Under the pieces are notes generated by a model. The model saw nothing but the letters and a program-made list of their open reading frames with translations. It was not told the DNA's origin and did no database searches. The position numbers and the translations under genes were made by a program. From assembly GCA_963514005.1 (NCBI GenBank), contig OY740804.1, forward strand, positions 19,716,001 through 19,780,000: a stretch of 64,000 bases of DNA, read 5' to 3'. Each line of letters begins with the position of its first letter. Positions within the stretch are counted from its first letter, which is position 1. Positions 1 through 64,000 of the stretch are shown here, piece by piece. This DNA is from Raja brachyura. Its lineage: Eukaryota.

Positions 1-14
1 AACAGTAGACTTTT

Positions 15-450
15 GAGACCATACCTGGAGTATTGTGAGCCTTGGGGTGAGGCCACACCTGGAATATGGTGGGCCCTGATGAGACCGCAGCTGGACAATG
101 GAGGGCATGCTGAAGTACGGTTGGCCTTTGTGACACTATACCGGGATTATGGTGGGCCTTTATGAGACTACACGTGGAGCATGGTAGGCCTTGGGGTGAG
201 ACTACACACGAGTATGCTGGGCCTTTGGATGAGACCACACATGGCCCATGGTAGGACTTGGGGTGAGGCCACACCTGGAATATGGTAGGCCTTAAGGTGA
301 GACTACACATGGAATATGGTGGGCCTTGGAGCAAGACAACATCTGGAATATGGTGGGATGAGATGAGACCACACCTAGAGTATAGTTTGCCTTGGGGTGG
401 GACCCACAACTGGAATATGATGGGCTTGGGGTTGAAACTACACCTGAAGA
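15..450 (+). repeat. Minisatellite, ~41-bp unit (GAGACCACACCTGGARTATGGTGGGCCTTGGGGT)
   Basis: About 10 diverged tandem copies. The unit core matches the CR1 RT segment GTGAGACCACACCTGGAGTATTG at 30729. Confidence 0.8.
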
Positions 451-989
451 ATGGTGTACTGATTTGGGGTCACAGCATAATGATCCACCAGAATATTTCC
501 AGAGATGGTGGATCTGCAAAAAAATAGGGACAGGTCGAATGCACAGGATCGAATTCTCTAAGTTTGGAAGATTTTTCCACAACCGTCACATTAATACTGT
601 ATTAATCAGTTCCTTGACTGGTGAATTTCACAAAATTCCAGCACTATTGTAGAGGGCTGTTCACATACAGTCACTGCTTCACTCTGTATCTAACCCGTAA
701 CACCTGAAAGTGTGATTGTACAGTATAGAGCTTCATGCTATGTCTAATTTGTGCCCCGAGGATGTGTGGTGGAGTGACGTGGAGGATGTATCACTCTGTA
801 TTCAAACCCCTGCCTATTGTGGAAGCAATGGAGGCAATGGAAGAGCAAAGAGGAACAAAACTTCTGAATAAAACTCATGGACTGAAATGGAATAAAGTCA
901 ATCAGTTCAGACTAACAGGCACTGTGTTCATTTTCTCCACGAATGGGAGCACAGACTGCTGGACAAGCCCAATTCCATCACATCACAAG

Positions 990-1150
990 AGACAGTTAGA
1001 TATAGCTCTTAGGGCAAACGGAATCAAGGGATATTGGGGAAAAAGTAGGAACGGATTACTGATTTTGGATGATCAGCCATCATCGTATTGAATGGCGGTG
1101 CTGGCACGAAGGGCCGAATTGCCTACTCCTGCACCTATTTTCTATGTTTC
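990..1150 (+). mobile_element. CR1 LINE 3' end
   Basis: Carries the GGATGATCAGCCAT...GAAGGGCCGAA..CCTACTCCTGCACCTATTTTCTATGTTTC tail shared with other copies. Confidence 0.85.
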
Positions 1151-1859
1151 CATCACAACAGCCCCATCTCTCCCTCCCCAGGTGAGTAATCTCATAAATG
1201 CAAAGAATGCAAAAAATGCAAAGATACAGAGTGAAACACAAAGCCAGCTGGGAGGCGATGTATTTACATTCGCAAGGTCGCAACTGCTGATGTCAGGGAT
1301 CAAGCGGTCTTATGGCAATGTGAGATCAGCGCCGATAGTGTCTCTGCTGCTCCTAACAACCTCTGGGTCGCCATGGGGCTGGGTGCTACTGTGGGTCAGT
1401 CTCCGTCCCAAATCGCCCTCCCTTCTTCCCACGCACATCTGGAAATTGCAGCTGTCCCTTGGCGGAGGGTGGGAGTGGTTTTGTCGATGTGTATCCAGGG
1501 AAGAGGTGGAATGGGATTGTAAAGAGACCTGTGACTGGAGCATCATAGGCCCTCCCTGTCCAACACTGGCATCGGACATGACGTTAAATCCTGGTCAGCC
1601 TCACCCACACCAATCCTCCCTCCCTCGCGCCACTTATCCTCCCTCCCAGTACTAGAGCCCCCCCCCCCCCCCCTCCTTCTACGAGGTGTTGTTTCAGTCC
1701 TTCCTCCCACAACCCTCTCTCTACTGCAAGACCCCCAACCCCACCCCCTAGCCACACTCTATTTTGCCCACACATAAACCTCACTGCGATTTGCCTCTTC
1801 GAGTGGGAGGAACGTCGTTGGGGCGTTGCCTGGTGAGAGGACGTTCCGCGCTAACTTAA

Positions 1860-2395
1860 TTGTGTAGGAAAGAACGACAGATGCTAGTTTAAACCGAAGC
1901 TAGACGCAAAAAGCTGGAGTAACTCAGCGGGTCAGACAGCATCTCTGGAGGAAAGGATAATGGACGTTTCGGGTCGAGATCCACTTTCAGACTGAGTCAG
2001 GGGAAAGGGAAACGATAGATTTTCGGTGATATAGAGATTTTCGATGATAGAGAGGTACAGAACAAATATGCAAAGATATGCAATATCGTGCATAAAGATA
2101 TGCAAAAAGTGACGATGATAAAGGAAACTGTCTGTATAATTCGGTATTTGTATAACTGGTTTTCACCTGCCCCTCAGCTCACAACGGACCATTATGGGCA
2201 TCACCTTTCCTAGATCATCATTACTCTGTGCATATCTTTAATTCATTTGTTCTATGCCATCGTCTCTATCTCTCGTTTCCCATTCCCCTGACTCTGTCTG
2301 AAGAAGGGTCCCGACCCGAAGCATCGCCTATTCCTTCTGTACAGAGGTGCTGCCTAACCCGCTGAGTTACTCCAACACTCTGTGTCTATCTCCGC
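1860..2395. mobile_element. Penelope-derived element with inverted terminal arms and degenerate hammerhead motifs
   Basis: ~1900-2010 is the approximate reverse complement of ~2283-2390. CTGAAGAAGGGTCCCGACCCGAAG at 2298. Confidence 0.65.
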
Positions 2396-2399
2396 TCAC

Positions 2400-2564
2400 T
2401 CATTGGTTGGCCGGCAGAGGCCGCGTTCTCTCATTGGCAGGTCTGTGGGTTACGCTCTCTGATTGGCCGCTCTGGAGGACCAAAGGTTGCTGAATGGCCA
2501 GAGAAGTTGCTGCCCGATTGGTTGCCCGCGGTTGCTAGGGTGACAGCGTCTGGGAGCTGGGGCC
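2400..2564 (+). promoter_or_regulatory. Gene A promoter: four reverse CCAAT boxes and an RFX X-box-like site
   Basis: ATTGG at 2402, 2433, 2462 and 2517; GTTGCTAGGGTGAC at 2531-2544; CpG-rich and directly upstream of GCCATGG. Confidence 0.6.
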
Positions 2565-2607
2565 ATGGAGATGGCGACGACGCTTCTTCAGTTTGTACTG
2601 TGGGCAG
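2565..2607 (+). CDS. Gene A exon 1, signal peptide MEMATTLLQFVLWA
   Basis: Kozak GCCATGG, hydrophobic leader, phase-1 donor CAG|GTGAGG. Confidence 0.8.
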
Positions 2608-3316
2608 GTGAGGGGGGGCGGGGCTGGAGGGGGCGTGATGAAACGGGAGGACACGATTCGGAGAGGTTATAGGAGACGTTGAGGCCACTGTCCGGCCCCA
2701 CCCCCAGACTCCACACTCCAGCTCCCTGCACCTACCCTTTCCCCATACCCACTCTCCTCCACCTCCACACCCCTCTCTCTGGACCTCCTTCCTCCACCTC
2801 TCCACCCCTCTCCCTGGACCAAGATCCACTCCTCCTCTCCATGAACCAAGACGGATCACCAAACATCAGCTCATAGTCTCCCTGATTGACTTGCCCAATT
2901 TTCTTGGGAGATTTTCCCTCTACATTTTCATCCTCTGGTGTCCAAGTCCCACACAGCCTGCTGCTATCTTCTGAAGAACCACAAGCAGGACGGTGCTGGC
3001 AAATCCATTCTTTCAGCCTGCTCTTCCCTCCATCTTTTCTGTCTGGATCCATTCCCTTCCCACCTATATCCATACCATCTCTAATGGCTTGGGACACATT
3101 GGTAGTTTTCAGTTCCTTGATCCCAATCGGTTCGCCTTCTGCCCCAGACGTTCTCCATTCCCATAACATTCAACATCCTTCCCCTCGCACTCCCACTACC
3201 TCTATTACCACTCTCCCCACATTGCACCTCTCCTTACACACTCTGCCCTCCCTGATTCCTCTTTGTCCCATTCCTTTACCCTCACACTCTCTCTCTCCCA
3301 CTCTGTCCCCATCCAG

Positions 3317-3646
3317 ATGTGGCTCAGGCTATCTGGATACCCTCCTATGTGGTGAATGCCAGCATCGGACAATCGATAACGTTGCGACCCCTTCTGAAGG
3401 CCCACCCTGAGATAATTCAGTGGGGTTACCGCCGGAGAAACGGGGAGCCTTCTATCACTCTGTGTGAGAAGATGGGCAACAGAAGCAGGATGTGCTTCTC
3501 ACCCTCCGCCACACGCATGGAGTTGTTGCCTGACTATGGACTGCAATTGTTCATGGTCAAGCCCTCTGACAATGGGCTGTATCGCATGGTAGTTTGGTAT
3601 ATCTGGGATGAGATGACACGCAGTGTCCTTCAACTGCAAGTGTACG
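3317..3646 (+). CDS. Gene A exon 2, IgV domain (CD2/SLAM/CEACAM N-type)
   Basis: Acceptor CCCCATCCAG|, donor TACG|GTGAGT, 330 nt. VNASIGQSITL, C-strand W, DNGLY, LQLQVY. Confidence 0.9.
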
Positions 3647-4329
3647 GTGAGTAGCCAGCTCTCTCTCCCCAGGTAATTGATGAGGAAAGGTAAAGGAGAG
3701 TTGGCAAGTGAGAAGCCAAAAACAAACTATAAGAGCTTCTACAGATTTATAAAAAGAAAATGGAAACTTAATCTGGACCTCTTTCATGCCGAGGTAGGAG
3801 ATATTGTATTGGTGAATAATGACAGGAATAAAACAAATATTTTATAGCCTTCTTGGTGGAGGAAGTCATTGAAAACCTCAGAAGAGAGTGGAGGAGAGCA
3901 GATTTATGTGAAATGTGCAGTCAAGATAATCAGCATCCAACACATTACAGAATCATTAATGGGACTGGAAAATGATCAATCTAATCTGACCCAACCTCTG
4001 AAACCCACCACCTCTATCACCTTAAGAACAAGGGTTGTAGATGCAGGGTTAGAAAGTCCTGCACTAACATGACTGCTCGTTTCCTTGACTGTTCGGTTGA
4101 GTTACTCCTGCACTTTGTGTCTATCTTAGCAAGTATATCAATTGCACTGTGGAACGCTTCCACCAGAAGGACTGCAGAATTTTAATAGATTTCAGCACCA
4201 CCTTCTCAAGATGAATAGTGCCTTTCAATTTCTACCTTTCAGGGGGAGTCAAGAGTCAAGAGAGTTTAATTGTCATATGGTGACAATTATGATAAACATG
4301 CTCAAGTTAATTGGAGTAGGTTGTTTGCG

Positions 4330-6760
4330 GGAAAAGGAATGTCTGGAAAGTGGGATGCTTTTAAAAGTGTGATGACAAGAGTTCACAGCATGCATGTTGC
4401 TGTTAAGAGTGCAGGGAAATGCAGGAGGGTGTAAGGAAGCTTGGATGACAAGGTAAATTAAGGCTCTGATCAGGAAAAAGAAGGGACAGGTATAGCCAGC
4501 TGGGATCAAGTGTATCCCTGGAGGAGTTTAGGGAATTGAGAATTAATCTGCAATTTGAGAGGGAGAAGGTGAAATTGGATGTGTTGGTGTTGTAGCTGAG
4601 CAAAGAGGACTGTAGAGGCATGAGGGAGGAGCTAGCCAAAGTTGACTGGAAAGGGACCCTAGCATGGGGTGACGGTGTAACAGCAATAGCAGGAATTTCT
4701 GGGAATAATCCGGAAGATGCAAGATCTTTTCATTCCAAAGAGGAATAAAGATTCTAGGGGGAGAAAGAGGCGACCGTGGCTGACAAGGGAAGTCAAGGAC
4801 AGTATAAAGCTAAAAGATAAGGCATATAACATAGCAAAGATTAATGGGAAGCCAGAGGATTGGGAAGCTTTTAAAGAACAACAGAAGGTAACTAAAAAAC
4901 CAAAACGGGGAGAAAAGATGAAATACAAAGGTAAGCTAGCCAATAATATAAAAGAGGATAGCAAGAGTTTCTTCAGTTATATAAAGAGTAAGAAAGAGGC
5001 AAGAGTGGAAGCTGGGCCGCTGGAGAATGATGCAGGAGAAGTGATAATGGGGGAAAAAGAAATGGCAGAGAAGTTGAATAACCTTTTTGCATCATTCTTC
5101 ACAGTGGAAGACGTGCTTGAAATGTGCTTGAAATTCAAGAGACTCAGTGGGTGGAAGTTAGTGGAGTGGTTATTACTAGGGAGAAGGTGCTTGGGAAACT
5201 GAAAGGCTGAAGGTGAATAAGTCACCTGGACCAGATGGACTGCAGCCTATGAAAGAGGTGGCTTTTGAGATTGTGGTGCCATTAACAGTGGTATTTCGAG
5301 AATCACTAGAGACAGGAGAGGTCCCAGATGATTGGAAAATTATCAATATTACCCCGCTGCATAAGCAAAGCAGAATAGTGGGAACTATAGGCCAGTTAGT
5401 CGAACTAACTAATATTTTAGAGTCCATTGTAAAGGATGAGGTTACGGAGTATTTAGAAGGTCATGATAAAATAGGCCAAATTCAGCATGGTTTTGTGAAG
5501 GGGAGATCTTGCTTGTCAAATTTGCTGGAATTCTTCGAAGAAGTAAATAGGAGGACAGACAAAGGAGAGTTAGCAGATGTTGTTTACTTACATTTTCAGA
5601 AAGCCTTTGATAAGGTGCCATATGTGAGACTGCTCAGGAAGATGAGAGCCCACGGTATCAAAGGGCAGATAATAGCATGGATAGCAGGTTGGCTGGATGG
5701 CAGAAATCAGTGTAGCAATAAAGGTGGCTGTTTCTGGTTGGCTGCCAATCCGCAGGGGTGGTGCTGTGGCCGCTACTCTTCACGTTGTATATTAATGATT
5801 TGGATGAGGGGATTGAAGGCTTTGTGGCCAAGTTTGCAGATGATATGAAAATAGATGGAAGGGCAGGTAGTGTAGTGAAAGCAGGGACTCTGCAGAAGGA
5901 CTTGGACAGGTTGGGAGAGTGGGCAGAGAAGCAGCAGATGGAATATAGTGTAGCAAAGTGTGGAGTCATACATTTTTGTAGTAGGAAAAAGTAATTTTAT
6001 AAACTTTTCTAAAAAAGACTATTTTCTAAATGGGGAGAGAATCCAGAAAATGGAGGTGCAAAGGGACTTGGGAGTGCTGGCGCATGGTTCCCAAAAAGTT
6101 AATTTGCAAGTCGAATCGGTAGTAAAGAAAGCAAACTCAATGCCAGCATTTATTTCAAGAGGGTTTATATACAAAAACAGGGATGTAATGCTGAAGCTCT
6201 ATAAGGCACTGATAAGGCCGTATTTGGTATATTGTGAGCAACGTTGGGCACCAAATCAGAGGAAGGATGTGCTGGCTCTGGAGAGGGTCCAGAGGAGGTT
6301 TGCAAGAATGATCCCAGCATGAGTAGGTTAACCTACGATGAGCATTTGTCGGCACTGGGCCTGTACTCGGTGGAGTTTAGAAGAATGAGGGTGAACCTCA
6401 TTGAAACATACAGAATAGTGAAAGGCTTGGATAGAGTGGATGTGGAGAGGAATGTTTCCACTAGTGGGAGAGTCTAGGACTAGAGGTCACGGGCTCTGAA
6501 TTAAAGGAGGTTCTTTTAGGAAGGAGTTGAGGAGACATTTATTTAGTCAGAGAGTGGTGAATCTGTGGAATTATTTGCCACATAAGGCTGGAGAGTGTAC
6601 GTCAGTGGATATATTTAAGGGAGAGATAGATAGATTTTTGATTAGTACAGGTCAGAGGTTATGGGGAGAAGGCAGGAGAATGGGGTTAGGAGGGAGAGAT
6701 TGAACGGTGGAGTAAACTTGATGGGCCGAATGGTCTAATTCTACTATCACTTATGACCTT
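4330..6760 (+). mobile_element. Decayed CR1 LINE (ORF2 RT region to 3' end)
   Basis: Frameshifted ORFs with [40 protein letters not shown]. Confidence 0.9.
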
Positions 6761-6769
6761 ATGAGAATC

Positions 6770-7330
6770 AGACTTAAAATGAAAATCAGAAGGGGAAAAA
6801 GTGGGTAGGAGATAGTTCTGGCAGATAATCTTAAAGAAAATCGAAGAAAGTACATGATCCAAGGGAGAAAATAGAATAAGTACATTAGAAGAAAGCGGGA
6901 GAGAGGGAATAGGCCTCCTCAGAAATCAAAGTGGTCATTTCTGTATGCAACTGTGGATGATGGATAAGGTCCTCAATCAGTATTTCTTCTCTGGTTTTAC
7001 CATGGACAAAGACATGAAGACTGGGAAACTTGGGGCAGTTAATGGAGATGTCTTGAGGGCAGTCCGTATTACAGTCCAGTGGGTGCTGGATCTACTAAGG
7101 TGTATGGCGGTGGATAAATCTCCCGAGCCTTATCAGAAAAATTTGAGGACACTTTTTTGAGGCTTGGGAAGAAATTGCAGGAGGCCTGGCTGAGAAGTGT
7201 GAATCATTGGGCACAGGTGAGATGCCAGAAGACTGGAGGCTGGTTAATGTTGTGCCTGCATTGAAGAATCTGTACGGAAAAGCCTGGGACCAGTTAGCCT
7301 AATGTTTGTGGTGGACAAGTTACTGGAGAG
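6770..7330 (+). mobile_element. Older CR1 fragment
   Basis: Degenerate VLNQYF, DKSP and PEDWR motifs. Confidence 0.65.
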
Positions 7331-7590
7331 GGTGATATCTGTACACTGACTGATGTCTCTCAGTCTTTTTCTCACAGGGGGATATCTGTGGCACTGACTG
7401 GTGTCTCCATTTCTGGAGGATATCCATTCAATAACTGCGATGCCTTCAATTTCTCCCTGTCCACGGGATATCTGTTCACTGACTAGTTTGCTCACGCTCT
7501 CTGTGTCCAGGGGTTATCTGTTCACTGACTAGTTCCCCCTCTCTCCCTGTCCAAGATATGTTCACTGTCCAATTCTGCTCCTCTCCTCAA
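7330..7590 (+). repeat. Degenerate tandem repeat (GATATCTGTTCACTGACTAG core)
   Basis: Core recurs about 6 times just upstream of the exon 3 acceptor. Confidence 0.6.
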
Positions 7591-7644
7591 TATCAATTTA
7601 CCTTCTGGGACCCATCCCTCTGACTCTCTATATTCTGCCTGTAG

Positions 7645-7929
7645 AGCCGGTGATGAACGTCTCAATCCTGGTGAGTCAAGCAACGGAAAACAAGGCCTGC
7701 ATGCTGCATTGTCAGGTGTCGCATGGCACTGGACTGCAATTCGTGTGGCATGCTGCTGGCTGTGAGCTGACCTCCAACCGACTGCACAACATCACCGATA
7801 AAGGCAGCTCCCTCATTGTCTCCTCGGCCGCCATGCATTCCATCATCTACTCATTCTACCGCTGCACCGTCTCCAACCCTGTCAGCAAGCAGAGCATGGA
7901 GGTCAACCTGAAACGGGATTGCAGCACAG
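7645..7929 (+). CDS. Gene A exon 3, IgC2 domain of CD2/SLAM type
   Basis: Acceptor GCCTGTAG|, donor ACAG|GTCTGA, 285 nt. EPV..CMLHC..W..YRCTVSNPVS..C pattern typical of SLAM/CD2 C2 domains. Confidence 0.9.
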
Positions 7930-7949
7930 GTCTGACCCCTCACTAAGAA

Positions 7950-8700
7950 TGGGACAGGAGGCGAAGGGTCAGATCTGTCACATTTAGGCAGGACTGGGTG
8001 GGAGAAGGTCAGGCCTGCCTCACTGTGGCTGGGACAGGGTGGAGAAGTATCTAGTCCGTCTCACTGGGGATGGGTCAGGGCTGGACAGGGTGGGGGAGAT
8101 TAGATCTCTCTCTGGGGAATGACTGGATCGGAGGGGTTTGGGTCTGTCTCACTGAGGATCAGGGTGGAGAAGGTTTAAGTCTGTCGCACTGGGGACGGGT
8201 TAGGATGAGTTAAGGTTGGGTCTCATTGGGGATGGGACCAGATTTTCGTGGAGGAGACGCGTCTGTCTTTCTATGGGTGGGACAAGGTGGAGGCAATATA
8301 GGAATGTCTCAGTAGGAACAGGGCAGGGTTGAAGCAGGGTAGGCCTGAACCCCCACCCTCCTCTTATTGGGACAGGGTGAAGGATGACCAGATCATCACC
8401 CCTTCACTGGGGACAGAGCAAGGTGGAACGAGTCCTGATTTCTCTCACCAAGTTTGGCCCCCAAGGTAGGAGGTGGGACAGACTGGAGAAGAGTTGGGTC
8501 TGACCTCTTCACTGTAGGCGGAACAGGATCGATTTGGAACAGAATTGTCACCCACCTCCCCCTCAATTGGCATGGGACAGGTCAGGTGCGAATGGGTCTG
8601 GCCCACTTTCACTGGGAAAGGGACGGTACATGTCTGGCAGTGTCGGACTGTGCTCAGGGTGGGATGGAGTGAGGGTTGACCTGTTCACTCCCAAGAGGGT
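7950..8700 (+). repeat. Degenerate ~40-bp G-rich tandem repeat
   Basis: GGGACAGGGTGGAGAAGG...TCTGTCTCACTGGG recurs many times. Confidence 0.6.
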
Positions 8701-9429
8701 CTGGGAGTGCCTTCATTTGGTCTCATCAAGGACTGTCCAAATTGACCCCTGCTCTCCATGGGTGCTGTAGATTCATTGGTCCTGATCTATCAAACATTTA
8801 ATTGAAGGGAAATTAGTTATTGCCAAAGAAAGACACAAAATTCTGGAGTAACAGTGGGTCAGGCAGCCAACCTAGAGAACATGGATAGGCCGGATTTCAG
8901 GTTGGAACCCTTCTACAGGCTGATTTCAAGGGGGTTGGAAAGAAAGCTGGAAAAGAGATGGAGCAAGACAAAGCTTGACCGGTAGTATGTGAACACAGGC
9001 AAGGGTTTTTTTTTTGATGGGCAGACTGTTGGTCAAAGGCCACAGATGAAGAGACAGGTGAGAGCCCAAAAAGTATAATGAATTGCAAATTGTTAAGCAC
9101 AGGAATAGAAAAGTTGTGAATTGTGTATCCATTGGAAATGGTCCACGTGGAGGGGGCGGGGATAATCAGATGCAAGATCAGCATGAGTTCAAGGGAGGGG
9201 AGGAGGTAAGTGGTGGGGGGGCAGAGAAACTGCTGGAGCAAACTCAGCCGTTAGGTAGCATCTGTGGATGGAAATGGTCCCACAACAACTTTTCTTTTCA
9301 TTCCTCTCACTTTCTTCAATATCTTGACATTTCCATTCTAAACAGGAAGGCCTCGGGGCTCTCAGTTTCTTCTTGGAACAGAGACCTAACCAGTTCCCCT
9401 CGTTCTAGCATCTGCTGTCCAAGTCCAAT

Positions 9430-10228
9430 GCAAAGCATTTGATAAGGTTCAGCATGGTAGACTACTCAGAAAGGTGAGATCACACTGGATCTAGGGGGAC
9501 CTTGCCAACGGGATAGAGAATTGGATTCATGGAAGGAAGCAGAGGGTGTTGGTGGAAGGTTGTTTTCTGGACTGAAGGCCTGTGACTAGTGGTATGCCTC
9601 AGGGATTGGTGCTGGGCCCATTGCTGTTTGTGGTTTACATCAACAATTTGGATGACAATGTACAAGGAATGATTAGTAAGTGCTTTAGTAAGTGGGTGGT
9701 ATCGTAGATAGTGAAAATGGTTATCAAAAAGTACAGCAGGATCTTGATCAATTGGGCAAGTGGGATGAGGAATATTTAATGGAGTTTAATGAGGTTAAGT
9801 CTGAGGTGTTGCATTTTTGGAAATCAGGGCAGGACCTTCATAGTAAAAAGCAGCACCATAGGAAGTGTTGTAGAGCAAGTACATCTAGGAGTGCAGATAC
9901 ATAGTTCCCTAAAAATGGCATCATAGATAAACATGGTGATCATGAAGGCTTTGGGCACATTAGCTTTTGTCAGTCATGGTACTATAGAAGATTGACACAA
10001 AATGCTGGAGTAACTCAGCGGGTTAGGCAGCATCTCTGGAGAGAAGGAATGAAGAGAACCCATTCCTTCTCTCCAGAGATGATGCCTGTCCCACTGAGTT
10101 ACTCCAGCATTTTGTGTCTATCTTTGATTTAAACCAGCATTTGCAGTTCTTTCCTATACATACTGAGTATAAAAGTTGGGATATTATGTTACATTTGTAC
10201 ATGACATTGATGAGGCCACTTTGGAGTA
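9430..10228 (+). mobile_element. Old CR1 fragment (resumes at ~11431), containing a Penelope-derived hairpin at ~9995-10125
   Basis: AFDKV and SGMPQG-like motifs. GACACAAAATGCTGGAGTAACTCAG and CTGAGTTACTCCAGCATTTTGTGTC form an inverted pair. Confidence 0.7.
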
Positions 10229-11428
10229 CAGCCACCTCTCATTTTACACAAGGGTTGCATTCTGGAAAAGCAGTGTGTATATCAAAAGTGTGTAAATTAA
10301 ACATATTTTTACTGTAAGAATGTATGTAAATGTTACAGGTTACGGGAAAAGTCATATAACAGACTGCATCACACAATAAATAAATTGTATAACTGCCATT
10401 ATTCTTTTACCTCCCTTATTAATAAAGAAAAAAAAGTTAATAAGGAAAAACCAACAGGAAAGACATCTTAAATTGCCAGTGAAGAAAGCAAATGGTATCA
10501 GTGAAGAAAGCAAATGGTATGTTAGCATTCATAGCGAAAGGATTTGAGTATAGGAGCAGGGAGGTTCTACTGCAGTTGTACAGGGTTTTGGTGAGGCCAC
10601 ACCTGGAGTACTGTGTACAGTTTTGGTCTCCAAATCTGAGGAAAGACATCCTTGCCATAGAGGGGGTACAGAGAAGATTCACCAGACTGATTCCTGGGAT
10701 GTCAGGACTTTCATATGAGGAAAGATTGGATAGACTCGGTTTGTACTCGATGGAATTTAGAAGATTGAGGGGGGATCTTATAGAAACCTACAAAATTCTT
10801 AAGGGGTTGGACAAGCTAGATGCTGGAAGATTGTTCCCGATGTTGGGGGAGTCCAGAACAAGGGGTCACAGTCTAAGGATAAGGGGGAATTCCTTTAGGA
10901 CCGAAATGAGGAAAACATTCTTTACACAGAGAGTGGTGAGTCTCTGGAATTCTCTGCCACAGAAGGTAGTTGAGGCCAGTTCATTGGCTATATTTAAGAG
11001 GGCGTTAGATGTGGCACTTGTGGCTAAAGGGATCAGGGGGTATGGAGAGAAGGCAGGTACGGGATACTGAGTTGGATGATCAGCCATGATCACATTGAAT
11101 GGCGGTGCAGGCTCGAAGGGCCGAATGGCCTACTCCTGCACCTATTTTCTATGTTTCTATGTTTCTATGTAAATAAACGTTGTCGATAAACACTTACATT
11201 AACGACTGGTCACTTCTGCTTTCCCAAGTTGGCTTTGGCAGAGAGTCAATGTTGTTCTGTTTAGTACCTTGCCAGGCATCGCAGGCCACGATGCTGCCAG
11301 ATATAAATTTGATGTGTTACAGGGTATTTCAAAAATACGAACATGTAAATTAAGCTTTGGTATTAATTAAACAAGTGAGTTATTCCAAAAATGTAAAAAT
11401 CAAACACACGTAAAACGCGAGTTGGCTG
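10229..11428. mobile_element. Non-autonomous Tc1/mariner (pogo/Tigger-like) DNA transposon, interrupted by a CR1
   Basis: Imperfect TIRs CAGCCACCTCTCATTTTAC / GTAAAACGCGAGTTGGCTG, TA on both sides. The host CR1 rejoins as GGAGTA|CTGATTTCAGTTTTGG. Confidence 0.75.
10477..11170 (+). mobile_element. Young 5'-truncated CR1 LINE
   Basis: Open 192-aa ORF2 C-terminus (10492-11070) and (TTTCTATG)n tail. Confidence 0.95.
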
Positions 11429-11430
11429 TA

Positions 11431-13190
11431 CTGATTTCAGTTTTGGTCACTGTTATAGGAAAATGTTGTTAAGCTGGAAAGAGTTCAGAGAAGATTTATG
11501 AGGGTTTTGCCAGGACTTCAGAGCCAGAGCTGTAGCGAGAGGTTGGGCAGGCTGGGACTTTATTCCTTGGAGCAGAGGAGGGGTAATCCTATAGAGGTGT
11601 ATAAGGTCATGAGGGGATTTGATAGGGTAGATGCACAGTGTTTTACCTAGAGAAGGGAAATCGAGAACCAGCAGACATAGGTTTAAGGTGAGAGGGGAAT
11701 GATTTAATAGAAACCTGCACCTTTTTCACACAGAGGTGGCGGGTATATCTATTGAGCTGCCAGAGGAGGTAGATTAACAACATTTAAAAGACATTGGACA
11801 GGTACATAGATGGGAAAGTTTTTGAGGAAGGGATTTGTGGAAGGGAGATCTTGCCTGATGGACCGATTTAAATTATTTGAGGAAGTAAATAGCAGAATAG
11901 GCAAAGGAGAGTCTGTGGATATTATTTACCTAGATTTTCAGAAGGCCTTTGATAAGGTGCCACATTGTGAGGCTGCTAAAGAAGATGGTATCAGAGGGAA
12001 ATTAGTAGCATGCATAGCAGGTTGGCTGTGGCAGGAGGCATAGAGTGGCAATAAAGGGGGCTTTTCCGGGTTGGCCGCCAGAATGGTGCTCCGTTGTGGT
12101 CAGTGCCTGGGCCGCTACTCTTCACGTTCTATATCAATGATGTGAATGCGATAATTGGAAAGTTTTGTAGCCAAGTTTGCAGACTATATGAAGATAGGTG
12201 TAGGGGCAGGAAGTGTAGAAAAACCAGCGACTTTGCAGAAGGTCTTGGACAGGTTGGGAAAGTGCGCTAAGAAGTAGCAGATTAAATTCAGTGTAGCAAA
12301 GTGTGGAGTCATACATTTTGGTAGTAGGAAGAAAAGCATAGACTATTTTCAAAATGGAGGTATAATTCAGAAATTGGAGGTGCAAAGGTGCAGAGTGCTG
12401 GCGCGGAATTCCCCGAAACGTAATTTACAAGTCGAATTGGTAGTAACGAAAGCAAATGCAATGCTAGCAGAAATTTCGAGAGGACAAGAATATAAAAGTA
12501 GGGATGTAATGCTGAGGCTTTTTAAGGCATTGGTCTGACTGCATTTGGTGTATTTTGAGCAGTTTTGGGTCTCATATCCTAGGAAGGATGTGCTGGAGTT
12601 GGAGAGGGTCTAGAGGAAGTTTACGAAAATGATCCCAGGAATTATTGAGTTAAACTATGATGAGAGTTTGACAACACTGGGCCTGCACTCGCTGGTGTTT
12701 AGAAAGATGAAGGGGCACCTCATTGAAACTTACCGAATAGTGAACAGCCTGGATAGAGTGGATGTGAAGAGGATATTTCCACGAATAGGAGAGTCTAGGC
12801 CCAGATGCCATAGTCTAAGAATAAAAGGACGTACCTTTAGAAAGATGGGGAGGAATTTCTTCAGTCAGAGAGTGGTGACTCTGTTGAATTCATTGCCACA
12901 GAAGGTTGTGGAGGCCGTCAATGGATAGAGATTGACAGATTCTTGATTAGTATGGGTGTCAGGAGTTATGAGGAGAAGGCCGGAGAATGAGGTTGAGAGG
13001 AGAAGATAGATCCGCCATGACTGAATAGCGGAGTAGAGTTGATGTGCTGAATTGTATAATTCTGCTCCTATAACTAAAGAGGAATTATGGGCCAAACGTG
13101 GGGAGGTGGGACTAGTGTAGATGGGGCATCTTAGTCAACTTGGACAAGTTGGGCCGAAGGGCCTGCTTCAATGCCACATGACTCTAATTA
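11431..13190 (+). mobile_element. Decayed CR1 fragments (nested copies)
   Basis: [29 protein letters not shown] motifs. Confidence 0.85.
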
Positions 13191-13899
13191 ATACTCTCCT
13201 ACATATAGGGGAGCTTGTTCTAATCCTCAACAACTCCTTTTGATTCATCTCATTATTCAATTAAACGTCATCTGTCCATTTCTCTGCACAGATGCTGCCT
13301 GACACATTGAGTTCCTCCAGCAGTTTATTTTTTGCCCACCAAGAATAGTCTGGGTCTACCTGTACTTGGCTGTAATGTCATTTTGGTTAGCTTGAGCCAG
13401 CCTAGGTTTGGCACTTTCTTGCCCCTGGTTAAGCCCAGAAGAACCCACCTGAGGAGGGGTCAAATTTAGGCTGACCCAGACTAATCCAGAGGAACCAGAA
13501 CAAAAACAAGGCTGATCCAGGTACATCCAGACTAAATGAAAGGAAAGTAAGAGTTATAGGAGGTGCAGTTGGGGCAGCACAGTGGCACAGCAGGTAGATG
13601 CCTTGGTTCATTTGTAACCTCCAGGTTGACCATGTGGATAAAATGGAAACAAGGTTATCTGATCAGTGAGTTAATGGGAGCAGTGGGAAAGTGGGAATAG
13701 ACAGAATAATACTGGTGAAATAATGTAGGATAGATGAAATGCATGCCAATTCAAGGCATGCCCAGTAGATGAGTCTGAATGCAGAGTCTCGACCTGAAAT
13801 ATCGACATTCCCTTTGCCTTCATGGATGCTGATTGACCCATTGACTTTTTCCAGCAGTTTATTTTGTTCTCTATTTCCAGCATTCTGATGCGAGAACCT

Positions 13900-14135
13900 G
13901 GTTGGAGCTTCACTCTTTATCCACCGATGCCCTGGAAGTGTGTTATGGGAAAGCATAGAGGAAGCTTTACTGTGTCTAAACCATGCCCTGCGAGTGTGTG
14001 ATGGGACAGTGTAGAGGGAGCTTCACTCTTTATCTACCCATGCCCTGGAAGTGTGTTATGGAACAGTGTAGAGGGAGCTTCATTCTGTGTCCAACCTGTG
14101 CCCTGGGAGTGTGTGATGGAATAGTGCAGTGAGAT
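13900..14135 (+). repeat. ~62-bp tandem repeat, 4 copies; related copies at ~670-810
   Basis: GGAGCTTCACTCT..TATCTA.CC.ATGCCCTGGAAGTGTGTTATGG.ACAGTGTAGAG repeated. Confidence 0.75.
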
Positions 14136-14181
14136 TTCACCCATTCAGTGAATAAAGGACACCTCGTATTTTGCATTGCAG

Positions 14182-14319
14182 GGTTTGATGTGAGGTCATT
14201 ACCAATCTGGGCCTTTATACTGATCGGAATCTTTGGCGTTATCCTAACATTCCTCCTGTTCTTTTTCATCTTCTTGTTCTGGTGCAGGGACATGAGATGG
14301 TTCCTTCGTAGCAGACTAG
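14182..14319 (+). CDS. Gene A exon 4, transmembrane segment
   Basis: Acceptor GCATTGCAG|, donor CTAG|GTAAGT, 138 nt. GFDVRSLPIWAFILIGIFGVILTFLLFFFIFLFWCRDMRWFLRSRL. Confidence 0.88.
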
Positions 14320-14867
14320 GTAAGTGAGCTGGGGCTGGACATATCGGCTGGCAATTAATTCATTCTTCTCTCCCGTCTACAGTCACCTTCCCATTGATTC
14401 TAATTTTTTAATTTCTGTCTGTGAGGGTGTGTATCAAAAATATAATGTTCTGAGTGAAAGCACAAGTTTGTATATGAGGAATATCTGTAATGTTTTTACA
14501 TAATTATGAATCTGTGTGCATGTGTGTGTATAGCGTTTGTGTATGTGTATGCATATGTATGTGTTTTCTGACTATCAGTGTCTGAAGAGCTTAATTTGTG
14601 TACATGCTTGCCTGCTTGCCATTTTAATGATAGTGTGTACATGTGCATACTGTATATGTTTGTGTGTGTGAATGCTTATATAAGCCTCTGTGTGTGGCAG
14701 AGGGAATGCCCATTCCCATGTGTAATTTAAAAAGACTGTGTGTGCGTGTGCATGCAGGTGTGTGTTCATGCCCATGCCAATGTGTGAGTGAAGAAGAATG
14801 ACGCTGTAAGCTCCCTATGCCTGCAGTAGTGCTTCAGTGCCTCACCTGTACCTTTTCCCTTCCTTAG

Positions 14868-14947
14868 CCTGGTTCAGTCCGCCAATGTCCCAGTACCCGG
14901 TTTTTAGCTCCGTTGTGGCTGTTCAGCATACCCAAGTAACTTCATGA
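14868..14947 (+). CDS. Gene A cytoplasmic exon, short-tail option AWFSPPMSQYPVFSSVVAVQHTQVTS*
   Basis: Strong acceptor CCTTTTCCCTTCCTTAG|, phase 1. Confidence 0.5.
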
Positions 14948-15087
14948 AGGTGAGGTTAACTCCTGACTGGGAGAGTTCAGGATGGGGCAGGAAGAGGGTT
15001 GGTGTAGAATACATGGATCTGGTGTGGCGTCCTGAGGACACTGAGCCAGACTACTCTGAACTTCCAATGTGGCTCTGCCCTGTGTGA
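14927..15087 (+). CDS. Gene A cytoplasmic exon, long-tail option with VEYMDL and PDYSEL tyrosine motifs
   Basis: Weaker acceptor GGCTGTTCAG| in phase 1 gives AYPSNFMKVRLTPDWESSGWGRKRVGVEYMDLVWRPEDTEPDYSELPMWLCPV*. Confidence 0.55.
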
Positions 15088-15324
15088 GGAACCCTTCTCC
15101 TTCTTATATAAATATATGTAGGCAGGAGGAGGCTGTTCAGTCCCTCTCCAGCCTGTTATACGGGGACACGAGGAGGCAACTCAGCCCATCTCCAGCCTGC
15201 TAGTAGCAGACAGGAGGGCCGTTCATTCCCTCTCCAGCCTGTTATACGGGAACAGGATGAGGCCATTCAGTTTCATGAACGAGGAGATCTTTCAGGTCCT
15301 TAAGCTTGTTCCTACCTCCAATTA

Positions 15325-15330
15325 AATAAA
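15325..15330 (+). terminator. Candidate polyadenylation signal, gene A
   Basis: AATAAA about 240 nt after the long-tail stop. Confidence 0.5.
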
Positions 15331-15419
15331 CGCATATTTTCCCCACACTACATGATAATTATTGATAATTTACTTGCTAACATACGTCACTACAACTCCA
15401 TTTACACTTCCATCTAGGG

Positions 15420-15760
15420 ACTCCAGCAGCCTTTCCAGGTGAGACAAGGCCTCGTGCAACTCTTCAAACCTCATCTACTGCATTCAGTGCTTCCACTGTA
15501 GCCTCCTTTACATTGGCGAGACCAAGCGTAGTCTAGGTGACTGTTTTGCTGAACACTTGCACTCTGTCCGCCATGGCCTGGTGGAGCTCCCGGTTGCAAA
15601 CCATTTTACTTTCCCTTCCCATACCGATCTTTCTGACCTTGACCATTCCCTTTGCTAGACTCAGGCTACAAGCAATCCGGTGACACGTATTCTGCTTGCG
15701 TAGCTTAAAACGCACTGGTATGAACATTGAATTATACAATTTCAAGTAATATCAACCCTC
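15420..15760 (+). mobile_element. Penelope GIY-YIG endonuclease remnant
   Basis: Translates as SNLIYCIQCFHCSLLYIGETKRSLGDCFAEH; homologous to 34187-34405. Confidence 0.8.
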
Positions 15761-17184
15761 CTCTCTTTTGTTACGTCTCTCGCAACCTGGTACACGCAAA
15801 TTTCTTGCACTGTCCCCCACCTTTCCCAGTCACTCTGCTCCTTTCACCTTCATACACTCATCTCCCATCCCCGAGTCCCATATTTCCATTTTACCCCCTT
15901 CTTTCCCTTCCCCCAGTCCTCTACTACCCACCCTCCCCCTGGCTTTGCATTTCACACCTCTGCTTTCCTTATCTGACACCCTATTGTCACCTTTGCACCT
16001 CTAACCTTTGTTACTTACTCCACCCATCTGCCAATCATCTCCCCCTCCCTCACCGATACCTTGCTATTACTTGTCCATTTTGTCCATTCTATCTACAGAT
16101 GATGCCTGACCACAGAGTTCCTCCAACACTTTATTTTAACCCGTCGACCGACAATATTAATGTTGGCACATTGCTATTTCTTTGTTATCACTAGGCTAAA
16201 ACCTCAAACTTTGTTCCAACAGCACTGTGGAAGCACCTTTACCAGAGAGATTGCAGCAGTTCAAAAAGATGGCTCTTCCATACATTCTCAAGGGAACTAG
16301 GGATGGGTAATAAATGTTGGCCTATGATACCAAGATCCCTCACAAAGAAAATCTAAATTTGTTGAGATTATCCCTGTTTCTTCCAAAGGAGTCTTCTGCA
16401 TTGACTGTTATTAACTGTGCATATGCAAATTTGTCCCACAATTGTCCCATACATACTGTTCATCCGTCTAGTGTGTGCCTCTTATAGTCTGCATTAAAAC
16501 CAGTCCTTTCTGCTTCTCCCTCAGGGTGTGAGAGGACCAGAAATGCTGCTTATGGCCTCTCACCTAGGCAAAGCCACCTCGCTGTCACAAGGCTCCAGGA
16601 CCAGGACCACCACATCATCGCTGCCATCACCTTACTGGTGTGGAGGACCTCCTCTACACCTGCTTTATGCATGACATCACTAAGGAGGAGGGGAGATCCA
16701 GGGTGTGGAAACCTAGCTCAGTTCCAAGGTGCGGGTGCACTCTTTGTTTGAACCTGATGTACTCTTTCTCCAGTAAAAATAATTTCTGAACTCGAATAGT
16801 GTCTTGACTCAGAAGGGGATGGCCAGTGAAAGCCTAATGCTGCACTGATATGTTAGTGTTCTGGGGAAAAGGTATCTGCATGCTGTCTATGGGAAATCAT
16901 GTTCTTTGGTCCACAAAGGGTGGGAGAACTGTCAGTAACCCTGCATAAATTTGCCCAGCCTGTCTGTTGCTGAAATACTCCTGACCAAGAGGTGAGGATT
17001 CTGGCTAGATTAGGGTCAGAGCCTGGAATCATTGGCAAATTCTGAATAGCATTAGAGATCAGGATCTGGATGACGGGTTGGGGTCTGGAACTGAAATGGA
17101 AAGTTATGTCCAGGATGGGATTAAGGATCATAATCTGGGATTAAAGTTCATCATATCGATTAGATTAGGGATCACAAACAGTTA

Positions 17185-19280
17185 AACATAGAAACATAGA
17201 AATAAGGTGCAGGAGTAGGCCATTCGGCCCTTCGAGCCTGCACTGCCTTTCAATATGATCATGGCTGATCATCCAACTCAGTATCCCGTACCTGCCTTCT
17301 CTCCATACCCTCTGATCCCCTTAGCCACAAGGGCCACGTCTAACTCCCTCTTAAATATAGCCAATGAACTGGCCTCAACTACCCTCTGTGGCAGAGAGTT
17401 CCAGAGACCAACCACTCTCTGTGTGAAAAAAGTCCTTCTCATCTCGGTCCTAAAGGATTTCCCCCTTATCCTTAAGATGTGACCCGTGTCCTGGACCTCC
17501 CCAACATCGGGAACAATCTTCCTGCATCTAGCCTGTCCAACCCCTTAAGAATTTTGTAAGTTTCTATAAAATCCCCTCTCAATCTCCTAAATTCTAGTGA
17601 GTGTAAACCGAGTCTATGCAGTCTTTGTTCATAAGACAGTCCTGACATCCCAGGAATCAGTCTGGTGAACCTTCTCTGCACTCCCTCTATGGCAATAATG
17701 TCCTTCCTCAGATTTGGAGACCAGAACTGTATGCAATACTCCAGGTGTGGTCTCACCAAGTCCCTATGCAACTGAAGTAGAACCTCCCTGCTCCTATACT
17801 CAAAACCTTTTGCTATGAAAGCTAACATACCATTAGCTTTCTTCACTGCCTGCTGCACCTGCATGCCTACTTTCAATGATTGGTGTACCATGACACCCAG
17901 GTCACGCTGCATCTCCCCTTTTCCTAATCGGCCACCATTTAGATAATAGTCTGCTTTCCTATTTTTGCCACCAAAGTGGATAACCTCACATTCATCCACA
18001 TTATACTGCATCTGCCAAACATTTGCCCACTCACCCAGCCTATCCAAGTCACCTTGCAGTCTCCTAGCATCCTCCTCACAGCTAACACTGCCCCCCAGCT
18101 TAGTGTCATCCGCAAACTTGGAGATATTGCCTTCAATTCCCTCATCCAGATCATTAATGTATATTGTAAATAGCTGGGGTCCCAGCCTTGCGGTACCCGA
18201 CTAGTCACAGCCTGCCATTGTGAAAACGACCCGTTTACTCCTTCTCTTTGCTTCCTGTTTGCCAGCCAGTTCTCTATTCACATCAATACTGCACCCCCAA
18301 TGCCGTATGCTTTAAGTTTATATACTAATCTCTTGTGTGGGACCTTGTCGAAAGCCTTCTGGAAGTCCAGATACACCACATCCACTGGTTCTCCCATATC
18401 CACGCTACTAGTTACATCCTCAAAAAATTCCACAAGAATCATCAGACATGATTTACCTTTCGTAAATCCATGCTGACTTTGTCCAATGATTTCACCACTT
18501 TCCAAATGTGCTGCTATCCCATCTTTAATAACTGACTCTAGCAGTTTCCCCACTACCGATGTTAGACTAACTGGTCTGTAATTCCCCGTTTTCTCTCTCC
18601 CTCCCTTCTTAAAAAGAGGGGTTACGTTTGATACCTGCCAATCCTCAGGAACTACTCCAGAATCTAAAGAGTTTTGAAAGATTATCACTAATGCATCCAC
18701 TATTTCCGGAGCTACTTCCTTAAGTACTCTGGGATGCAGCTATCTGGCCCAGGGAATTTATCGGCCTTTAATCCATTCAATTTACCCAACACCACTTCCC
18801 GACTAGCCTGGATTTCACTCAAGTCCTCCTTTGACCCGCGGTCCCCTGCTATTTCCGGCAGATTATTTATGTCTTCCTTAGTGAAGACAGAACCAAAGTA
18901 GTTATTCAATTGGTCCGCCATATCCTTGTTCCCCATGATCAACTCACCTGTTTCTGACTGCAAGGGACCTACATTTGTTTTAACTAATCTCTTTATCTTC
19001 ACATATCTATAAAAACTTTTGCAGTTAGTTTTTATGTTCCCTGCCAGTTTTCTTTCATAATCTACTTTTCCTTTCCTAATCAAGCCATTTGTCCTCCTCT
19101 GCTGGTCTCTGAATTTCTCCCAGTCCTCTGGTATGCTGCTTTTTCTGGCTACTTTGTATGCATCATCCTTTGCTTTGATACTATCCCTGATTTCCCTTGT
19201 TATCCACGGATGCACTACCTTCCCTGATTTATTCTTTTGCCAAACTGGGATGAACAATTTTTGTAGTTCATCCATGCAGT
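17185..19280 (-). mobile_element. CR1 LINE, 5'-truncated, ~2.1 kb
   Basis: Minus-strand RT ORF pieces 17472-19275 and CATAGAAA tail. Confidence 0.95.
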
Positions 19281-19779
19281 TATTGTTTATGGTTTAAAAC
19301 TGATATTGGGATTAGACACTGGGGCTAGGGGTCACAGTCTATCGTTGGGGATTGGAGTGTGTGTCAGTCATGATCTGGGATTTGGGATCAGGGTCTCGGG
19401 TTGGGGGTCAAAATCTGGGATTATGGATCCGGGACACACATTGTTGGAGTAAAGCAGCAGATCAGGCAGCATCTCTGGAAAACATGGATAGGTGATGTTT
19501 CGGACTGAGTCCCTTCTTCGTGTCTTTTTGTGTATTAACCAGCATCTGCAGTATTTCGTTTCTACATTAGGGATTGGGATTGGGATTTGAGTTAGGATCT
19601 TGGATTTGGAGCTAATCTGTATCAGAAATCAGGGTATAGGGATTAAAGGTCATGGACAACGGTCTAATTGGGGGATTTGAGGACGGTGGGAATTAAAGGT
19701 TGGGGAGGTGTTTGTGTTAGAGCAGGGGAGTCGGCGTATGGGGTCACCCGTGACCTCTCCTCTCCATCCCATCTCCACC

Positions 19780-19954
19780 CTCGAGCGTCGACCGTTGAAG
19801 CAGCGGTTTAAACCGCGGGCACGAGCGGATCCAAAGTGAGCTCTGATTGGCGATTCGCCGGAGGGCGGTGGCCCGACCGAGCGGGTGCTTCCCATTGGTT
19901 GATGGAGGCGGGAGGGGGCGCGGAGGCATCGCGGCCGTCAGTTGGCGCCGCGCG
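19780..19954 (+). promoter_or_regulatory. Gene B CpG-island promoter
   Basis: CpG-dense; ATTGG at 19846 and 19894; GC-box-like runs before the ATG. Confidence 0.6.
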
Positions 19955-20009
19955 ATGGCCGTCCCTGTCCCCGTCCCCGCCCTCAGCGTTCTCATGGTGT
20001 TGTGCGCCG
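19955..20009 (+). CDS. Gene B exon 1, signal peptide MAVPVPVPALSVLMVLCA
   Basis: GCGATGG start, hydrophobic leader, phase-1 donor GCCG|GTAAGG. Confidence 0.82.
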
Positions 20010-21849
20010 GTAAGGTGGCGCGGACATGGTGCAGGGCGAGTGACTACCGTGGGGCCAAGTGAAGCCCGGGAATGGGGACGAGCCAAAGGGTCAGGGGTTG
20101 GAGATATGGAGAGTGAGGAGGGGTGGAGGTCAGTGGGTAAGGGGGTCAGCGAAAGGTCATGAGTAGGCATCTGGAGGTTTAGAGGTAGGAGGGAAGGAGT
20201 GAGAATAGGGAGGGTCGGGGTCTGGAGTCACGGGTAGGGGTCATTTAAAGGGCTCATGGTCGGGAGTTAATGGAAGTTCAGAAGCAGGGAAAGATCAGCA
20301 GTATGCGTCAGTGGAAAGGGACGGGGATGCGAGGGCGGGAGGCAATGAGTGAAGGCCGGTAAGACTATCGGATGGGGAACTGAAGGGTATTGGGTAATAT
20401 GGCAGAATAGTCGGGTGGTGGACAATGGGAAGGGGTCAAGGATGCAGTTAGTAGAAGTGGATCAGATGTTGTGGGGGTCAATGGGCAGGGTTAGTGATAG
20501 ATATCAGTGGAAGGAGAGGGCGGGAAGGTTCAGTGTTGAGGGATCAGCGGTGGGATCAGTGGGGAAGGGTCAGTGGTGTCAGCCGGTGGGGATAAATATA
20601 GGGAAGGGATCAAACGTGGGCTTAGTAGAGTCAGAAATGGGGCCAGTGGTGGGTGTCAGTGGAAGGGAGGTGTCAAAGAAGTGTGTCGATGGAGGGTCAG
20701 TGTGGAGAGATCAGGTGTGGGGATCAGAAAATGGCCAGGAGTGGCAATCAGTAAAGGAGTTGATACAGAGATGGGGTTCAGAGGAGGGGAGGGGTTGACA
20801 TTGTGTTCAGTGGAAGAGTCAACGGTCATGGTCAGTGGAGTAGGGGGTCATAGATGGGGTAGTGCAGAGGAAGGTCAAGGATGGGGATGAGTGGGGAAAG
20901 TCAAGGGTGGAACATGGGAGGGGATCAATAGAGATGGCCATATAGATGGGGCTCAGTGGAGATGAGGGGCCAAGGATGAAGGTCAGTGGAGCGGAAGGGT
21001 TAGGGTGGTGCTCATGGGAACGGTCAAGGTTAGGGCCAGTGAAGGAGTTAGGAATGGTGTTCTGTAGATTACGGCTCAAGATGAAAATCAGTTGAGAGGA
21101 GAGACTTGGGTAGGGTGAAAAATAGGATCAGTGGAAAAGAAAGTTCAGTGGTGGGTCAATGGAGAGGAAAGGTCAGGAATGGACATCAGTGAAGGGGGGT
21201 CAGAGATGGGAGTTCGCAAAAAGGTCAAGATTGAGGGCCAGGGGGAGGGTGGGTGAGGGGTCTGATGAGGTGTTTTTTGAGTGGGGAGAAGAGGTCGGGT
21301 GGGTGTCAGTGGAATAGAGGGATCAGATATGGGGATCAAGGGAGGACGAAATTGGGCAAGTCAGTGATGAGGGAGGGGGGGTGGTCATATAAGATGGTTT
21401 CAGTGGATGGGAATGGTCTGGGGAGAGGGACTATGGAGGTGAAGGGTCATTGTTGGGGAGGTGTAGGGGAAAGTGGTAGGGTCCACCGAAAGGGAAGGAA
21501 GGGGTGATTTAAGGTCAGTGGAGCGGAAGTGTCATGGGAAGGGGGGGTCAGATGAGATATTAGTGATGGGAGTTGAAGAGGAAATCAGTGGAGGGGACAG
21601 GAATGGGGTTCTGTAGAAGGTAGACCTAAATGTGGATCAGTGGTGTGAAAGGGTCATGGTCAGAAGGGATGGATCAGGGGTGGGCTTAGTGGAGAGGTGG
21701 GATCATAGCATGTTCACAGATGAGGGACAAGGAATAGATAGGTTGGGATGGGGGAAGTACAAGGGAGTTCATCGTAGATGGGGGTTGTATGAGGAAAGTG
21801 GTTTGAAGAGACATGTTTATGGCGTTGGGATGAGGCGTCCTGGCAGGGT

Positions 21850-24440
21850 CGGGGGTCAGGGTGAGGAATCGTGTCACTGGCTGGGATACGGTGAGGATTC
21901 GTATCACAATCCAGGATTAGGGTTAGCGGCTATGTTACTGTAGGGTCAGCAAGAGGGGTCATGTTATTGGCTGTCAGGTGAAGGAATATTGTTCTGATTC
22001 AGGGTGAGATGCCATATCACTGTCTGGTTTGGGATAATGCATTGTTTCCAGGTCAAGGTTGGTGTAAAGTATCACTGTTGGTGTTATTGTCCAGTTTCGG
22101 TGAGAGTAGTCATGTCACTGTCTGGATTTAGGGGTCGTATCATGGTCGGATTCAGAGGTCATGTCACAATCAGGGACTAGGTGAGAGGGGTTGTATCACG
22201 ATCCAGGGTTGTTTTGAGGAACCAAGTCGTATCCATAGTTGGCATGGGGTGATTTGTCATAGTTTGGAGTTTATGTGAGGGGTTATAGTTCTATCCTTCA
22301 TCAGGCTGAGTTGTCACTGTGCGGGTCAGGGTGAGGGGTTGTGTCACTGATTGCATTGGTCTGAGGGTTTGTGTCGCTGACTAATATCCTGGTGTGGGAT
22401 CGTGATAATGTCTGTCGTCAGGTTAGGGGATATATCACTGTCAAGAGTTGGATTGAGGGATTATACCACGTCTTGTTCAAGAATAAAGAGCATGTCACTT
22501 TCTAGCTGAGGTGAGATGTTTTATCATCTTCTGAGGTTGGAATGAAGGATCATATCACTAGTTGTGGTCAGGGTGAGGGTGAGGGCTTGTGTCATTGTTC
22601 AGGGTACGGGTAAGGGTTCATGTCACTATCCAGGAACAGGGTCATTTGAGGGATCATGTCACTGTCAGGCAGGCACGTGCTGTCAGGGTAGGCAAGGTAG
22701 GCACTGCCTACCCTGACTAAAATTATAACATAGTAATTACTAAATATAAATAGGAAAGGCATGGGAGAATTATGCCTATGTAAGAGATCGATCTCTTAGG
22801 TAGGCATAATTCTCCGTGCCTTTCATCCGCAGTGCTTGTAACACGGGAAGGTCTGTGCAGCCCTGTGAAGGTCTGTCAGCGCTGCCTGAAGCCATCAATT
22901 TCAAGCGGGGCTGAAGGCAGCAGAAATTCTGCCTTTGCAGCACTGCGCATGCGCTGCGCAAGTTTCATGGCGGGGTTTTCAAATATTGTTTGTCGTATAC
23001 CAATGATGTGGTAAGTACATTTCTTGGTGATGTTTTTAAATACCGTATTTCCCAGGGTGTGGGGGTGGGGGGGGAGAGCTCCTTGCCAAGCATTTGGGGA
23101 GTCTGGCCTGGGGTAAAGTTGCGAGGAGGGCACGGATGTTATGAAGGAGGGGATTGGGATAATGCCACCGCATTGAGGCTGGGGGGGGGGGGGAGAGAGA
23201 AGTAGCTCGGGTGGTTGAGCGGCCGCAGGGCCGGACAGCGGAACCAGCCGCCACCTTAGCTCCTTCTACCGGTCCTCGCTCACCTCTGGCAGCTCTCCGT
23301 CTAAAAACCTCTCTCCTGCCACTCGCTGGCCTCACTCATGTCCTTAAATTCCGACAGCGCAATTGAGGTTACTCGGCTGTAGGAATTTAAGGATTTGGAG
23401 GAAGCCGCTGACATGAGCGAAGTCGGCGAACGGCAGGTGACAGGTGTTCCGACGAAGAGCACTGCCAAACGTGAGCGGGCCCGCAGAAGGCGCTGAAGTG
23501 GCGGCCAGTTCTGCGTCGGGTCCCGGTGGCCGCTCGTAGCTCCCCGAGCTGCTTCTATCCCCAGCTACAGTGCGTGGCTTCGCGCCCGGAGAGCTGCGGT
23601 AGTGGTGAGTGAGTGAGTTACTGGCAGTATCCCCGACACCCTCCTTCTCAACACTCGTGCACTCCCCACAACTTTACCCCTGGCACAGACTCTCCACACG
23701 CTGTGAAAGGAACTGTTTCCCCCAATTGGTCCCTTGAACAAGTGTTGTCATTCAATAAGATGACAACTGATTCAACTATTCCCTGTACTCCCGTTTTTCC
23801 CACCATCTCTCCATCTGCCATCACCCTTCGCACCCCACCCATTCAGCAATTCAGAATAAAGAAGACTAGGAAGCCTTGGGCAAATTGAATTGTCACTGTT
23901 TTTATTTTTTTAACGGAGAGAACAATCTGCGCATGCGCGGTTTAGATTTTTTTTAAGCCGACTGAGTGCCTACCCTGAGTAATTACTCACGGCACGGGCC
24001 TGCTGTCAGGGTAAGAATGTGAGTTCCTTCCATTGTCAAGACTCTGGCTACGGGTTGTGCAAGGTCAGGGTGAGAAGTCATGTTGCTATCAGAGTGAAGG
24101 GTCAGCTCGCTGTCCAGGGTCAAACTGAGGTGTCATGTTGTTGGCGGGGTGATGGTTATGTCACTGTCCAAGTCTATAAGAGAGGTTGAGGTGCCTCGGG
24201 TCAAAGTGGGATGTTGTGTCACCACGCAGGGTTTGGGCGAGACATCACGTCACACTTCAAGGTCGTAATGTGGGGGGAGGGGGCGATCATATAACTGTTT
24301 GGGGTCAGAGTGAAAAGTCGTGTCGCACAGGGTTAAGGTTGTTCACTGTCCGGGTCAGGGTTAGGACAATACCACTGTCCACGGTTCGGATGAGCGGTCA
24401 TGTCACTCTCTGGGTTTGGGATAAAGTGTCATGTCACTGT
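21850..24440 (+). repeat. Degenerate ~31-bp tandem repeat (GTCATGTCACTGTCCAGGGTCAGGGTGAGG-like), split by a hAT element; also at ~25300-25880
   Basis: TGTCACTGTC and AGGGTGAG cores recur periodically upstream of both V exons. Confidence 0.6.
22670..24002. mobile_element. Non-autonomous hAT transposon, copy 1
   Basis: TIRs CAGGCACGTGCTGT / ACGGCACGGGCCTG; 8-bp TSD CTGTCAGG at 22662-22669 and 24003-24010. Confidence 0.9.
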
Positions 24441-24493
24441 CTTGAGTTTGGAGTGAGGGTTCGTGCCACTATCCATGTCATCCTCAGTCCCAG

Positions 24494-24823
24494 GGCTGGC
24501 TCACGGCATCACACTTGGCACGGACTATGCATGTGCTCGGTTGGACTCCAAAGTCAGCTTTCCTGTCAGTCTGAAGAAGGAGCCCACCTTCCTGGAGTGG
24601 AGCTTCCGTAAATCGCCTCGCTCCACACCTTCTGTCATCTGCATCTGGTACCTGCCCGACCAGCGGGAGTGCCGGGGTAGCTACACGAACCGGGCGCACA
24701 TCTACATCAACGGCACACTGTTGCTGGGCTCAATCCGTGCTGCTGACTCCGGCTGGTACTATCTCCATGCCAAGTTCAGCCAGGACCGAAGCATCCACCA
24801 CAAAGTGCAGCTATATATTTTCG
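24494..24823 (+). CDS. Gene B exon 2, IgV domain 1
   Basis: Acceptor GTCCCAG|, donor TTCG|GTGGGT, 330 nt. LEWSF, NGTLLL, DSGWYY, VQLYIF. Confidence 0.9.
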
Positions 24824-25940
24824 GTGGGTGAGGCTGCATCTCCATCCCATTCAACCCATCCATCCCCACCAGCCACCATATCCTGTCTCTATTTCCCTGC
24901 CACCTCACTGCCTCTCTGATAACTTACTGTGTGCCAGTCAACCACCTCCTGTCCCACTCTTACTCATCGCTCATTCCTTCCCTCCATCCTGCTCAAAATC
25001 CCTACATCCTGCTCTGCATTTTGGCAGTTAATCCTATTCCAAACATCATCCTCCTAATCACTACCCCTCCCCTCCTTGCACTTCCTTCAATGTCTGCCTT
25101 CTCTCTCACCTCACTCTGCTTGTGTTGTGCACCACATCCTTTCCCCCTGTTCCACTTTCACATCCTTTATCCGCAAATCTCAGCTGACCCCCCCCCCCCC
25201 CCCCTCTGTCTCGCTTTCCTGGATCAAAGAAATGACGGGCGAGGGATCAACCTTGTCTCAATCCAGGGTTGGGGGTAGAGGGGTTCATTAACTTCGATCA
25301 GGGTGAGCTCTGTAGCCGTCCCACATCAGGATTAGGCATAATGTCACTATCCAAGGCTGGGGTAAAGAATGTAACTGTCTGTAATTAGGGTTAAAGGTTT
25401 GTATCACTATCCAGAGTTGGGATGAGGGGGTCACAACACTCCGAGGTCAGTGTGACGGGTCATGCTACTGTCTGGGTTCAGCAAGGGAGCACATCACTGT
25501 CCAGTTCAAATTAAGAGGCCATGGTCATTGTTGGTTTGCTACGAGTTGTCAGGTCCTAGGGGTGAAGATAAAGGGAAGATCGTAGCCACTGCCTATGATC
25601 AGGTTTAAGGTTCAGTCATGCGATTACTGGCCAAGGTAAGGAATCAGGGTAATAGTCCAGTGTTGGGGTGAAGGGGGACAGCCATGTTCCAGAGTCAGGA
25701 TCAATGGTCCAATGTTGCTATGAGGGATTGGGGTAATGATCCAGAGTCACAGTCTGAGATTGGGGTGAAAAGCTGGGGTCACTGCCTGCGATGAGGAGAT
25801 ATTCTATCACTGTCTAATGTCAGGCTTTGGGCTCACTGATAGCTGGGTCATGAGTTTGTCAGGGCATAGGGTTGACAGTAGGGGACATAGGTAGACTGCT
25901 ATGCCATCACCCCTTGCTCCCTTCGTCCCCTTGCTCCCAG

Positions 25941-26270
25941 GCCAAGTCTGTGCAACTGCATTGGTCAATGACTACAGATGTAGTCGGGTGAACGTCAATA
26001 CCACCCTGTCCGTCCATCTGAAACAGGCGCCCACCGTCCTTCAATGGACCTTCCGCAAGTTGCCAAAATCCCAGCCCTCTGTCATCTGTACCTGGAACCC
26101 GAATGACAAGCAGGAATGCCATGGTATCTACAAGCAACGGGCACACATCTACAACAATGGCACACTGGTGCTGGAGTCAGTCCGTGCAGCTGACGCTGGC
26201 TACTACTGCCTACACGCTGAGTTTAGCAAAGGGAAAAGCATCTTCTTCAGCATGCAGCTATATGTTTTTG
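25941..26270 (+). CDS. Gene B exon 3, IgV domain 2
   Basis: Acceptor TTGCTCCCAG|, donor TTTG|GTGGGT, 330 nt; close paralog of exon 2. Confidence 0.9.
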
Positions 26271-27503
26271 GTGGGTCAGGCTCTCAATTCCAGTCCGTCC
26301 CTAAAGCTCCATGCCACTGCCTCTGTATCCTCCTGCTATCGAGCTCCACCTTGCCATCCTCACCACTGCACGACCTCTCTGATCACCTCCACTCCACACA
26401 AGCCAAATGTCTCTCTGTCCTCGTCTCTTCACCCCACTATGAACCATCCATTTACTGCAGCTCTCTGCCTTATGTACCCCTACTGTTCCACAGCATTACC
26501 TTTGTCCCTCTCTACATCGCTCCCTTCTTCCCACTCCTGATCTCCCTACCTTTATCCAACTCCACATTCCAAACAACTCTTACATGTCCCTGTTTCACTC
26601 TGCATTGCTACCTCTATTTGGCACCTACATCATTCTCCATCACACTCTAGCTTCCTCAGTCCCCCAGAGTATCTGTCCTATTGTCCTTCAGTGTCTGATC
26701 CAGCCATCCCCACTCTGACCCAGCCTTTCCCCCAAATTTGGAGCCGCCGTCCATACCCGACACTCCGCTGCCATGGACTTCCCCACCCTGCCTCAGCACC
26801 AAGCACAGTCCCCCATGCCCAGCACCTCGCCCACACATCTGCTCCTCGAACAAGCCTTGTACCTTGCCCACCCAATCACGTCTCACCCCTCCCCCACTCG
26901 CCTCTCCCCACCATTCGTCCCTCTCCCACTCACCCACACCTTGCACCTCCGACACCCAATCGCACCTTCGCCAAGACGCATCTCTCCCCCACCCACAGCC
27001 CTCCCTTCCCCACTCGCCACTCCCCCAAGACGACCCTTCCTCTCCCATTGACACTCCCGCCCATACCTCCTACCTCACGCATCCACCACCACCTCTTCCA
27101 CACCTCGCTCCCCCACCCACGTTTCCCCCACACCCTGTAACTGTTCTCCCACGCTTGGCACCTCACCTAAGCCAAGGACTTCCCCCTACCACAGCTCTGC
27201 AGACCTACCCCCTCCCCCCACGGACACTCCTCCCTCTTCAAGGTGGACCTAACCACCCACCCACCCGCTCGCTCCGCCTTAGGCGCAGACTCCTCAACCC
27301 CTCAACTGTCACCTCCACAGTGCAGAGGTGCAGACCTCACCAACCCACCCCTTCTTCCTCCATCTGGACAAACCCCCCACCCATCTACCCCTCATTCCTA
27401 GGCATAACCTGCACAACCCGCTCCTCCACCCATGCCATAACCTTTTTTCCCACCCTCCCATGACTGCTTTGATCACTACTAAAGAACATTCTTTCCTTTT
27501 CAG

Positions 27504-27577
27504 CCTCCTCATCGAGGACAGTTCGATCACCACTTCCACTGCTTCTCGGACTGATGCTGCTGAAATGCTCCCTGTAG
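27504..27577 (+). CDS. Gene B exon 4, probable GPI-anchor signal ASSSRTVRSPLPLLLGLMLLKCSL*
   Basis: Acceptor TTCTTTCCTTTTCAG|, phase 1. Small residues, spacer, hydrophobic end. Donor AAG|GTAAAC at 27596/27597. Confidence 0.78.
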
Positions 27578-27939
27578 TGACTGAGTGGGATTAAAGGTAA
27601 ACGTTCCAGAGCATTATCAACAGCTGACAGTCCCAGAACCCATGAACTCGTCCACCCTCTTAATCTGCCCAATGCTCAAGCGCTCTCCCCTTTCAGACTT
27701 CCCACCTACTATATCCCCCATAGTCTACTAATTTGCTCCCTATTACCATCTCCCCATCCCATTGATTCTCCTCCCTCAGTTCATTGCAGACTGTCCCCAT
27801 CCATTGAATCCCCTCCCACAGTCCAAGGACACCCGTCCCCTTCTCCGATTTTCCCCATGTTAAATTGCACTTACCCCTGTGTTCTGAATGCCTCGTCAGC
27901 AAACTGTTTGACAACTCCTGCCTTTTTATTGTCCCACAG

Positions 27940-28370
27940 GACGTCCCAGTCTGAACCGTGATCCAAGCTGACGAGATCCAGCAGACGGTTGAGGATTTTC
28001 TCGTCACGGAAGCCGGAGCCCTTTCCATTGGAAAGGTGTGAATGTGGGCAGCTGGGAGTGACCGCAAGACCCTGGTGACACTGGACCAGGAACCCCATCT
28101 GACATCTCGATCTGATGCTGTCTGCTGCCCCCACCCCATTAGACCCCATGGGGTGTGGGGCAGTTCCCTTCCCCTACCCCTCCTGAGGTCAAACTCTGCC
28201 TGTCTGCACTTATACTTACCCTGGGCGGAAAGAGTGAAGTACCTCCAGAATTTACCCTCTGTGGGGACTGTGGGAGAGTTGTGGAGAAGAGAAAGTGTTG
28301 TGGGAGTGGGAAGGGTTCCTGGATTGGGGTGTAGTGAAGCTTCAACTCATCCAAATAAAACGCTAGATAT
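27940..28370 (+). other. Gene B terminal (3' UTR) exon with polyA signal
   Basis: Acceptor GTCCCACAG|; AATAAA at 28354; homologous to 48210-48661. Confidence 0.7.
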
Positions 28371-29534
28371 TAATGGATTCTCATTGTCCGCTCCTCTTCA
28401 TTTTAGGCCATATAGCTGATACCAGCAGAAGTGGAGAGGACACAAGGACTCAGAGTTCACTCCTGATGTTTTCTGCATTGAAAACTGCTTGTAGCTACCT
28501 CCTTGTATTCTGACCATGGCCTGTTAACATCGCTGTCACCTCCTCCCTCTCTTGAGCGCCTCACTTTAATGACACGCAACTGGCGCGCATCATGTTTTTT
28601 GCATGAGCAGGCTTACTGGACCAAAGATGTGTGCCTATGCCCAAGCACTCTGAAGTAGGAAGTGGGTATCAACTGCTTAGTAGAACCGCCGAGCAGAGAT
28701 AAGGCAACCTTACATCCAAGCAGATAAAGGAGCACAATTCATTTTTGATGTATATAAAATTAACGATATGGGGAAGCTGAGCAATAAAGGATGTTTATCC
28801 TGCTTGGGGGCAAAGCTAATGGGCCTGAAGATAGACACAAAATGCTGGAGTAGTTCAGCGGATCAGGCAGCATTGCTAGAGAAAAGGAATATGTGACGTT
28901 TCGGGTCAAGACTTCTTCAGTATTTTGTGTCGATATTTGGTGTAAAGCAGCATCTGCATTCCATTGTTACACACTCTAATGAGCCTGACTCATTTTCCCC
29001 ACCTTGTCACTACTGTAGATACTGCCATTTCAAGTTTCTCACTTTTTTAGAGGGTGGGACACACACTATGAATCATTGGACCCCATGGAGTATTGAGGAG
29101 CAGAGGGATCTAGGTAGTGAAGAAGGTGTAAGGAACGTCCCCTCCTCCTCCTCTTCCCCCCTCTCTCCCCCACACCCACCCCCTCCCCCTCCCCCCATGC
29201 TGCTCAGTTAGCCATCTCTGCCAGTGCCTACAGCAATTGTAAGGGAAACTGACTGTATCCAAAGTCGGCAGCGACTCTCATTCCCAAATGATGGGCGATT
29301 CCATTGTATCATCAGCACGGCACCACTTCGTTGGCACAGCCGAGACCAAAGATGGCAGAGATTGCAAAACGAAATGCAGGAGTAACTCGGCGGGACAGGC
29401 AGCATCTCTGGAGAGAAGGAATTGTGACATTTCGGATCGAGACCTTTCAGGCCAAAGATCAGAGAGCTCCGCTCTATAACCTTTGCTTCAGAAGAGGCCT
29501 GCTCGGTCTGGCAGAGTCAGAGCACGCTGTGTTA

Positions 29535-29770
29535 AAGAAGGAACTGCAGATGCTGGAAAATCGAGGGTACACACAAAGCTGGAGAAACTCAACGGGTGCA
29601 GCAGCATCTAAGGAGCGAACGTTTCGGGCCGAAACCCTTCTTCAGAGGTCTGAAGAAGGGTCTCGACCCGAAACGTCGCCTATCTCCTTCGCTCCTTAGA
29701 TGCTGCTGCACCCGCTGAGTTTCTCCAGCTTTTTGTGTAACCCACCCTTCTTCAGACCCTTTTTGTGTAC
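29535..29770. mobile_element. Penelope terminal repeats in inverted orientation
   Basis: ~29570-29646 is the near-perfect reverse complement of ~29649-29740. Confidence 0.75.
29646..29681 (+). ncRNA. Minimal type I hammerhead ribozyme motif (Penelope-associated)
   Basis: AGGT-CTGAAGA-A-GGGTCTCGACCC-GAAA-CG-TC-GCCT: intact core, stem II, palindromic ACGT helix III, 4-bp stem I. Confidence 0.7.
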
Positions 29771-29809
29771 CCTCAGAGCAAGCTGTGGTTGGTGGAGAGC
29801 TGCTGTGGC

Positions 29810-30032
29810 GACGGGCACTGCGCCAGCTGCGATTGGTGGAGGCGGGCGGAACGGGGAGGATGCTGATTGGATGGAGCGGGGTGAGCGAAGATTGGAGGAA
29901 AGGGGGGAGTCCGTCGTAGTTGGTGGAATTGGCGGAGACCGTGGGCCAATTACAGCTGGCCAGGCGGAAGGAAGGGGGAGCAAGATGTGATTGGTGGCGG
30001 TGCACGCGCCGGACCAACCCCCGGCCTTCGCC
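29810..30032 (+). promoter_or_regulatory. Gene C promoter with six CCAAT boxes
   Basis: ATTGG at 29832, 29866, 29891, 29928 and 29990; CCAAT at 29946; CpG-rich. Confidence 0.65.
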
Positions 30033-30072
30033 ATGATTGCCGTCCTCGGGCTCCTCTTGGCTTTTTGGGCCG
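30033..30072 (+). CDS. Gene C exon 1, signal peptide MIAVLGLLLAFWA
   Basis: GCCATG start, hydrophobic leader, phase-1 donor GCCG|GTAAGG. Confidence 0.85.
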
Positions 30073-30419
30073 GTAAGGCGAGGTCTTCATCCCCAACTCG
30101 TTCCCCATCAAACTCCCCTCACCCTGCCTCCCACTGACTTCCATTCCTCCTTCTCAAGGAATAGGAGGGCACCTGGAGACAAGTGACATGGTCAGGCAGA
30201 GTCAACGTACATTAATGGTCAAACCGTCGTCGACAAATGATTTTTTAAAAACTAGCAGATGAAGGGAAACCAGTGGATGTGATGTATATGGACCTTGAGA
30301 AACCTTCCCTCAAGCCGTCTACACTTCCCCATGTGTCCTATTTGCCTCCCCAACCACACCCTTTTTCAAACTCCCTTTTTTGTTCGAATTCTTGTGTCTT
30401 GTTTCCTCTCCGTTTCTGT

Positions 30420-31655
30420 TTCGTTTATTGTCACGTGTACCTCGGTACAGTGAAAAGCTTTTGTTACGTGCTAACGACTCAGCAGAAAGATTACAACCGT
30501 GCCGTTTACTGTATGGATACATGATAAGGGAATAACGTTTGGTGCAAGGGTAAGCCAGTAAAGTTCGATCAAAGATGTGTTCTAGGGTCACCAATGAGGT
30601 AGATAGTAGTTCAGGACTGCTCTCTGGTGGTAATTGCAGTGAAGAAAGCGAATGGTATGTTAGCTTTCACAGCAAAAGGATTTGAGTATAGGAGCAGGGA
30701 GGTTCCACTTCAGTTGTATAGGGTCTTGGTGAGACCACACCTGGAGTATTGCGTATAGTTCTGGTCTCCAAATCTGAGGAAGGACATTATTGCCATAGAG
30801 GGAGTGCAGAGAAGGTTCACCAGACTGATTCCTGGGATGTCAGGACTGTCTTATGAAGAAAGACTGGATAGACTCCGTTTATACTCTCTGGAATTTAGGA
30901 GATTGAGAGGGGATCTTATAGAAACTTACAAAATTCTTAAGGGGTTGGACAGGCTAGATGCAGGAAGATTGTTCCCGATGTTGGGGAGGTCCAGGACAAG
31001 GGGTCACAGCTTAAGGATAAGGGGGAAATCCTTTAGGACCGAGATGAGAAGGACTTTTTTTCACACAGAGAGTGGTGGGTCTCTGGACCTCTCTGCCACA
31101 GAGGGTAGTTGAGGCCAGTTCATTGGCTATATTTAAGAGGGAGTTAGATGTGGCCCTTGTGGCTAAGGGGATCAGAGAGTATGGAGAGAAGGCAGGTACG
31201 GGATACTGAGTTGGATGATCAGCCATGATCATATTGAATGGCGGTGCAGGCTCGAAGGACCGAATGGCCTACACCTGCACCTAATTTCTATGTTTCTATG
31301 GTATGATGAGTCAGTTGCCTGATAATAGTTCAGAAGAAACTATCCCTGAATCTGGAGGTGTGCGTTTTTACACTTCTATATGTTTTGCCAGAGGGGAGAG
31401 GAGGGAGTGGCCAGGGTGCGACTCGTTCTTGATTATGCTGCTGGTCTTGCTGAGGCAGCATAAGGTATCAATTGAGTCAATGGAATTGAGGTTGGTTTGT
31501 GTGATGGTCCTGGGGTGCATCCACAATTCACTGCAATTTCTTGCGATCTTGGATGTAGTTGTCCCCAAACCAAGCTATGATACATCCTGATAAAATGCAT
31601 CCTTTGACACATCTATGGAAGTTGGTGAGAGTTGTTGGGGACATGCCGAACTTCC
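30420..31655 (-). mobile_element. Rex1/Babar-like LINE 3' fragment interrupted by a CR1
   Basis: Minus ORF ending SIIKNESHPGHSLLSPL resembles the Rex/Babar ORF C-terminus. Confidence 0.55.
30636..31300 (+). mobile_element. Young 5'-truncated CR1
   Basis: Highly similar to 10499-11170, with TTTCTATG tail. Confidence 0.95.
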
Positions 31656-33199
31656 TAAAGGGCCTGTCCCGCTATTTGCGAGTTTAGGAGAGTTTGCGCT
31701 CGTCACAAGCTCACAGCATGGTTGACACATGGTCGTAGGCTGTCACTGGCAGGTCTCCTTCATAGTCGAGAGGAGTTCCCGCATAGTGGTTACTATTCAT
31801 GGCCTCTGTTTGGTCGAGGAAAATCTTTCAACAAGGCGAAAATTTTTCTGCAAGTAAAAATTGGTCGGCATGGAGAAAATTGATACTTTTGAACTCATAG
31901 TGCAGTGGTAGTGGGGTCACCATGTCGTTGTAGGTAGTCGTCGTCGCCGTAGGTAATCTCCTTTGCTGACCGGGCATTTTAATTGGCTCATTGGGGAAAA
32001 AAACATAAGCAAGAGTTTTCAAAACCAAGGAAAACCAACCGGTAATGTTAAATGCCCGTTAGATTTCACAGCTGTGTATGTTTGGCTTATTAAAAGTTGT
32101 CTGGCTTCTTAAAAGTGTCTCCACTCCTTCTCCCCCCCTTCTCTCCCCTTTTGTTCAGGGCCATAGAAAATAGGTGCAGGAGGAGTCCATTTGGCCCTTC
32201 GAACCAGCACTGCCATTCATTGTGATCATGGCTGATCATCCCCAATCAGTAACCTGTGCCTGCCTTCTCCCCATATCCCTTGATTCCACTAGCCCCGAGA
32301 GCTTGTGAGTGGCCAGAATGAGGCCACTCACAAGTGGGAGAACAGAACCTCGTTTTTTGCTTGGGTACCTTACAGTCCAACGGTATGAACATTAAATTGT
32401 TTTATTTCAAGGAAACTTTGCCAATCACGCCTCTTTTTTCCCTGACTCTACCTTGACACTGGTACGTACACAAGCCTCCCTGTCCTCTCTAACAATATAC
32501 CACCCTCTGGCTTCACATTTCACAACTCTTTTTTTGAATTGAATTGAATTGAATACTTTATTGTCATATGTGACAAGTCACAGTAAATTCTTTGCTTGCA
32601 TACCCAAGGTATGCAAATGGCTCCACAGCTCAAACTATTCCTACTTTGAAGAAGTTCTCTTCTCTCTGATGTGAGTGCCGTGAGACCCTCTCTCATTGCT
32701 GCCACTCTATGATACCTGTTGCTCTCCTGCTCTTTGTCCATCTTCTGACTTAGATTTGTTACTCCAGCCACATGTACTTCCTCAGCAATGGCCTTCATCA
32801 CCATCTTGTCCCACCTGGCTTCCAGCTCCAGGCCTTCAGGTTCGAGCCCAACAACAGTCTAAGGTATCTGCATTCCATGTACCACTTCTTGCAACAGTTC
32901 TCCCTCCTCGCCCGAGAACAATTGCCTCTGCTAGGTCGTACTGCTTCGCAGCCACCTCCAGACCATGGGCCATAACATAACCACTGCTGGGCCCTGCTGC
33001 CCTTCCTCCTCCCTCCTACTTACCCTTCCCCTACCCCCACCACCCCACACACACCCTTCTCCTCTAAATCCCCGTCTTCCCTCCATGGTACCTCTGCTGA
33101 ATCCCCCCTCGCCTCTCTGCCTTCCTCAAAACTTGTTTGCACCAAGCCCCAACTTCTATCACGTTGTCCCCAGCCCCCCTGCCCTCCCCTCTCCAATGC

Positions 33200-34500
33200 T
33201 GTGATCTGTCCTTAGCTGAGGTCTTACCTTCTGTGTACCCTCGTGTCCACACTTAGTTCTGAACCCGCCATGATGTCAAGCTCATCATCCATCGCCTCCA
33301 GGCCAACTTCTCAGCCAAGGAATCCTGGTTCCTTCACTGACAACACCTTCTCTTGTCTCCAACACTCCTCTTCTTCCTGTATTCCCTCTGCCAGCCTTCT
33401 TCATTCTCTCAACCTCTCTCATCTCCCAACTGCCTGTGCAATATAAACCACCTTGATTTCTCCTCTCCCCATACCCACTTCAATCTTACCCCCTCGAATG
33501 CCCAGCCCTCCACTCAGTACCAATTCCAATATTGTCATCAAGGGAAATGCCGATATAATCTGGCAGGCTGACCTCTACCAATTTGACCCCATGTGCCAGC
33601 TCTCTGAAATCTGCTTATACTACTCCTCGACCATGACTCCGCTGATGATCGCCTGGCCATCATATCACAAACGATCATCAATCCTATTTTCGCCGGCGAT
33701 CTCCCCATCACAGTCCCCAACCTTATAGTTCCTCAACGCTGCACCGCCTGCTGATATTTAGACTTCACTCCTTCCCACCCTGCTTCCTGTAAAGACTCTA
33801 TCCCTCCTCCCAATTCCTCCATCTATGCCGCATCTGCACCCACGATGAGGTTTTCCATACCAAGTCATCGAAGATGACCTCATTCTTTAGGAAACGGGGG
33901 TTCCCCTCTTCAATTATAGATGAGGCTCTCACTAGGGACTCCTCGATATCCCGCAGTTCCGCTCTTGCTCCCTCTCCCCCAATTCTTAACAAGGACAGAG
34001 TCCCCCTGGTTCTCACCTTCCACCCTGTCGGCCGTCGCATACAGCATATAATCCTCCAACATTTTTGCCACCTCCAATGGTATCCCACTACTGGCCACAT
34101 CTTCCCATCTCCACCCCTTTCTGCTTTCTGCAGAGACCGTCTCCTCCAACCGTAGGAGATGCAATACCTGTCCCTTTACCTTCCCCTTGACTCCCTCGAT
34201 GAACCCCCAACAGTCTTTTCAAGTGAGGCAGAGGTTCACTTGCACCTCCTCCAACCTCATCGACTGTATCCGCTGTTCCAGGTGTCAACTCCTGTACATC
34301 GGCGAGACCAAGCGCAGGCTCGACGATCATTTTGCTGAACATTTCCGCTCAGTCCATCTTAACCTACCTGATCTCCTGTTTGCTCAGCATTTCAACTACC
34401 CCTGAAGAAGTCTGAAGAAGTTTCTCGACCCGAATCGTCACCCATTTCTTCTCTCCAGAGATGCTGCCTTTCCCACTGAGTTACTCCAGCATTTTGTGAC
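33200..34500 (+). mobile_element. Decayed Penelope-like element (RT C-terminus, GIY-YIG, terminal repeat)
   Basis: MTSFFRKRGFPSSII..RVPLVLTFHP; FTCTSSNLIDCIRCSRCQLLYIGETKRRL; degenerate hammerhead at ~34412. Confidence 0.85.
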
Positions 34501-34772
34501 TGCCTGTTTCTATCTCCTTCCCAAAATATATAAACGGTGCTGCCCTGGAAAAGTCATTGTTCTGCCAGCTCCCGCACTACCAAATACCTCGGCTCTATCT
34601 AGTTGTCTCCCTCCCCCCCCCCCCCCCCCCCCCCCCCACAGTCCCTTCAACCTACATCCAAGATACCTCCCACACTCTTTAACACATTAATAACTTCCAG
34701 TTTCTAGAGCCCCATCACCTCATCTTTACCATGGATACCCTGTCCTTTTAAATCTCCATTCCCCATCAAGAG

Positions 34773-35075
34773 AGCACAGTGGTGTAGCTATAGAGTTGTT
34801 GTCTTACAGCGCCTGAGACCTGGGTTCGATCCTAAATCTGGGTGCTTATCTGTACGGAGTTTGTACGTTCTTCCTGTGTCCTGCATGGGTTTTCTCTGAG
34901 AACTTCGGTTTCCTCCCACACTCAGGTTTGTAGGCTAATTGGCTTGGTATAAATGTAAAAATAGTCCCTAGTGTAGGATGGTGTTAATGTGCAGTGATCG
35001 CTGGTTGGTGCAGACTCGGTTGGCCGAAGGGCCTGTTTCCATGCTGTATCTCTCAACTAAACAAAACTAAACTAA
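34773..35075 (+). mobile_element. tRNA-derived V-SINE (HE1-like)
   Basis: A-box-like TGGTGTAGCTATAG, B box GGGTTCGATCC, central TGTACGGAGTTTGTACGTTCT, LINE-like tail GGCCGAAGGGCCTGTTTCC and (AAACT)n. Confidence 0.8.
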
Positions 35076-37980
35076 TATTTCTCACCAACCTAGTCAGCCC
35101 GTGCCTATCCCCCACCTCTTAACAATCATCTCCTATTCCTACTCTCATATTTCCCTTTTATCCACCCTCTTTCCCCACTCCCCCGTTCCCATCCACCCAT
35201 ATATTTTCCTCTGGATTTACATCTTATACCTCCTCTTTATTTATTTGACACCTTTTTCACCTCTAGCCTTTTGTCACATTCCACCCATCTGCCAATCACC
35301 CACTCCCTTTACATGTATCCACCTATCACTTGCCAGACTTTTTCCCATGCCCATCCTTCTTTTGCAGCTTTCTGCCCCCTACCCGAAAATGTGTCTGACC
35401 AATCCCTCCAGGGAGGCTGCCTGACCCGCTGAGTTCCTTCAGCACTTAGTTTTTTTGTTCAAATTTGCAGCATCCGCCAATGTGTTGTCTTCTCGTTCTT
35501 CATCAACGTAATCCCCCATCCAGCCTTTACTCCTCCCTCCTAACTATCCCCCCAACTTTCAGACCTCCCTCTACCTTCCAGGCCATTGCTTGTGCTTCCT
35601 TCTCTCGCTTCATGCAAATATACATTGAACTCTCCCTCTGATCTTCAATATGACTTCAACCCTTATGAGCCTTCTGTTCTTATTAGCCTCCCCTTAGCAC
35701 TCTCCTTCTATACTCCAGTACCACTCACAAACCCATATATGATCCGTTATATCTTATTAGCCTCCACCCACCTCTCTGTCTCCATCCTACATAATCCTTT
35801 CCTTCAGCTCACCCACAACTGCACCCACCACCATTCCCTCTAACTTGCTTCCATCCTGCCTTCCGATCCTTGTCCATTCCCTTTGATGAACCCTCAGTCA
35901 ATCTGTTCCATCACCATTTATTCCTACTCTCCATCCCATAGTCCCTCGCACTAACATCCTGCTCTCTGACACTATCTTCAACCCTCTTGCATGCTTCCCA
36001 CCAACACAATCTCTTTTTCCTCAAATATTCCCTCTTGCAACACCCCCTCCTTTCCTCCAAAGTTCCTTTAATCTGATTCCCAACCAGATTCTCCTTCCAT
36101 CCCTCTGATTCCCTACATCTGCCACTCCCTGTTGCTTTCTTGTATACTTCAATGCTTCCTTTCAGTATCTTCCTTTAACTTCAGCTGAACATTTCCCTTG
36201 ATTGCCACCCCAATCCCCTCTCATTCAACCTAACCCTCCTTTAATGCCTCCCGTGGTCCTCCCTCACATCCTCTATCCAAAATATAATCCTCTCCTCCGA
36301 TGTTCTAATGATTTGGCCACCTTCAATGCAAAACCAATCTCTTGCTCAGACCTTTGCACAAATCCTCGCTTGATCACTCCAAAGGTGTTTAGATCAATAT
36401 TTATAACCCTCTTTCAATTTATTTCTCTATTTTCTGCCCTATTCAGTCCAACCTTACATCTTCAGTCTCTTCCTGCAACTCTCATTCAAGCCCAACCTCA
36501 ATTCTTACCGACCCATCCATTGATCACTTCTTCTAGCCCTTATCCCCTCCCATCAACGATCTCTCCATCCTTCTAACTAAGTGGTTCCTTTAATCCTATC
36601 TCAATCCCACCTCAATGCCTCTTTGGGCTCCTTCCCATTACCTCCTACAGTACTTCTCGCCGGTGCCATAATTTCCTTGCATCCAACCACTGTCCATGAC
36701 CAGGGTTCCTGTCCTACTTGTACACTTGCCCAGGCTCGGGTTCTGGTGCCCCTGTACACTTGCCAAGGTTCCTGATCCCATGGTCGCGGTTCACTCTTTG
36801 GGGCCTCATGTTGGGGTACCGAACTCTCTCCAGTATTGTGTTCCCTGACTGCTCCCCCTGACACGTTCCTGCAGCCCCTACCACCCCCTCCCTCAATGGC
36901 CCCTGCCAGACCTCCCCCCCCTCTCCCCATCCCCTGAACCCCTTAACATCCCCCATGGACCACACCCCCCCCCCCCCCCCAACCCATCCAGACCAACCAA
37001 CACCAACCACCACTTGACTCCCCATTCCCAACAACATGTTTCCCCTGACCCCACCCAACGCCACTCACAAACCTCCTGACCCTCCCTATACTCAAGGATT
37101 TGTCTCACCCAGGATCTTTCTCTTTATCTTTTCCATCCCTTCCCCCACCCCAGGTTTGTTACTTAGCTCATTACCCACGCCCACCTGGCTTCAACTTCTC
37201 ACCATCCCCCATCTCAATTGGTTCCTCCTAGTAGCTCCTGGCTCTCCTCCCTCTCATCTCTTTACACCAGCTTTCTCCCCTCTCCACTCTCAGTCTTGAT
37301 TCAGAACCTCAACCCAAAATATTGAGCATCCTTCTGCCTCCACAGATGCTGCTAAACTCCAAGCTCCTTCAACAGTTTTATTTTTGCTCCTTGGTCATCA
37401 AATGGTATAATTCTGCTATTCTCTCCTCCCTCAACCTCATCTGCAACCACATATCCATGTTCCTACCTCCTCCCTCTCTCCCTCGTCATTCTCTTTTCTC
37501 ATCATCCCCTCTCTCTACACTTCTCCCTTCTTCCTGCTCCCTGCAGTTAATTCTCCCCATCCACTCTTCTTCTGTTACGGCTTCATCTTTCACCCACCTT
37601 ATTCCTTTCGGGAAACATTTCTCTCTGTGCCATCTTCTTTTCAGTCCCTCATTCTGTGTCCACCATCCCCAATTTTTCATGTCTTTCTCTCCTTCTCAAC
37701 CTCTTACCTCACACCATGTCTCCCTCTCATACCCTTTCTTCCATTATTTTCCTTATATCTTGTCGCTCACTACTCAGCTCTCTATACCCCGTTCCCACTC
37801 TCTCTTCCATTCTTTTGACCTTTCCAAATGCCCCCCTTCACGTCTGCCCCCCTTTCCTTCCATCCCTCTCCCGCCCCCTTGCCGCCCCTCGCCCCCTTGT
37901 CCTCACGCCCTGATCTGCCTGTACCCCCTCCCCTTTACTCTCTTTCTATTCCCTCCCCTTTCTTTCTACCTCCCCTCTAA

Positions 37981-38290
37981 AGGGCCTGTCCCACTGTACA
38001 AAGTAATTCAAGAGTTCTCCTGAGTTTCCCCTGATTCAAACTTGGAGAATTACGGTAATAGCTGCTCTTAGGTACTCGGGGCTCTCGTGGACACGCTCCG
38101 CACCTGTTGAAAAAACTTTACGAGCTTACCGCGTTTCCCGAGTACCTACCGTTAGCGTTACAAGCCGCTAAGAGACGTCCCAAGCTCTGACGTACCCGCT
38201 ACGTTCATTTTACGTACTTGCCACAAGTTTGATTTTTTTTTTTAAACTCGGGAGAGCTCTTGGGTAAACTCATCTAGTGGGACAGGCCCT
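37981..38290. mobile_element. PIF/Harbinger MITE
   Basis: Perfect 15-bp TIR AGGGCCTGTCCCACT and TAA TSD on both sides. A related left end starts at 31659. Confidence 0.88.
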
Positions 38291-38366
38291 TAACACTTTG
38301 TTTATTCTATCTCTCCCTCCTTCCACTCCCCCCCCCAAACCCCCGCCCCCCATACCCTCTCTGCAG

Positions 38367-38696
38367 GCAGGACCGAGGCTGTGATGTTCCACACCGAGTA
38401 TCTGATGGGGAACATTAATTCAAGAGTGGTCTTCCCACCCATGACGAACACGGAAGCTATCTCCCTTACCTGGACCTTCCGTAAATCGACAGGTTCGAAG
38501 CCAACACCAGTGTGCATTTGGTACTTCAGCTACCCCATCAAATGCTGGGGGACCTACATCAAGCGGGCTAAGCCACACGGCGACGGCTCCCTGACCATCA
38601 CGCAGCTGCGGCAAACTGACAGCGGCTGGTACTATCTCATTGCCAACATGGGATTCAACAGGGTGATGAACCGAAGGCTGCACCTGTCTGTGCAGA
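38367..38696 (+). CDS. Gene C exon 2, IgV domain
   Basis: Acceptor CTCTCTGCAG|, donor CAGA|GTGAGT, 330 nt. LTWTF, DGSLTI, DSGWYY, LHLSVQ. Confidence 0.9.
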
Positions 38697-41600
38697 GTGA
38701 GTGCTGAACCCCACCCTACGTGACCATCAGGCCACGGTCTACAGGCAGTTGGCGGTGTTCCGTTAACATTACCCCACCTCATGGGACCACCAGGCCATGG
38801 TCTACAGGCAGTTCATGGTGTACCATCAGTATCACTTAGAACTATAGTTGTACAGCACTGAAATAAACCCTTAGGCTGACATCATCCATGCCAACCATGC
38901 TAGTCCTATTTACCGGCTTTGACCGATATCCCCTAAACCTTTCTTATCCATGTACACCTGTTCAATGTTTTTTAAATGTTGCCATTGCACCTGGGTTAGT
39001 CTGAGGCCACCCCTGCCTCACCAAATTCCAAGGCATCATTGAAATCATCTTCACCCAGCATGACAATTGGAGTTGGAGGGCAATCACCAATGATAATGAT
39101 CAAAATGAAGTCGGTCTCAGCTCAGCTCCCACCAGAGCTTGCACCTTTACCTTGACAATCTGCCGGCAACTGAAATCACAGACAAAACATCCGAGAATTC
39201 CCTGAAAATAAGCCTGTACGGTGTGATGTCAAGCTGTTGCCACTTTTTAGTGCTCTCTGACAGCTGATCTTGATTACTACTGATTTTGTTTCAGTGCCTC
39301 CCAGCTCATCGAGAGTCAATTTTTTCCTTTAAAAGGTTTTATTCAATAATCACATTTTCATCAATTAAAACCGCTATCTATGCAGTTTGCAAACAACAGC
39401 GTTAAAATTCCAACGTCAGCCATGTCCATGACGCATCTCAGCCCCCTCCCCCCCCCCCCCGGCACCCTCTATTCTTGGAGGACCTCTGAACTTCCTGTGG
39501 ACATCGTGTGCTGCCTCTCAAGGGACACAGATGTAATCCTAGAAGAGGGTTCCCAGAGGAGCTGACTCGTCAAGAGCATTTGGCTGAAATGCAGCTAAAC
39601 CTTGAGAAACATCCCCTTTATATATACAAACAGGGCTGCAACTTCTCACACTCCATATACACATGGTACATAAGAGAAGAGATGGATGGCTGGCAAGTTG
39701 GTGAACCAATTTAAAAGATCTATCACACACCCCTGCTCTACAACACTCTCCACTCTGTCCTCAATATAAAAGTGGAGGACTCCCATGTAGAGATCTCCAC
39801 TGGGGACCCTCCTCGCTGTCAAATAGTTAGACAGACTGTCATGGCTATTTTTTTCCTTAACAATGAGCTTTTATTGCATAAACACAGTTACAATGCACTG
39901 CAGAGATCAAAACTGCCCTGCAGTTCGCAAACATTAGTCATCAAATTACAACATCCACAACAGCAACTTTTTTTTAACTTCCAAAATATAACTTCAGAAT
40001 AAAAAAAAATACAAAACAAAAACTACAAACTTCAAACATTCGCAGCGCATATACATTCATTACTGTTGTGTCGTACTCAGTAGTGTTCACATCTATCTTT
40101 AAACAAATCATCCTTGCCATTCATGTGGCCTCCTGAGGGGATATCCCTTCCCTTGTTTGAGGAATGTCCCCACTGTACTCTGCCCCTCAATGTCCAGCAG
40201 TGAAAGGTTCCAAGACTAATCATCCCCCAAAAGCCTTAGTGTTGGCTGCACCAAACGTCAGTATATCCCTCATCACGTACTCTTGCTGTCTGGAATGGCC
40301 CAGTTGACAACGTTCCCTGATGGATGTCTCGCTTTGCTGGGAGGATAAGAAGTTTTGGACAGACCTAAGAGTGACTTTCACAGAGTTGGTGATCTTACAG
40401 CATCACTAGACATCTGTTTCTAAACGTTTCCCTGGAATAACGTGTAAATCAGAGAGTCCTTGGTTACAGAGCTGATCAGGATGAACAGGGACAAGGACCC
40501 TTACATCATTCTCCAGACCTTCATAGTAGATCCACACTCTATGAAGAGGTGGACAACCGTCTCCTCTCTGCAACAACTGTCCAGAGGGCTGTGACAATGT
40601 CTAGCTGACTGGCACATTATACGGCAGCAGTGCCAGACCCATCCTTCGCAACACCAGGGACAGGTAGAGCTCAGCAGGGAATGATAAGGTGCCCAAGTGC
40701 TTTGACTCTATGCACAGCTTGATACAGTCGCACATAAAGACGGCCATCAGGATGAGGGCAACATTGGGCACATAATTGCCCCGGTTGTCTGCAGACGTGC
40801 ATCATGATCCGTTGGACCTGCTCCATCTTTGACCCCCCCCTTATGTGCTCATCTTTCCTGACGGATTCACAAAGGCTTATGTAGCACAAACAAGAAGGGA
40901 GATTGGGCAACCCTACCTGACTCTATACCTGATGGAGAATCTGTCCATTTCTCACCCATTGATTTGGACTGTAGTACTGATATCAGTGTATAGCAGCTGA
41001 ATCCAATTCCTGATTGCCTACAGCACGTCCATCTTATATGTGTGCAATATCTTGTCGAAGGCCTTCTGGTCCACACTGACCAGGCATGTTTCCAACCTTC
41101 CATCTTACATGTAGGTGATGATATCCCTACGCAGTGCTAGGCTGCCTGAGATAATCCTGACCCAGCCCCTGTGAACCTGCCCCGCAGAGTGGGCTCTGGT
41201 GATGAAGGTGATCTTGCCTTTGATTGTAGATTAATCAACTTGCCGGCTTACAGCCTTTCAGTGTTCCTCCTCTCAGATACTTCTCCCCCCACCGCTCCCA
41301 GACTGCAAAAGGATGAGTTGCTGAACGTATATCTGGAGTTGGCACAATTCCTTCTGACTTCTGACCCTGTCTTGCTTTCTGTACCCCTTTGGGATGAAGA
41401 ACCTCTTGATTTTATCCTTTTATCTTGATTGCTTCCGACCAGTGTATCGGAGAGTCAAAGAGGGGCTTCACAGTTCTCCAACCTGCATAGTTCCTCAGCG
41501 TCCCCTGGGGACAGCAGTTTGACATTTGACTTCCACATCCCCTTACTGTCTTCTGGTCCTCCTGTAGGTGAGTCAGAGAAGAATGTGTGTAGTTATATAC

Positions 41601-41869
41601 ACACCAGCTACTGACTACCTTCCAGAACCACAGGAATGGCTCCATGCAGGAATGGCTCCATAGGACATCCTATTGCACTCTCCTTCCACTAATGGTGTCA
41701 TCAAGTACCTGTTAACCTTTTATGAGGCATTGTACGGCAGGGTATATAAGTTGGCATCAGTCCACAAAATGTAGCCCAGGTCCAAATGGCACAAAATGTA
41801 GCCCAGAGTCCCAAAATGATCCACCCTATCACGGGGTGATCCTGATCAAGGGAGAGCAAGTCAACTGAA

Positions 41870-41970
41870 TAATCAATCTGAAGAAGGGTTTTGGCCCGAA
41901 ACGTTGCCTATCTCCTTCGCTCCTTAGATGCTGCTGCATCCACTGAGTTTCTCCAGTCTTTTGTGTATCC
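41870..41970 (+). mobile_element. Penelope terminal repeat with hammerhead-like core
   Basis: CTGAAGAAGGGTTTTGGCCCGAAACGTT starting at 41878. Confidence 0.7.
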
Positions 41971-42886
41971 CTGAATAATCAGTCCTCTAGGACAAGTAGA
42001 TCAGGTTCCAGACCAGATGTATGTTATCCTGGATGGACAGCCCAGGGCTATGTAGGTCTAGTTGGGTAATCACTTTCAACCATTTGGAGCCCAGACTATT
42101 TGCCATGGCCCATTTGAGACTATTCCATGTTGAGGAGGGAGACCGGGTGCCAGTTCCTCAAAAGGCAGAGATCGCTTCTTGGACACCAGGACAACAACTG
42201 CCTTGCACCATGAGTGGGATGCCCCCAGATAATCATGGCAGAGGAAACAGCTGAGAAGATCTCTCGGCACTCATGCATTCTTTGCAGGTCAACAGGGTCA
42301 GTGACAATGAGGATCACACGAGGAGCATAGGCCGAAGGACCACTTCCATGTCTGGCTGGTACAAAACCAGACTTGTTAACGTCTTCTGAAGTAGATACAG
42401 GAATGGCTCCACTCAGATGTTATACAATTGGTCAGATGCAGCAGCCTAGTTAGAATCTTTGCTGGAGGAAATGAGAGCTGTCAAGGATCTGTTGACTTTG
42501 ATGAGGCACTCTGCAGCAGCCTATAAAAACAAGACCCGGGTCACAAAATTCATTCTGAATCCAAACACCTGCAGAGTCCCCAACAGTGATCTACCCTCCC
42601 AAATGCCTTCTCGTGGTTGAGGGGGAGAAAGGCAGCTGGTACACCAGTCTCCTGCAGGTAGACAGCCCAGAACTATGTAGGACTGGTCAGGGTAGATCAC
42701 TTGGCACAGTACTGAACGCAAATGGCCATTGCTCTGGCACAGACCTCGTCCAAGCAGAGGAGAGAGACCAGATGCCATTTCTTCAAGAGGCAGAGATCAC
42801 CCTTTTGGGCAGCAGGCCTACAATAGCACTCCACCAGGACAGGGACATCTCTCTCGTCACCAGGCTCTCCTTCAGGATGTGTAGTC

Positions 42887-44121
42887 CAGGCACGTGCCGT
42901 CAGGGTAGGCACTGCCTACCCTGACTAAAATTATAACATAGTATTAACTAAATATAAATAATAAAGGCATGGGATAATTTTGCCTATGTAAGAGATCGAT
43001 CTCTTAGGTAGGCATAATTCTCCGTGCCTTTCATCCGCAGCGCTTGTAACACGGGAAGGTCTGTGCAGCCCATGTGCCATCAGCGCTGCCTGAAGCCGTC
43101 ACTTTCAAGCGGGGCTGAAGGCAGCAGAAATTCTGCCTCTTAGGTAACAAAGAGAGAAGAATGGAGCTCGTGGACCAATAATGTGGTAAGTACATTTTGT
43201 GTTGATGTTTTTAAATACTGTATTTCCCGGGGTGTTGGGGTGGGGGGAGAGCTCCTTTCACAGCGTTTGGGGAGTCTGGCCCGGGGTAAAGTTGCAGGAA
43301 GGGCACGAATGTTATGAATGAGGGGATTGGGATAATGCCACTTGTGACGCTCCTTGCACGGAGGAGTGCAATGACAAGGCATTGAGGCCGGGGGGGGGGA
43401 GAGAGAAGTAGCTCGGGTGGCTGAGCGGCCGCTGGGCCGGACAGTGGAACCAGCTGCCATCTTAGCACCTTCTGCTGGTCCCCGCTCACCTCTGGCAGCT
43501 CTCCATCTAAAAACCTCTCCTGCCGCTCGCTGGCCTCACTCATGTCCTTAAATTCCGACAGCACGATTGAGGTTGCTCGGCTGTGGGACTTTAAGGATTT
43601 GCAGGAAGCTGCTGACATGAGCGAAGTCGGCGAACGGCAGGTGGCAGGTGTTCCGACGGAGAGCACTGCCAAAGGTGAGCGGGCCGGCAGAAGGCGCTGA
43701 AGTGGCGGCCAATTCTGCTGTCGGGTCCCGGTGGCCACCCGTAGCTCCCTGAGCTGCTTCGGGTCCCGATGGCCGCTCGTAGCTTCCCCAGCTACAGTGC
43801 GTGGCTTCGCGCCCGGAGAGCTGCGGTAGCGGTGGGTGAGTGAGTTACTGGCATTATCCCCGACACCCTCCTTCTCAACACTCGTGCCCTCCCCACAACT
43901 TTACCCCTGGCACAGACTCTCCACACGCTGTGAAAGGAACTGTTCCCCCAATTGGTCTAGGACTAGGAAGCCTAGGAAGGGAAAATTGAAATGTCACTGT
44001 CTTAAATCTATTTATTTATTTATTTATTTATCGGCGATAACAATCTGCGCATGCGCGGTTAAATTTTTTTTTAAAGCGGACTGAGTGCCTACCCTGAGTA
44101 ATTACTCACGGCACGTGCCTG
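42887..44121. mobile_element. Non-autonomous hAT transposon, copy 2
   Basis: TIRs CAGGCACGTGCCGT / ACGGCACGTGCCTG; 8-bp TSD GTGTAGTC at 42879-42886 and 44122-44129; colinear with copy 1. Confidence 0.92.
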
Positions 44122-44129
44122 GTGTAGTC

Positions 44130-44930
44130 CTATGTGTACAAGGACACCCAGGTCTCGTGGCACCTCCCCTTTTCCTAATCTGACACCATTCTGATAATAA
44201 TCTGCCTTCCTGTTCTTGCCACCAAAGTGGATAACATATTTATCCACATTATACTGCATCTGCCCATTCACCCAACCTATCCAAGTCGCCCTGCAGCCTC
44301 AAAGAATCCTCACAGATTACATTGCCACCTAGCTTTGTGTCATCCACAAATCTGGAAATGTAACCTTTAATTCCTTCGTCTAAATCGTAGATATATTGTA
44401 AATAACGGGTCCCAGCACTGAGCCTTGCGGCACCCCACTAATCACTGCCTGTCATTCTGAAAAGGACCCGTTAATTCCTATTTTTTGCTTCCTGTCTGCC
44501 AACCAGTTCTCATAAGCCACCTGAGAGTTCATAAATATAACAGAATGTAGACCATCATCCTCGACCTCGAGGGATAGTCATGACGATGAGCGAAGACAGA
44601 AACACAGAAGACCGAAACTTGTTTAATTGGTCGGCCATTTCCTTGTTTCCCCATTATAAATTTACCTGTTTCTGACTAAGGGACCTACATTTGTCTTCAC
44701 TAATCTTTTCCTCTTCACATATCTATAGAAGCTTTTACAGTCAGTTGTTTAAAACCCCGTAAGCTTTCTTTCATGCTCTATTTTCTCCAGTCTTAACCCG
44801 TTTGTCCTCTGTTAAATTCTAAATTTCTCCCAGTCCTCTGGTTTGCTGCTTCCACTGGCCAATTTATATGCCTCTTTCCTTGGATTTAACACTCTCCCTA
44901 ATTTCCCTCATTAGCCTTGGTTGAGCCGTC
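44130..44930 (-). mobile_element. CR1 fragments, minus strand
   Basis: QMQYNVDK..IHFGGKNRKADYY; homologous to 17900-19200. Confidence 0.85.
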
Positions 44931-44931
44931 T

Positions 44932-46440
44932 TCCAAATTTTTCAAAACTCCTTAGATTCTGGAGTAGTTCCTGAGGATTGGAGGGTAGCTAATGTACCCC
45001 ACTTTTTAAAAAAAGGAGGGAGAGAGAAAACGGGGAATTACAGACCAGTTAGTCTAACATCGGTAGTGGGGAAACTGCTAGAGTCAGTTATTAAAGATGG
45101 GATAGCAGTACATTAGGAAAGTGGTGAAATCATTAGACACAGTCAGCATGGCTTTACGAAAGGTAAATTATGTCTGCCGAATCTTATAGAATTTTTTGAG
45201 GATGTAACTAGCAGAGTGGATAAGAGGGAACCAGTGGATGTGTTATATCTAGACTTTCAGAAGGCTTTCGACAAGGTCCCACATAAGAGATTAGTATACA
45301 AACTTAAAGCACACGGTATTGGGGGTTCAGTATTGATGTGGATAGAGAACTGGCTGACAGGCAGGAAGCAAAGGTTAGGAGTAAACGGGTCCTTTTCAGA
45401 ATGGCAGGCAGTGACTAGTGGGGTACCGCAAGACTCAGTGCTGGGACCCCAGCTATTTACAATATATATTAATGATTTGTACGAGGAAATTTAATGCAAC
45501 ATCTCCAAGTTTGCAGATGACACTAAGCTGGGGGGTAGTGTTAGGTGTGAGGAGGATGCTAGGAGGCTGCAAGGTGACTTGGATAGGCTGGGTGAGTGGG
45601 CAAATGCATGGCAGATGCAGTATAATGTGGATAAATGTGAGGTTATCCACTTTGGTGGCACAAATAGGAGGGTAGACTATTGTCTGAATGGTGGCAAATT
45701 ACGAAAAGGGGAGATGCAATGAGACCTGGGTGTCATGGTACGCCAATCATTGAAAGTAGGAATGCAGGTGCAGCAGGCAGTGAAGAAAGCAAATGGTATG
45801 TTAGCATTCATAGCGAAAGGATTTGAGTATAGGAGCAGGGAGGTTCTACTGCAGTTGTACAGGGTTTTGGTGAGACCACACCTGGAGCATTGCGTACATT
45901 TTTGGTCTCCAAATCTGAGAAAAGACATTCTTGTCATAGAGGGGGTACAGAGAAGGTTCACCAGACTGATTCCTGGGATGACAGGACTTTCATATGAGGA
46001 AAGACTGGGTAGACTTGGCTTGTACTCGCTAGAATTTAGAAGACTGAGGGGGGATCTTATAGAAACTTACAAAATTCTTCAGGGATTTGGATAGGCTAGA
46101 TGCAGGAAGATTGTTCCCGATGTTGGGGAAGTCCAGGACAAGGGATCACAGTCTAAGGATAAGGGGGAATTCCTTTAGGACCGAGACGAGGAAAACATTT
46201 TTCACACAGAGAGTGGTGAGTCTCTGGAATTCTCTGCTACAGAAGGTAGTTGAGGCCAGTTCCTTGGCTATATTTAAGAGGGAGTTAGGTGTGGCCCTTG
46301 TGGCTAAAGGGATCGGGGGTATGGAGAGAAGACAGGTACGGGATACTGAGTTGGATGATCAGCCATGATCATATTCAATGGCGGTGCAGGCTCAAAGGGC
46401 TGAATGGCCTACTCCTGCACCTATTTTCTATGTTTCCCTG
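44932..46440 (+). mobile_element. CR1 LINE, 5'-truncated
   Basis: RT ORF pieces 45216-46368 and 3' tail. Confidence 0.95.
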
Positions 46441-46459
46441 TTTTCTTTTTACGGCAGAG

Positions 46460-46975
46460 GTGCTATATTATGTTCAGTTCTGGGCACCATGTTATAGGAA
46501 AGATGTCAAGCTGGAAATGGTATAGAGAAGATTTACAAAGATGTTGCCAGGACTAGAGGGCCTGAGCTATAAGAAGAGTTGGCTGGAGCGCATGAGGTTG
46601 AGGGGTGATCTTATAGAGGTGTGTAAAATCATGTGAGGAATAGATTGGGTAGATGCACAGAGGTTCTTGCCCAGAGAGGGTGAATCTAGGACCAGAGGAC
46701 ATGGGTTTAAGGTGAAGGTGAAAAGATTTAATAGGAATCTGAGGGGTAACGTTTTCACACAAAGGATGATAGGTATATGGAACAAGCTGCCAGAGGAGGT
46801 AGTTGAGGCTGGGACTATCCCAACGTTTAAGAAGCAGTTAGGTACTGTACATGGATAGGGCAGGTTTGGGGGGATATGGACTAAACGCAGGCAGGTGGGA
46901 TTAGTGTAGCTGGGACATGTTGGCCGGTGTGGGCAAATTGGGGTCTGTTTGCACACAGTATCACTCTATGAATAT
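46460..46975 (+). mobile_element. CR1 3' fragment, second subfamily
   Basis: VQFWAPCYRKD and FTQRMIGIWNKLPEEVV; tail matches 55280-55360. Confidence 0.85.
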
Positions 46976-47449
46976 GACAAAGGAATTCTTCCTCGTGTAA
47001 GTCCAAGGACCCCAGGCTTCACAGAAATCCAAGGCGTTGATCAAACCGTCCTTACAGAATTAAACCTGGCTAGGCATTTGGGGTAGGAAGGAGAACATCA
47101 ATGTTAATGACCATGCAATGAATTCAGGAGTGGGCTCCCACCATTACAAGCGCACTTGGCAATCCGGCAGCCACAGATGCCCCAACGATGCTCAAAATAC
47201 AGAGTTAAAAGCATTGAAAATTAGAAAACTGTGTCAAAAGAAAGTCTCTGCAGAATGGTATCAATCCAACTTCCAAAGTCTCACCACTTTTTATTGCTCC
47301 ACAACAAATGATCATAATTTTTTGTCAGTGCCTCCCCGATCAGTGGGAGAGCTTCTCTCGGTGTCTGACCCTGGACAAGTGCGATGGGAGAATGTAGAGG
47401 GAACTTCTCGTGGTCACATTTGTTTATTTGCCCTTTGCCTCCTTTTTAG

Positions 47450-47526
47450 GCTCATCAACATCACGGATCATTCCCTGTTCCCTCTCACTCGTTGCTGCTC
47501 TGTTGGTTTGGAAGTGTTTTTCATGA
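47450..47526 (+). CDS. Gene C exon 3, probable GPI-anchor signal SSSTSRIIPCSLSLVAALLVWKCFS*
   Basis: Acceptor CCTCCTTTTTAG|, phase 1; donor AAG|GTAAAA at 47539/47540; same layout as gene B exon 4. Confidence 0.78.
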
Positions 47527-48209
47527 TAAGCAGATCAAGGTAAAAGCAATACTTGATCCCTTTCATGGCCCATAGGTTCTCCTCATCACAGACCCTTCCC
47601 ATCATTGAATACCCTCCCACAACCCACCAACAATCTCCGCTATTATAGTCTCCCCATCTATAGCCCACGTTCACTCCCCATGTTGCAAACTCTACCCACT
47701 CACTGAATTACTGCCCCCCCCCCTTTCTACAGCCCATGGACGCTCTCTCCCATCACTGACACTCCCCACCTACTGAATCTGCCCCCTGCCTATGGACTCT
47801 CTCCCCATCACTGACTACACACCCATTGAATACCCTATCACAGCCCAAGGGCACCCGTCCCTCTTCTTTGACTTTCCCCGACTGAAATGGCATTTACCTC
47901 TCATCCACCCTTTTAATCTGCCCAATGCTCAGGCTCCCTCCCCTTTCAGATTTCCCACCTTCTGTATCTCCCATGGTCCTCAGATTGAATTCTCTTCCTC
48001 AGGACCAACTTCCCCACCTGTTGATTCTCCTCACTCAGTTCATGGCCACCAGTGCCTCATTACTGATTGTCCCCACCCACTGAATCCCCTCCCATGGTCC
48101 AATGACACCCGCCCCTCTTTTCCGAGTTTCCCCGGCTGAAATGGTATTTACCTCTACGTTCCGAGTGCCTCTTCAGCAAACTGTTTTGCCAACTCTTGCT
48201 TTCCCGCAG

Positions 48210-48675
48210 GATGTCCCCGTCTGAGCCATGAGCCCCAGCAGACCGTTGAGGATCTTCTCGTCATGGGAGCCGGAGCCCTTTCCGTCGGAAATGTGTGAAT
48301 CAGGACAGCTGGGAGTGACTGCAAGACCCTGGTGACACTGGGCCAGGAACCCCATCAGACATCTCGATCTGATGCCGTCTGCTGCCCCCTGCCCTCACCC
48401 CATTAGACCCCATGGGGTGGAGGGGAGTTCCTTCCCCTACCCCTGTTGAAACTCAGCCTGTCTGCACCACCACTCACCCTGGGTGAAGGGGAGGGTCCCT
48501 CTTCCTGTCTGGGGTTGTGGTAATTGATAGAGGAGGTAACACCTCCTCCAGCATTTACCCTGTGGATGGAATGAAAGGGGTTCAAATTAGAACATCAGTC
48601 GTCAGGAAGAGAGTTGCATAAGGGCTGGCATTGGATGGAGGCACCTGGACGTTCCAATAAAACCGTCAAATATTA
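48210..48675 (+). other. Gene C terminal (3' UTR) exon with polyA signal
   Basis: Acceptor TTCCCGCAG|; AATAAA at 48656; paralog of the 27940 exon. Confidence 0.7.
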
Positions 48676-48789
48676 AACATATGAAGAACTGGCGTCTTCG
48701 TTTTGTGCCTGATTATGGTGGGTGCAAGGGAGCTGTGATGGAGTCTAACGGTTTAGAGTTGTGGGGGGAGGTACAGGTGTTTAGCAAAG

Positions 48790-49060
48790 TGATGGGTCCC
48801 ACAGTTTGGGGAATGAGGGGTCCCTTTTGGGGGATGATGGAACCCACACTTTGGGGACGAGGGCTCCCATGAATTTGGGGGATGAGGGGTCCCACAGTTT
48901 GGGGGATTTCACAGTTTTGGCAAGTGAGGGGCCCCACAGTTTTGGGGGTACCACTATTTTGGGGTAAGGGGTCTCACAGTTTGGGGGTGAGGGGTCCCGA
49001 TATTTAGGGGGGTGAGGGGTACCACAATTTTGAGGGGGGGTCTTTATGGGTTCACAGATT
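48790..49060 (+). repeat. ~22-bp G-rich minisatellite (GGGGTCCCACAGTTTGGGGGATGA)
   Basis: About 11 tandem copies. Confidence 0.8.
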
Positions 49061-49789
49061 TGATGCTTGGAGCACACCAGTCTGTAGACTGAACCTCTTT
49101 AGAAGGGTCAGGAAGAGGAGAACATTCAACTCCTCACAAACTGGAACAAGGCAAATATCGTTGCATAGAGGGAGGTTCACGCTGTTACGAAGATTTAAAC
49201 TAACAGGCAGAGGCATGGGATACAGAGTCGATGAGCAGTTGGTGAGAAGGTTAACTCGGTAGAATGGGCAGAGCAGAGCATGGACATGAGGTATATCAGG
49301 ATGGGATGGCAAATTTATATCCATTTTAATGAGTCTGGCAGGTAAGGCAACTAAACGTAGTATGATGTTGCTATCACAGAGGCATGGGTGAAGGAAGATC
49401 AGGTCCGGCAACCTGGCGTTCCAGGGTAGAGTCTTCAGTCATGACGGGGGATGTAAAAGATAAGGCAGTGCAATATTAATCAAGGAAACCGTCATGAATG
49501 AGATTGTTTTAGAATATTCTTCAAATTAGGTCATATGGTTAAATCTTAGAAATTAAAAGGGGTGTTCACTTTGTTAGAGTTATATTATATTGTTAGTCAG
49601 CCGGATATCAAGAAGCAGGTATGTAGGCAAATCACAGACAGGCGTAAGAGATTACGATATTTTTACTTTCTCAGCATGAATTGGGATTGCCTCAGGATGA
49701 AAAAAGTCAAAAGATGGATATTTTAGAGGTGCATGCATGAGAATGGTTCTAGACAGTATGTAAACAGTCCTTATGAACAGATAATAAAC

Positions 49790-50392
49790 ACTAGGTTCAG
49801 GAGTAGCCAGCACCGCCATTCAATGTGATCACGGCTGATCATCCCCAATCAGTACCCCATTCCTGCCTTCTCCCCATATCCCCTGACTCCGCTATCTTTA
49901 AGAGCCCTATCTCTTGAAAGTATCCAGAGAACCGGCCTCCATCGCCCTCTGAGGCAGAGAATTTCACAGACTCACAACTCTCTGTGAGAAAAGTTGTTTC
50001 CTCGTCTCCGTTCTAAATGGCTTACCCCTTATTCTTAAACTGTGGCCCCTGGTTCTGGACTCCCCCAACATCGGGAACATGTTTCCTGCCTCTAGTGTGT
50101 CCAAACCCTTAACAACCTTATACTTTTCAATTAGATCCGTTCTCATCCTTCTAAACCCCAGAGTGTACAAGCCCAGCTGCTCCATTCTCTCAGCATATGA
50201 CAGTCCTGCCATCCCGGGAATGAACCTTGCAAATCTACGCTGCACTCCCTCAATAGCAAGAATGTCCTTCCTCAAATTAGGGGACCAAAACTGCACACAA
50301 TACTCCAGGTGTGGTCTCACTAGAGCTCTGTACAACTGCAGAAGGACCTCTTTCCTCCTATATTTGATTCCTCGTGTTATAAAGGCCAACAG
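49790..50392 (-). mobile_element. CR1 3' fragment
   Basis: Minus ORF 49964-50398 containing [15 protein letters not shown]. Confidence 0.9.
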
Positions 50393-50399
50393 GCCCAAT

Positions 50400-52480
50400 C
50401 GTAGGGTGGGAAACTGAGCAAGTCATTGAAAAGTCAGTGAGTAAGGTTTTCAGCAAAAGAGACTGGCCATAAGTCAGTAACAGAAAGGGATAAGGGTGTT
50501 ATAGAGATCATGGTCCAGAATTTGGAGATGAATGTGGAGTTTAATATCAAGGTTTAATAGCAAGGTCTTGAAAGGTAAACCGTGAGTAGCTATCTGCAGG
50601 TAATGGGAGCAGGAGTCATTCCAAAGTGATGAGAGTTTGGAGCGAATGATCCTATGAAGTGCAAGAAAAGCAAGACCAGGGTACTGTGTATGTCCAGGGA
50701 AAGCAAGGCCTGGATAAAACAATTAAAGAGAAGCATCAGGGACTAAAGAGGTGAAAACAGTTGAAGTCCTTCTGGAAAATCTAAAGTGTAGGAAGTAACT
50801 TGGAAAAGAGATTAGGAAATCAAAGATATTACAGGTGGAGAAGATTCCAAAGCCCATTTAAATTACATTTAAGAGCAAGGAGGTAACTAGGAATTGAGTG
50901 GGACCAAAGGGATAAAGGATCTAGGCGAGGCCTTTAACAAATATTTTTAATTTATATTCATATAGAGTAGAACATTTTATTTGGAGAATTCGGGGAGGGA
51001 AACAGTGATATTCTAGAACTTATTATAGGTAAGCCCTGTGTAGGGACATTCTAATTAGTGAAATATGTCCTCACAAAATTGACAAACATTTTTTGAAATA
51101 CTAAATAAAATTTGCTCTAATTGAATTTATTTTAAAAATTCTAATAAATAAGCAATTAATGTTTTCCAACCCGGTTTCTTGATGCATGTGCAGATGATGT
51201 AGGTTCACATTACGGAAAAATAACAACGCTGAACATTTTCTAGGAAAACAAGCCCCTCCTCTGAAATGCAAGGGGTGCCTGTGTCATTTAAAATGAATGT
51301 GAGATGTCTTGGCGGGTTTAAAGGTGGATCAATCCCCAGAGATTGAGGATGCATTCCAGGTCAAATGGGAAGTAAAGATGGAGATTGCTGAGCCCAGGCA
51401 GGGGTGTTCAAATGATCGCAGGCCACAGGCAAGGTTCAAGAGACCGGGGGACACCACATGTATCTTTATTGAAAAGGGGAGTAGACATGCCAAGTAATTG
51501 TATAGGCCAGTTCATCAATTGTCAGTGATTGGGAAATTATTGGGAAAACGATCTGAGGAACAAGCTTATTCTATTTTGGAAATGCAAGGATTGATCAAAG
51601 ATTGTTAACATGGTTTTGTTCAGTTGGGTGGGAATAAGATCGGTTTGACCAGATCAATTGAATTCATTCATTTTTAAAGTGGTGGTAAAAATTGATGTTA
51701 ATAGTGAGGAGGATAATCTTAAACCACAGGAAGATATTGATCACTTGATAAAATGTGCAGAGCAATGCAGAGGGAATTCAATCCTATAAGTGTGAGGTCA
51801 TGCAGTTTGGATGAACTAATAACACTGGGACATATACCATGAATGTAAGGCCCTAGTGAGTATTGATGAACGGAGGAATTGTGGGCGACAATTCACAGAT
51901 CCCTGACGGTGACAGCAAAGTGATGAAGAAAGTGCATGGGATACCTGCTCTAATTAGCCAGAGCGTTGAATATAAAAGAAGGGAGCTTTATAAAATATTG
52001 GTTAAGCTGCAACTGGAGTAATGTGTACTGTTCTCGTCTCCCTATTACAGGGAGGAATTGATCCTTTTTATAGAGAGCCTCTGCCAGAATCTGGAAGACC
52101 CTCTGTCAAAATATGGAATACCGTGTTGTGTTTTGTCTCCTTACCAAGGGAGGGGGATCTTGCCATCAAGGGAGTGCAGCTAACGTTTACCACACTGGTG
52201 TCAGGAATGGTAGATTTGCCTCACAAGGAGAGATGAAGTGGACTCGGCCCGTGCTCCCTCATATGCTCATTGAAATATACAAAATTCTTCCCAGGATTTA
52301 ACAGGCAGAGAGCAGAGAGGGCATGTCTCCCGGGCTGAGAAGACATGGATTAGGGGTCCCAGTCTGGGAATACTCCAATGCTTGGGTCTGAGGAGGCGAG
52401 GTCATTGAGTTCATTCAAAGCAGAGAGCGAGAGATTGCAGGAGTTTGAAGGAAAGAAGGGCAATGGGGATGGTGCAACAT
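50400..52480 (+). mobile_element. Highly decayed CR1 (also 49200-49780)
   Basis: Scattered CR1 motifs (GLKVDQSP, HGFV, CEVMQFG, LEY). Confidence 0.6.
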
Positions 52481-53089
52481 TTTGCTGAATTCAAAAAGAG
52501 CACCACTGCTGGTTTATAAAGGTTCACCATTACTTCCTTTGTACTCTTTCTTTGTATATAAAACACAAGAACTTGTGTTTTCAGCTTTTCACCTTTTCAG
52601 CCTGCTCGCTATTTTCAACAGGACACGCAAGTGCACCCTTGACAGCAGATACCACAGGATCTCTGTTCCTGTTACTTTTTATGTCTCGTTTACACCTTCT
52701 CTTCTCACTCACAATATTTCTCAGTATTAGATTTCACCTACCGACTACATGCCCATTCACTGGCCCTCCTAAATTCCCCTCAAAGATTATTACTTCCCTT
52801 AAAATTCACTACAGAGCCAAGGCTTATGGCATCTGTACATTTGGAAATAGGGCTTTGGGGCTTTGTACACTCAATTCTGAGGGGTCAAGGAAAGAGCGTT
52901 CACGTCGCGGCCCTGTTTTCACCAATCTTCCCACCACCGTGCACAAGAAACGCAAGACGGACACCATTGTATGCAGATGCTGAGAAGTGTGTTCAGCTCT
53001 GGCTGAACAACTTCGAATCTTGTGTGTGGACTCGACTAGAAGACTCATTTCTGAGAAAGGCTAACTTTCTTCGTAGCTTCCTGACATTG

Positions 53090-53314
53090 TCAAATCCTGC
53101 ACTAAAGGGCAGGAAGTGCAGACTAAGAGCAGAAAGCAGCAGACCATTCATACACATTTACCACTTCCTCCCTCTGCAGAATCAGAGAAGAAGGCATAGG
53201 GGTTGCAGTTCGTCGTTGAAGCTACAACTGACTACTACTCCCTCCTTCCAGACACTGCAGCAGCTCAACTGGTTGGGTCACCGACGAGGTAAAGCATCGC
53301 AGGCAGTGCCAGGG
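53090..53314 (+). promoter_or_regulatory. Gene D putative promoter with ETS/PU.1-type sites
   Basis: CAGGAAGT at 53110 and ACTTCCTC at 53163; no CCAAT array. Confidence 0.4.
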
Positions 53315-53360
53315 ATGAGCATTCCCTGTGGTGGTCTCCTGCTTTGGCTGATGTCTGCAG
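53315..53360 (+). CDS. Gene D exon 1, signal peptide MSIPCGGLLLWLMSA
   Basis: Hydrophobic leader, phase-1 donor CAG|GTAAGA. Confidence 0.78.
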
Positions 53361-53629
53361 GTAAGACTTTTGCTCTCCATCTACTGCCTGGCTCAGGCCA
53401 TGTCCTGGGGCATTTCTTTCACCGCACTGGGATGCCAAGACAGACCCACGGCCTTCTAGTCCCTCATCTCACTTTCCCTCACATTGTCCATCTCATGGTC
53501 AGTCTCTTCCTTCCCGCCCCCACCCACACAATATTTCTCTTGCTCTGCAACTTCCTGGCTGCGTCCCTTATTTCCTGGCCTTCTTTGTCTGTACTTTCTC
53601 CATTCTATTTCTCTCTCTCTCTCTCTCTC

Positions 53630-54070
53630 ATATAACCATATAACAATTACAACACGGAAACAGGCCTTCTCGGCCCTTCCAGTCCGTGCCGACCATTTAT
53701 TTTCCCCTAGTCCCATCTACCTGCACTCAGACCATACCCCTCCATTCCCTTCCCGTCCATATACCTATCCACTTTACTTTTAAATGTTAAAATCGATCCT
53801 GCCTCCACCACTTCTGCAGGAAGATCATTCCACACAGCCACCACTCTCTGAGTAAAGAAGTTCCCCCTCATGTTACCCCTAAACTTCTGTCCCTTAATTC
53901 TCATGTCATGCCCTCTTGTTTGAATCTTCCCTACCCTCAATGGGAAAAGTTTATCCACGTCAACTCTGTCTATCCCTTTCATCATTTTAAAGACCTCAAT
54001 TAAGTCCCCCCTTAACCTTCTGCGCTCCAAAGAATAAAGACCTAACTTGTTCAACCTTTCTCTGTAACTC
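53630..54070 (-). mobile_element. CR1 3' fragment
   Basis: Minus ORF 53707-54054. Confidence 0.9.
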
Positions 54071-54139
54071 TGTAATATACCCCCACTATCACTCTCCCTG
54101 TCATTGGCAGGGGTGCTCTCTGTGTCTCACAAATGTCAT

Positions 54140-55365
54140 TGAGTTTTTTGAAGATCCTTTCTCACAAATCTGATTATTTTTTGAAGACATGACCAAAAAG
54201 GTCGATGAGGGCAGAGCTGTCGTTGTATACATAGACTTCAGGAAAGCATTTGATAAGGTTCCGCATAGCAGGCTGCTCTGGACAGTTAGATCACATGGGA
54301 TCCAAGGAGAGATAGCTGAATGGATAGAAAATTGGCTTCATGGAAGGAAGCAGAGGGTGATGGTGGAAGGTTGCTTCTCGGACTGGAGGCCTGTGACTAG
54401 TGGTGTGCTTCAGGGTCCGCTGCTGGGCCCGGTACTGTTTGTCATCTATATCAATGATTTTGATGAGAACATACACGGTAAGATTAGCAAGTTTGCAGAT
54501 GATACAAGAGTGGGTGGTTTTGCAGATAGAGAAGATGGTTGTGAAAAATTGTAGCAGCATCTTGATCGATTGGACAGGTGGGCTGAGGGATGGTTGATGG
54601 AATTTAATACAGAGAAATATAAGATGTTGCATTTGGGATGTCTAATATGGGCAGGACATACACAGTGCATGGTCGGGCCCTGGGGAATGTTGTAGAATGT
54701 TGAAGGTGGAGTCGCAGGTTGTCAAAAAAGATTTTGACACATTGGCCTTTATCAGTCAGTATTGAGTATAGAAGTTGGGAGGTTATGTTGCAGCTGTATA
54801 AGACATTAGTGAGGCCGTATTTAGAGTATTGGGTTCAGTTCTGGGCACCATGTTACAGGAAAGATGTTGTCAAGCAGGAAAGGGTACAGAGAGGATTGAT
54901 GAGGATGTTGCCAGGATGAGACGGTCTGGGCTATAGGGAGAGGTTGAATAAGCTGGGACTCAATTCCTAGGATCACAGGAGGATGAGGGGTGATCTTATA
55001 GAGGTGTATAAAATCATGAGAGGAATTGATCGGGTAAATCGGGTAGTCTCTCTTGCCCTGAGTAAGTGAATCGAGGACCAGACGACAGGTTTAAGGTGAA
55101 GGGGAAAAGATTTAATAGAAATCTGAGGGTACCTTTTTCCATACAAAATGTGGTGGGTGTATGGAACAAGCTGACTGAGGAGAGAGTTAAAGCAGGGACT
55201 ATCTCAACATTTAAGAAACAGTTAGACAGGTTTATGAATAGGACAGATTTGGAGGGATATGGAACAAACGTGAGCAGGTGGGCCTAGTGTAGCTGGGACA
55301 TGTTGGTCGGTGTGGACAAGTTTGGTCGAAGGGCCTGTTTGCACACTGTTTCACACTATGACTCT
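54140..55365 (+). mobile_element. Decayed CR1
   Basis: [28 protein letters not shown]. Confidence 0.9.
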
Positions 55366-56648
55366 GTCTCTGTCTCTGTCTCCTGATCTCCATCTCATTT
55401 GTTCTCTCCGCATTGTCTCTCCGTGATGCTACCTCCATCTCGCTCTCTCCCTTTTTCTCCTTTTATTCACTCTATTTCCATTTTATGCCATTAATACCAT
55501 ACACACATTATGAACAAAACTGCTTATTCAGCCCACAGCTTCCTGTCACACAGCAAAAGATCAGGTTACGACTCCCCCACAGTGCCAAGCTCTCAGCACC
55601 TTACATCCCACAGTGGAGCGGTCCCTCATAGCCCCTCCCATAGTGCTCTGTTCCCACTCGTCCCACAACGTGGCGCTCCCTATCCCACTCCGTCCCAGAC
55701 CCCCTTCCACTGGCATGGAGCTCCCACCCTGCCCACTCCCCCACCCCACGGCACCGGGCTCTCTATCCCTCCCTTTGTGCAGTGCTCCCTCCCCGCCCCT
55801 CTCAGAGTGCGGCGTTCCCGCATTGTCCTTCCCACAGTGTAGGCATCATCCTCATCATCGCCCATCCTGCAGTTCAGTGCTTCCTCAGAACCGCTTCCCT
55901 CCCCAAAGTGGGAAGGGTGGGGAGCGAGCATTCTGGAGGCGCAGTGATGGACAGCACATTTATAGGAGAGATATAAACCAGGAGAGAGGATGGGAGAGAC
56001 TGAAGTAAAATTAGCCATGATCTAAGTTACGAAAAATTTGATGGGCTGATTGGCCACATGTTCCTGATTCAAATGTTCATGGGAGTCATAGAGATTGGGG
56101 GACGGTTTGAGACACAGCGGGGGAGGATGTGGGATCAAGAGGATACGGGGTCGGATGCAGGATGGGGAGGAGGAGTGAGAAAATCAATGGGGTGTAGGAG
56201 CGATGAGGGATGGAGGAAGGGGTGATGGGAGAGAGAAAGAGAGAGGGAGAAGGAGTGAGAGAGGGAGAGGGTGAGTGTGGGGATGTGTGGAGAGGGGTTG
56301 TGGGAAGGCAGCGTTGGGGGTGTGAGGAGAGATGTGTAATGGTGCTTTTGGGAGAGGGAGGGTGGGGGTATTAGGAGAGAGAGGGAGGGTGGGGTGTGAG
56401 GAGAGTGTGGGTGAGGATGTGGGGTGGGGGAATGGAGGGTGGGGGGTGTGTGGGAGGGGGTGGTGTGTGTGTGTGGGGGGGAGTGAGAGGTAATGTGGGG
56501 TGCTGAAGGGAAGGAGGGGCTTGGTGAGGGAGGGGGGTGTCTGGAAGGGGAGGGTGGGCTGTGTGGGAGGGTGGGGGGTTGTGAGGGAGGGAGTGGGTTG
56601 GGGAGGCAGAGGTGGAGCTCCATGCTGAGGGTGTCTCTGCTCTCCCAG

Positions 56649-56990
56649 TTGTTGGTGCCCTGGATGTGAAGGCCCCGGAGTACCCTGTCAATGCCAGCCT
56701 GCGGCAGCCGGCCTGGTTACCTGTACAGGTGGGCGCCCTGCCCCAGGACGCCGAGATCACCTGGAAATTCCAGGGCAAGGGACAGACGTCCCCGTCCATC
56801 ATCGTTCGCTACGAGGTCAAGGGGAAGCGAGTGAAGTACTTCGAAGGCACACAGTTCGAAAGTCGGGTGAAGCTGCTGGACAACTTTACCCTGGGGATCG
56901 ACAGCGTGAGGCTGGAGGATGTGGGGATCTACACCGTGTCGGTCGCTACCCCCACCGAGCATCGCGCACAGGTGTATCTGCAGGCGTACG
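56649..56990 (+). CDS. Gene D exon 2, cysteine-free IgV domain (CD2/SLAM/HEPACAM-like)
   Basis: Acceptor GCTCTCCCAG|, donor TACG|GTCAGT, 342 nt. EITWKF, FESRVKL, NFTLGI, EDVGIYTV. Confidence 0.92.
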
Positions 56991-57029
56991 GTCAGTCCCT
57001 TTCTGCCTCACCCTGCCCCTCCGCTTCTT

Positions 57030-57648
57030 GGATTTGAGTATAGGAGCAGGGAGGTTCTACTTCAGTTGTATAGGGTCTTGGTGAGGCCACACCTGGAGTA
57101 TTGCGTACAGTTCTGGTCTCCAAATCTGAGGGAGGACATTATTGCCATAGAGGGAGTGCAGCGAAGGTTCACCAGACTGATTCCTGGGATGTCAGGACTG
57201 TCTTATGAACAAAGACTGCATAGACTCGGTTTATACTCTCTAGAATTTAGGAGATTGAGAGGGGATCTTATAGAAACTTACAAGATTCTTAAGGGGTTGG
57301 ACAGGCTAGATGTAGGAAGATTGTTCCCGATGTTGGGGAGGTCCAGGACAAGGGGTCACAGCTTAAGGATAAGGGGGAAATCCTTTAGGACCGAGATGAG
57401 AAGGAGTTTTTTCACACAGAGAGTGGTGAGTCTCTGGAACTCTCTGCCACAGAGGGTAGTTGAGGCCAGTTCATTGGCTATATTTAAGAGGGAGTTAGAT
57501 GTGGCCCTTGTGGCTAAGGGAATCAGAGGGTATGGAGAGAAGGCAGGTACGGGATACTGAGTTGGATGATCAGCCATGATCATATTGAATGGCGGTGCAG
57601 GCTCGAAGGGCCGAATGGCCTACTCCTGCACCTAATTTCTATGTTTCT
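57030..57648 (+). mobile_element. Young 5'-truncated CR1
   Basis: Open ORF2 C-terminus to 57560 plus tail. Confidence 0.95.
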
Positions 57649-58029
57649 CTCCCGCTGCATGGAGACGGGGCAATGCTGGTGAAGGGTGTGCGCTCAATCC
57701 ATTCCCTCACTCCTCGGCAACGCGTCCCCTCCTGCCCGCTGCCCACTCACTGCCTGAACTTGTCCTCAGGAAAATGGAGCCGAGGCCAGGGTCAAGCCAG
57801 TCATGATCTCAGTGAGCGGGGAGCAGGCTCGAGGGGCTGAATGGTCTCCTCCTGCTCTTATTCCATGTTCTGATGTTCTCCTCACTCCAATGGGAACTGG
57901 TTAAACCTGGGGTGGAGGGGCGATTCCCTAGTCAGACTCTGGCTTTCCCATCTATATCAATGATTTGGATGAGAACGTACATGGAATGGTGATCAAGTTT
58001 GCAGATGACACAAAATTGTGGTATTGCAG

Positions 58030-58980
58030 ATAGTGCCCAGAAAATTCTGCCATTGCTGTTCCACCGTCTTCCCTGCTAGGATCCCTTTCCAGTCTACTTT
58101 GGCCAGCTCCCCTCTCATGCCTTCATAGTCCCCTTTGTTCAACTGCATCACTGCCACTTCCAATTTCACGTTCTCCTTCTCAAATTGCAGATTATAACTA
58201 ATCATATTATGATCACTTCCTCCAAGCGGTTCCTTTACCTCGAGTTCTCTTTATCAAATCTGGTTCATTGGACAACACTAAATCCAGAATAGCCTTTTCT
58301 CTGGTCGGCTCCATTACAAGCTGCTCTAACAATCCATCTCAGAGGCATTCTACAAACTCTTGGGGCCCTGAACCAACCTGATTTTCCCAGTCTACCTGCA
58401 TATTGAAATCCCCCATCACCACAGTGGCATTACCTTTGTTACATGCCAGTTTTAACTGCAACTTACACCCTACATCCGGGCTACTATTTGGGGATCTGTA
58501 GATAACACCAATTAGTGTCTTCTTGCCTCTGTAATTCGTCAACTCAATCCACAATGACTCTACCTCCTCAGTCCCTATATCCTCCCTCTCAAGGGACTGA
58601 ATTCCATGCCTCACCAGCAGAGCTACCCCCCCCCCCCCCCCCCCTTGGCCGACCTGCCTGTCCTTTCTATAGGATGTATAACCCTGAATATTAAGTTCCC
58701 AGGCCCGATCCTCCTGCAGCCACGTCTCGGTACCCCTAATATGTAATATCTACCAACCTCTAACTGAGCCTCAAGCTCATCTACTTTACTTCGTATACTT
58801 TGTGCATTTAAATACAATACTTTTAATTCCTTACACATCTCACCTTTCACATCGATCCCTATTACACTTGGCCATACTCTCCTATCCCTTCGAGAGTTTT
58901 TTTCCCGTTAATTCTGGGGTCATTAACTATCCCCTTACTCCCTTTCCCTTTAACTCCGTCCTTGACTATCCCATTTGACA
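58030..58980 (-). mobile_element. CR1 ORF2 endonuclease region
   Basis: LKVLYLNAQSIRSK, IGVIYRSPN, VVMGDFN. Confidence 0.88.
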
Positions 58981-59114
58981 CCACCGAAGTTGAGCTGCCG
59001 GAGGAGGTAGTTGAGGCAGGGACCATCACAATGTTTAAAAAGCAATTAGACAGTTACATGGATAGGACAGGATTAGAGGGATAGGAGTCAAATGCAGGCA
59101 TGTAGTAGATGCGA

Positions 59115-59210
59115 TAGTTACACAAAAGGCTGGAGAAACTCAGCGGGTGCAGCAGCATCTAAGGAGCGAAGGAGATAGGCGACGTTTCGGGTCGAAACCC
59201 TTCTTCAGAC
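59115..59210 (-). mobile_element. Penelope terminal repeat with intact hammerhead core (59181-59208)
   Basis: Reverse complement reads CTGAAGAAGGGTTTCGACCCGAAACGTC. Confidence 0.7.
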
Positions 59211-60012
59211 TGGATGCGATATATTGGTCGGTGTGGGCAAGTTGGGCTCAAGAGCCTGTATCCATGCTTTGTGACTCTATGACTCAGCCAGACATTGCTG
59301 GGTTAAATGATTGTGAATAAATTAGTCAGGACGATATTTCTGGGTGTGAGTGTGGTGTGTCCGTATGTGTCCGTGTCCTGCCTCACTCACTAGGGCACTA
59401 CTGTTTGATGTCCACTGTTTATTGTCCCTGCTTACAACATCAGAGCTCTGAAGTACTGTTCCAATGCCATTTCCTTTTCACACATCGGGTTCCCCTGCCT
59501 ATCTCATCACCATGCTCCATCCGGATTATTGGTTTAAGGATTATACAGATTTCTCAATGTTCGGCAAACTAAAAAGAATCTTCCATTCGCTACCTCTCTT
59601 TCCTCTTGCTCCTGCCATTTACTCTTGAAGGAGGAGCATCATAATGGATTTGCTTTTCACACCGCAGGAGGCCATTCGTCCCATTGGGACCAGACTGGCC
59701 CCCAGGGAACAGTCCCACAGTCCCATTCCTCTGCTCCTTATTTCCATCTAGGCCGGCAAGTGTTCGTTTTCTCTCTTTCTCTCTCTCATACACACACACG
59801 GGCAGGCACACAAAGCAGCTGCACTTAGATTCCACCAACACACAGACCAATGTATACAGGCAATGAACGTCTTTGAGATGTGGTAGGAAACTGGAGCACC
59901 CGGTGTAAACCCACAGCGTCAAGGAATTGAAACACAACCTGCGTGGATAGACTGAATGCATAGCACACCTTTTGATTTAGCTTGAAGAAGGGTCTCAATC
60001 TGAGTTGGGGAG

Positions 60013-60016
<4 letters not shown>

Positions 60017-60048
<32 letters not shown>
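60017..60048. repeat. (CA)n microsatellite
   Basis: About 15 CA units. Confidence 0.95.
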
Positions 60049-60050
<2 letters not shown>

Positions 60051-60153
60051 GGTGGGGTGAGAGGCATGCGGGTGGTCAAACAAGACGAGCTGGGCACAGA
60101 GGTGTGGCTCCCTGCGGTCCTGTACCAGAGACGGAATTGTGCCCTGGTTGCTT

Positions 60154-62360
60154 CATAGAAACATAGAAAATAGGTGCAGGAGTAGGCCATTCGGCCCTTC
60201 GAGCCTGCAGCGCCATTCAATGTGATCATGGCTGATCATCCAACTCAGTATCCCGTACCTGCCTTCTCTCCATACCCCCGATCCCTTTAGCCACAAGTGC
60301 CACATCTAACGCCCTCTTAAATATAGCCAATGAACTGGCCTCAACTACCTTCTGTGGCAGAGAATTCCAGAGACTCACCACTCTCTGTGTAAAGAATGTT
60401 TTCCTCATCTCGGTCCTAAAGGAAATCCCCCTTATCCTTAGACTGACCCTTTGTTCTGGACTCCCCCAACATCGGGAACAATCTTCCAGCATCTAGCATG
60501 TCCAACCCCTTAAGAATTTTGTAAGTTTCTATAAGATCCCCCCTCAATCTTCTAAATTCCAGCGAGTACAAGCCGAGTCTATCCAACCTTTCCTCATATG
60601 AAAGTCATGACATCCCAGGAATCAGTCTGGTGAATCTTCTCTGTACCCCCTCTATGGCAAGGATGTCTTTCCTCAGATTTGGAGACCAAAACTGTACGCA
60701 ATACTCCAGGTGTGGCCTCACCAAAACCCTGTACAACTGCAGTAGAACCTCCCTGCTCCTAACTCAAATCCTTTCACTATGAATGCTAACATACCATTTG
60801 CTTTCTTCACTGCCTGCTGCACCTGCATGCCTACTTTCAATGACTGGTGTACGATGACACCCAGGTCTCGTTGCATCTCCCCTTTTCCTAATCTGCCACC
60901 ATTCAGATAATAGTCTACCCTCATGTTTTTGCCACCAAAGTGGATAACCTCACATTTATCCACGTTATACTGCATCTGCCACGCATCTGCCCATTCACTC
61001 AGCCTATCCAAATCACCCTGCAGCCTCCAAGCATCCTCCTCACACCTAACTATACCCCCCAGCTTGGTGTCATCTGCAAATTTGGAGATGTTGCATTGAA
61101 TTCCCTCGTCCAAATCATTAATATATATTGTAAATAGCTGGGGTCCCAGCACTGAGCCTTGCGGCACCCCACTAGTCACTGCCTGCCATTCTGAAAAGGA
61201 CCCGTTTACTCCTACCCTTTGCCTCCTGTCTGCTAGCCAGTTCTCTATCCACATCAATACTGAACCCCCAATACCGTGTGCTTTAAGTTTGTATGCTAAT
61301 CTCTTATGCGGGACCTTGTCGAAAGCCTTCTGAAAGTCTAGATATAACATCCACTGGTTCTCCCTTATCCACTCTACTAGTTACATCCTCGAAAAATTCT
61401 ATCAGATTTGTCAGACATGATTTACCTTTCGTAAATCCATGCTGACTTTGTCCAATGATTTTACCACTTTCCAAATGCGCTGCTATCCCATCTTTAATAA
61501 CTGACTCTAGCAATTTCCCCACTACCGATGTTATACTAACTGGTCTGTAATTCCCCGCTTTCTCTCTCCCTCCTTTTTTAAAAAGTGGGGTTACATTAGT
61601 TACCCTCCAATCCTCAGGAACTACTCCAGAATCTAAGGAATTTTGAAAAATTATCACTAATGCATCCACTATTTCTGTGGCTACCTCCTTGAGTACTCTG
61701 GGATGCAGACTATCTGGCCCTGGGGATTTATCGGCCTTCAATCCGTTCAATTTACCCAACACCACCTCCCGGCTAACCTGGATTTCACTCAGTTCCTCCA
61801 TCTTATTTGACCCCCGTTCCACTGCTATTTCCGGCAGATTATTTATGTCTTCCTTAGTGAAGACAGAACCAAAGTAGTTATTCAATTGGTCTGCCATGTC
61901 CTTGTTCCCCATGATTAATTCACCTGTTTCTGACTGCAAGGGACCAACATTTGTTTTAACTAGTCTCTTTCTCTTCACCTATCTATAAAAACTTTTGCAG
62001 TCAAGTTTTATGTTCCCTGCCAGTTTCCTTTCATAATCTATTTTCCCTTTCCTAATTAAGCCGTTTGTCCTTCTCTGCTGGATTCTGAATTTCTCCCAGT
62101 CCTCCGGTAGGCTGCTTTTTCTGGCAAATTTGTATGCCTCATCTTTTGTTTTTATACTATCCCTGATTTCCCTTGTTATCCATGCATGCACCATCTTCCC
62201 CGATTTATTCTTTTGCCAAACTGGTATGAACAATTTTTGTCCATGCAGTCTTTAAATACCTTCCATCACACATCCACTGTCAACCCTTTAAGAATCACCT
62301 GCCAGTCTATCTTGGCCAATTCACATCTCATACCTTCAAAGTTACCTTTGTTCAAGTTCA
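60154..62360 (-). mobile_element. CR1 LINE, 5'-truncated, ~2.2 kb
   Basis: Minus RT ORFs 60718-62233 and CATAGAAA tail. Confidence 0.95.
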
Positions 62361-62386
62361 GATCCCTCTCCTCCTTTTCCCTGCAG

Positions 62387-62662
62387 AGCCGGTGTCTGGA
62401 GTCAGGGTGGAGGTGGCCAACAGCAGCTCTGGCCACTCCTGCAACTTGACTCTCCGGTGTTCCGCTGTGGCCGGAGACGAGTTGAACTTTGGCTGGAGCC
62501 CCGGGGCCGGCTCCCCCCTCGGGCAGATGTCTGACGGGGGCGACGAGCTCCTGCTGTCGCTGGTGGCCTCCGACAGAATCGACTACGCCTGCACTGTCTG
62601 GAATCCCGTCAGCCGTCAGACCACCAACTTCACCAGGGAGCATGTGTGTCAGCAGCACTCGG
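62387..62662 (+). CDS. Gene D exon 3, IgC2 domain of CD2/SLAM type (gene continues beyond the window)
   Basis: Acceptor CCTTTTCCCTGCAG|, donor TCGG|GTAGGT, 276 nt. EPVS..SCNLTLRC..W..YACTVWNPVS..C. Confidence 0.92.
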
Positions 62663-63339
62663 GTAGGTCTGCACAAAGAGCAGGGTAAAGAGGTGGGAAC
62701 AGGGCAACAGTGGGCAAGCAGGAGACAGGCAGCAGAGCTCATGGAAACAGGTCCTTCGGCCCAACCTGTCCATGCCTACCATAAAGCCTAACTACACTGA
62801 TACCATTTGCCTGCATTGGGCCTGTATCCTTCTAGGGTTTCCCTATCCATGTATCTGCATCTTCTTCCACTACCTCCTCTGGCTACTCCTTCTATATACC
62901 CAATGCTGTGTGAAAAGCTTACATCTCAGATGTTCTTTACATTTATTTGCTCTACCCATAAAGCTGTTCTACTACTAAATTGTCCTGCCCAAGGAAAAAG
63001 CCTCTGGCTATCCTCTCTATGCCCCATACCCTTATAAACCTCCACAGGGTCATCTCTCATCCTCCCGTGTGCAGTGAGAATAAGCCCAACCTATTTCTAC
63101 ATGGAACTACAGTCCTCCATTGCAGGCAGCTCTTCTGCACTCTCACCACTGCCGCCACATCCTTCCTGTAGTCTGGCTCCTTAAACATTGCTATGGTGTT
63201 TACTTCCACCAATCACTGTGATGTATTACAGGCACCTACTATTCACTGTAAAAAAAGACACCTCTATAAGCTTTCCCTCTTTGACTTTAAGCTACATCGT
63301 CCACTATTTGAAATGTCAATCCTGCCAGAATTTTATTTT

Positions 63340-63580
63340 AGAGTTACTAAGCAGAAATAGGTCCTTCGGCTCACCAATTCTGCGCCGCCATCGAGCCCCG
63401 TACACTAGCACTATGTACAATTTTTACACAAGCCAATTAACCTTTAAACTTGTACGCCTTTGAAGTGTATGAGGAAACCGGAGCACCCGGAGAAAACCCA
63501 CGCAGCCATGGGGAGAACATACAAAGCACCCAGAGCCAGGATTGAACCCGGGTCTCTAACACTGCATCACCATGCTGATC
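63340..63580 (-). mobile_element. V-SINE (HE1-like)
   Basis: Reverse complement of the 34773 SINE (GGAAACCGGAGCACCCGGAGAAAACCCACGC; GGATTGAACCC B box). Confidence 0.7.
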
Positions 63581-63799
63581 CATGGTTTAGGAGGCACTTT
63601 GGTTGGCAGGGTTGGCAGGGTTGGCAGGGATGTTGGGCCAAAGGATGTTTTGTTGTTGATTTTGATATTAAAGAGAGTGGCCAGAATATTGGCAGAGAAA
63701 TGGCAGGTGTTTTATACATTCCCCTACTACTTCATCTGGCAGCATTTTCCACATATGTGTGAAAACTTTCCCCTCTGATCACCTTTAAATTTAACCAAC

Positions 63800-63990
63800 G
63801 GTTAATAAGGCAGACTTTAGATTGACTTCTTGAGAGTGAATCCATGGAAAGTAACTGGCCCGCACGGAGACCCCAGCCACACCTCAGCAACAGTGCAGAT
63901 CAGCTGGCAGAGGTATTCGCACACATCTTTAACCTCTCACTTCTACATTCGGAGGTCTCCAACTGCTCTAAGAAGACCACTATCATAGAA
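63800..63990 (+). mobile_element. Rex1/Babar-like LINE RT fragment
   Basis: ADQLAEVFAHIFNLSLLHSEV..KKTTII. Confidence 0.65.
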
Positions 63991-64000
63991 TTTAATACAG

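Follow-up and report, generated by a model that had tools for sequence, protein, structure and literature searches.

Receptors of the CD2/SLAM and CEACAM families control the cross-talk of lymphocytes and NK cells in mammals, and they also serve as entry points for pathogens. CD48 (SLAMF2) and CD58 are lipid-anchored, non-signalling family members that serve as ligands of 2B4 and CD2. GPI-linked ligands and decoys are already known in both families, and the principle as such is not new here. Single Ig domains held at the membrane by GPI occur also in Thy-1 and CD160, the loci and sequences of which are unrelated to the genes denoted B and C below. To our knowledge, little has been written on CD2/SLAM and CEACAM receptors of cartilaginous fish, which are the oldest of the jawed vertebrates. 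Genes named slamf have been reported in the elasmobranch MHC region (PMC10751288), and our literature search found no description of the genes of the cluster analyzed here.

The window, a stretch of 64,000 nucleotides, is in our judgment rather probably a piece of a tandemly duplicated cluster of CD2/SLAM-type IgSF receptor genes from a cartilaginous fish, probably a skate. The cartilaginous-fish origin suggested by an earlier, sequence-only reading agrees with the nearest named relatives, which come from Rhinoraja (73%), Stegostoma, Rhincodon and Chiloscyllium.

Gene layout and the receptor-type genes A and D

Seven Ig-domain exons (five V and two C2) are located on the plus strand of the window, all in phase 1 and with GT-AG flanks, and they join into four in-frame genes, A to D, with one terminal stop codon in each gene that is complete; all coordinates given below refer to this strand. 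Pfam detects a V-set or Ig domain in all seven plus-strand ORFs (best E 5.7e-8), no Ig exon was found on the minus strand of the window, and the Rfam and tRNA scans of the window were empty. The domains, the junctions and the in-frame models bear out the four same-strand genes and the architectures claimed for them in the sequence-only reading, and the limits of the claimed span coincide with the ATG of gene A (2565) and the donor site of the C2 exon of gene D (62662). Paralogous exons cross-match at 3e-37 (V1 against V2 of gene B) and 2.4e-10 (C2 of A against C2 of D). Single exons served as queries in all searches, and the joined, spliced models were used only for checks of frame and motifs. 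Spliced contigs are available for gene B alone, the models of A, C and D being built from the sequence. CCAAT-box-rich promoters are common to genes A, B and C; upstream of the leader of gene D, no CCAAT cluster was found.

Four ATTGG boxes (CCAAT in inverted orientation) are clustered in the promoter-proximal region of gene A (2402..2521). The gene starts with a leader exon (2565..2607; MEMATTLLQFVLWA/G) that ends in a phase-1 GT donor. The V exon (3317..3646), which is bounded by splice sites, encodes a domain without the B-F disulfide and with an extra pair of cysteines (TLCEK...RMCF); its match to Pfam V-set is marginal (E 0.047), and a PDB sequence search with this exon alone returned nothing. 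The C2 exon (7645..7929) contains YRCTVSNPVS and four conserved cysteines plus one more, matches Pfam I-set at 2.6e-6, and is 73% identical to the Rhinoraja longicauda LOC144605562 protein and 82% identical to a Logan ORF; a PDB sequence search with it alone was uninformative. A predicted transmembrane exon (14182..14319; LPIWAFILIGIFGVILTFLLFFFIFLFW...), with a hydropathy of 2.29 over 19 residues, follows in frame between AG and GT flanks. The predicted tail exon (14868..15088) has two candidate acceptors: the one at 14868 gives a short, motif-free tail with a stop codon that ends at 14948, and the one at 14927 gives VEYMDL...PDYSEL with a stop codon that ends at 15088. The ITSM (TxYxxV/I) is absent from both readings of the tail. 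Gene A would encode a type I membrane receptor, the tail of which can bear two YxxL tyrosine motifs.

Gene D extends past the end of the window. Its candidate leader exon (53315..53360; MSIPCGGLLLWLMSA/G) is the weakest prediction in the cluster. The V exon (56649..56990) matches Pfam V-set at 5.7e-8 and has the V domain of SLAMF6 as its best PDB match (E 3.5e-4), and the C2 exon (62387..62662) contains YACTVWNPVS and four cysteines. Like A, gene D is predicted to specify a type I membrane receptor in which a disulfide-less V domain and a four-cysteine C2 domain would be followed by a transmembrane segment.

The V-only genes B and C and their shark homologues

Gene B consists of a candidate leader exon (19955..20009; MAVPVPVPALSVLMVLCA/G), a V1 exon (24488..24823) with a Pfam V-set match and 88% identity to the Logan ORF P0001, a V2 exon (25941..26270) that matches Pfam V-set at 1.7e-6 and is 51-55% identical to V1, and a terminal exon (27504..27577) that encodes a GPI-signal-like end, (A)SSSRTVRSPLPLLLGLMLLKCSL, before the stop codon. 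V2 also resembles Pfam Receptor_2B4 (E 0.002), at 18.8 bits and thus under the cut-off of 21 bits. Contigs from runs X18 and X19 of a related species stop exactly at the borders of the V1 exon (24487-24824), and a contig from X19 ends at the borders of V2 (25940-26271) with unaligned flanks. In the spliced contig, which comprises a possible leader, V1 and the terminal exon, the joint 24824>27505 skips 2680 nt, exactly the modelled intron between V1 and the terminal exon, and V2 occurs in a separate, shallower contig. Depth in the related species is 30-40 over the exons of gene B versus 0-7 over its introns. On the upstream side of the V1 contigs, 29-99 letters remain unaligned, which would fit an exon located beyond the aligned stretch. 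The exact removal of 2680 nt with V1 joined to the terminal exon indicates that B is spliced and that V2 behaves as a cassette exon. The X18/X19 data are guessed to be DNA, so a retrocopy might in principle have given rise to the joint; even this origin would imply splicing. Thus, the leader-V-V-GPI product originally proposed for gene B holds as an alternative isoform and not as the sole product, given that the joint skips V2. Five of the six listed differences between V1 and the related species change the residue, which suggests that V1 of gene B evolves fast.

Ahead of the leader of gene C, the segment 29832-29995 contains one CCAAT box along with six ATTGG boxes. The gene comprises a candidate leader exon (30033..30072; MIAVLGLLLAFWA/G), a V exon (38367..38696; Pfam V-set 2.7e-6) that is 34-35% identical to V1 of gene B, and, 8.75 kb from the V exon, a candidate terminal exon (47450..47526; (S)SSTSRIIPCSLSLVAALLVWKCFS before the stop codon). 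The flank downstream of this exon is homologous to that of gene B, 27647-28225 matching 47900-48483 at 77%. The introns of gene C are long and full of transposons. A decayed fifth gene was considered at 42.9-48.5 kb on account of similarity to 22.7-24.0 kb and rejected, the similarity being that of a high-copy transposon that is absent from the intron of the relative; in this comparison, true paralogy between B and C is limited to the terminal exon and the flank that follows it.

As proposed from the sequence, B and C are V-only members that carry no C2 domain, the domain that CD48 and CD58 keep. Both end in a short stretch that is Ser-rich and then hydrophobic (10-13 aa), without a cytoplasmic part. 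By inspection and hydropathy, the pattern of a GPI signal (small omega residues, polar spacer, hydrophobic end) is present in B, C and a zebra shark protein, and the ends of B and C would most likely direct GPI anchoring. This zebra shark protein, LOC125449502 X1 (RefSeq XP_048381266.2; 152 aa, 'uncharacterized'), consists of a leader, a V domain and 'NSASRTDQIQHFLIPGLFLFKYILW', an end that parallels 'ASSSRTVRSPLPLLLGLMLLKCSL' in B and 'SSSTSRIIPCSLSLVAALLVWKCFS' in C; fragments of the same build are whale shark g30435 and bamboo shark chiPu_0021794. The proteins of Stegostoma tigrinum, Rhincodon typus and Chiloscyllium punctatum thus resemble B and C in the order leader-V-SxSRT-hydrophobic end and in a series of V-domain marks, namely WTF[KR][KR], xICxWY, a second cysteine 9-10 residues further on, NGSL and DSGWY, but their identity to B and C is no more than 24-37%, and they are annotated as uncharacterized or hypothetical. 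The sequence-only reading proposed a lineage-specific system; this needs correction for the V-only genes, which are not confined to a single lineage, orectolobiform sharks having genes of the same build. The retention of the Ser-rich/spacer/hydrophobic end from skate to shark argues that this end is functional.

It is conceivable that B, C or both are decaying relics that yield transcripts without a protein function, considering that spliced contigs come from B alone, that the introns of C are long and transposon-filled, and that V2 of gene B is often skipped. However, every exon is open and all splice sites are canonical, B is spliced in the related species at an exon depth of 30-40, and the build is conserved in sharks, so we regard decay as very improbable.

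Family assignment of the V and C2 domains

Alignments of the five V domains confirm the lack of the B-F disulfide: the B-strand cysteine is absent from all five, and the F-strand cysteine is present only in V2 of gene B. In the C2 domains of A and D, the cysteines at positions C18, C22, C73 and C92 do not vary, and each of them has its counterpart in the alignment with the SLAMF6 C2 domain. When the A/D C2 profile is compared with the PDB, the best whole chain is CEACAM1 (E 3.9e-4), with SLAMF6 at E 0.014. The top rank of CEACAM1 arises because several of its domains are summed; by single-domain score, the C2 domain of SLAMF6 is the best at 15.8 bits, against 12.1 bits for the best domain of CEACAM1, and the CEACAM1 alignments include only the B- and F-strand cysteines and not the first and last ones. 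The motif YxCxVxNPVS, put forward as part of a CD2/SLAM signature, does occur as YxCTVxNPVS in A and D, but is not exclusive, given that CEACAM1 has NPVS too. The C2 alignment with SLAMF6 and the first match of the D V domain make a good case for the assignment of D and A to the SLAM/CD2 type.

For B and C, the claimed CD2/SLAM type does not stand on the same footing, because JAML D1 (E 1.3e-10) and the N domains of CEACAM6, 1, 15 and 3 (2e-5 to 2e-4, with the CEACAM range reaching 1e-3) outscore 2B4 (1.2e-3) in the comparison of the B/C V profile with the PDB. A profile of the B, C and shark V domains aligns with the V domain of A (hhalign probability 96%, E 3.7e-9) with the extra cysteine pair in register, and the B/C V type is specifically related to the V domain of gene A, with which it has this pair in common.

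These scores bear on the possibility that the genes of the cluster, A, B and C at any rate, are CEACAM family members rather than CD2/SLAM ones, with a CEACAM1-like signalling receptor that bears ITIM/ITAM-like tyrosines and GPI-linked decoys that consist of the N domain only, as in primates and frogs. Besides the whole-chain match of the C2 profile, the shared NPVS and the preference of the B/C V profile for CEACAM N domains over 2B4, the long tail of A with VEYMDL and YSEL fits such an arrangement. The listing of the HMM search is dominated by giant multi-Ig proteins, which hide weaker single-domain relatives; among the matches listed, the mid-sized ones are named CEACAM3-like or PSG22-like and come from gar, sturgeon, stingray and horn shark. 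The atlas look-ups gave generic V-set/Ig clusters only, some of them CEACAM-like. Moreover, CEACAMs have been reported in cartilaginous fish, among them an EST of the little skate (PMC4079198, PMC5112662), and decoys with a GPI link are well established for the CEACAMs (PMC13278318). We nonetheless consider a CEACAM cluster unlikely: the single-domain scores favor SLAMF6, which alone aligns all four C2 cysteines of A and D and is the first match of the D V domain, and automatic 'CEACAM3-like' names in fish are no test.

The JAML match raises a second alternative, under which B and C would represent a V-set lineage of their own, JAML/CTX-like or of another kind, placed among SLAM-type genes, with products that are secreted or otherwise not GPI-anchored. 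JAML, a protein with two V domains, leads for the B/C V domains by sequence and also by fold (Z 14.9), gene B is likewise able to carry two V domains, and the hydrophobic ends of B and C are short. The predicted V structure is an IgV fold, with CD48, 2B4 and CD58 among the top fold matches (CD48 V: rmsd 1.5, TM 0.79). However, when the V model is re-ranked with VIA, JAML, nectin, CD48, CD58 and many nanobodies differ by only about 2 Z, so that the families are not separated by fold; the predicted C2 structure is poor (pLDDT 70) and its fold matches are generic. Furthermore, JAML has the canonical B-F disulfide, a transmembrane segment and a tail, whereas B and C have the other cysteine pair, as in the V domain of A, along with an end that is conserved in skate and shark. 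An independent lineage thus seems doubtful, more so than CEACAM membership.

Under the SLAM-type reading that we prefer, B and C would be real spliced genes that have kept only an A-like V domain, with B optionally adding a second one through its cassette exon. By analogy with CD48/CD58 and the CEACAM decoys, their products would sit on the cell surface with a GPI anchor, where, without any signalling of their own, they would bind through the V face to one of the cluster's transmembrane receptors or, alternatively, soak up a microbial adhesin. We tentatively propose, as a possibility only, an elasmobranch-wide family of GPI-anchored V-only proteins that derives from a SLAM/CD2-type V domain, is stabilized by a C'-C'' disulfide instead of the canonical B-F one and provides ligands or decoys for gene A, the V2 cassette switching between one and two binding domains. 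On the same reading, the presence of the V-only build in skates and sharks would make the family hundreds of millions of years old.

Comparison with known systems

What the cluster adds is the existence of spliced V-only members, probably with a lipid anchor, that sharks have as well. Gene A and either B or C, the V domains of which are specifically related, form a candidate pair that makes a receptor/ligand or receptor/decoy hypothesis directly testable near the root of the jawed vertebrates.

SLAMF6 (NTB-A; PDB 2if7) and the CD2/SLAM subset resemble A and D in the V domain without a B-F disulfide, the four-cysteine C2 domain and the transmembrane segment that follows, as well as in the use of one phase-1 exon per domain and in tandem clustering. 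Unlike SLAMF6, A has no TxYxxV/I switch motif, and C2 is missing altogether from B and C; sequence identity is low throughout the comparison (E 1e-2 to 1e-4). Compared with CD48 and CD58, in which C2 is kept, B and C consist of a single V domain (or two, in the V-V form) with the C'-C'' cysteine pair, and their GPI anchor is predicted. The CEACAMs share with the cluster the disulfide-less N (V) domain, NPVS in the C-type domain, the pairing of signalling and GPI-linked members, fast-evolving clusters and, in rodents, forms with multiple N domains; in contrast, CEACAM C-type domains have one disulfide, whereas the C2 domains of A and D have four conserved cysteines. JAML (PDB 3mj6/3mj7/3mj9), the best match of the B/C V domains, has tandem V domains, as does the long isoform of B, but differs in its canonical disulfides, transmembrane segment and signalling tail and in the absence of the C'-C'' cysteine pair; its combination of two canonical-disulfide V domains, a transmembrane segment and a tail is not seen in B or C.

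Gene models and their setting

Stop-to-stop translation, together with tblastn searches using the first exons found, detected five V-like and two C2-like open reading frames in the window, all on the + strand, and none of either kind on the minus strand. A Pfam V-set or Ig/I-set domain is present in all seven (best E-value 5.7e-8), the V domain of gene A being a marginal match (E 0.047), and each Ig exon has a pyrimidine tract and AG acceptor in front and a GT donor behind, at phase-1 boundaries. Short candidate leader (L) exons ending in ...A|G-GTAAG lie 5' of the Ig exons, and two short terminal exons 3' of B and C encode a Ser-rich segment that leads through a short spacer into a hydrophobic end of 10-13 residues and a stop codon. 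Joined by script purely as a frame check, the models are open with one terminal stop each, and all introns are GT-AG. Gene A (V 3317-3646, C2 7645-7929, transmembrane exon 14182-14319, tail 14868-15088) would encode 291 or 318 aa in the order L-V-C2-TM-tail; gene B (V1 24488-24823, V2 25941-26270, terminal exon 27504-27577), 154 or 264 aa as L-V1-(V2)-hydrophobic end; gene C (V 38367-38696, terminal exon 47450-47526), 148 aa as L-V-hydrophobic end; and gene D (V 56649-56990, C2 62387-62662), a first 221 aa as L-V-C2, the remainder lying beyond the window. The sequence-only reading had placed four same-strand genes with phase-1 GT-AG exons at 2565-62662; Pfam domains, splice sites and open frames agree with this, and the limits are the ATG of A and the splice donor closing the C2 exon of D, respectively. 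The gene cluster is real and well supported.

ATTGG (inverted CCAAT) boxes occur within about 400 bp 5' of the leaders of A, B and C (clusters at 2402-2521, 19573-19671, 19840-19892 and 29832-29995): four within 165 bp of the ATG in A, six within 205 bp in C, and two within 120 bp in B, plus another cluster some 290-380 bp upstream; there are none upstream of D's candidate leader. This pattern suggests common NF-Y-type TATA-less promoters for A, B and C. Inside the first intron of C, at 31860-32114, a fourth ATTGG cluster accompanies a weak leader-like ORF (MFGLLKVVWLLK, with a GT donor), which may be an alternative first exon or have no significance.

The window is vertebrate DNA (CpG observed/expected 0.36), and its introns are filled by reverse-transcriptase fragments of a single LINE family, which lie on both strands and are 76-97% alike (4690-6474, 10499-11164, 11810-13007, 17184-19264, 30636-31300, 44134-46971, 49805-50422, 53710-55360, 57030-57648 and 60154-62240), one of which begins 40 bp past the donor of D's V exon. 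C/T-rich low-complexity tracts at 26400-27500 and 32700-38000 (GC skew about -0.4) contain long proline-rich + strand ORFs that are coding-like but intronic. The similarity between 22670-24003 and 42887-44125 suggested a decayed fifth gene, which we rejected: this interspersed repeat of about 1.3 kb is a high-copy transposon, with internal inverted repeats and a depth in the thousands in 4/4 runs. It is missing from the orthologous intron of organism E, a related species (joint 22661>24003), and is therefore a recent insertion in the first intron of B; a second copy lies in the last intron of C. True paralogy between B and C is limited to the terminal exon and downstream flank (27647-28225 versus 47900-48483, 77%). 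Given that no further leader or CCAAT cluster occurs between C's V exon and 47450, the exon at 47450 is most simply read as the last exon of C, 8.75 kb off, with about 4 kb of repeat insertions in between.

Splicing of gene B

Reads were placed on the B region only (21700-27650); the DNA runs of organism E share about a fifth of 31-mers. Runs X18 and X19 of this organism are RNA-like in behavior, their run type being unrecorded and the automatic guess DNA; depth in them is 30-40 over V1, 16-30 over the terminal exon and 0-7 over introns. The contig ends, 24487-24824 for V1 and 25940-26271 for V2, fall at most one base from the predicted borders, and one contig of 977 nt runs from 24824 straight on to 27505, leaving out 2680 nt, the exact intron of the V1-to-terminal-exon model. 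Thus, gene B is spliced. The V1 contigs carry 29-99 extra 5' letters unplaced on 21700-27650, which fits a leader exon outside this region, and in the V2 contig (depth 8.8) 27-28 letters stay unaligned on either side, indicating that V2 is spliced as well. The joined form seen is V1-terminal exon, presumably preceded by the leader, and V2 is an alternative exon. Accordingly, the L-V-V form previously proposed for B is one alternative isoform beside the product in which V1 is followed by the terminal exon. Were X18 and X19 DNA, the exact removal of a GT-AG intron would imply a retrocopy of spliced RNA.

Family relationships of the four genes

The B-strand Cys is absent from 5/5 V domains, as the sequence-only reading held in describing V domains without the B-F disulfide, and the F-strand Cys is present in B's V2 only. 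Between A and D, the C2 domains share 32% identity and four invariant Cys. With a C2 profile searched against PDB sequences, CEACAM1 is the top overall match (E 3.9e-4), and it also carries, in the same alignments, the YxCxVxNPVS motif that had been taken as a CD2/SLAM signature, so that this motif is non-discriminating. The rank of CEACAM1, however, sums three domains; taken domain by domain, the highest score (15.8 bits) goes to the SLAMF6 C2, the sole whole-domain match, in which all four Cys align (CxxxxxC...YxC...C). On these alignments, the four-Cys C2 does discriminate CD2/SLAM from CEACAM, unlike YxCxVxNPVS. For D's V, the best solved relative is the SLAMF6 V (E 3.5e-4), followed by CEACAM1, CD166, CD8 and CD48. 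We regard A and D, with moderate confidence, as CD2/SLAM-type receptors, and CEACAM as the live rival family. The C2 exon of A has its nearest named match in an uncharacterized protein of Rhinoraja longicauda (73% identity) and matches a Logan ORF at 82%. This match and the shark proteins found with the B and C type of V domain indicate a cartilaginous fish, most probably a skate or another batoid. The tail exon of A (14868-15088) has two candidate acceptors, 59 nt apart, with reading frames confirmed from sequence: acceptor 14927 would yield ...VEYMDLVWRPEDTEPDYSEL..., with an ITIM-like VEYMDL and a second YxxL (PDYSEL) ten residues on, and acceptor 14868 a short, motif-less tail. The TxYxxV/I switch motif was not found in A.

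The V domains of B and C are marked by WTFRK, xICxWY, a second Cys 9-10 residues on, NG[ST]L and DSGWY; identity is 51-55% between V1 and V2 of B and about 35% between V1 and the V of C. In an AlphaFold model of this V type (pLDDT 77), the two Cys lie in the adjacent C' and C'' strands and would form a C'-C'' disulfide. The predicted fold is a plain IgV, with JAML on top, CD48, 2B4, CD58 and CEACAMs close and nanobodies tied; by sequence profile, JAML D1 is on top again (E 1.3e-10), ahead of ROBO and DSCAM segments and, further down, CEACAM N domains (2e-5 to 1e-3) and 2B4 (1.2e-3), and mid-sized library matches bear the automatic names CEACAM3-like and PSG22-like. Outside comparisons thus point to no single family for the V type of B and C. 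A profile of the B, C and shark V domains, on the other hand, matches A's V over its whole length (probability 96%, E 3.7e-9, both extra Cys aligned) and D's V with a probability of only 73%. Together with the leaders of A, B and C, which are alike in form, and their CCAAT-rich promoters, this match is best read as indicating that B and C derive from, or are sisters to, a receptor resembling A and have a V domain only.

The same V type finds proteins of the sharks Stegostoma tigrinum, Rhincodon typus and Chiloscyllium punctatum, all labeled uncharacterized or hypothetical. A profile search restricted to short proteins yielded Stegostoma tigrinum LOC125449502, whose isoform X1 (152 aa) consists of a leader, a V domain and then NSASRTDQIQHFLIPGLFLFKYILW-stop, resembling B and C in its SxSRT, spacer and hydrophobic end; the entries for whale shark and bamboo shark are partial versions of this gene. 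The V-only architecture is thus no artefact of how exons were chosen, and its age exceeds that of a single lineage. Of the lineage-specific cartilaginous-fish system envisaged earlier, the cartilaginous-fish part stands and the single-lineage part falls, since sharks carry the same V-only build, which is already in public annotation, unnamed and unstudied.

Possible roles and known systems

The exons and frames, the splicing of B, the conservation and the kinship of the B and C V domains with A's V have direct support. Beyond these, the C-terminus of B and C, in which small residues suited to an omega site are followed by a spacer of 5-8 residues and a hydrophobic stretch that ends the protein, leaving zero cytoplasmic residues, would direct GPI attachment, and the proteins may be displayed on leukocyte or epithelial surfaces. 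By analogy with CD48, which binds 2B4, and CD58, which binds CD2, their V-domain face could bind a transmembrane receptor of the cluster. Alternatively, B and C might be non-signaling decoys that intercept ligands or microbial adhesins directed against A, a role that has been suggested for CEACAMs with a GPI anchor (PMC13278318, PMC5112662). Between the window and the organism E contigs, 5/6 listed single-base differences in B V1 (24518-24762) change the amino acid, which, in this small sample, fits fast evolution of a binding face and hints at diversifying selection. A complex prediction for A's V with B's V1 returned no verdict on binding.

In elasmobranchs, slamf genes are stated to lie in the MHC region (PMC10751288). 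Our literature search found cartilaginous-fish SLAM/CD2-family genes in passing mention only, and no V-only lipid-anchored members. The cluster is useful to comparative immunology, as it holds a candidate receptor/decoy pair that can be tested; it involves no new principle. Both the CD2/SLAM and the CEACAM family have known GPI-linked ligands and decoys, and in both there are multi-V forms and tandem clusters that evolve fast; single-Ig GPI proteins are known elsewhere, such as Thy-1 and CD160.

What the first reader, a model, noticed from the sequence alone, without database searches (positions are those of the whole stretch)
3317..38696. Shared non-canonical W-x13-C-x9-C signature in four IgV domains
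Seen: the V exons of A, B1, B2 and C are all exactly 330 nt, lack canonical B/F cysteines, and carry W-x13-C-x9-C (CEKMGNRSRMC, CIWYLPDQREC, CTWNPNDKQEC, CIWYFSYPIKC). The 9-residue loop is variable. Gene D's V has no Cys. Inference: a disulfide staples the C'-C'' hairpin next to the GFCC' face that CD2/CEACAM members use for binding, defining a distinct V subfamily with a constrained variable loop.
Basis: partly seen in the sequence, partly recalled or inferred. Interest (0 to 1): 0.75.

Follow-up and report, generated by a model that had tools for sequence, protein, structure and literature searches.

The report
Shark-ray SLAM-like receptors with extra disulfide
Four outer domains of a cluster of CD2/SLAM-type immune surface genes carry a cysteine pair, kept in both rays and sharks, that likely forms a stabilising bridge across one edge hairpin; it is a real, apparently undescribed variant of a known family, and two of the genes are predicted to make unusual lipid-anchored proteins built only of such domains.

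Summary
The motif is real. W-x13-C-x9-C sits at the same columns in the V exons of A, B1, B2 and C; canonical B/F cysteines are absent; D has no Cys. It recurs in 10 further V domains from 9 ray and shark proteins. AlphaFold models put the two Cys opposite each other on strands C' and C'', so a cross-strand disulfide is likely (distance not measured). Corrections: B1 has two acceptors, and spliced contigs of a close relative use the 336-nt form. The nine residues are a hairpin with a short turn; they differ between paralogues no more than other surface parts, are conserved among orthologues, and show no sign of positive selection. The same register occurs in carp CD2-like domains, and other Cys pairs occur in this region in eel, duck and gopher proteins, so the staple is not unique. 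The genes are CD2/SLAM-like: A is V-C2-TM with one ITSM-like tyrosine; B and C are predicted GPI-anchored and V-only, with B2 optionally spliced. A single elasmobranch clade is only moderately supported (78/90). Verdict: new variant of a known kind, moderate interest.

The parts
2565..2607 (+). Gene A leader exon (14 codons, phase-1 donor)
   Evidence: resembles leader of stingray orthologue P0018
3317..3646 (+). Gene A V exon, 330 nt; Trp codon 3421, Cys codons 3463 and 3493
7645..7929 (+). Gene A C2 exon (5 Cys, C-T-V-S-N-P-V-S motif)
14182..14319 (+). Gene A transmembrane exon
14868..14949 (+). Gene A cytoplasmic exon with one Tyr (S-Q-Y-P-V-F) and the stop; product 291 aa
   Evidence: orthologues 293 and 302 aa
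19955..20009 (+). Gene B leader exon
   Evidence: inferred from sequence
24488..24823 (+). Gene B V1 exon; 336 nt from acceptor 24488 (used in contigs) or 330 nt from 24494; Trp 24598, Cys 24640 and 24670; extra Cys13
25941..26270 (+). Gene B V2 exon, 330 nt, optional; Trp 26045, Cys 26087 and 26117; extra Cys3, Cys13, Cys89
27504..27596 (+). Gene B 93-nt exon: Ser-rich start, hydrophobic end, stop (predicted GPI signal)
   Evidence: three contigs hold exactly 93 letters between V1 and the 3' exon
27940..28380 (+). Gene B 3' untranslated exon, AATAAA at 28354
30033..30072 (+). Gene C leader exon
   Evidence: inferred from sequence
38367..38696 (+). Gene C V exon, 330 nt; Trp 38471, Cys 38513 and 38543
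47450..47539 (+). Gene C 90-nt exon, homologous to B's 93-nt exon (predicted GPI signal); product 148 aa
48210..48680 (+). Gene C 3' untranslated exon, homologous to B's; AATAAA at 48656
53315..53360 (+). Gene D leader exon
56649..56990 (+). Gene D V exon, 342 nt, no Cys (internal control)
62387..62662 (+). Gene D C2 exon (4 Cys)

Best explanation
These are CD2/SLAM-type V domains of a cartilaginous fish in which two conserved cysteines sit on strands C' and C'' and likely form a cross-strand disulfide that fixes the base of that hairpin in a domain with no canonical B-F bridge. The bridge is most likely structural: it would hold the C'' edge strand against the domain, probably with both side chains turned towards the core, while the residues between and beside the cysteines, and above all the F-G region, form a binding face that is specific to each gene and stable across species. 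Shown: motif, exon structure, conservation in rays and sharks, splicing of gene B in a close relative. Predicted: strand positions and register, GPI anchors of B and C. Inferred: the bond itself, its inward orientation, and adhesion or co-receptor function through the AGFCC'C'' face.
Against: No S-S distance could be measured and the models rest on 16 sequences, 13 of which carry the pair. Which side of the sheet the pair faces is not shown: two alignments to CEACAM differ by one residue. The fold searches do not single out CD2/SLAM: JAML and nectin-1 rank as high or higher, and CEA scores above SLAMF6 on summed domains. B and C lack the C2 domain that defines the family. The dN/dS figure for the loop rests on under 5 synonymous sites.
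Confidence: 0.72

Rival explanations
1. One reading: the bridge presents a hypervariable loop for ligand or pathogen binding and marks one distinct V subfamily.
For: Loop identity among the four paralogues is low (16.7%). All elasmobranch carriers group together in the best tree (78/90; 227 of 300 bootstrap trees). C'C'' loops matter for CD48-2B4 binding (PMC7472110, passages).
Against: The loop is conserved among orthologues and F-G varies more; six of the nine residues are strand in the model; the clade is not starred, A+B/C alone appears in 54 of 300 bootstrap trees, and carp carriers fall elsewhere in the best tree.
Confidence: 0.12
2. The pair is an old, shared feature of jawed-fish CD2-like domains, kept in elasmobranchs and carps and lost elsewhere; the window's genes are ordinary members of that wider group.
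For: Same register (-35/-25 from the F-strand Asp) in 3 of 10 domains of grass carp P0002 and 1 of 4 of Carassius P0074, with x11 variants in most of the rest. A tree holding all carriers together is not rejected (p-AU 0.26).
Against: Carp domains lack the Trp and group with other ray-finned fish domains without the pair (95/89); 0 of 300 bootstrap trees unite them with the shark group. Different pairs in the same region (cyprinid x4, eel C''-D, duck double pair, gopher x6) suggest repeated invention.
Confidence: 0.1
3. The cysteines do not pair with each other but link chains (covalent dimers) or stay free.
For: B1 and B2 have odd extra cysteines; a CD2-related chicken protein, chB6, is a disulfide-linked dimer (PMC4031500, passages).
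Against: The two Cys are always present or absent together in this group and face each other in both models.
Confidence: 0.06

Closest known systems
SLAM/CD2 family (SLAMF6, CD84, 2B4, CD48, CD58, CD2)
   Same: N-terminal V without canonical disulfide; C2 with an extra Cys pair and an N-P-V-S motif in A and D; tandem cluster; transmembrane and predicted GPI-anchored members side by side; a tail Tyr that is a full ITSM in the catshark orthologue (definition from PMC12084948, passages).
   Different: C'-C'' Cys pair absent from the SLAMF6 and CEACAM sequences displayed; B and C have no C2 domain, whereas the family is defined as V+C2; A's tail is short with a degenerate motif.
CEACAM N domains
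   Same: Cys-free core with Arg-Asp salt bridge residues (R66, D84 invariant), strong profile match, GPI members (recalled).
   Different: CEACAM constant domains have two invariant Cys (PMC4079198, passages); A and D have 5 and 4. A gopher CEACAM-like domain has a different x6 pair nearer the turn.
Carp multi-domain CD2-like proteins (P0002, P0074)
   Same: Cys pair at the same C'/C'' register in V domains lacking the canonical bridge.
   Different: No C-strand Trp, x9 or x11 spacing, many V-C2 repeats, separate branch in the best tree.
CD28/CTLA-4/ICOS, viral RL11/CR1 domains, and engineered IMGT 54-78 single-domain antibodies
   Same: A cysteine at what is likely the same C' site; the engineered 54-78 bridge raises melting temperature by about 5-20 C (PMC5763143, passages).
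   Different: There the partner is on strand D, not C'' (CD28 and RL11/CR1 patterns recalled, not tested here; the equivalence of C49 with IMGT 54 is my inference).

Membership tests
CD2/SLAM | N-terminal IgV-like domain lacking the canonical disulfide | tested here: met
   V-set hits, V fold in both models, no Cys at B or canonical F position
CD2/SLAM | Membrane-proximal C2 domain with two disulfides (genes A and D) | tested here: met
   C2 exons with 5 and 4 Cys; first and last align with the SLAMF6 extra pair; the bonds themselves are inferred
CD2/SLAM | Membrane-proximal C2 domain (genes B and C) | tested here: not met
   Only two C2 exons in the window; three contigs go from B1 through 93 letters to the 3' exon. 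B and C are tied to the group by V-domain similarity and position, not by architecture
SLAM (SAP-binding members) | Cytoplasmic ITSM, T-x-Y-x-x-V/I | tested here: inconclusive
   Window gene A reads S-Q-Y-P-V-F, stingrays T-Q-Y-P-V-F, catshark T-Q-Y-P-T-I, a full match; D's tail lies beyond the window
CD2/SLAM | Self-binding or binding to a family member through the AGFCC'C'' face | not testable with these tools
CD2/SLAM | Synteny with the SLAM or CD2/CD58 locus | not testable with these tools
   No genome held; no flanking non-Ig gene was identified in the window
CD48/CD58-like GPI ligands | C-terminal GPI signal instead of a transmembrane and cytoplasmic part | tested here: inconclusive
   Small residues then a hydrophobic end (mean hydropathy of last 15 residues 1.77 and 1.69) and stop, conserved in frame between B and C; no GPI predictor was run
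CEACAM | Constant domains with two invariant Cys | tested here: not met
   A and D C2 exons carry the additional pair
Proposed new V subfamily | All carriers form one clade independent of the Cys columns | tested here: inconclusive
   A group 99/98 and B/C group 97/87 are each firm; union with Mobula P0060 78/90; 53 rows, 104 columns

The most novel reading that the evidence does not exclude
Sharks and rays have their own branch of the CD2/SLAM family, marked by a C'-C'' disulfide and older than the shark-ray split, in which a conserved signalling receptor (gene A, invariant W-Y-I-W-D-E on the F-G face) pairs with GPI-anchored V-only ligands (genes B and C) in the manner of 2B4-CD48, and gene B tunes its reach between cells by splicing one or two V domains.
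Probability: 0.2. Interest if true: 0.65.

Novelty: new variant of a known kind. Interest (0 to 1): 0.38.

Why it matters
Cartilaginous fish are the oldest living group with antibody- and T-cell-based immunity, and their CD2/SLAM genes are annotated only by loose automatic names. A sequence signature that picks out two orthologous groups across rays and sharks gives a handle on the early history of this co-receptor family. It also shows that V domains without the canonical bridge have acquired substitute bridges at the C'-C''-D edge several times. GPI-anchored, V-only members would be a new architecture for the family and make a testable receptor-ligand proposal. It does not point to a new recognition mechanism.

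Full report
Observation. In the alignment of the four domains W35, C49 and C59 are among 10 invariant columns of 109, although pairwise identity to B1 is only 51, 34 and 18%. No canonical B- or F-strand Cys is present, and D's V domain has no Cys. The bare pattern is not rare (5 hits in six frames; shuffled mean 0.85, maximum 4 in 40 shuffles); what counts is its register in homologous exons. Two details need correcting. B1 has tandem acceptors; 3 of 4 contigs that cover it begin at 24487 and a leader spliced to 24494 could not extend the match that far, so the 336-nt exon is used in that relative. B1 and B2 also carry extra cysteines.

The genes. The window holds four tandem genes among LINE-like repeats. 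A is leader, V, C2, TM, short tail, 291 aa. D is leader, V, C2 and runs off the window. Only these two C2 exons were found. B and C end instead in homologous 93- and 90-nt exons that read small residues, then a hydrophobic run, then stop, the pattern of a GPI signal (pattern recalled, no predictor run). Contigs from four runs of one study of a close relative (9 differences in 338 letters) were laid on 19800-38900. The tool could only guess that they are RNA, but their joints fall on exon ends. In three runs one contig goes from B1 across exactly 93 letters to the 3' exon at 27940 and skips B2. In the fourth, separate pieces cover B1 (depth 40), B2 (depth 8.8) and the 3' exon; their overlaps (28 letters before B2, 29 after) fit B1-B2-small exon if the assembly word is 31 letters, which is my inference. 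So B likely makes a one-V and a rarer two-V form.

Relatives. A profile of the four domains against 1.84 billion representatives gave 1069 hits, of which the best 150 were returned; two of three word searches added more (one search found none). The exact motif is in 10 domains of 9 proteins: orthologues of A from Hemitrygon, Hypanus, Hemiscyllium, Scyliorhinus and one unnamed source; B/C-like proteins from Chiloscyllium, Stegostoma and one unnamed source; and both V domains of a Mobula SLAMF5-like protein. The window is therefore from a cartilaginous fish, probably a skate or ray (inference). Among the then 151 stored proteins, 450 F-strand motifs without canonical Cys were examined; 108 in 29 proteins had two or more upstream Cys. 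These include the same register in grass carp and Carassius proteins (x9 in 4 of 14 domains, x11 in the other 10), an x4 pair in many cyprinid domains, a C''-D pair in eel, a double pair in duck and an x6 pair in gopher. Extra bridges at this edge are thus a recurring theme.

Structure. Both models are confident V folds (pLDDT 91 and 93). In B1, C49 lies in strand 46-52 and C59 ends strand 56-59; with a three-residue turn the pairs are 52:56, 50:58 and 49:59. The nine residues are thus mostly strand, not loop. Coordinates are not returned, so the distance is inferred from the register. From recalled V-domain geometry, position 49 is the inward-pointing bulge residue of C' (IMGT 54, where an engineered bridge to IMGT 78 stabilises antibody domains; PMC5763143, passages), which suggests a core-side bridge; alignments to CEACAM leave this open by one residue. 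Fold searches return JAML, nectin-1, CD58, 2B4, CD48 and CD2 within about 2 Z units and so do not decide the family.

Variability. Loop identity is 16.7% among the four paralogues against 21.5% for other non-invariant positions, rank 12 of 91 windows; the F-G region is lower (12.5%). Among six A orthologues the loop is 68.9% identical against 63.5%, and F-G is 85% identical with an invariant W-Y-I-W-D-E. B1 and P0005 share 9 of 9 loop residues but 2 of 8 in F-G. For B1 against B2, dN 0.35 and dS 0.70 overall, 0.41 and 0.60 in the loop, on few sites. None of the 5 listed differences of the relative's B1 contigs falls in the loop; 4 more were not listed. The loop is gene-specific and stable, not hypervariable.

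Tree. 53 domains (17 chosen carriers and window domains, 36 picked from 106 non-redundant V-like domains of 271; no mammalian SLAM sequence was available), Cys columns dropped, 104 columns. A group 99/98 and B/C group 97/87 each hold rays or the window plus sharks, so both predate the shark-ray split. Their union with the Mobula protein is one side of a branch at 78/90, without D. Carp carriers sit with other ray-finned fish domains; forcing them in is not rejected (p-AU 0.26). One elasmobranch subfamily is plausible, not shown.

Comparison with known families. SLAM receptors are defined by a V domain without canonical disulfides, a C2 with two, and an ITSM; CD48 is GPI-anchored (PMC12084948, passages). 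A and D fit the ectodomain definition, with SLAMF6 the best match over a whole V+C2 stretch. A's one Tyr is a full ITSM only in the catshark. B and C fail the C2 criterion. CEACAM constant domains have two Cys (PMC4079198, passages), which A and D exceed. CD48 binds 2B4 through the AGFCC'C'' sheet (PMC7472110, passages). Nurse shark T cells express Cd2 and Slamf6 (PMC10529500, passages). Passages of PMC12051499, PMC4031500 and PMC3592999 were also seen and do not describe the motif. Ten paper searches listed no description of it; coverage of subscription journals is poor.

Verdict. The signature is real and conserved, and most likely a structural C'-C'' disulfide in elasmobranch CD2/SLAM-like V domains (0.72). 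The 'variable loop' reading is not borne out and the staple is not unique. The more unusual result is the predicted GPI-anchored, V-only design of B and C beside a conserved receptor. New variant of a known kind; interest 0.38.

Noticed in passing
window 27504-27596 and 47450-47539: Genes B and C end in homologous short exons that look like GPI signals, with the stop 19 and 13 nt before a last intron; neither gene has a C2 exon.
   Followed up: partly
window 25941-26270: B2 is an optional exon: three contigs skip it, one run holds it spliced at lower depth. Its Cys3 would lie in the linker next to B1's spare Cys13, a possible inter-domain bridge; Cys89 sits one residue before the canonical F position.
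   Followed up: partly
window 3586-3612: The F-G stretch of gene A (W-Y-I-W-D-E) is invariant in six orthologues from rays and sharks, an aromatic patch that suggests a conserved binding partner.
   Followed up: partly
window 14868-14949: Gene A's tail has one conserved Tyr; the motif is a full ITSM in catshark and degenerate in rays and in this window.
   Followed up: partly
P0027 (duck, CEACAM5-like annotation): Six V domains with a long C'-C'' hairpin carrying four Cys (C-x4-C-x10-C-x3-C), probably a ladder of two cross-strand bridges.
   Followed up: no
P0002, P0074, P0006, P0033, P0023 (carps, eel): Large fish CD2-like proteins use at least three different Cys pairs in the C'-C''-D region (x9/x11, x4, x3).
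   Followed up: partly
window 22670-24010 and 42890-44130: A non-LINE interspersed repeat present twice, with matching ends in inverted orientation that suggest a small DNA transposon.
   Followed up: no
window 140-443, 13904-14126, 15123-15271, 48790-49037: Minisatellite arrays (periods 34, 57, 44 and about 24).
   Followed up: no
window 27647-28225 and 47900-48483: The last intron end and 3' untranslated exon of B and C are 77% identical, more than their V exons, which points to a shared origin or later conversion.
   Followed up: no

What the first reader, a model, noticed from the sequence alone, without database searches (positions are those of the whole stretch)
27504..47539. Paralogous small GPI-signal exons hidden from the ORF track in genes B and C
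Seen: phase-1 exons 27504-27596 and 47450-47539 encode ASSSRTVRSPLPLLLGLMLLKCSL* and SSSTSRIIPCSLSLVAALLVWKCFS*. Both end at AAG|GTAAA and precede homologous 3' UTR exons. The stops lie 19 and 13 nt upstream of the last junction, so they should escape NMD. Established: small omega residues, spacer and hydrophobic C-terminus is the GPI signal layout. Inference: the V domain sits directly on the anchor with no stalk, as in Thy-1-like minimal proteins.
Basis: partly seen in the sequence, partly recalled or inferred. Interest (0 to 1): 0.7.

Follow-up and report, generated by a model that had tools for sequence, protein, structure and literature searches.

The report
Lipid-anchored CD48-like receptors lacking second domain
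Two neighbouring immune-type surface genes of a vertebrate end in a small exon that most likely attaches the protein to the membrane by a GPI lipid, as in CD48, but they lack the usual membrane-proximal domain; this is a new layout of a familiar kind, predicted from sequence only.

Summary
Both exons have the stated coordinates, phase, peptides, AAG|GTAAA donors and stops 19 and 13 nt before the junction. They are not chance. Of 234 acceptor-like AGs, only 3 passed a hand-made GPI rule, and these two are the only passes between their V exon and the next gene's leader. The exons are homologous with coding constraint (pS 0.82, pN 0.35).

They end two genes in a four-gene cluster of Ig genes whose V domains lack the canonical disulfide. 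Neighbours A and D have CD2/SLAM-type four-cysteine C2 domains. No C2 or credible stalk exon precedes either tail.

Correction: gene C is leader-V-GPI (148 aa), but gene B has two V exons (leader-V-V-GPI, 264 aa). It is single-V only if one is skipped. The better analogue than Thy-1 is CD48, specifically the engineered one-domain CD48d1.

GPI attachment is predicted, not shown (about 0.72). No GPI predictor, transcript or full-length homologue was available. The roughly 10-residue unstructured linker is missing, and the tails are short with a lysine. CD2/SLAM versus CEACAM placement is unresolved. Verdict: new variant of a known kind.

The parts
19955..20009 (+). Gene B leader exon (signal peptide, phase-1 donor CCG|GTAAGG), behind a CpG-rich promoter with CCAAT boxes
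   Evidence: CpG o/e 1.08 in the 300 nt upstream, reached by 2 of 637 windows
24488..24823 (+). Gene B first V exon (V1), phase 1-1, starts with the end of the signal peptide; no B-F disulfide, C'-C'' cysteine pair plus one extra Cys
   Evidence: Pfam V-set E 4.3e-05, below cutoff; unnamed relative 98/111 identical
25941..26270 (+). Gene B second V exon (V2), phase 1-1, tandem duplicate of V1 (about 52% aa identical); no leader between V1 and V2
   Evidence: Pfam V-set E 2.5e-07 and Receptor_2B4 at cutoff, 21 bits
27504..27596 (+). Gene B GPI-signal-like exon; likely omega Ala241 or Ser242; stop TAG 27575-77, second stop TGA, 19 nt to donor
27940..28375 (+). Gene B non-coding last exon, AATAAA at 28354 (3' end approximate)
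30033..30072 (+). Gene C leader exon (phase-1 donor CCG|GTAAGG), six CCAAT/ATTGG boxes in the 300 nt upstream
   Evidence: count reached by 2 of 637 windows
38367..38696 (+). Gene C single V exon, phase 1-1; basic (pI 9.9), no N-glycan sequon, C'-C'' cysteine pair only
   Evidence: Pfam V-set E 1.4e-06; model pLDDT 87.7 with the last strand running to residue 108 of 109
47450..47539 (+). Gene C GPI-signal-like exon; likely omega Ser124-Ser126; stop TGA 47524-26, second stop TAA, 13 nt to donor
48210..48680 (+). Gene C non-coding last exon, AATAAA at 48656 (3' end approximate)
2565..16800 (+). Context: gene A, leader 2565-2607, V 3317-3646, C2 7645-7929, TM 14182-14319, cytoplasmic exon 14868-14949, probable non-coding exon from 16525 (end not fixed); 291-aa type I receptor
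   Evidence: 19-residue hydropathy of the TM 3.01
53315..62662 (+). Context: gene D, leader 53315-53360, V 56649-56990, four-cysteine C2 62387-62662; rest not found in the window

Best explanation
Genes B and C are intact paralogues in a tandem cluster of CD2/SLAM-like Ig genes. Each ends its coding sequence in a small exon that encodes a GPI-attachment signal. Shown from sequence: leader, V exon(s), tail exon and non-coding last exon are in phase, with no C2 or credible stalk exon, and the tail exons are under coding constraint. Inferred: the protein enters the ER, GPI transamidase cuts at one of the first small residues after the last V strand (Ala241/Ser242 in B; Ser124-Ser126 in C), discards a 22-24-residue propeptide and adds GPI. 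C becomes a single V domain of about 107 residues on a lipid, a natural counterpart of engineered CD48d1. B becomes V-V-GPI of about CD48 height, or single-V if an exon is skipped. Further inferred, weakly: with no cytoplasmic tail they act as adhesion ligands or releasable decoys for a transmembrane family member, possibly A or D, as CD48 does for 2B4 and CD2. The mRNAs escape EJC-dependent NMD because the stops are under 50 nt from the last junction.
For: Exon geometry and phase. 3 of 234 acceptor-like sites pass the GPI rule, these two with the highest hydrophobicity. Homology of the tails with pS 0.82 versus pN 0.35, Fisher p 6e-4 on rounded counts 17/21 and 17/48; their dN (0.47) is below that of the B/C V exons (0.64, 0.91). 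Small omega and omega+2 residues and no proline at omega+1 match the mutagenesis rules (PMC2119539 abstract; PMC10491789 passage). 19-residue hydropathy is 1.30 (B) and 1.85 (C) against 3.01 for the true TM of gene A. No extra V or C2 profile hit anywhere in the window. Relaxed exon scan: 0 candidates in the B V2-tail intron, 2 tiny weak ones in the C intron, both at or in repeats. V exons intact with dN/dS about 0.5; CCAAT/CpG promoters. A CD48 V domain joined straight to its GPI signal reached the cell surface and worked (PMC2195552 sections 5, 11, 14).
Against: No transcript, protein or GPI-predictor evidence. The roughly 10-residue unstructured polar linker before omega is absent: those positions are the last beta strand. 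The hydrophobic tails (14-15 residues including a Lys four from the end) are at or below the 15-20 given, and the spacer of C is partly hydrophobic. No full-length homologue with such a tail was found, so conservation across species is untested. The GPI rule was post hoc and not benchmarked on known GPI proteins. No binding partner is shown; all five V domains are neutral to basic (pI 8.1-9.9), which offers no obvious charge-complementary pair.
Confidence: 0.72

Rival explanations
1. The tail is not replaced by GPI but stays as a short membrane anchor with a four-residue cytoplasmic stub starting Lys-Cys, the Cys possibly palmitoylated.
For: Lys-Cys is conserved in register in both tails where a GPI tail needs no specific residues. 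The 19-residue hydropathy of C is 1.85, above the usual 1.6 TM guide value (recalled). The omega-minus linker is missing.
Against: B reaches only 1.30 and its hydrophobic core is about 10 residues, too short to span a bilayer; both are far below gene A's TM (3.01). Both start with a run of small residues at the right distance from the end.
Confidence: 0.12
2. The main products are secreted V-only or tail-skipped proteins; the tail exons are minor or the tailed proteins are poorly processed and degraded.
For: AATAAA lies 166 nt after the C V exon, whose read-through stops after 3 residues. Skipping the C tail exon leaves an open frame of 152 aa into the last exon. CD48d1 was expressed at half the level of wild type.
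Against: AATAAA occurs once per 2.5 kb here (26 in 64 kb). The skip frame is broken in B (stop after 10 residues). The tail exons show coding constraint, so they are used.
Confidence: 0.08
3. B and C are pseudogenes or truncated relics, and the GPI-like exons are chance or decayed TM exons.
For: Both genes lack the C2 domain of their neighbours, carry repeats in their introns, and have no annotated homologue in the sets searched.
Against: All exons are open and in phase, V exons have dN/dS about 0.5, tails have pN far below pS, promoters look intact, and V1 has an 88% identical relative. The tails show no significant similarity to gene A's TM exon (1837 and 1958 of 5000 shuffles).
Confidence: 0.05
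4. Architecture rival for gene B only (compatible with GPI): V1 and V2 are alternative exons, giving two single-V GPI proteins of 154 and 152 aa rather than one V-V protein.
For: Both are phase 1-1, and V2 keeps a signal-peptide-end-like start, so either can follow the leader in frame. V1 and V2 arose by exon duplication with flanks (upstream flank similarity, 0 of 300 shuffles).
Against: The 1117-nt intron between them has normal donor and acceptor, so nothing forces exclusion. Any duplicated V exon would inherit such a start. The extra Cys of V1 and the Cys at the start of V2 could pair only when both are present (inference, not modelled).
Confidence: 0.25

Closest known systems
CD48 (SLAMF2) and GPI-form CD58
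   Same: GPI-anchored, tailless members of a clustered family whose V domain lacks the canonical disulfide (PMC6963180, PMC5990624 passages). CD48, 2B4, SLAM and CD58 appear among sequence and fold hits.
   Different: CD48 and CD58 have V plus C2; B and C have no C2 (V, or V-V). The V domains here carry a C'-C'' cysteine pair. Orthology is not shown.
Engineered CD48d1 (PMC2195552)
   Same: A CD2-family V domain joined directly to a GPI signal; surface-expressed and able to enhance T-cell antigen recognition.
   Different: Artificial; gene C would be a natural gene of that layout. Ligand unknown. The sections read did not test GPI attachment of CD48d1 directly.
CD160 and Thy-1
   Same: Single IgV-like domain on GPI (CD160: PMC6355189 passage; Thy-1 layout recalled).
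   Different: Both have a long-range intradomain disulfide (CD160 Cys18-Cys86; Thy-1 recalled); neither appeared in the listed hits. Resemblance of layout only.
GPI-linked CEACAMs (CEACAM5-8)
   Same: Disulfide-less N-terminal V domain, tandem gene cluster, GPI signal on its own exon; CEACAMs are among the sequence hits.
   Different: Their GPI exons derive from a TM exon by a stop codon (PMC2832619 passages); here no similarity to gene A's TM exon was detectable. The neighbours' C2 domains have four conserved Cys, the CD2-type pattern.

Membership tests
GPI-anchored proprotein | N-terminal signal peptide | tested here: met
   Hydrophobic leader exons with strong phase-1 donors; by hydropathy, no SignalP run
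GPI-anchored proprotein | Small omega, non-Pro omega+1, small omega+2 | tested here: met
   B positions 1-2 and C positions 1-3 of the tail fit; rules
GPI-anchored proprotein | Hydrophilic spacer, then hydrophobic C-terminal tail with no cytoplasmic domain | tested here: inconclusive
   Order is right; 10-residue hydropathy 2.65 and 2.56. Tails are 14-15 residues with one Lys against 15-20; the spacer of C is partly hydrophobic
GPI-anchored proprotein | Unstructured polar linker of about 10 residues before omega (typical, not absolute) | tested here: not met
   Those positions are the last V strand; feature. CD48d1 reached the surface without one
GPI-anchored proprotein | Tail cleaved and replaced by GPI (PI-PLC release, PIGK dependence) | not testable with these tools
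   Needs cells; no GPI predictor on hand
CD2/SLAM family | N-terminal V-set domain without the canonical B-F disulfide | tested here: met
   No B-strand Cys and Leu at the canonical F-strand position in the three B/C domains; V fold
CD2/SLAM family | Membrane-proximal C2 domain with one or two disulfides | tested here: not met
   Absent from B and C; present with four conserved Cys in neighbours A and D. So B and C are filed as family-derived paralogues, not canonical members
CD2/SLAM family | Closest sequence or structural relatives are family members | tested here: inconclusive
   Pfam Receptor_2B4 only at cutoff for V2; Foldseek top ranks shared by nectin-1 and 2B4; profile hits mix JAML, CEACAM, CD48, 2B4, SLAMF5. 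No tree built
CD2/SLAM family | Tandem gene cluster and conserved synteny | tested here: inconclusive
   Four tandem genes, but no unrelated flanking gene was identified in the window
CD2/SLAM family | Homo- or heterophilic binding through the GFCC'C'' face | not tested
   No complex prediction or assay run
CEACAM family | Disulfide-less N domain with CEACAM-like sequence | tested here: inconclusive
   Weak hits, no better than to other families
CEACAM family | GPI exon derived from the family's TM exon by a stop codon | tested here: inconclusive
   No significant similarity to gene A's TM exon, but A is a distant paralogue (V identity about 16-22%)
Thy-1 | Single V domain with canonical B-F disulfide (recalled) | tested here: not met
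   No B-F pair; gene B has two V exons; Thy-1 not in the listed hits

The most novel reading that the evidence does not exclude
A natural, C2-less GPI branch of the CD2/SLAM family exists in this lineage (probably a cartilaginous fish, from recalled repeat types). Gene C is a one-domain ligand that forms contacts about 3.5 nm shorter than CD2-CD48, and gene B switches height and specificity by splicing V1, V2 or both onto the same anchor. That would be an independent origin of GPI ligands in the family and a natural test of size-based segregation at immune contacts.
Probability: 0.25. Interest if true: 0.6.

Novelty: new variant of a known kind. Interest (0 to 1): 0.36.

Why it matters
If right, these are two easily missed genes: 23-24-codon tail exons fall below ORF thresholds, and V-only models would be called secreted or fragmentary. 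They would extend GPI anchoring in CD2/SLAM-like clusters to a layout (V or V-V, no C2, no stalk) that I found only as an engineered construct in the papers read. They also offer a natural test of how close a folded domain can lie to the omega site, and of whether ligand height matters in non-mammalian immune contacts. The impact is modest: GPI-anchored Ig ligands and single-V GPI proteins are well known.

Tried and rejected
Homologue searches: word search with C's V exon at 59-191 aa, 0 of 1 candidate. Three-V profile at 196-2000 aa, 0 of 4318 candidates, and at 59-195 aa, 1 of 33. The HMMER search of cluster representatives gave 498 hits, 150 listed; by length and stretch count nearly all are multi-domain proteins matched in part. 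I examined only the top one, a 122-aa protein matching V1 alone; a second single-domain hit (130 aa, 72 bits) was not examined. Names and cluster members of these hits could not be obtained. So conservation of the tails in other species is unchecked; contig collections for such organisms were not available.

Derivation of the tails from gene A's TM or cytoplasmic exon: not significant at DNA or protein level. Last exon as a conserved coding exon: rejected; the frame open in C is broken in B. Hidden C2, V or stalk exon: none by tblastn or profile. The strict exon scan would have missed donors as weak as the tails' own, so it was repeated relaxed: 0 and 2 candidates. Second leader between V1 and V2: the strict scan recovered only 2 of 4 known leaders; the relaxed scan recovered 4 of 4 among 30 hits and none there, with a donor matrix trained on those same leaders. 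CaaX or KKxx reading of the C-termini: Cys is third from the end and there is only one Lys (motifs recalled). Rfam: 0 matches in the window. Family placement by Pfam, PDB profile, Atlas and Foldseek stayed ambiguous.

Literature: 0 papers held 'SLAM family', 'cartilaginous fish' and 'GPI' together. Listings (20 of 53; 11 of 12; 5 of 5) showed no title on such genes. Subscription papers and genome annotations were not searched, and supplements were not read, so these genes may already be annotated.
Full report
Setting. The window is intron-rich vertebrate DNA with many LINE-like reverse transcriptase fragments and short repeats. The repeats resemble those of skates and rays by my recollection; that was not tested. 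Four + strand Ig genes lie in tandem. A is leader-V-C2-TM-cytoplasmic (291 aa). B is leader-V-V-tail (264 aa). C is leader-V-tail (148 aa). D is leader-V-C2, with the rest not found in the window. All coding junctions are phase 1.

Observation. Every stated detail checks out: coordinates, peptides, donors, stop distances of 19 and 13 nt, and homologous last exons. Each stop is followed at once by a second stop. With the 50-55 nt rule (PMC5437961, passages) neither would trigger junction-dependent decay. If the last intron were retained, the protein would be the same.

Is it chance? I scanned 3922 + strand AG sites whose phase-1 frame stops within 60 codons. 234 looked like acceptors, 6 passed a hand-written GPI rule, and 3 passed both: the two exons, which scored highest, and a 51-residue intronic frame at 33302. 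The rule was written after seeing the candidates and was not benchmarked. Independent support comes from homology. Aligned on the stop codon, the exons share 38 of 75 nt, with fewest matches at third positions (14/15/9). 3 of 10000 residue shuffles, and 11 of 10000 shuffles that keep polar and hydrophobic zones apart, reach the score. Synonymous sites are saturated (pS 0.82) while non-synonymous ones are not (pN 0.35; Fisher p 6e-4 on rounded counts). Against this, unanchored local DNA alignment was marginal (39 of 1000 shuffles) and the sample is 23 codons.

Anatomy upstream. Profile and tblastn searches found five V and two C2 exons in the window and no others. A relaxed scan for in-frame phase 1-1 exons found 0 candidates between B's V2 and its tail, and 2 between C's V and its tail (9 and 12 residues, weak donors, at or in repeats). 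So no stalk is evident. Gene B has two V exons, about 52% identical, with similar upstream flanks and no leader between them. B is V-V by default, though either V could follow the leader in frame. V exons are intact with dN/dS near 0.5. A, B and C have CCAAT-rich or CpG-rich upstream regions.

GPI signal. Both tails open with small residues that satisfy the omega, omega+1 and omega+2 rules (PMC2119539, abstract; PMC10491789, passages), leaving 22-24-residue propeptides. Their 19-residue hydropathy (1.30, 1.85) is far below gene A's TM (3.01). Three things are atypical. The unstructured linker of about 10 residues before omega (PMC5054108 and PMC10491789, passages) is replaced by the last beta strand (model of C's V, pLDDT 87.7, from a 5-sequence alignment). 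The tails are short. Both carry Lys-Cys near the end. A useful precedent is CD48d1, a CD48 V domain joined directly to its GPI signal: it reached the surface at half the wild-type level, bound CD2 beads about 90% less, and still enhanced T-cell recognition (PMC2195552, abstract and sections 5, 11, 14). I put GPI anchoring at 0.72.

Family. The V domains lack the B-F disulfide; four of five have a C'-C'' cysteine pair. A and D have C2 domains with four aligned cysteines, matching the two-disulfide C2 described for Cd2 (PMC5990624, passages). Similarity searches do not separate CD2/SLAM from CEACAM, nectin or JAML. B and C fail the C2 criterion, so I call them CD2/SLAM-like paralogues, not canonical members. 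They would work like CD48, a GPI-anchored ligand (PMC6963180, passages). Single-V GPI proteins exist (CD160, PMC6355189, passage; Thy-1, recalled). GPI exons arose repeatedly from TM exons in CEACAMs (PMC2832619, passages), but I could not show that origin here.

An oddity. The 3' part of the last intron and the start of the last exon are 81% and 89% identical between B and C (Jukes-Cantor 0.21 and 0.12), while synonymous divergence of their V exons is 1.2-1.7 and of the tails saturated. The simplest reading is later gene conversion of the 3' block; strong constraint on UTR and intron is the alternative. Either way, the homologous UTR exon is not independent proof that the tails are paralogous; the codon analysis is.

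Limits. No transcript, no GPI predictor and no full-length homologue were available. The only close relative examined is an unnamed 122-aa protein, 98 of 111 identical to V1, which says nothing about the tail. Four literature searches showed no paper on such genes in the held library; annotations and subscription papers were not covered and no supplements were read.

Verdict. Real, well-spotted exons; most likely GPI signals; a new variant (C2-less V and V-V) of a known kind of protein. Interest 0.36.

Noticed in passing
window 27647-28225 vs 47900-48483: Last-intron 3' part and UTR exon are 81-89% identical between B and C although their coding exons are far more diverged; suggests later gene conversion or a constrained 3' element.
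   Followed up: partly
window 22670-24002 and 42887-44121: Two copies (about 84% identical over 1.1 kb) of a 1.2-1.3 kb element with terminal inverted repeats and different 8-bp target duplications, i.e. independent insertions of a non-autonomous DNA transposon; hAT-like by recalled features.
   Followed up: partly
window 14868-14949 and from 16525: Gene A also stops just before a donor (2 nt) and is probably followed by a non-coding exon, so stop-in-penultimate-exon may be a cluster-wide trait; no sequence similarity to the B/C ends. Its short tail has one Tyr that does not fit recalled ITIM/ITSM consensus.
   Followed up: partly
window 24488-24823 and 25941-26270: Extra cysteines in gene B (V1 position 15; V2 positions 3, 13, 89) beyond the C'-C'' pair could form an interdomain bond or disulfide-linked dimers.
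   Followed up: no
window 38862 and 3827: AATAAA 166 nt after C's V exon and 181 nt after A's V exon; possible secreted V-only transcripts, but background is one per 2.5 kb.
   Followed up: partly
window 38367-38696: C's V domain is strongly basic (pI 9.9) and has no N-glycan sequon, unlike the other four V domains.
   Followed up: no
window 2265-2564, 19655-19954, 29733-30032: Clusters of 3-6 CCAAT/ATTGG boxes with raised CpG upstream of leaders A, B and C but not D, which may have a further upstream exon or a different promoter.
   Followed up: partly
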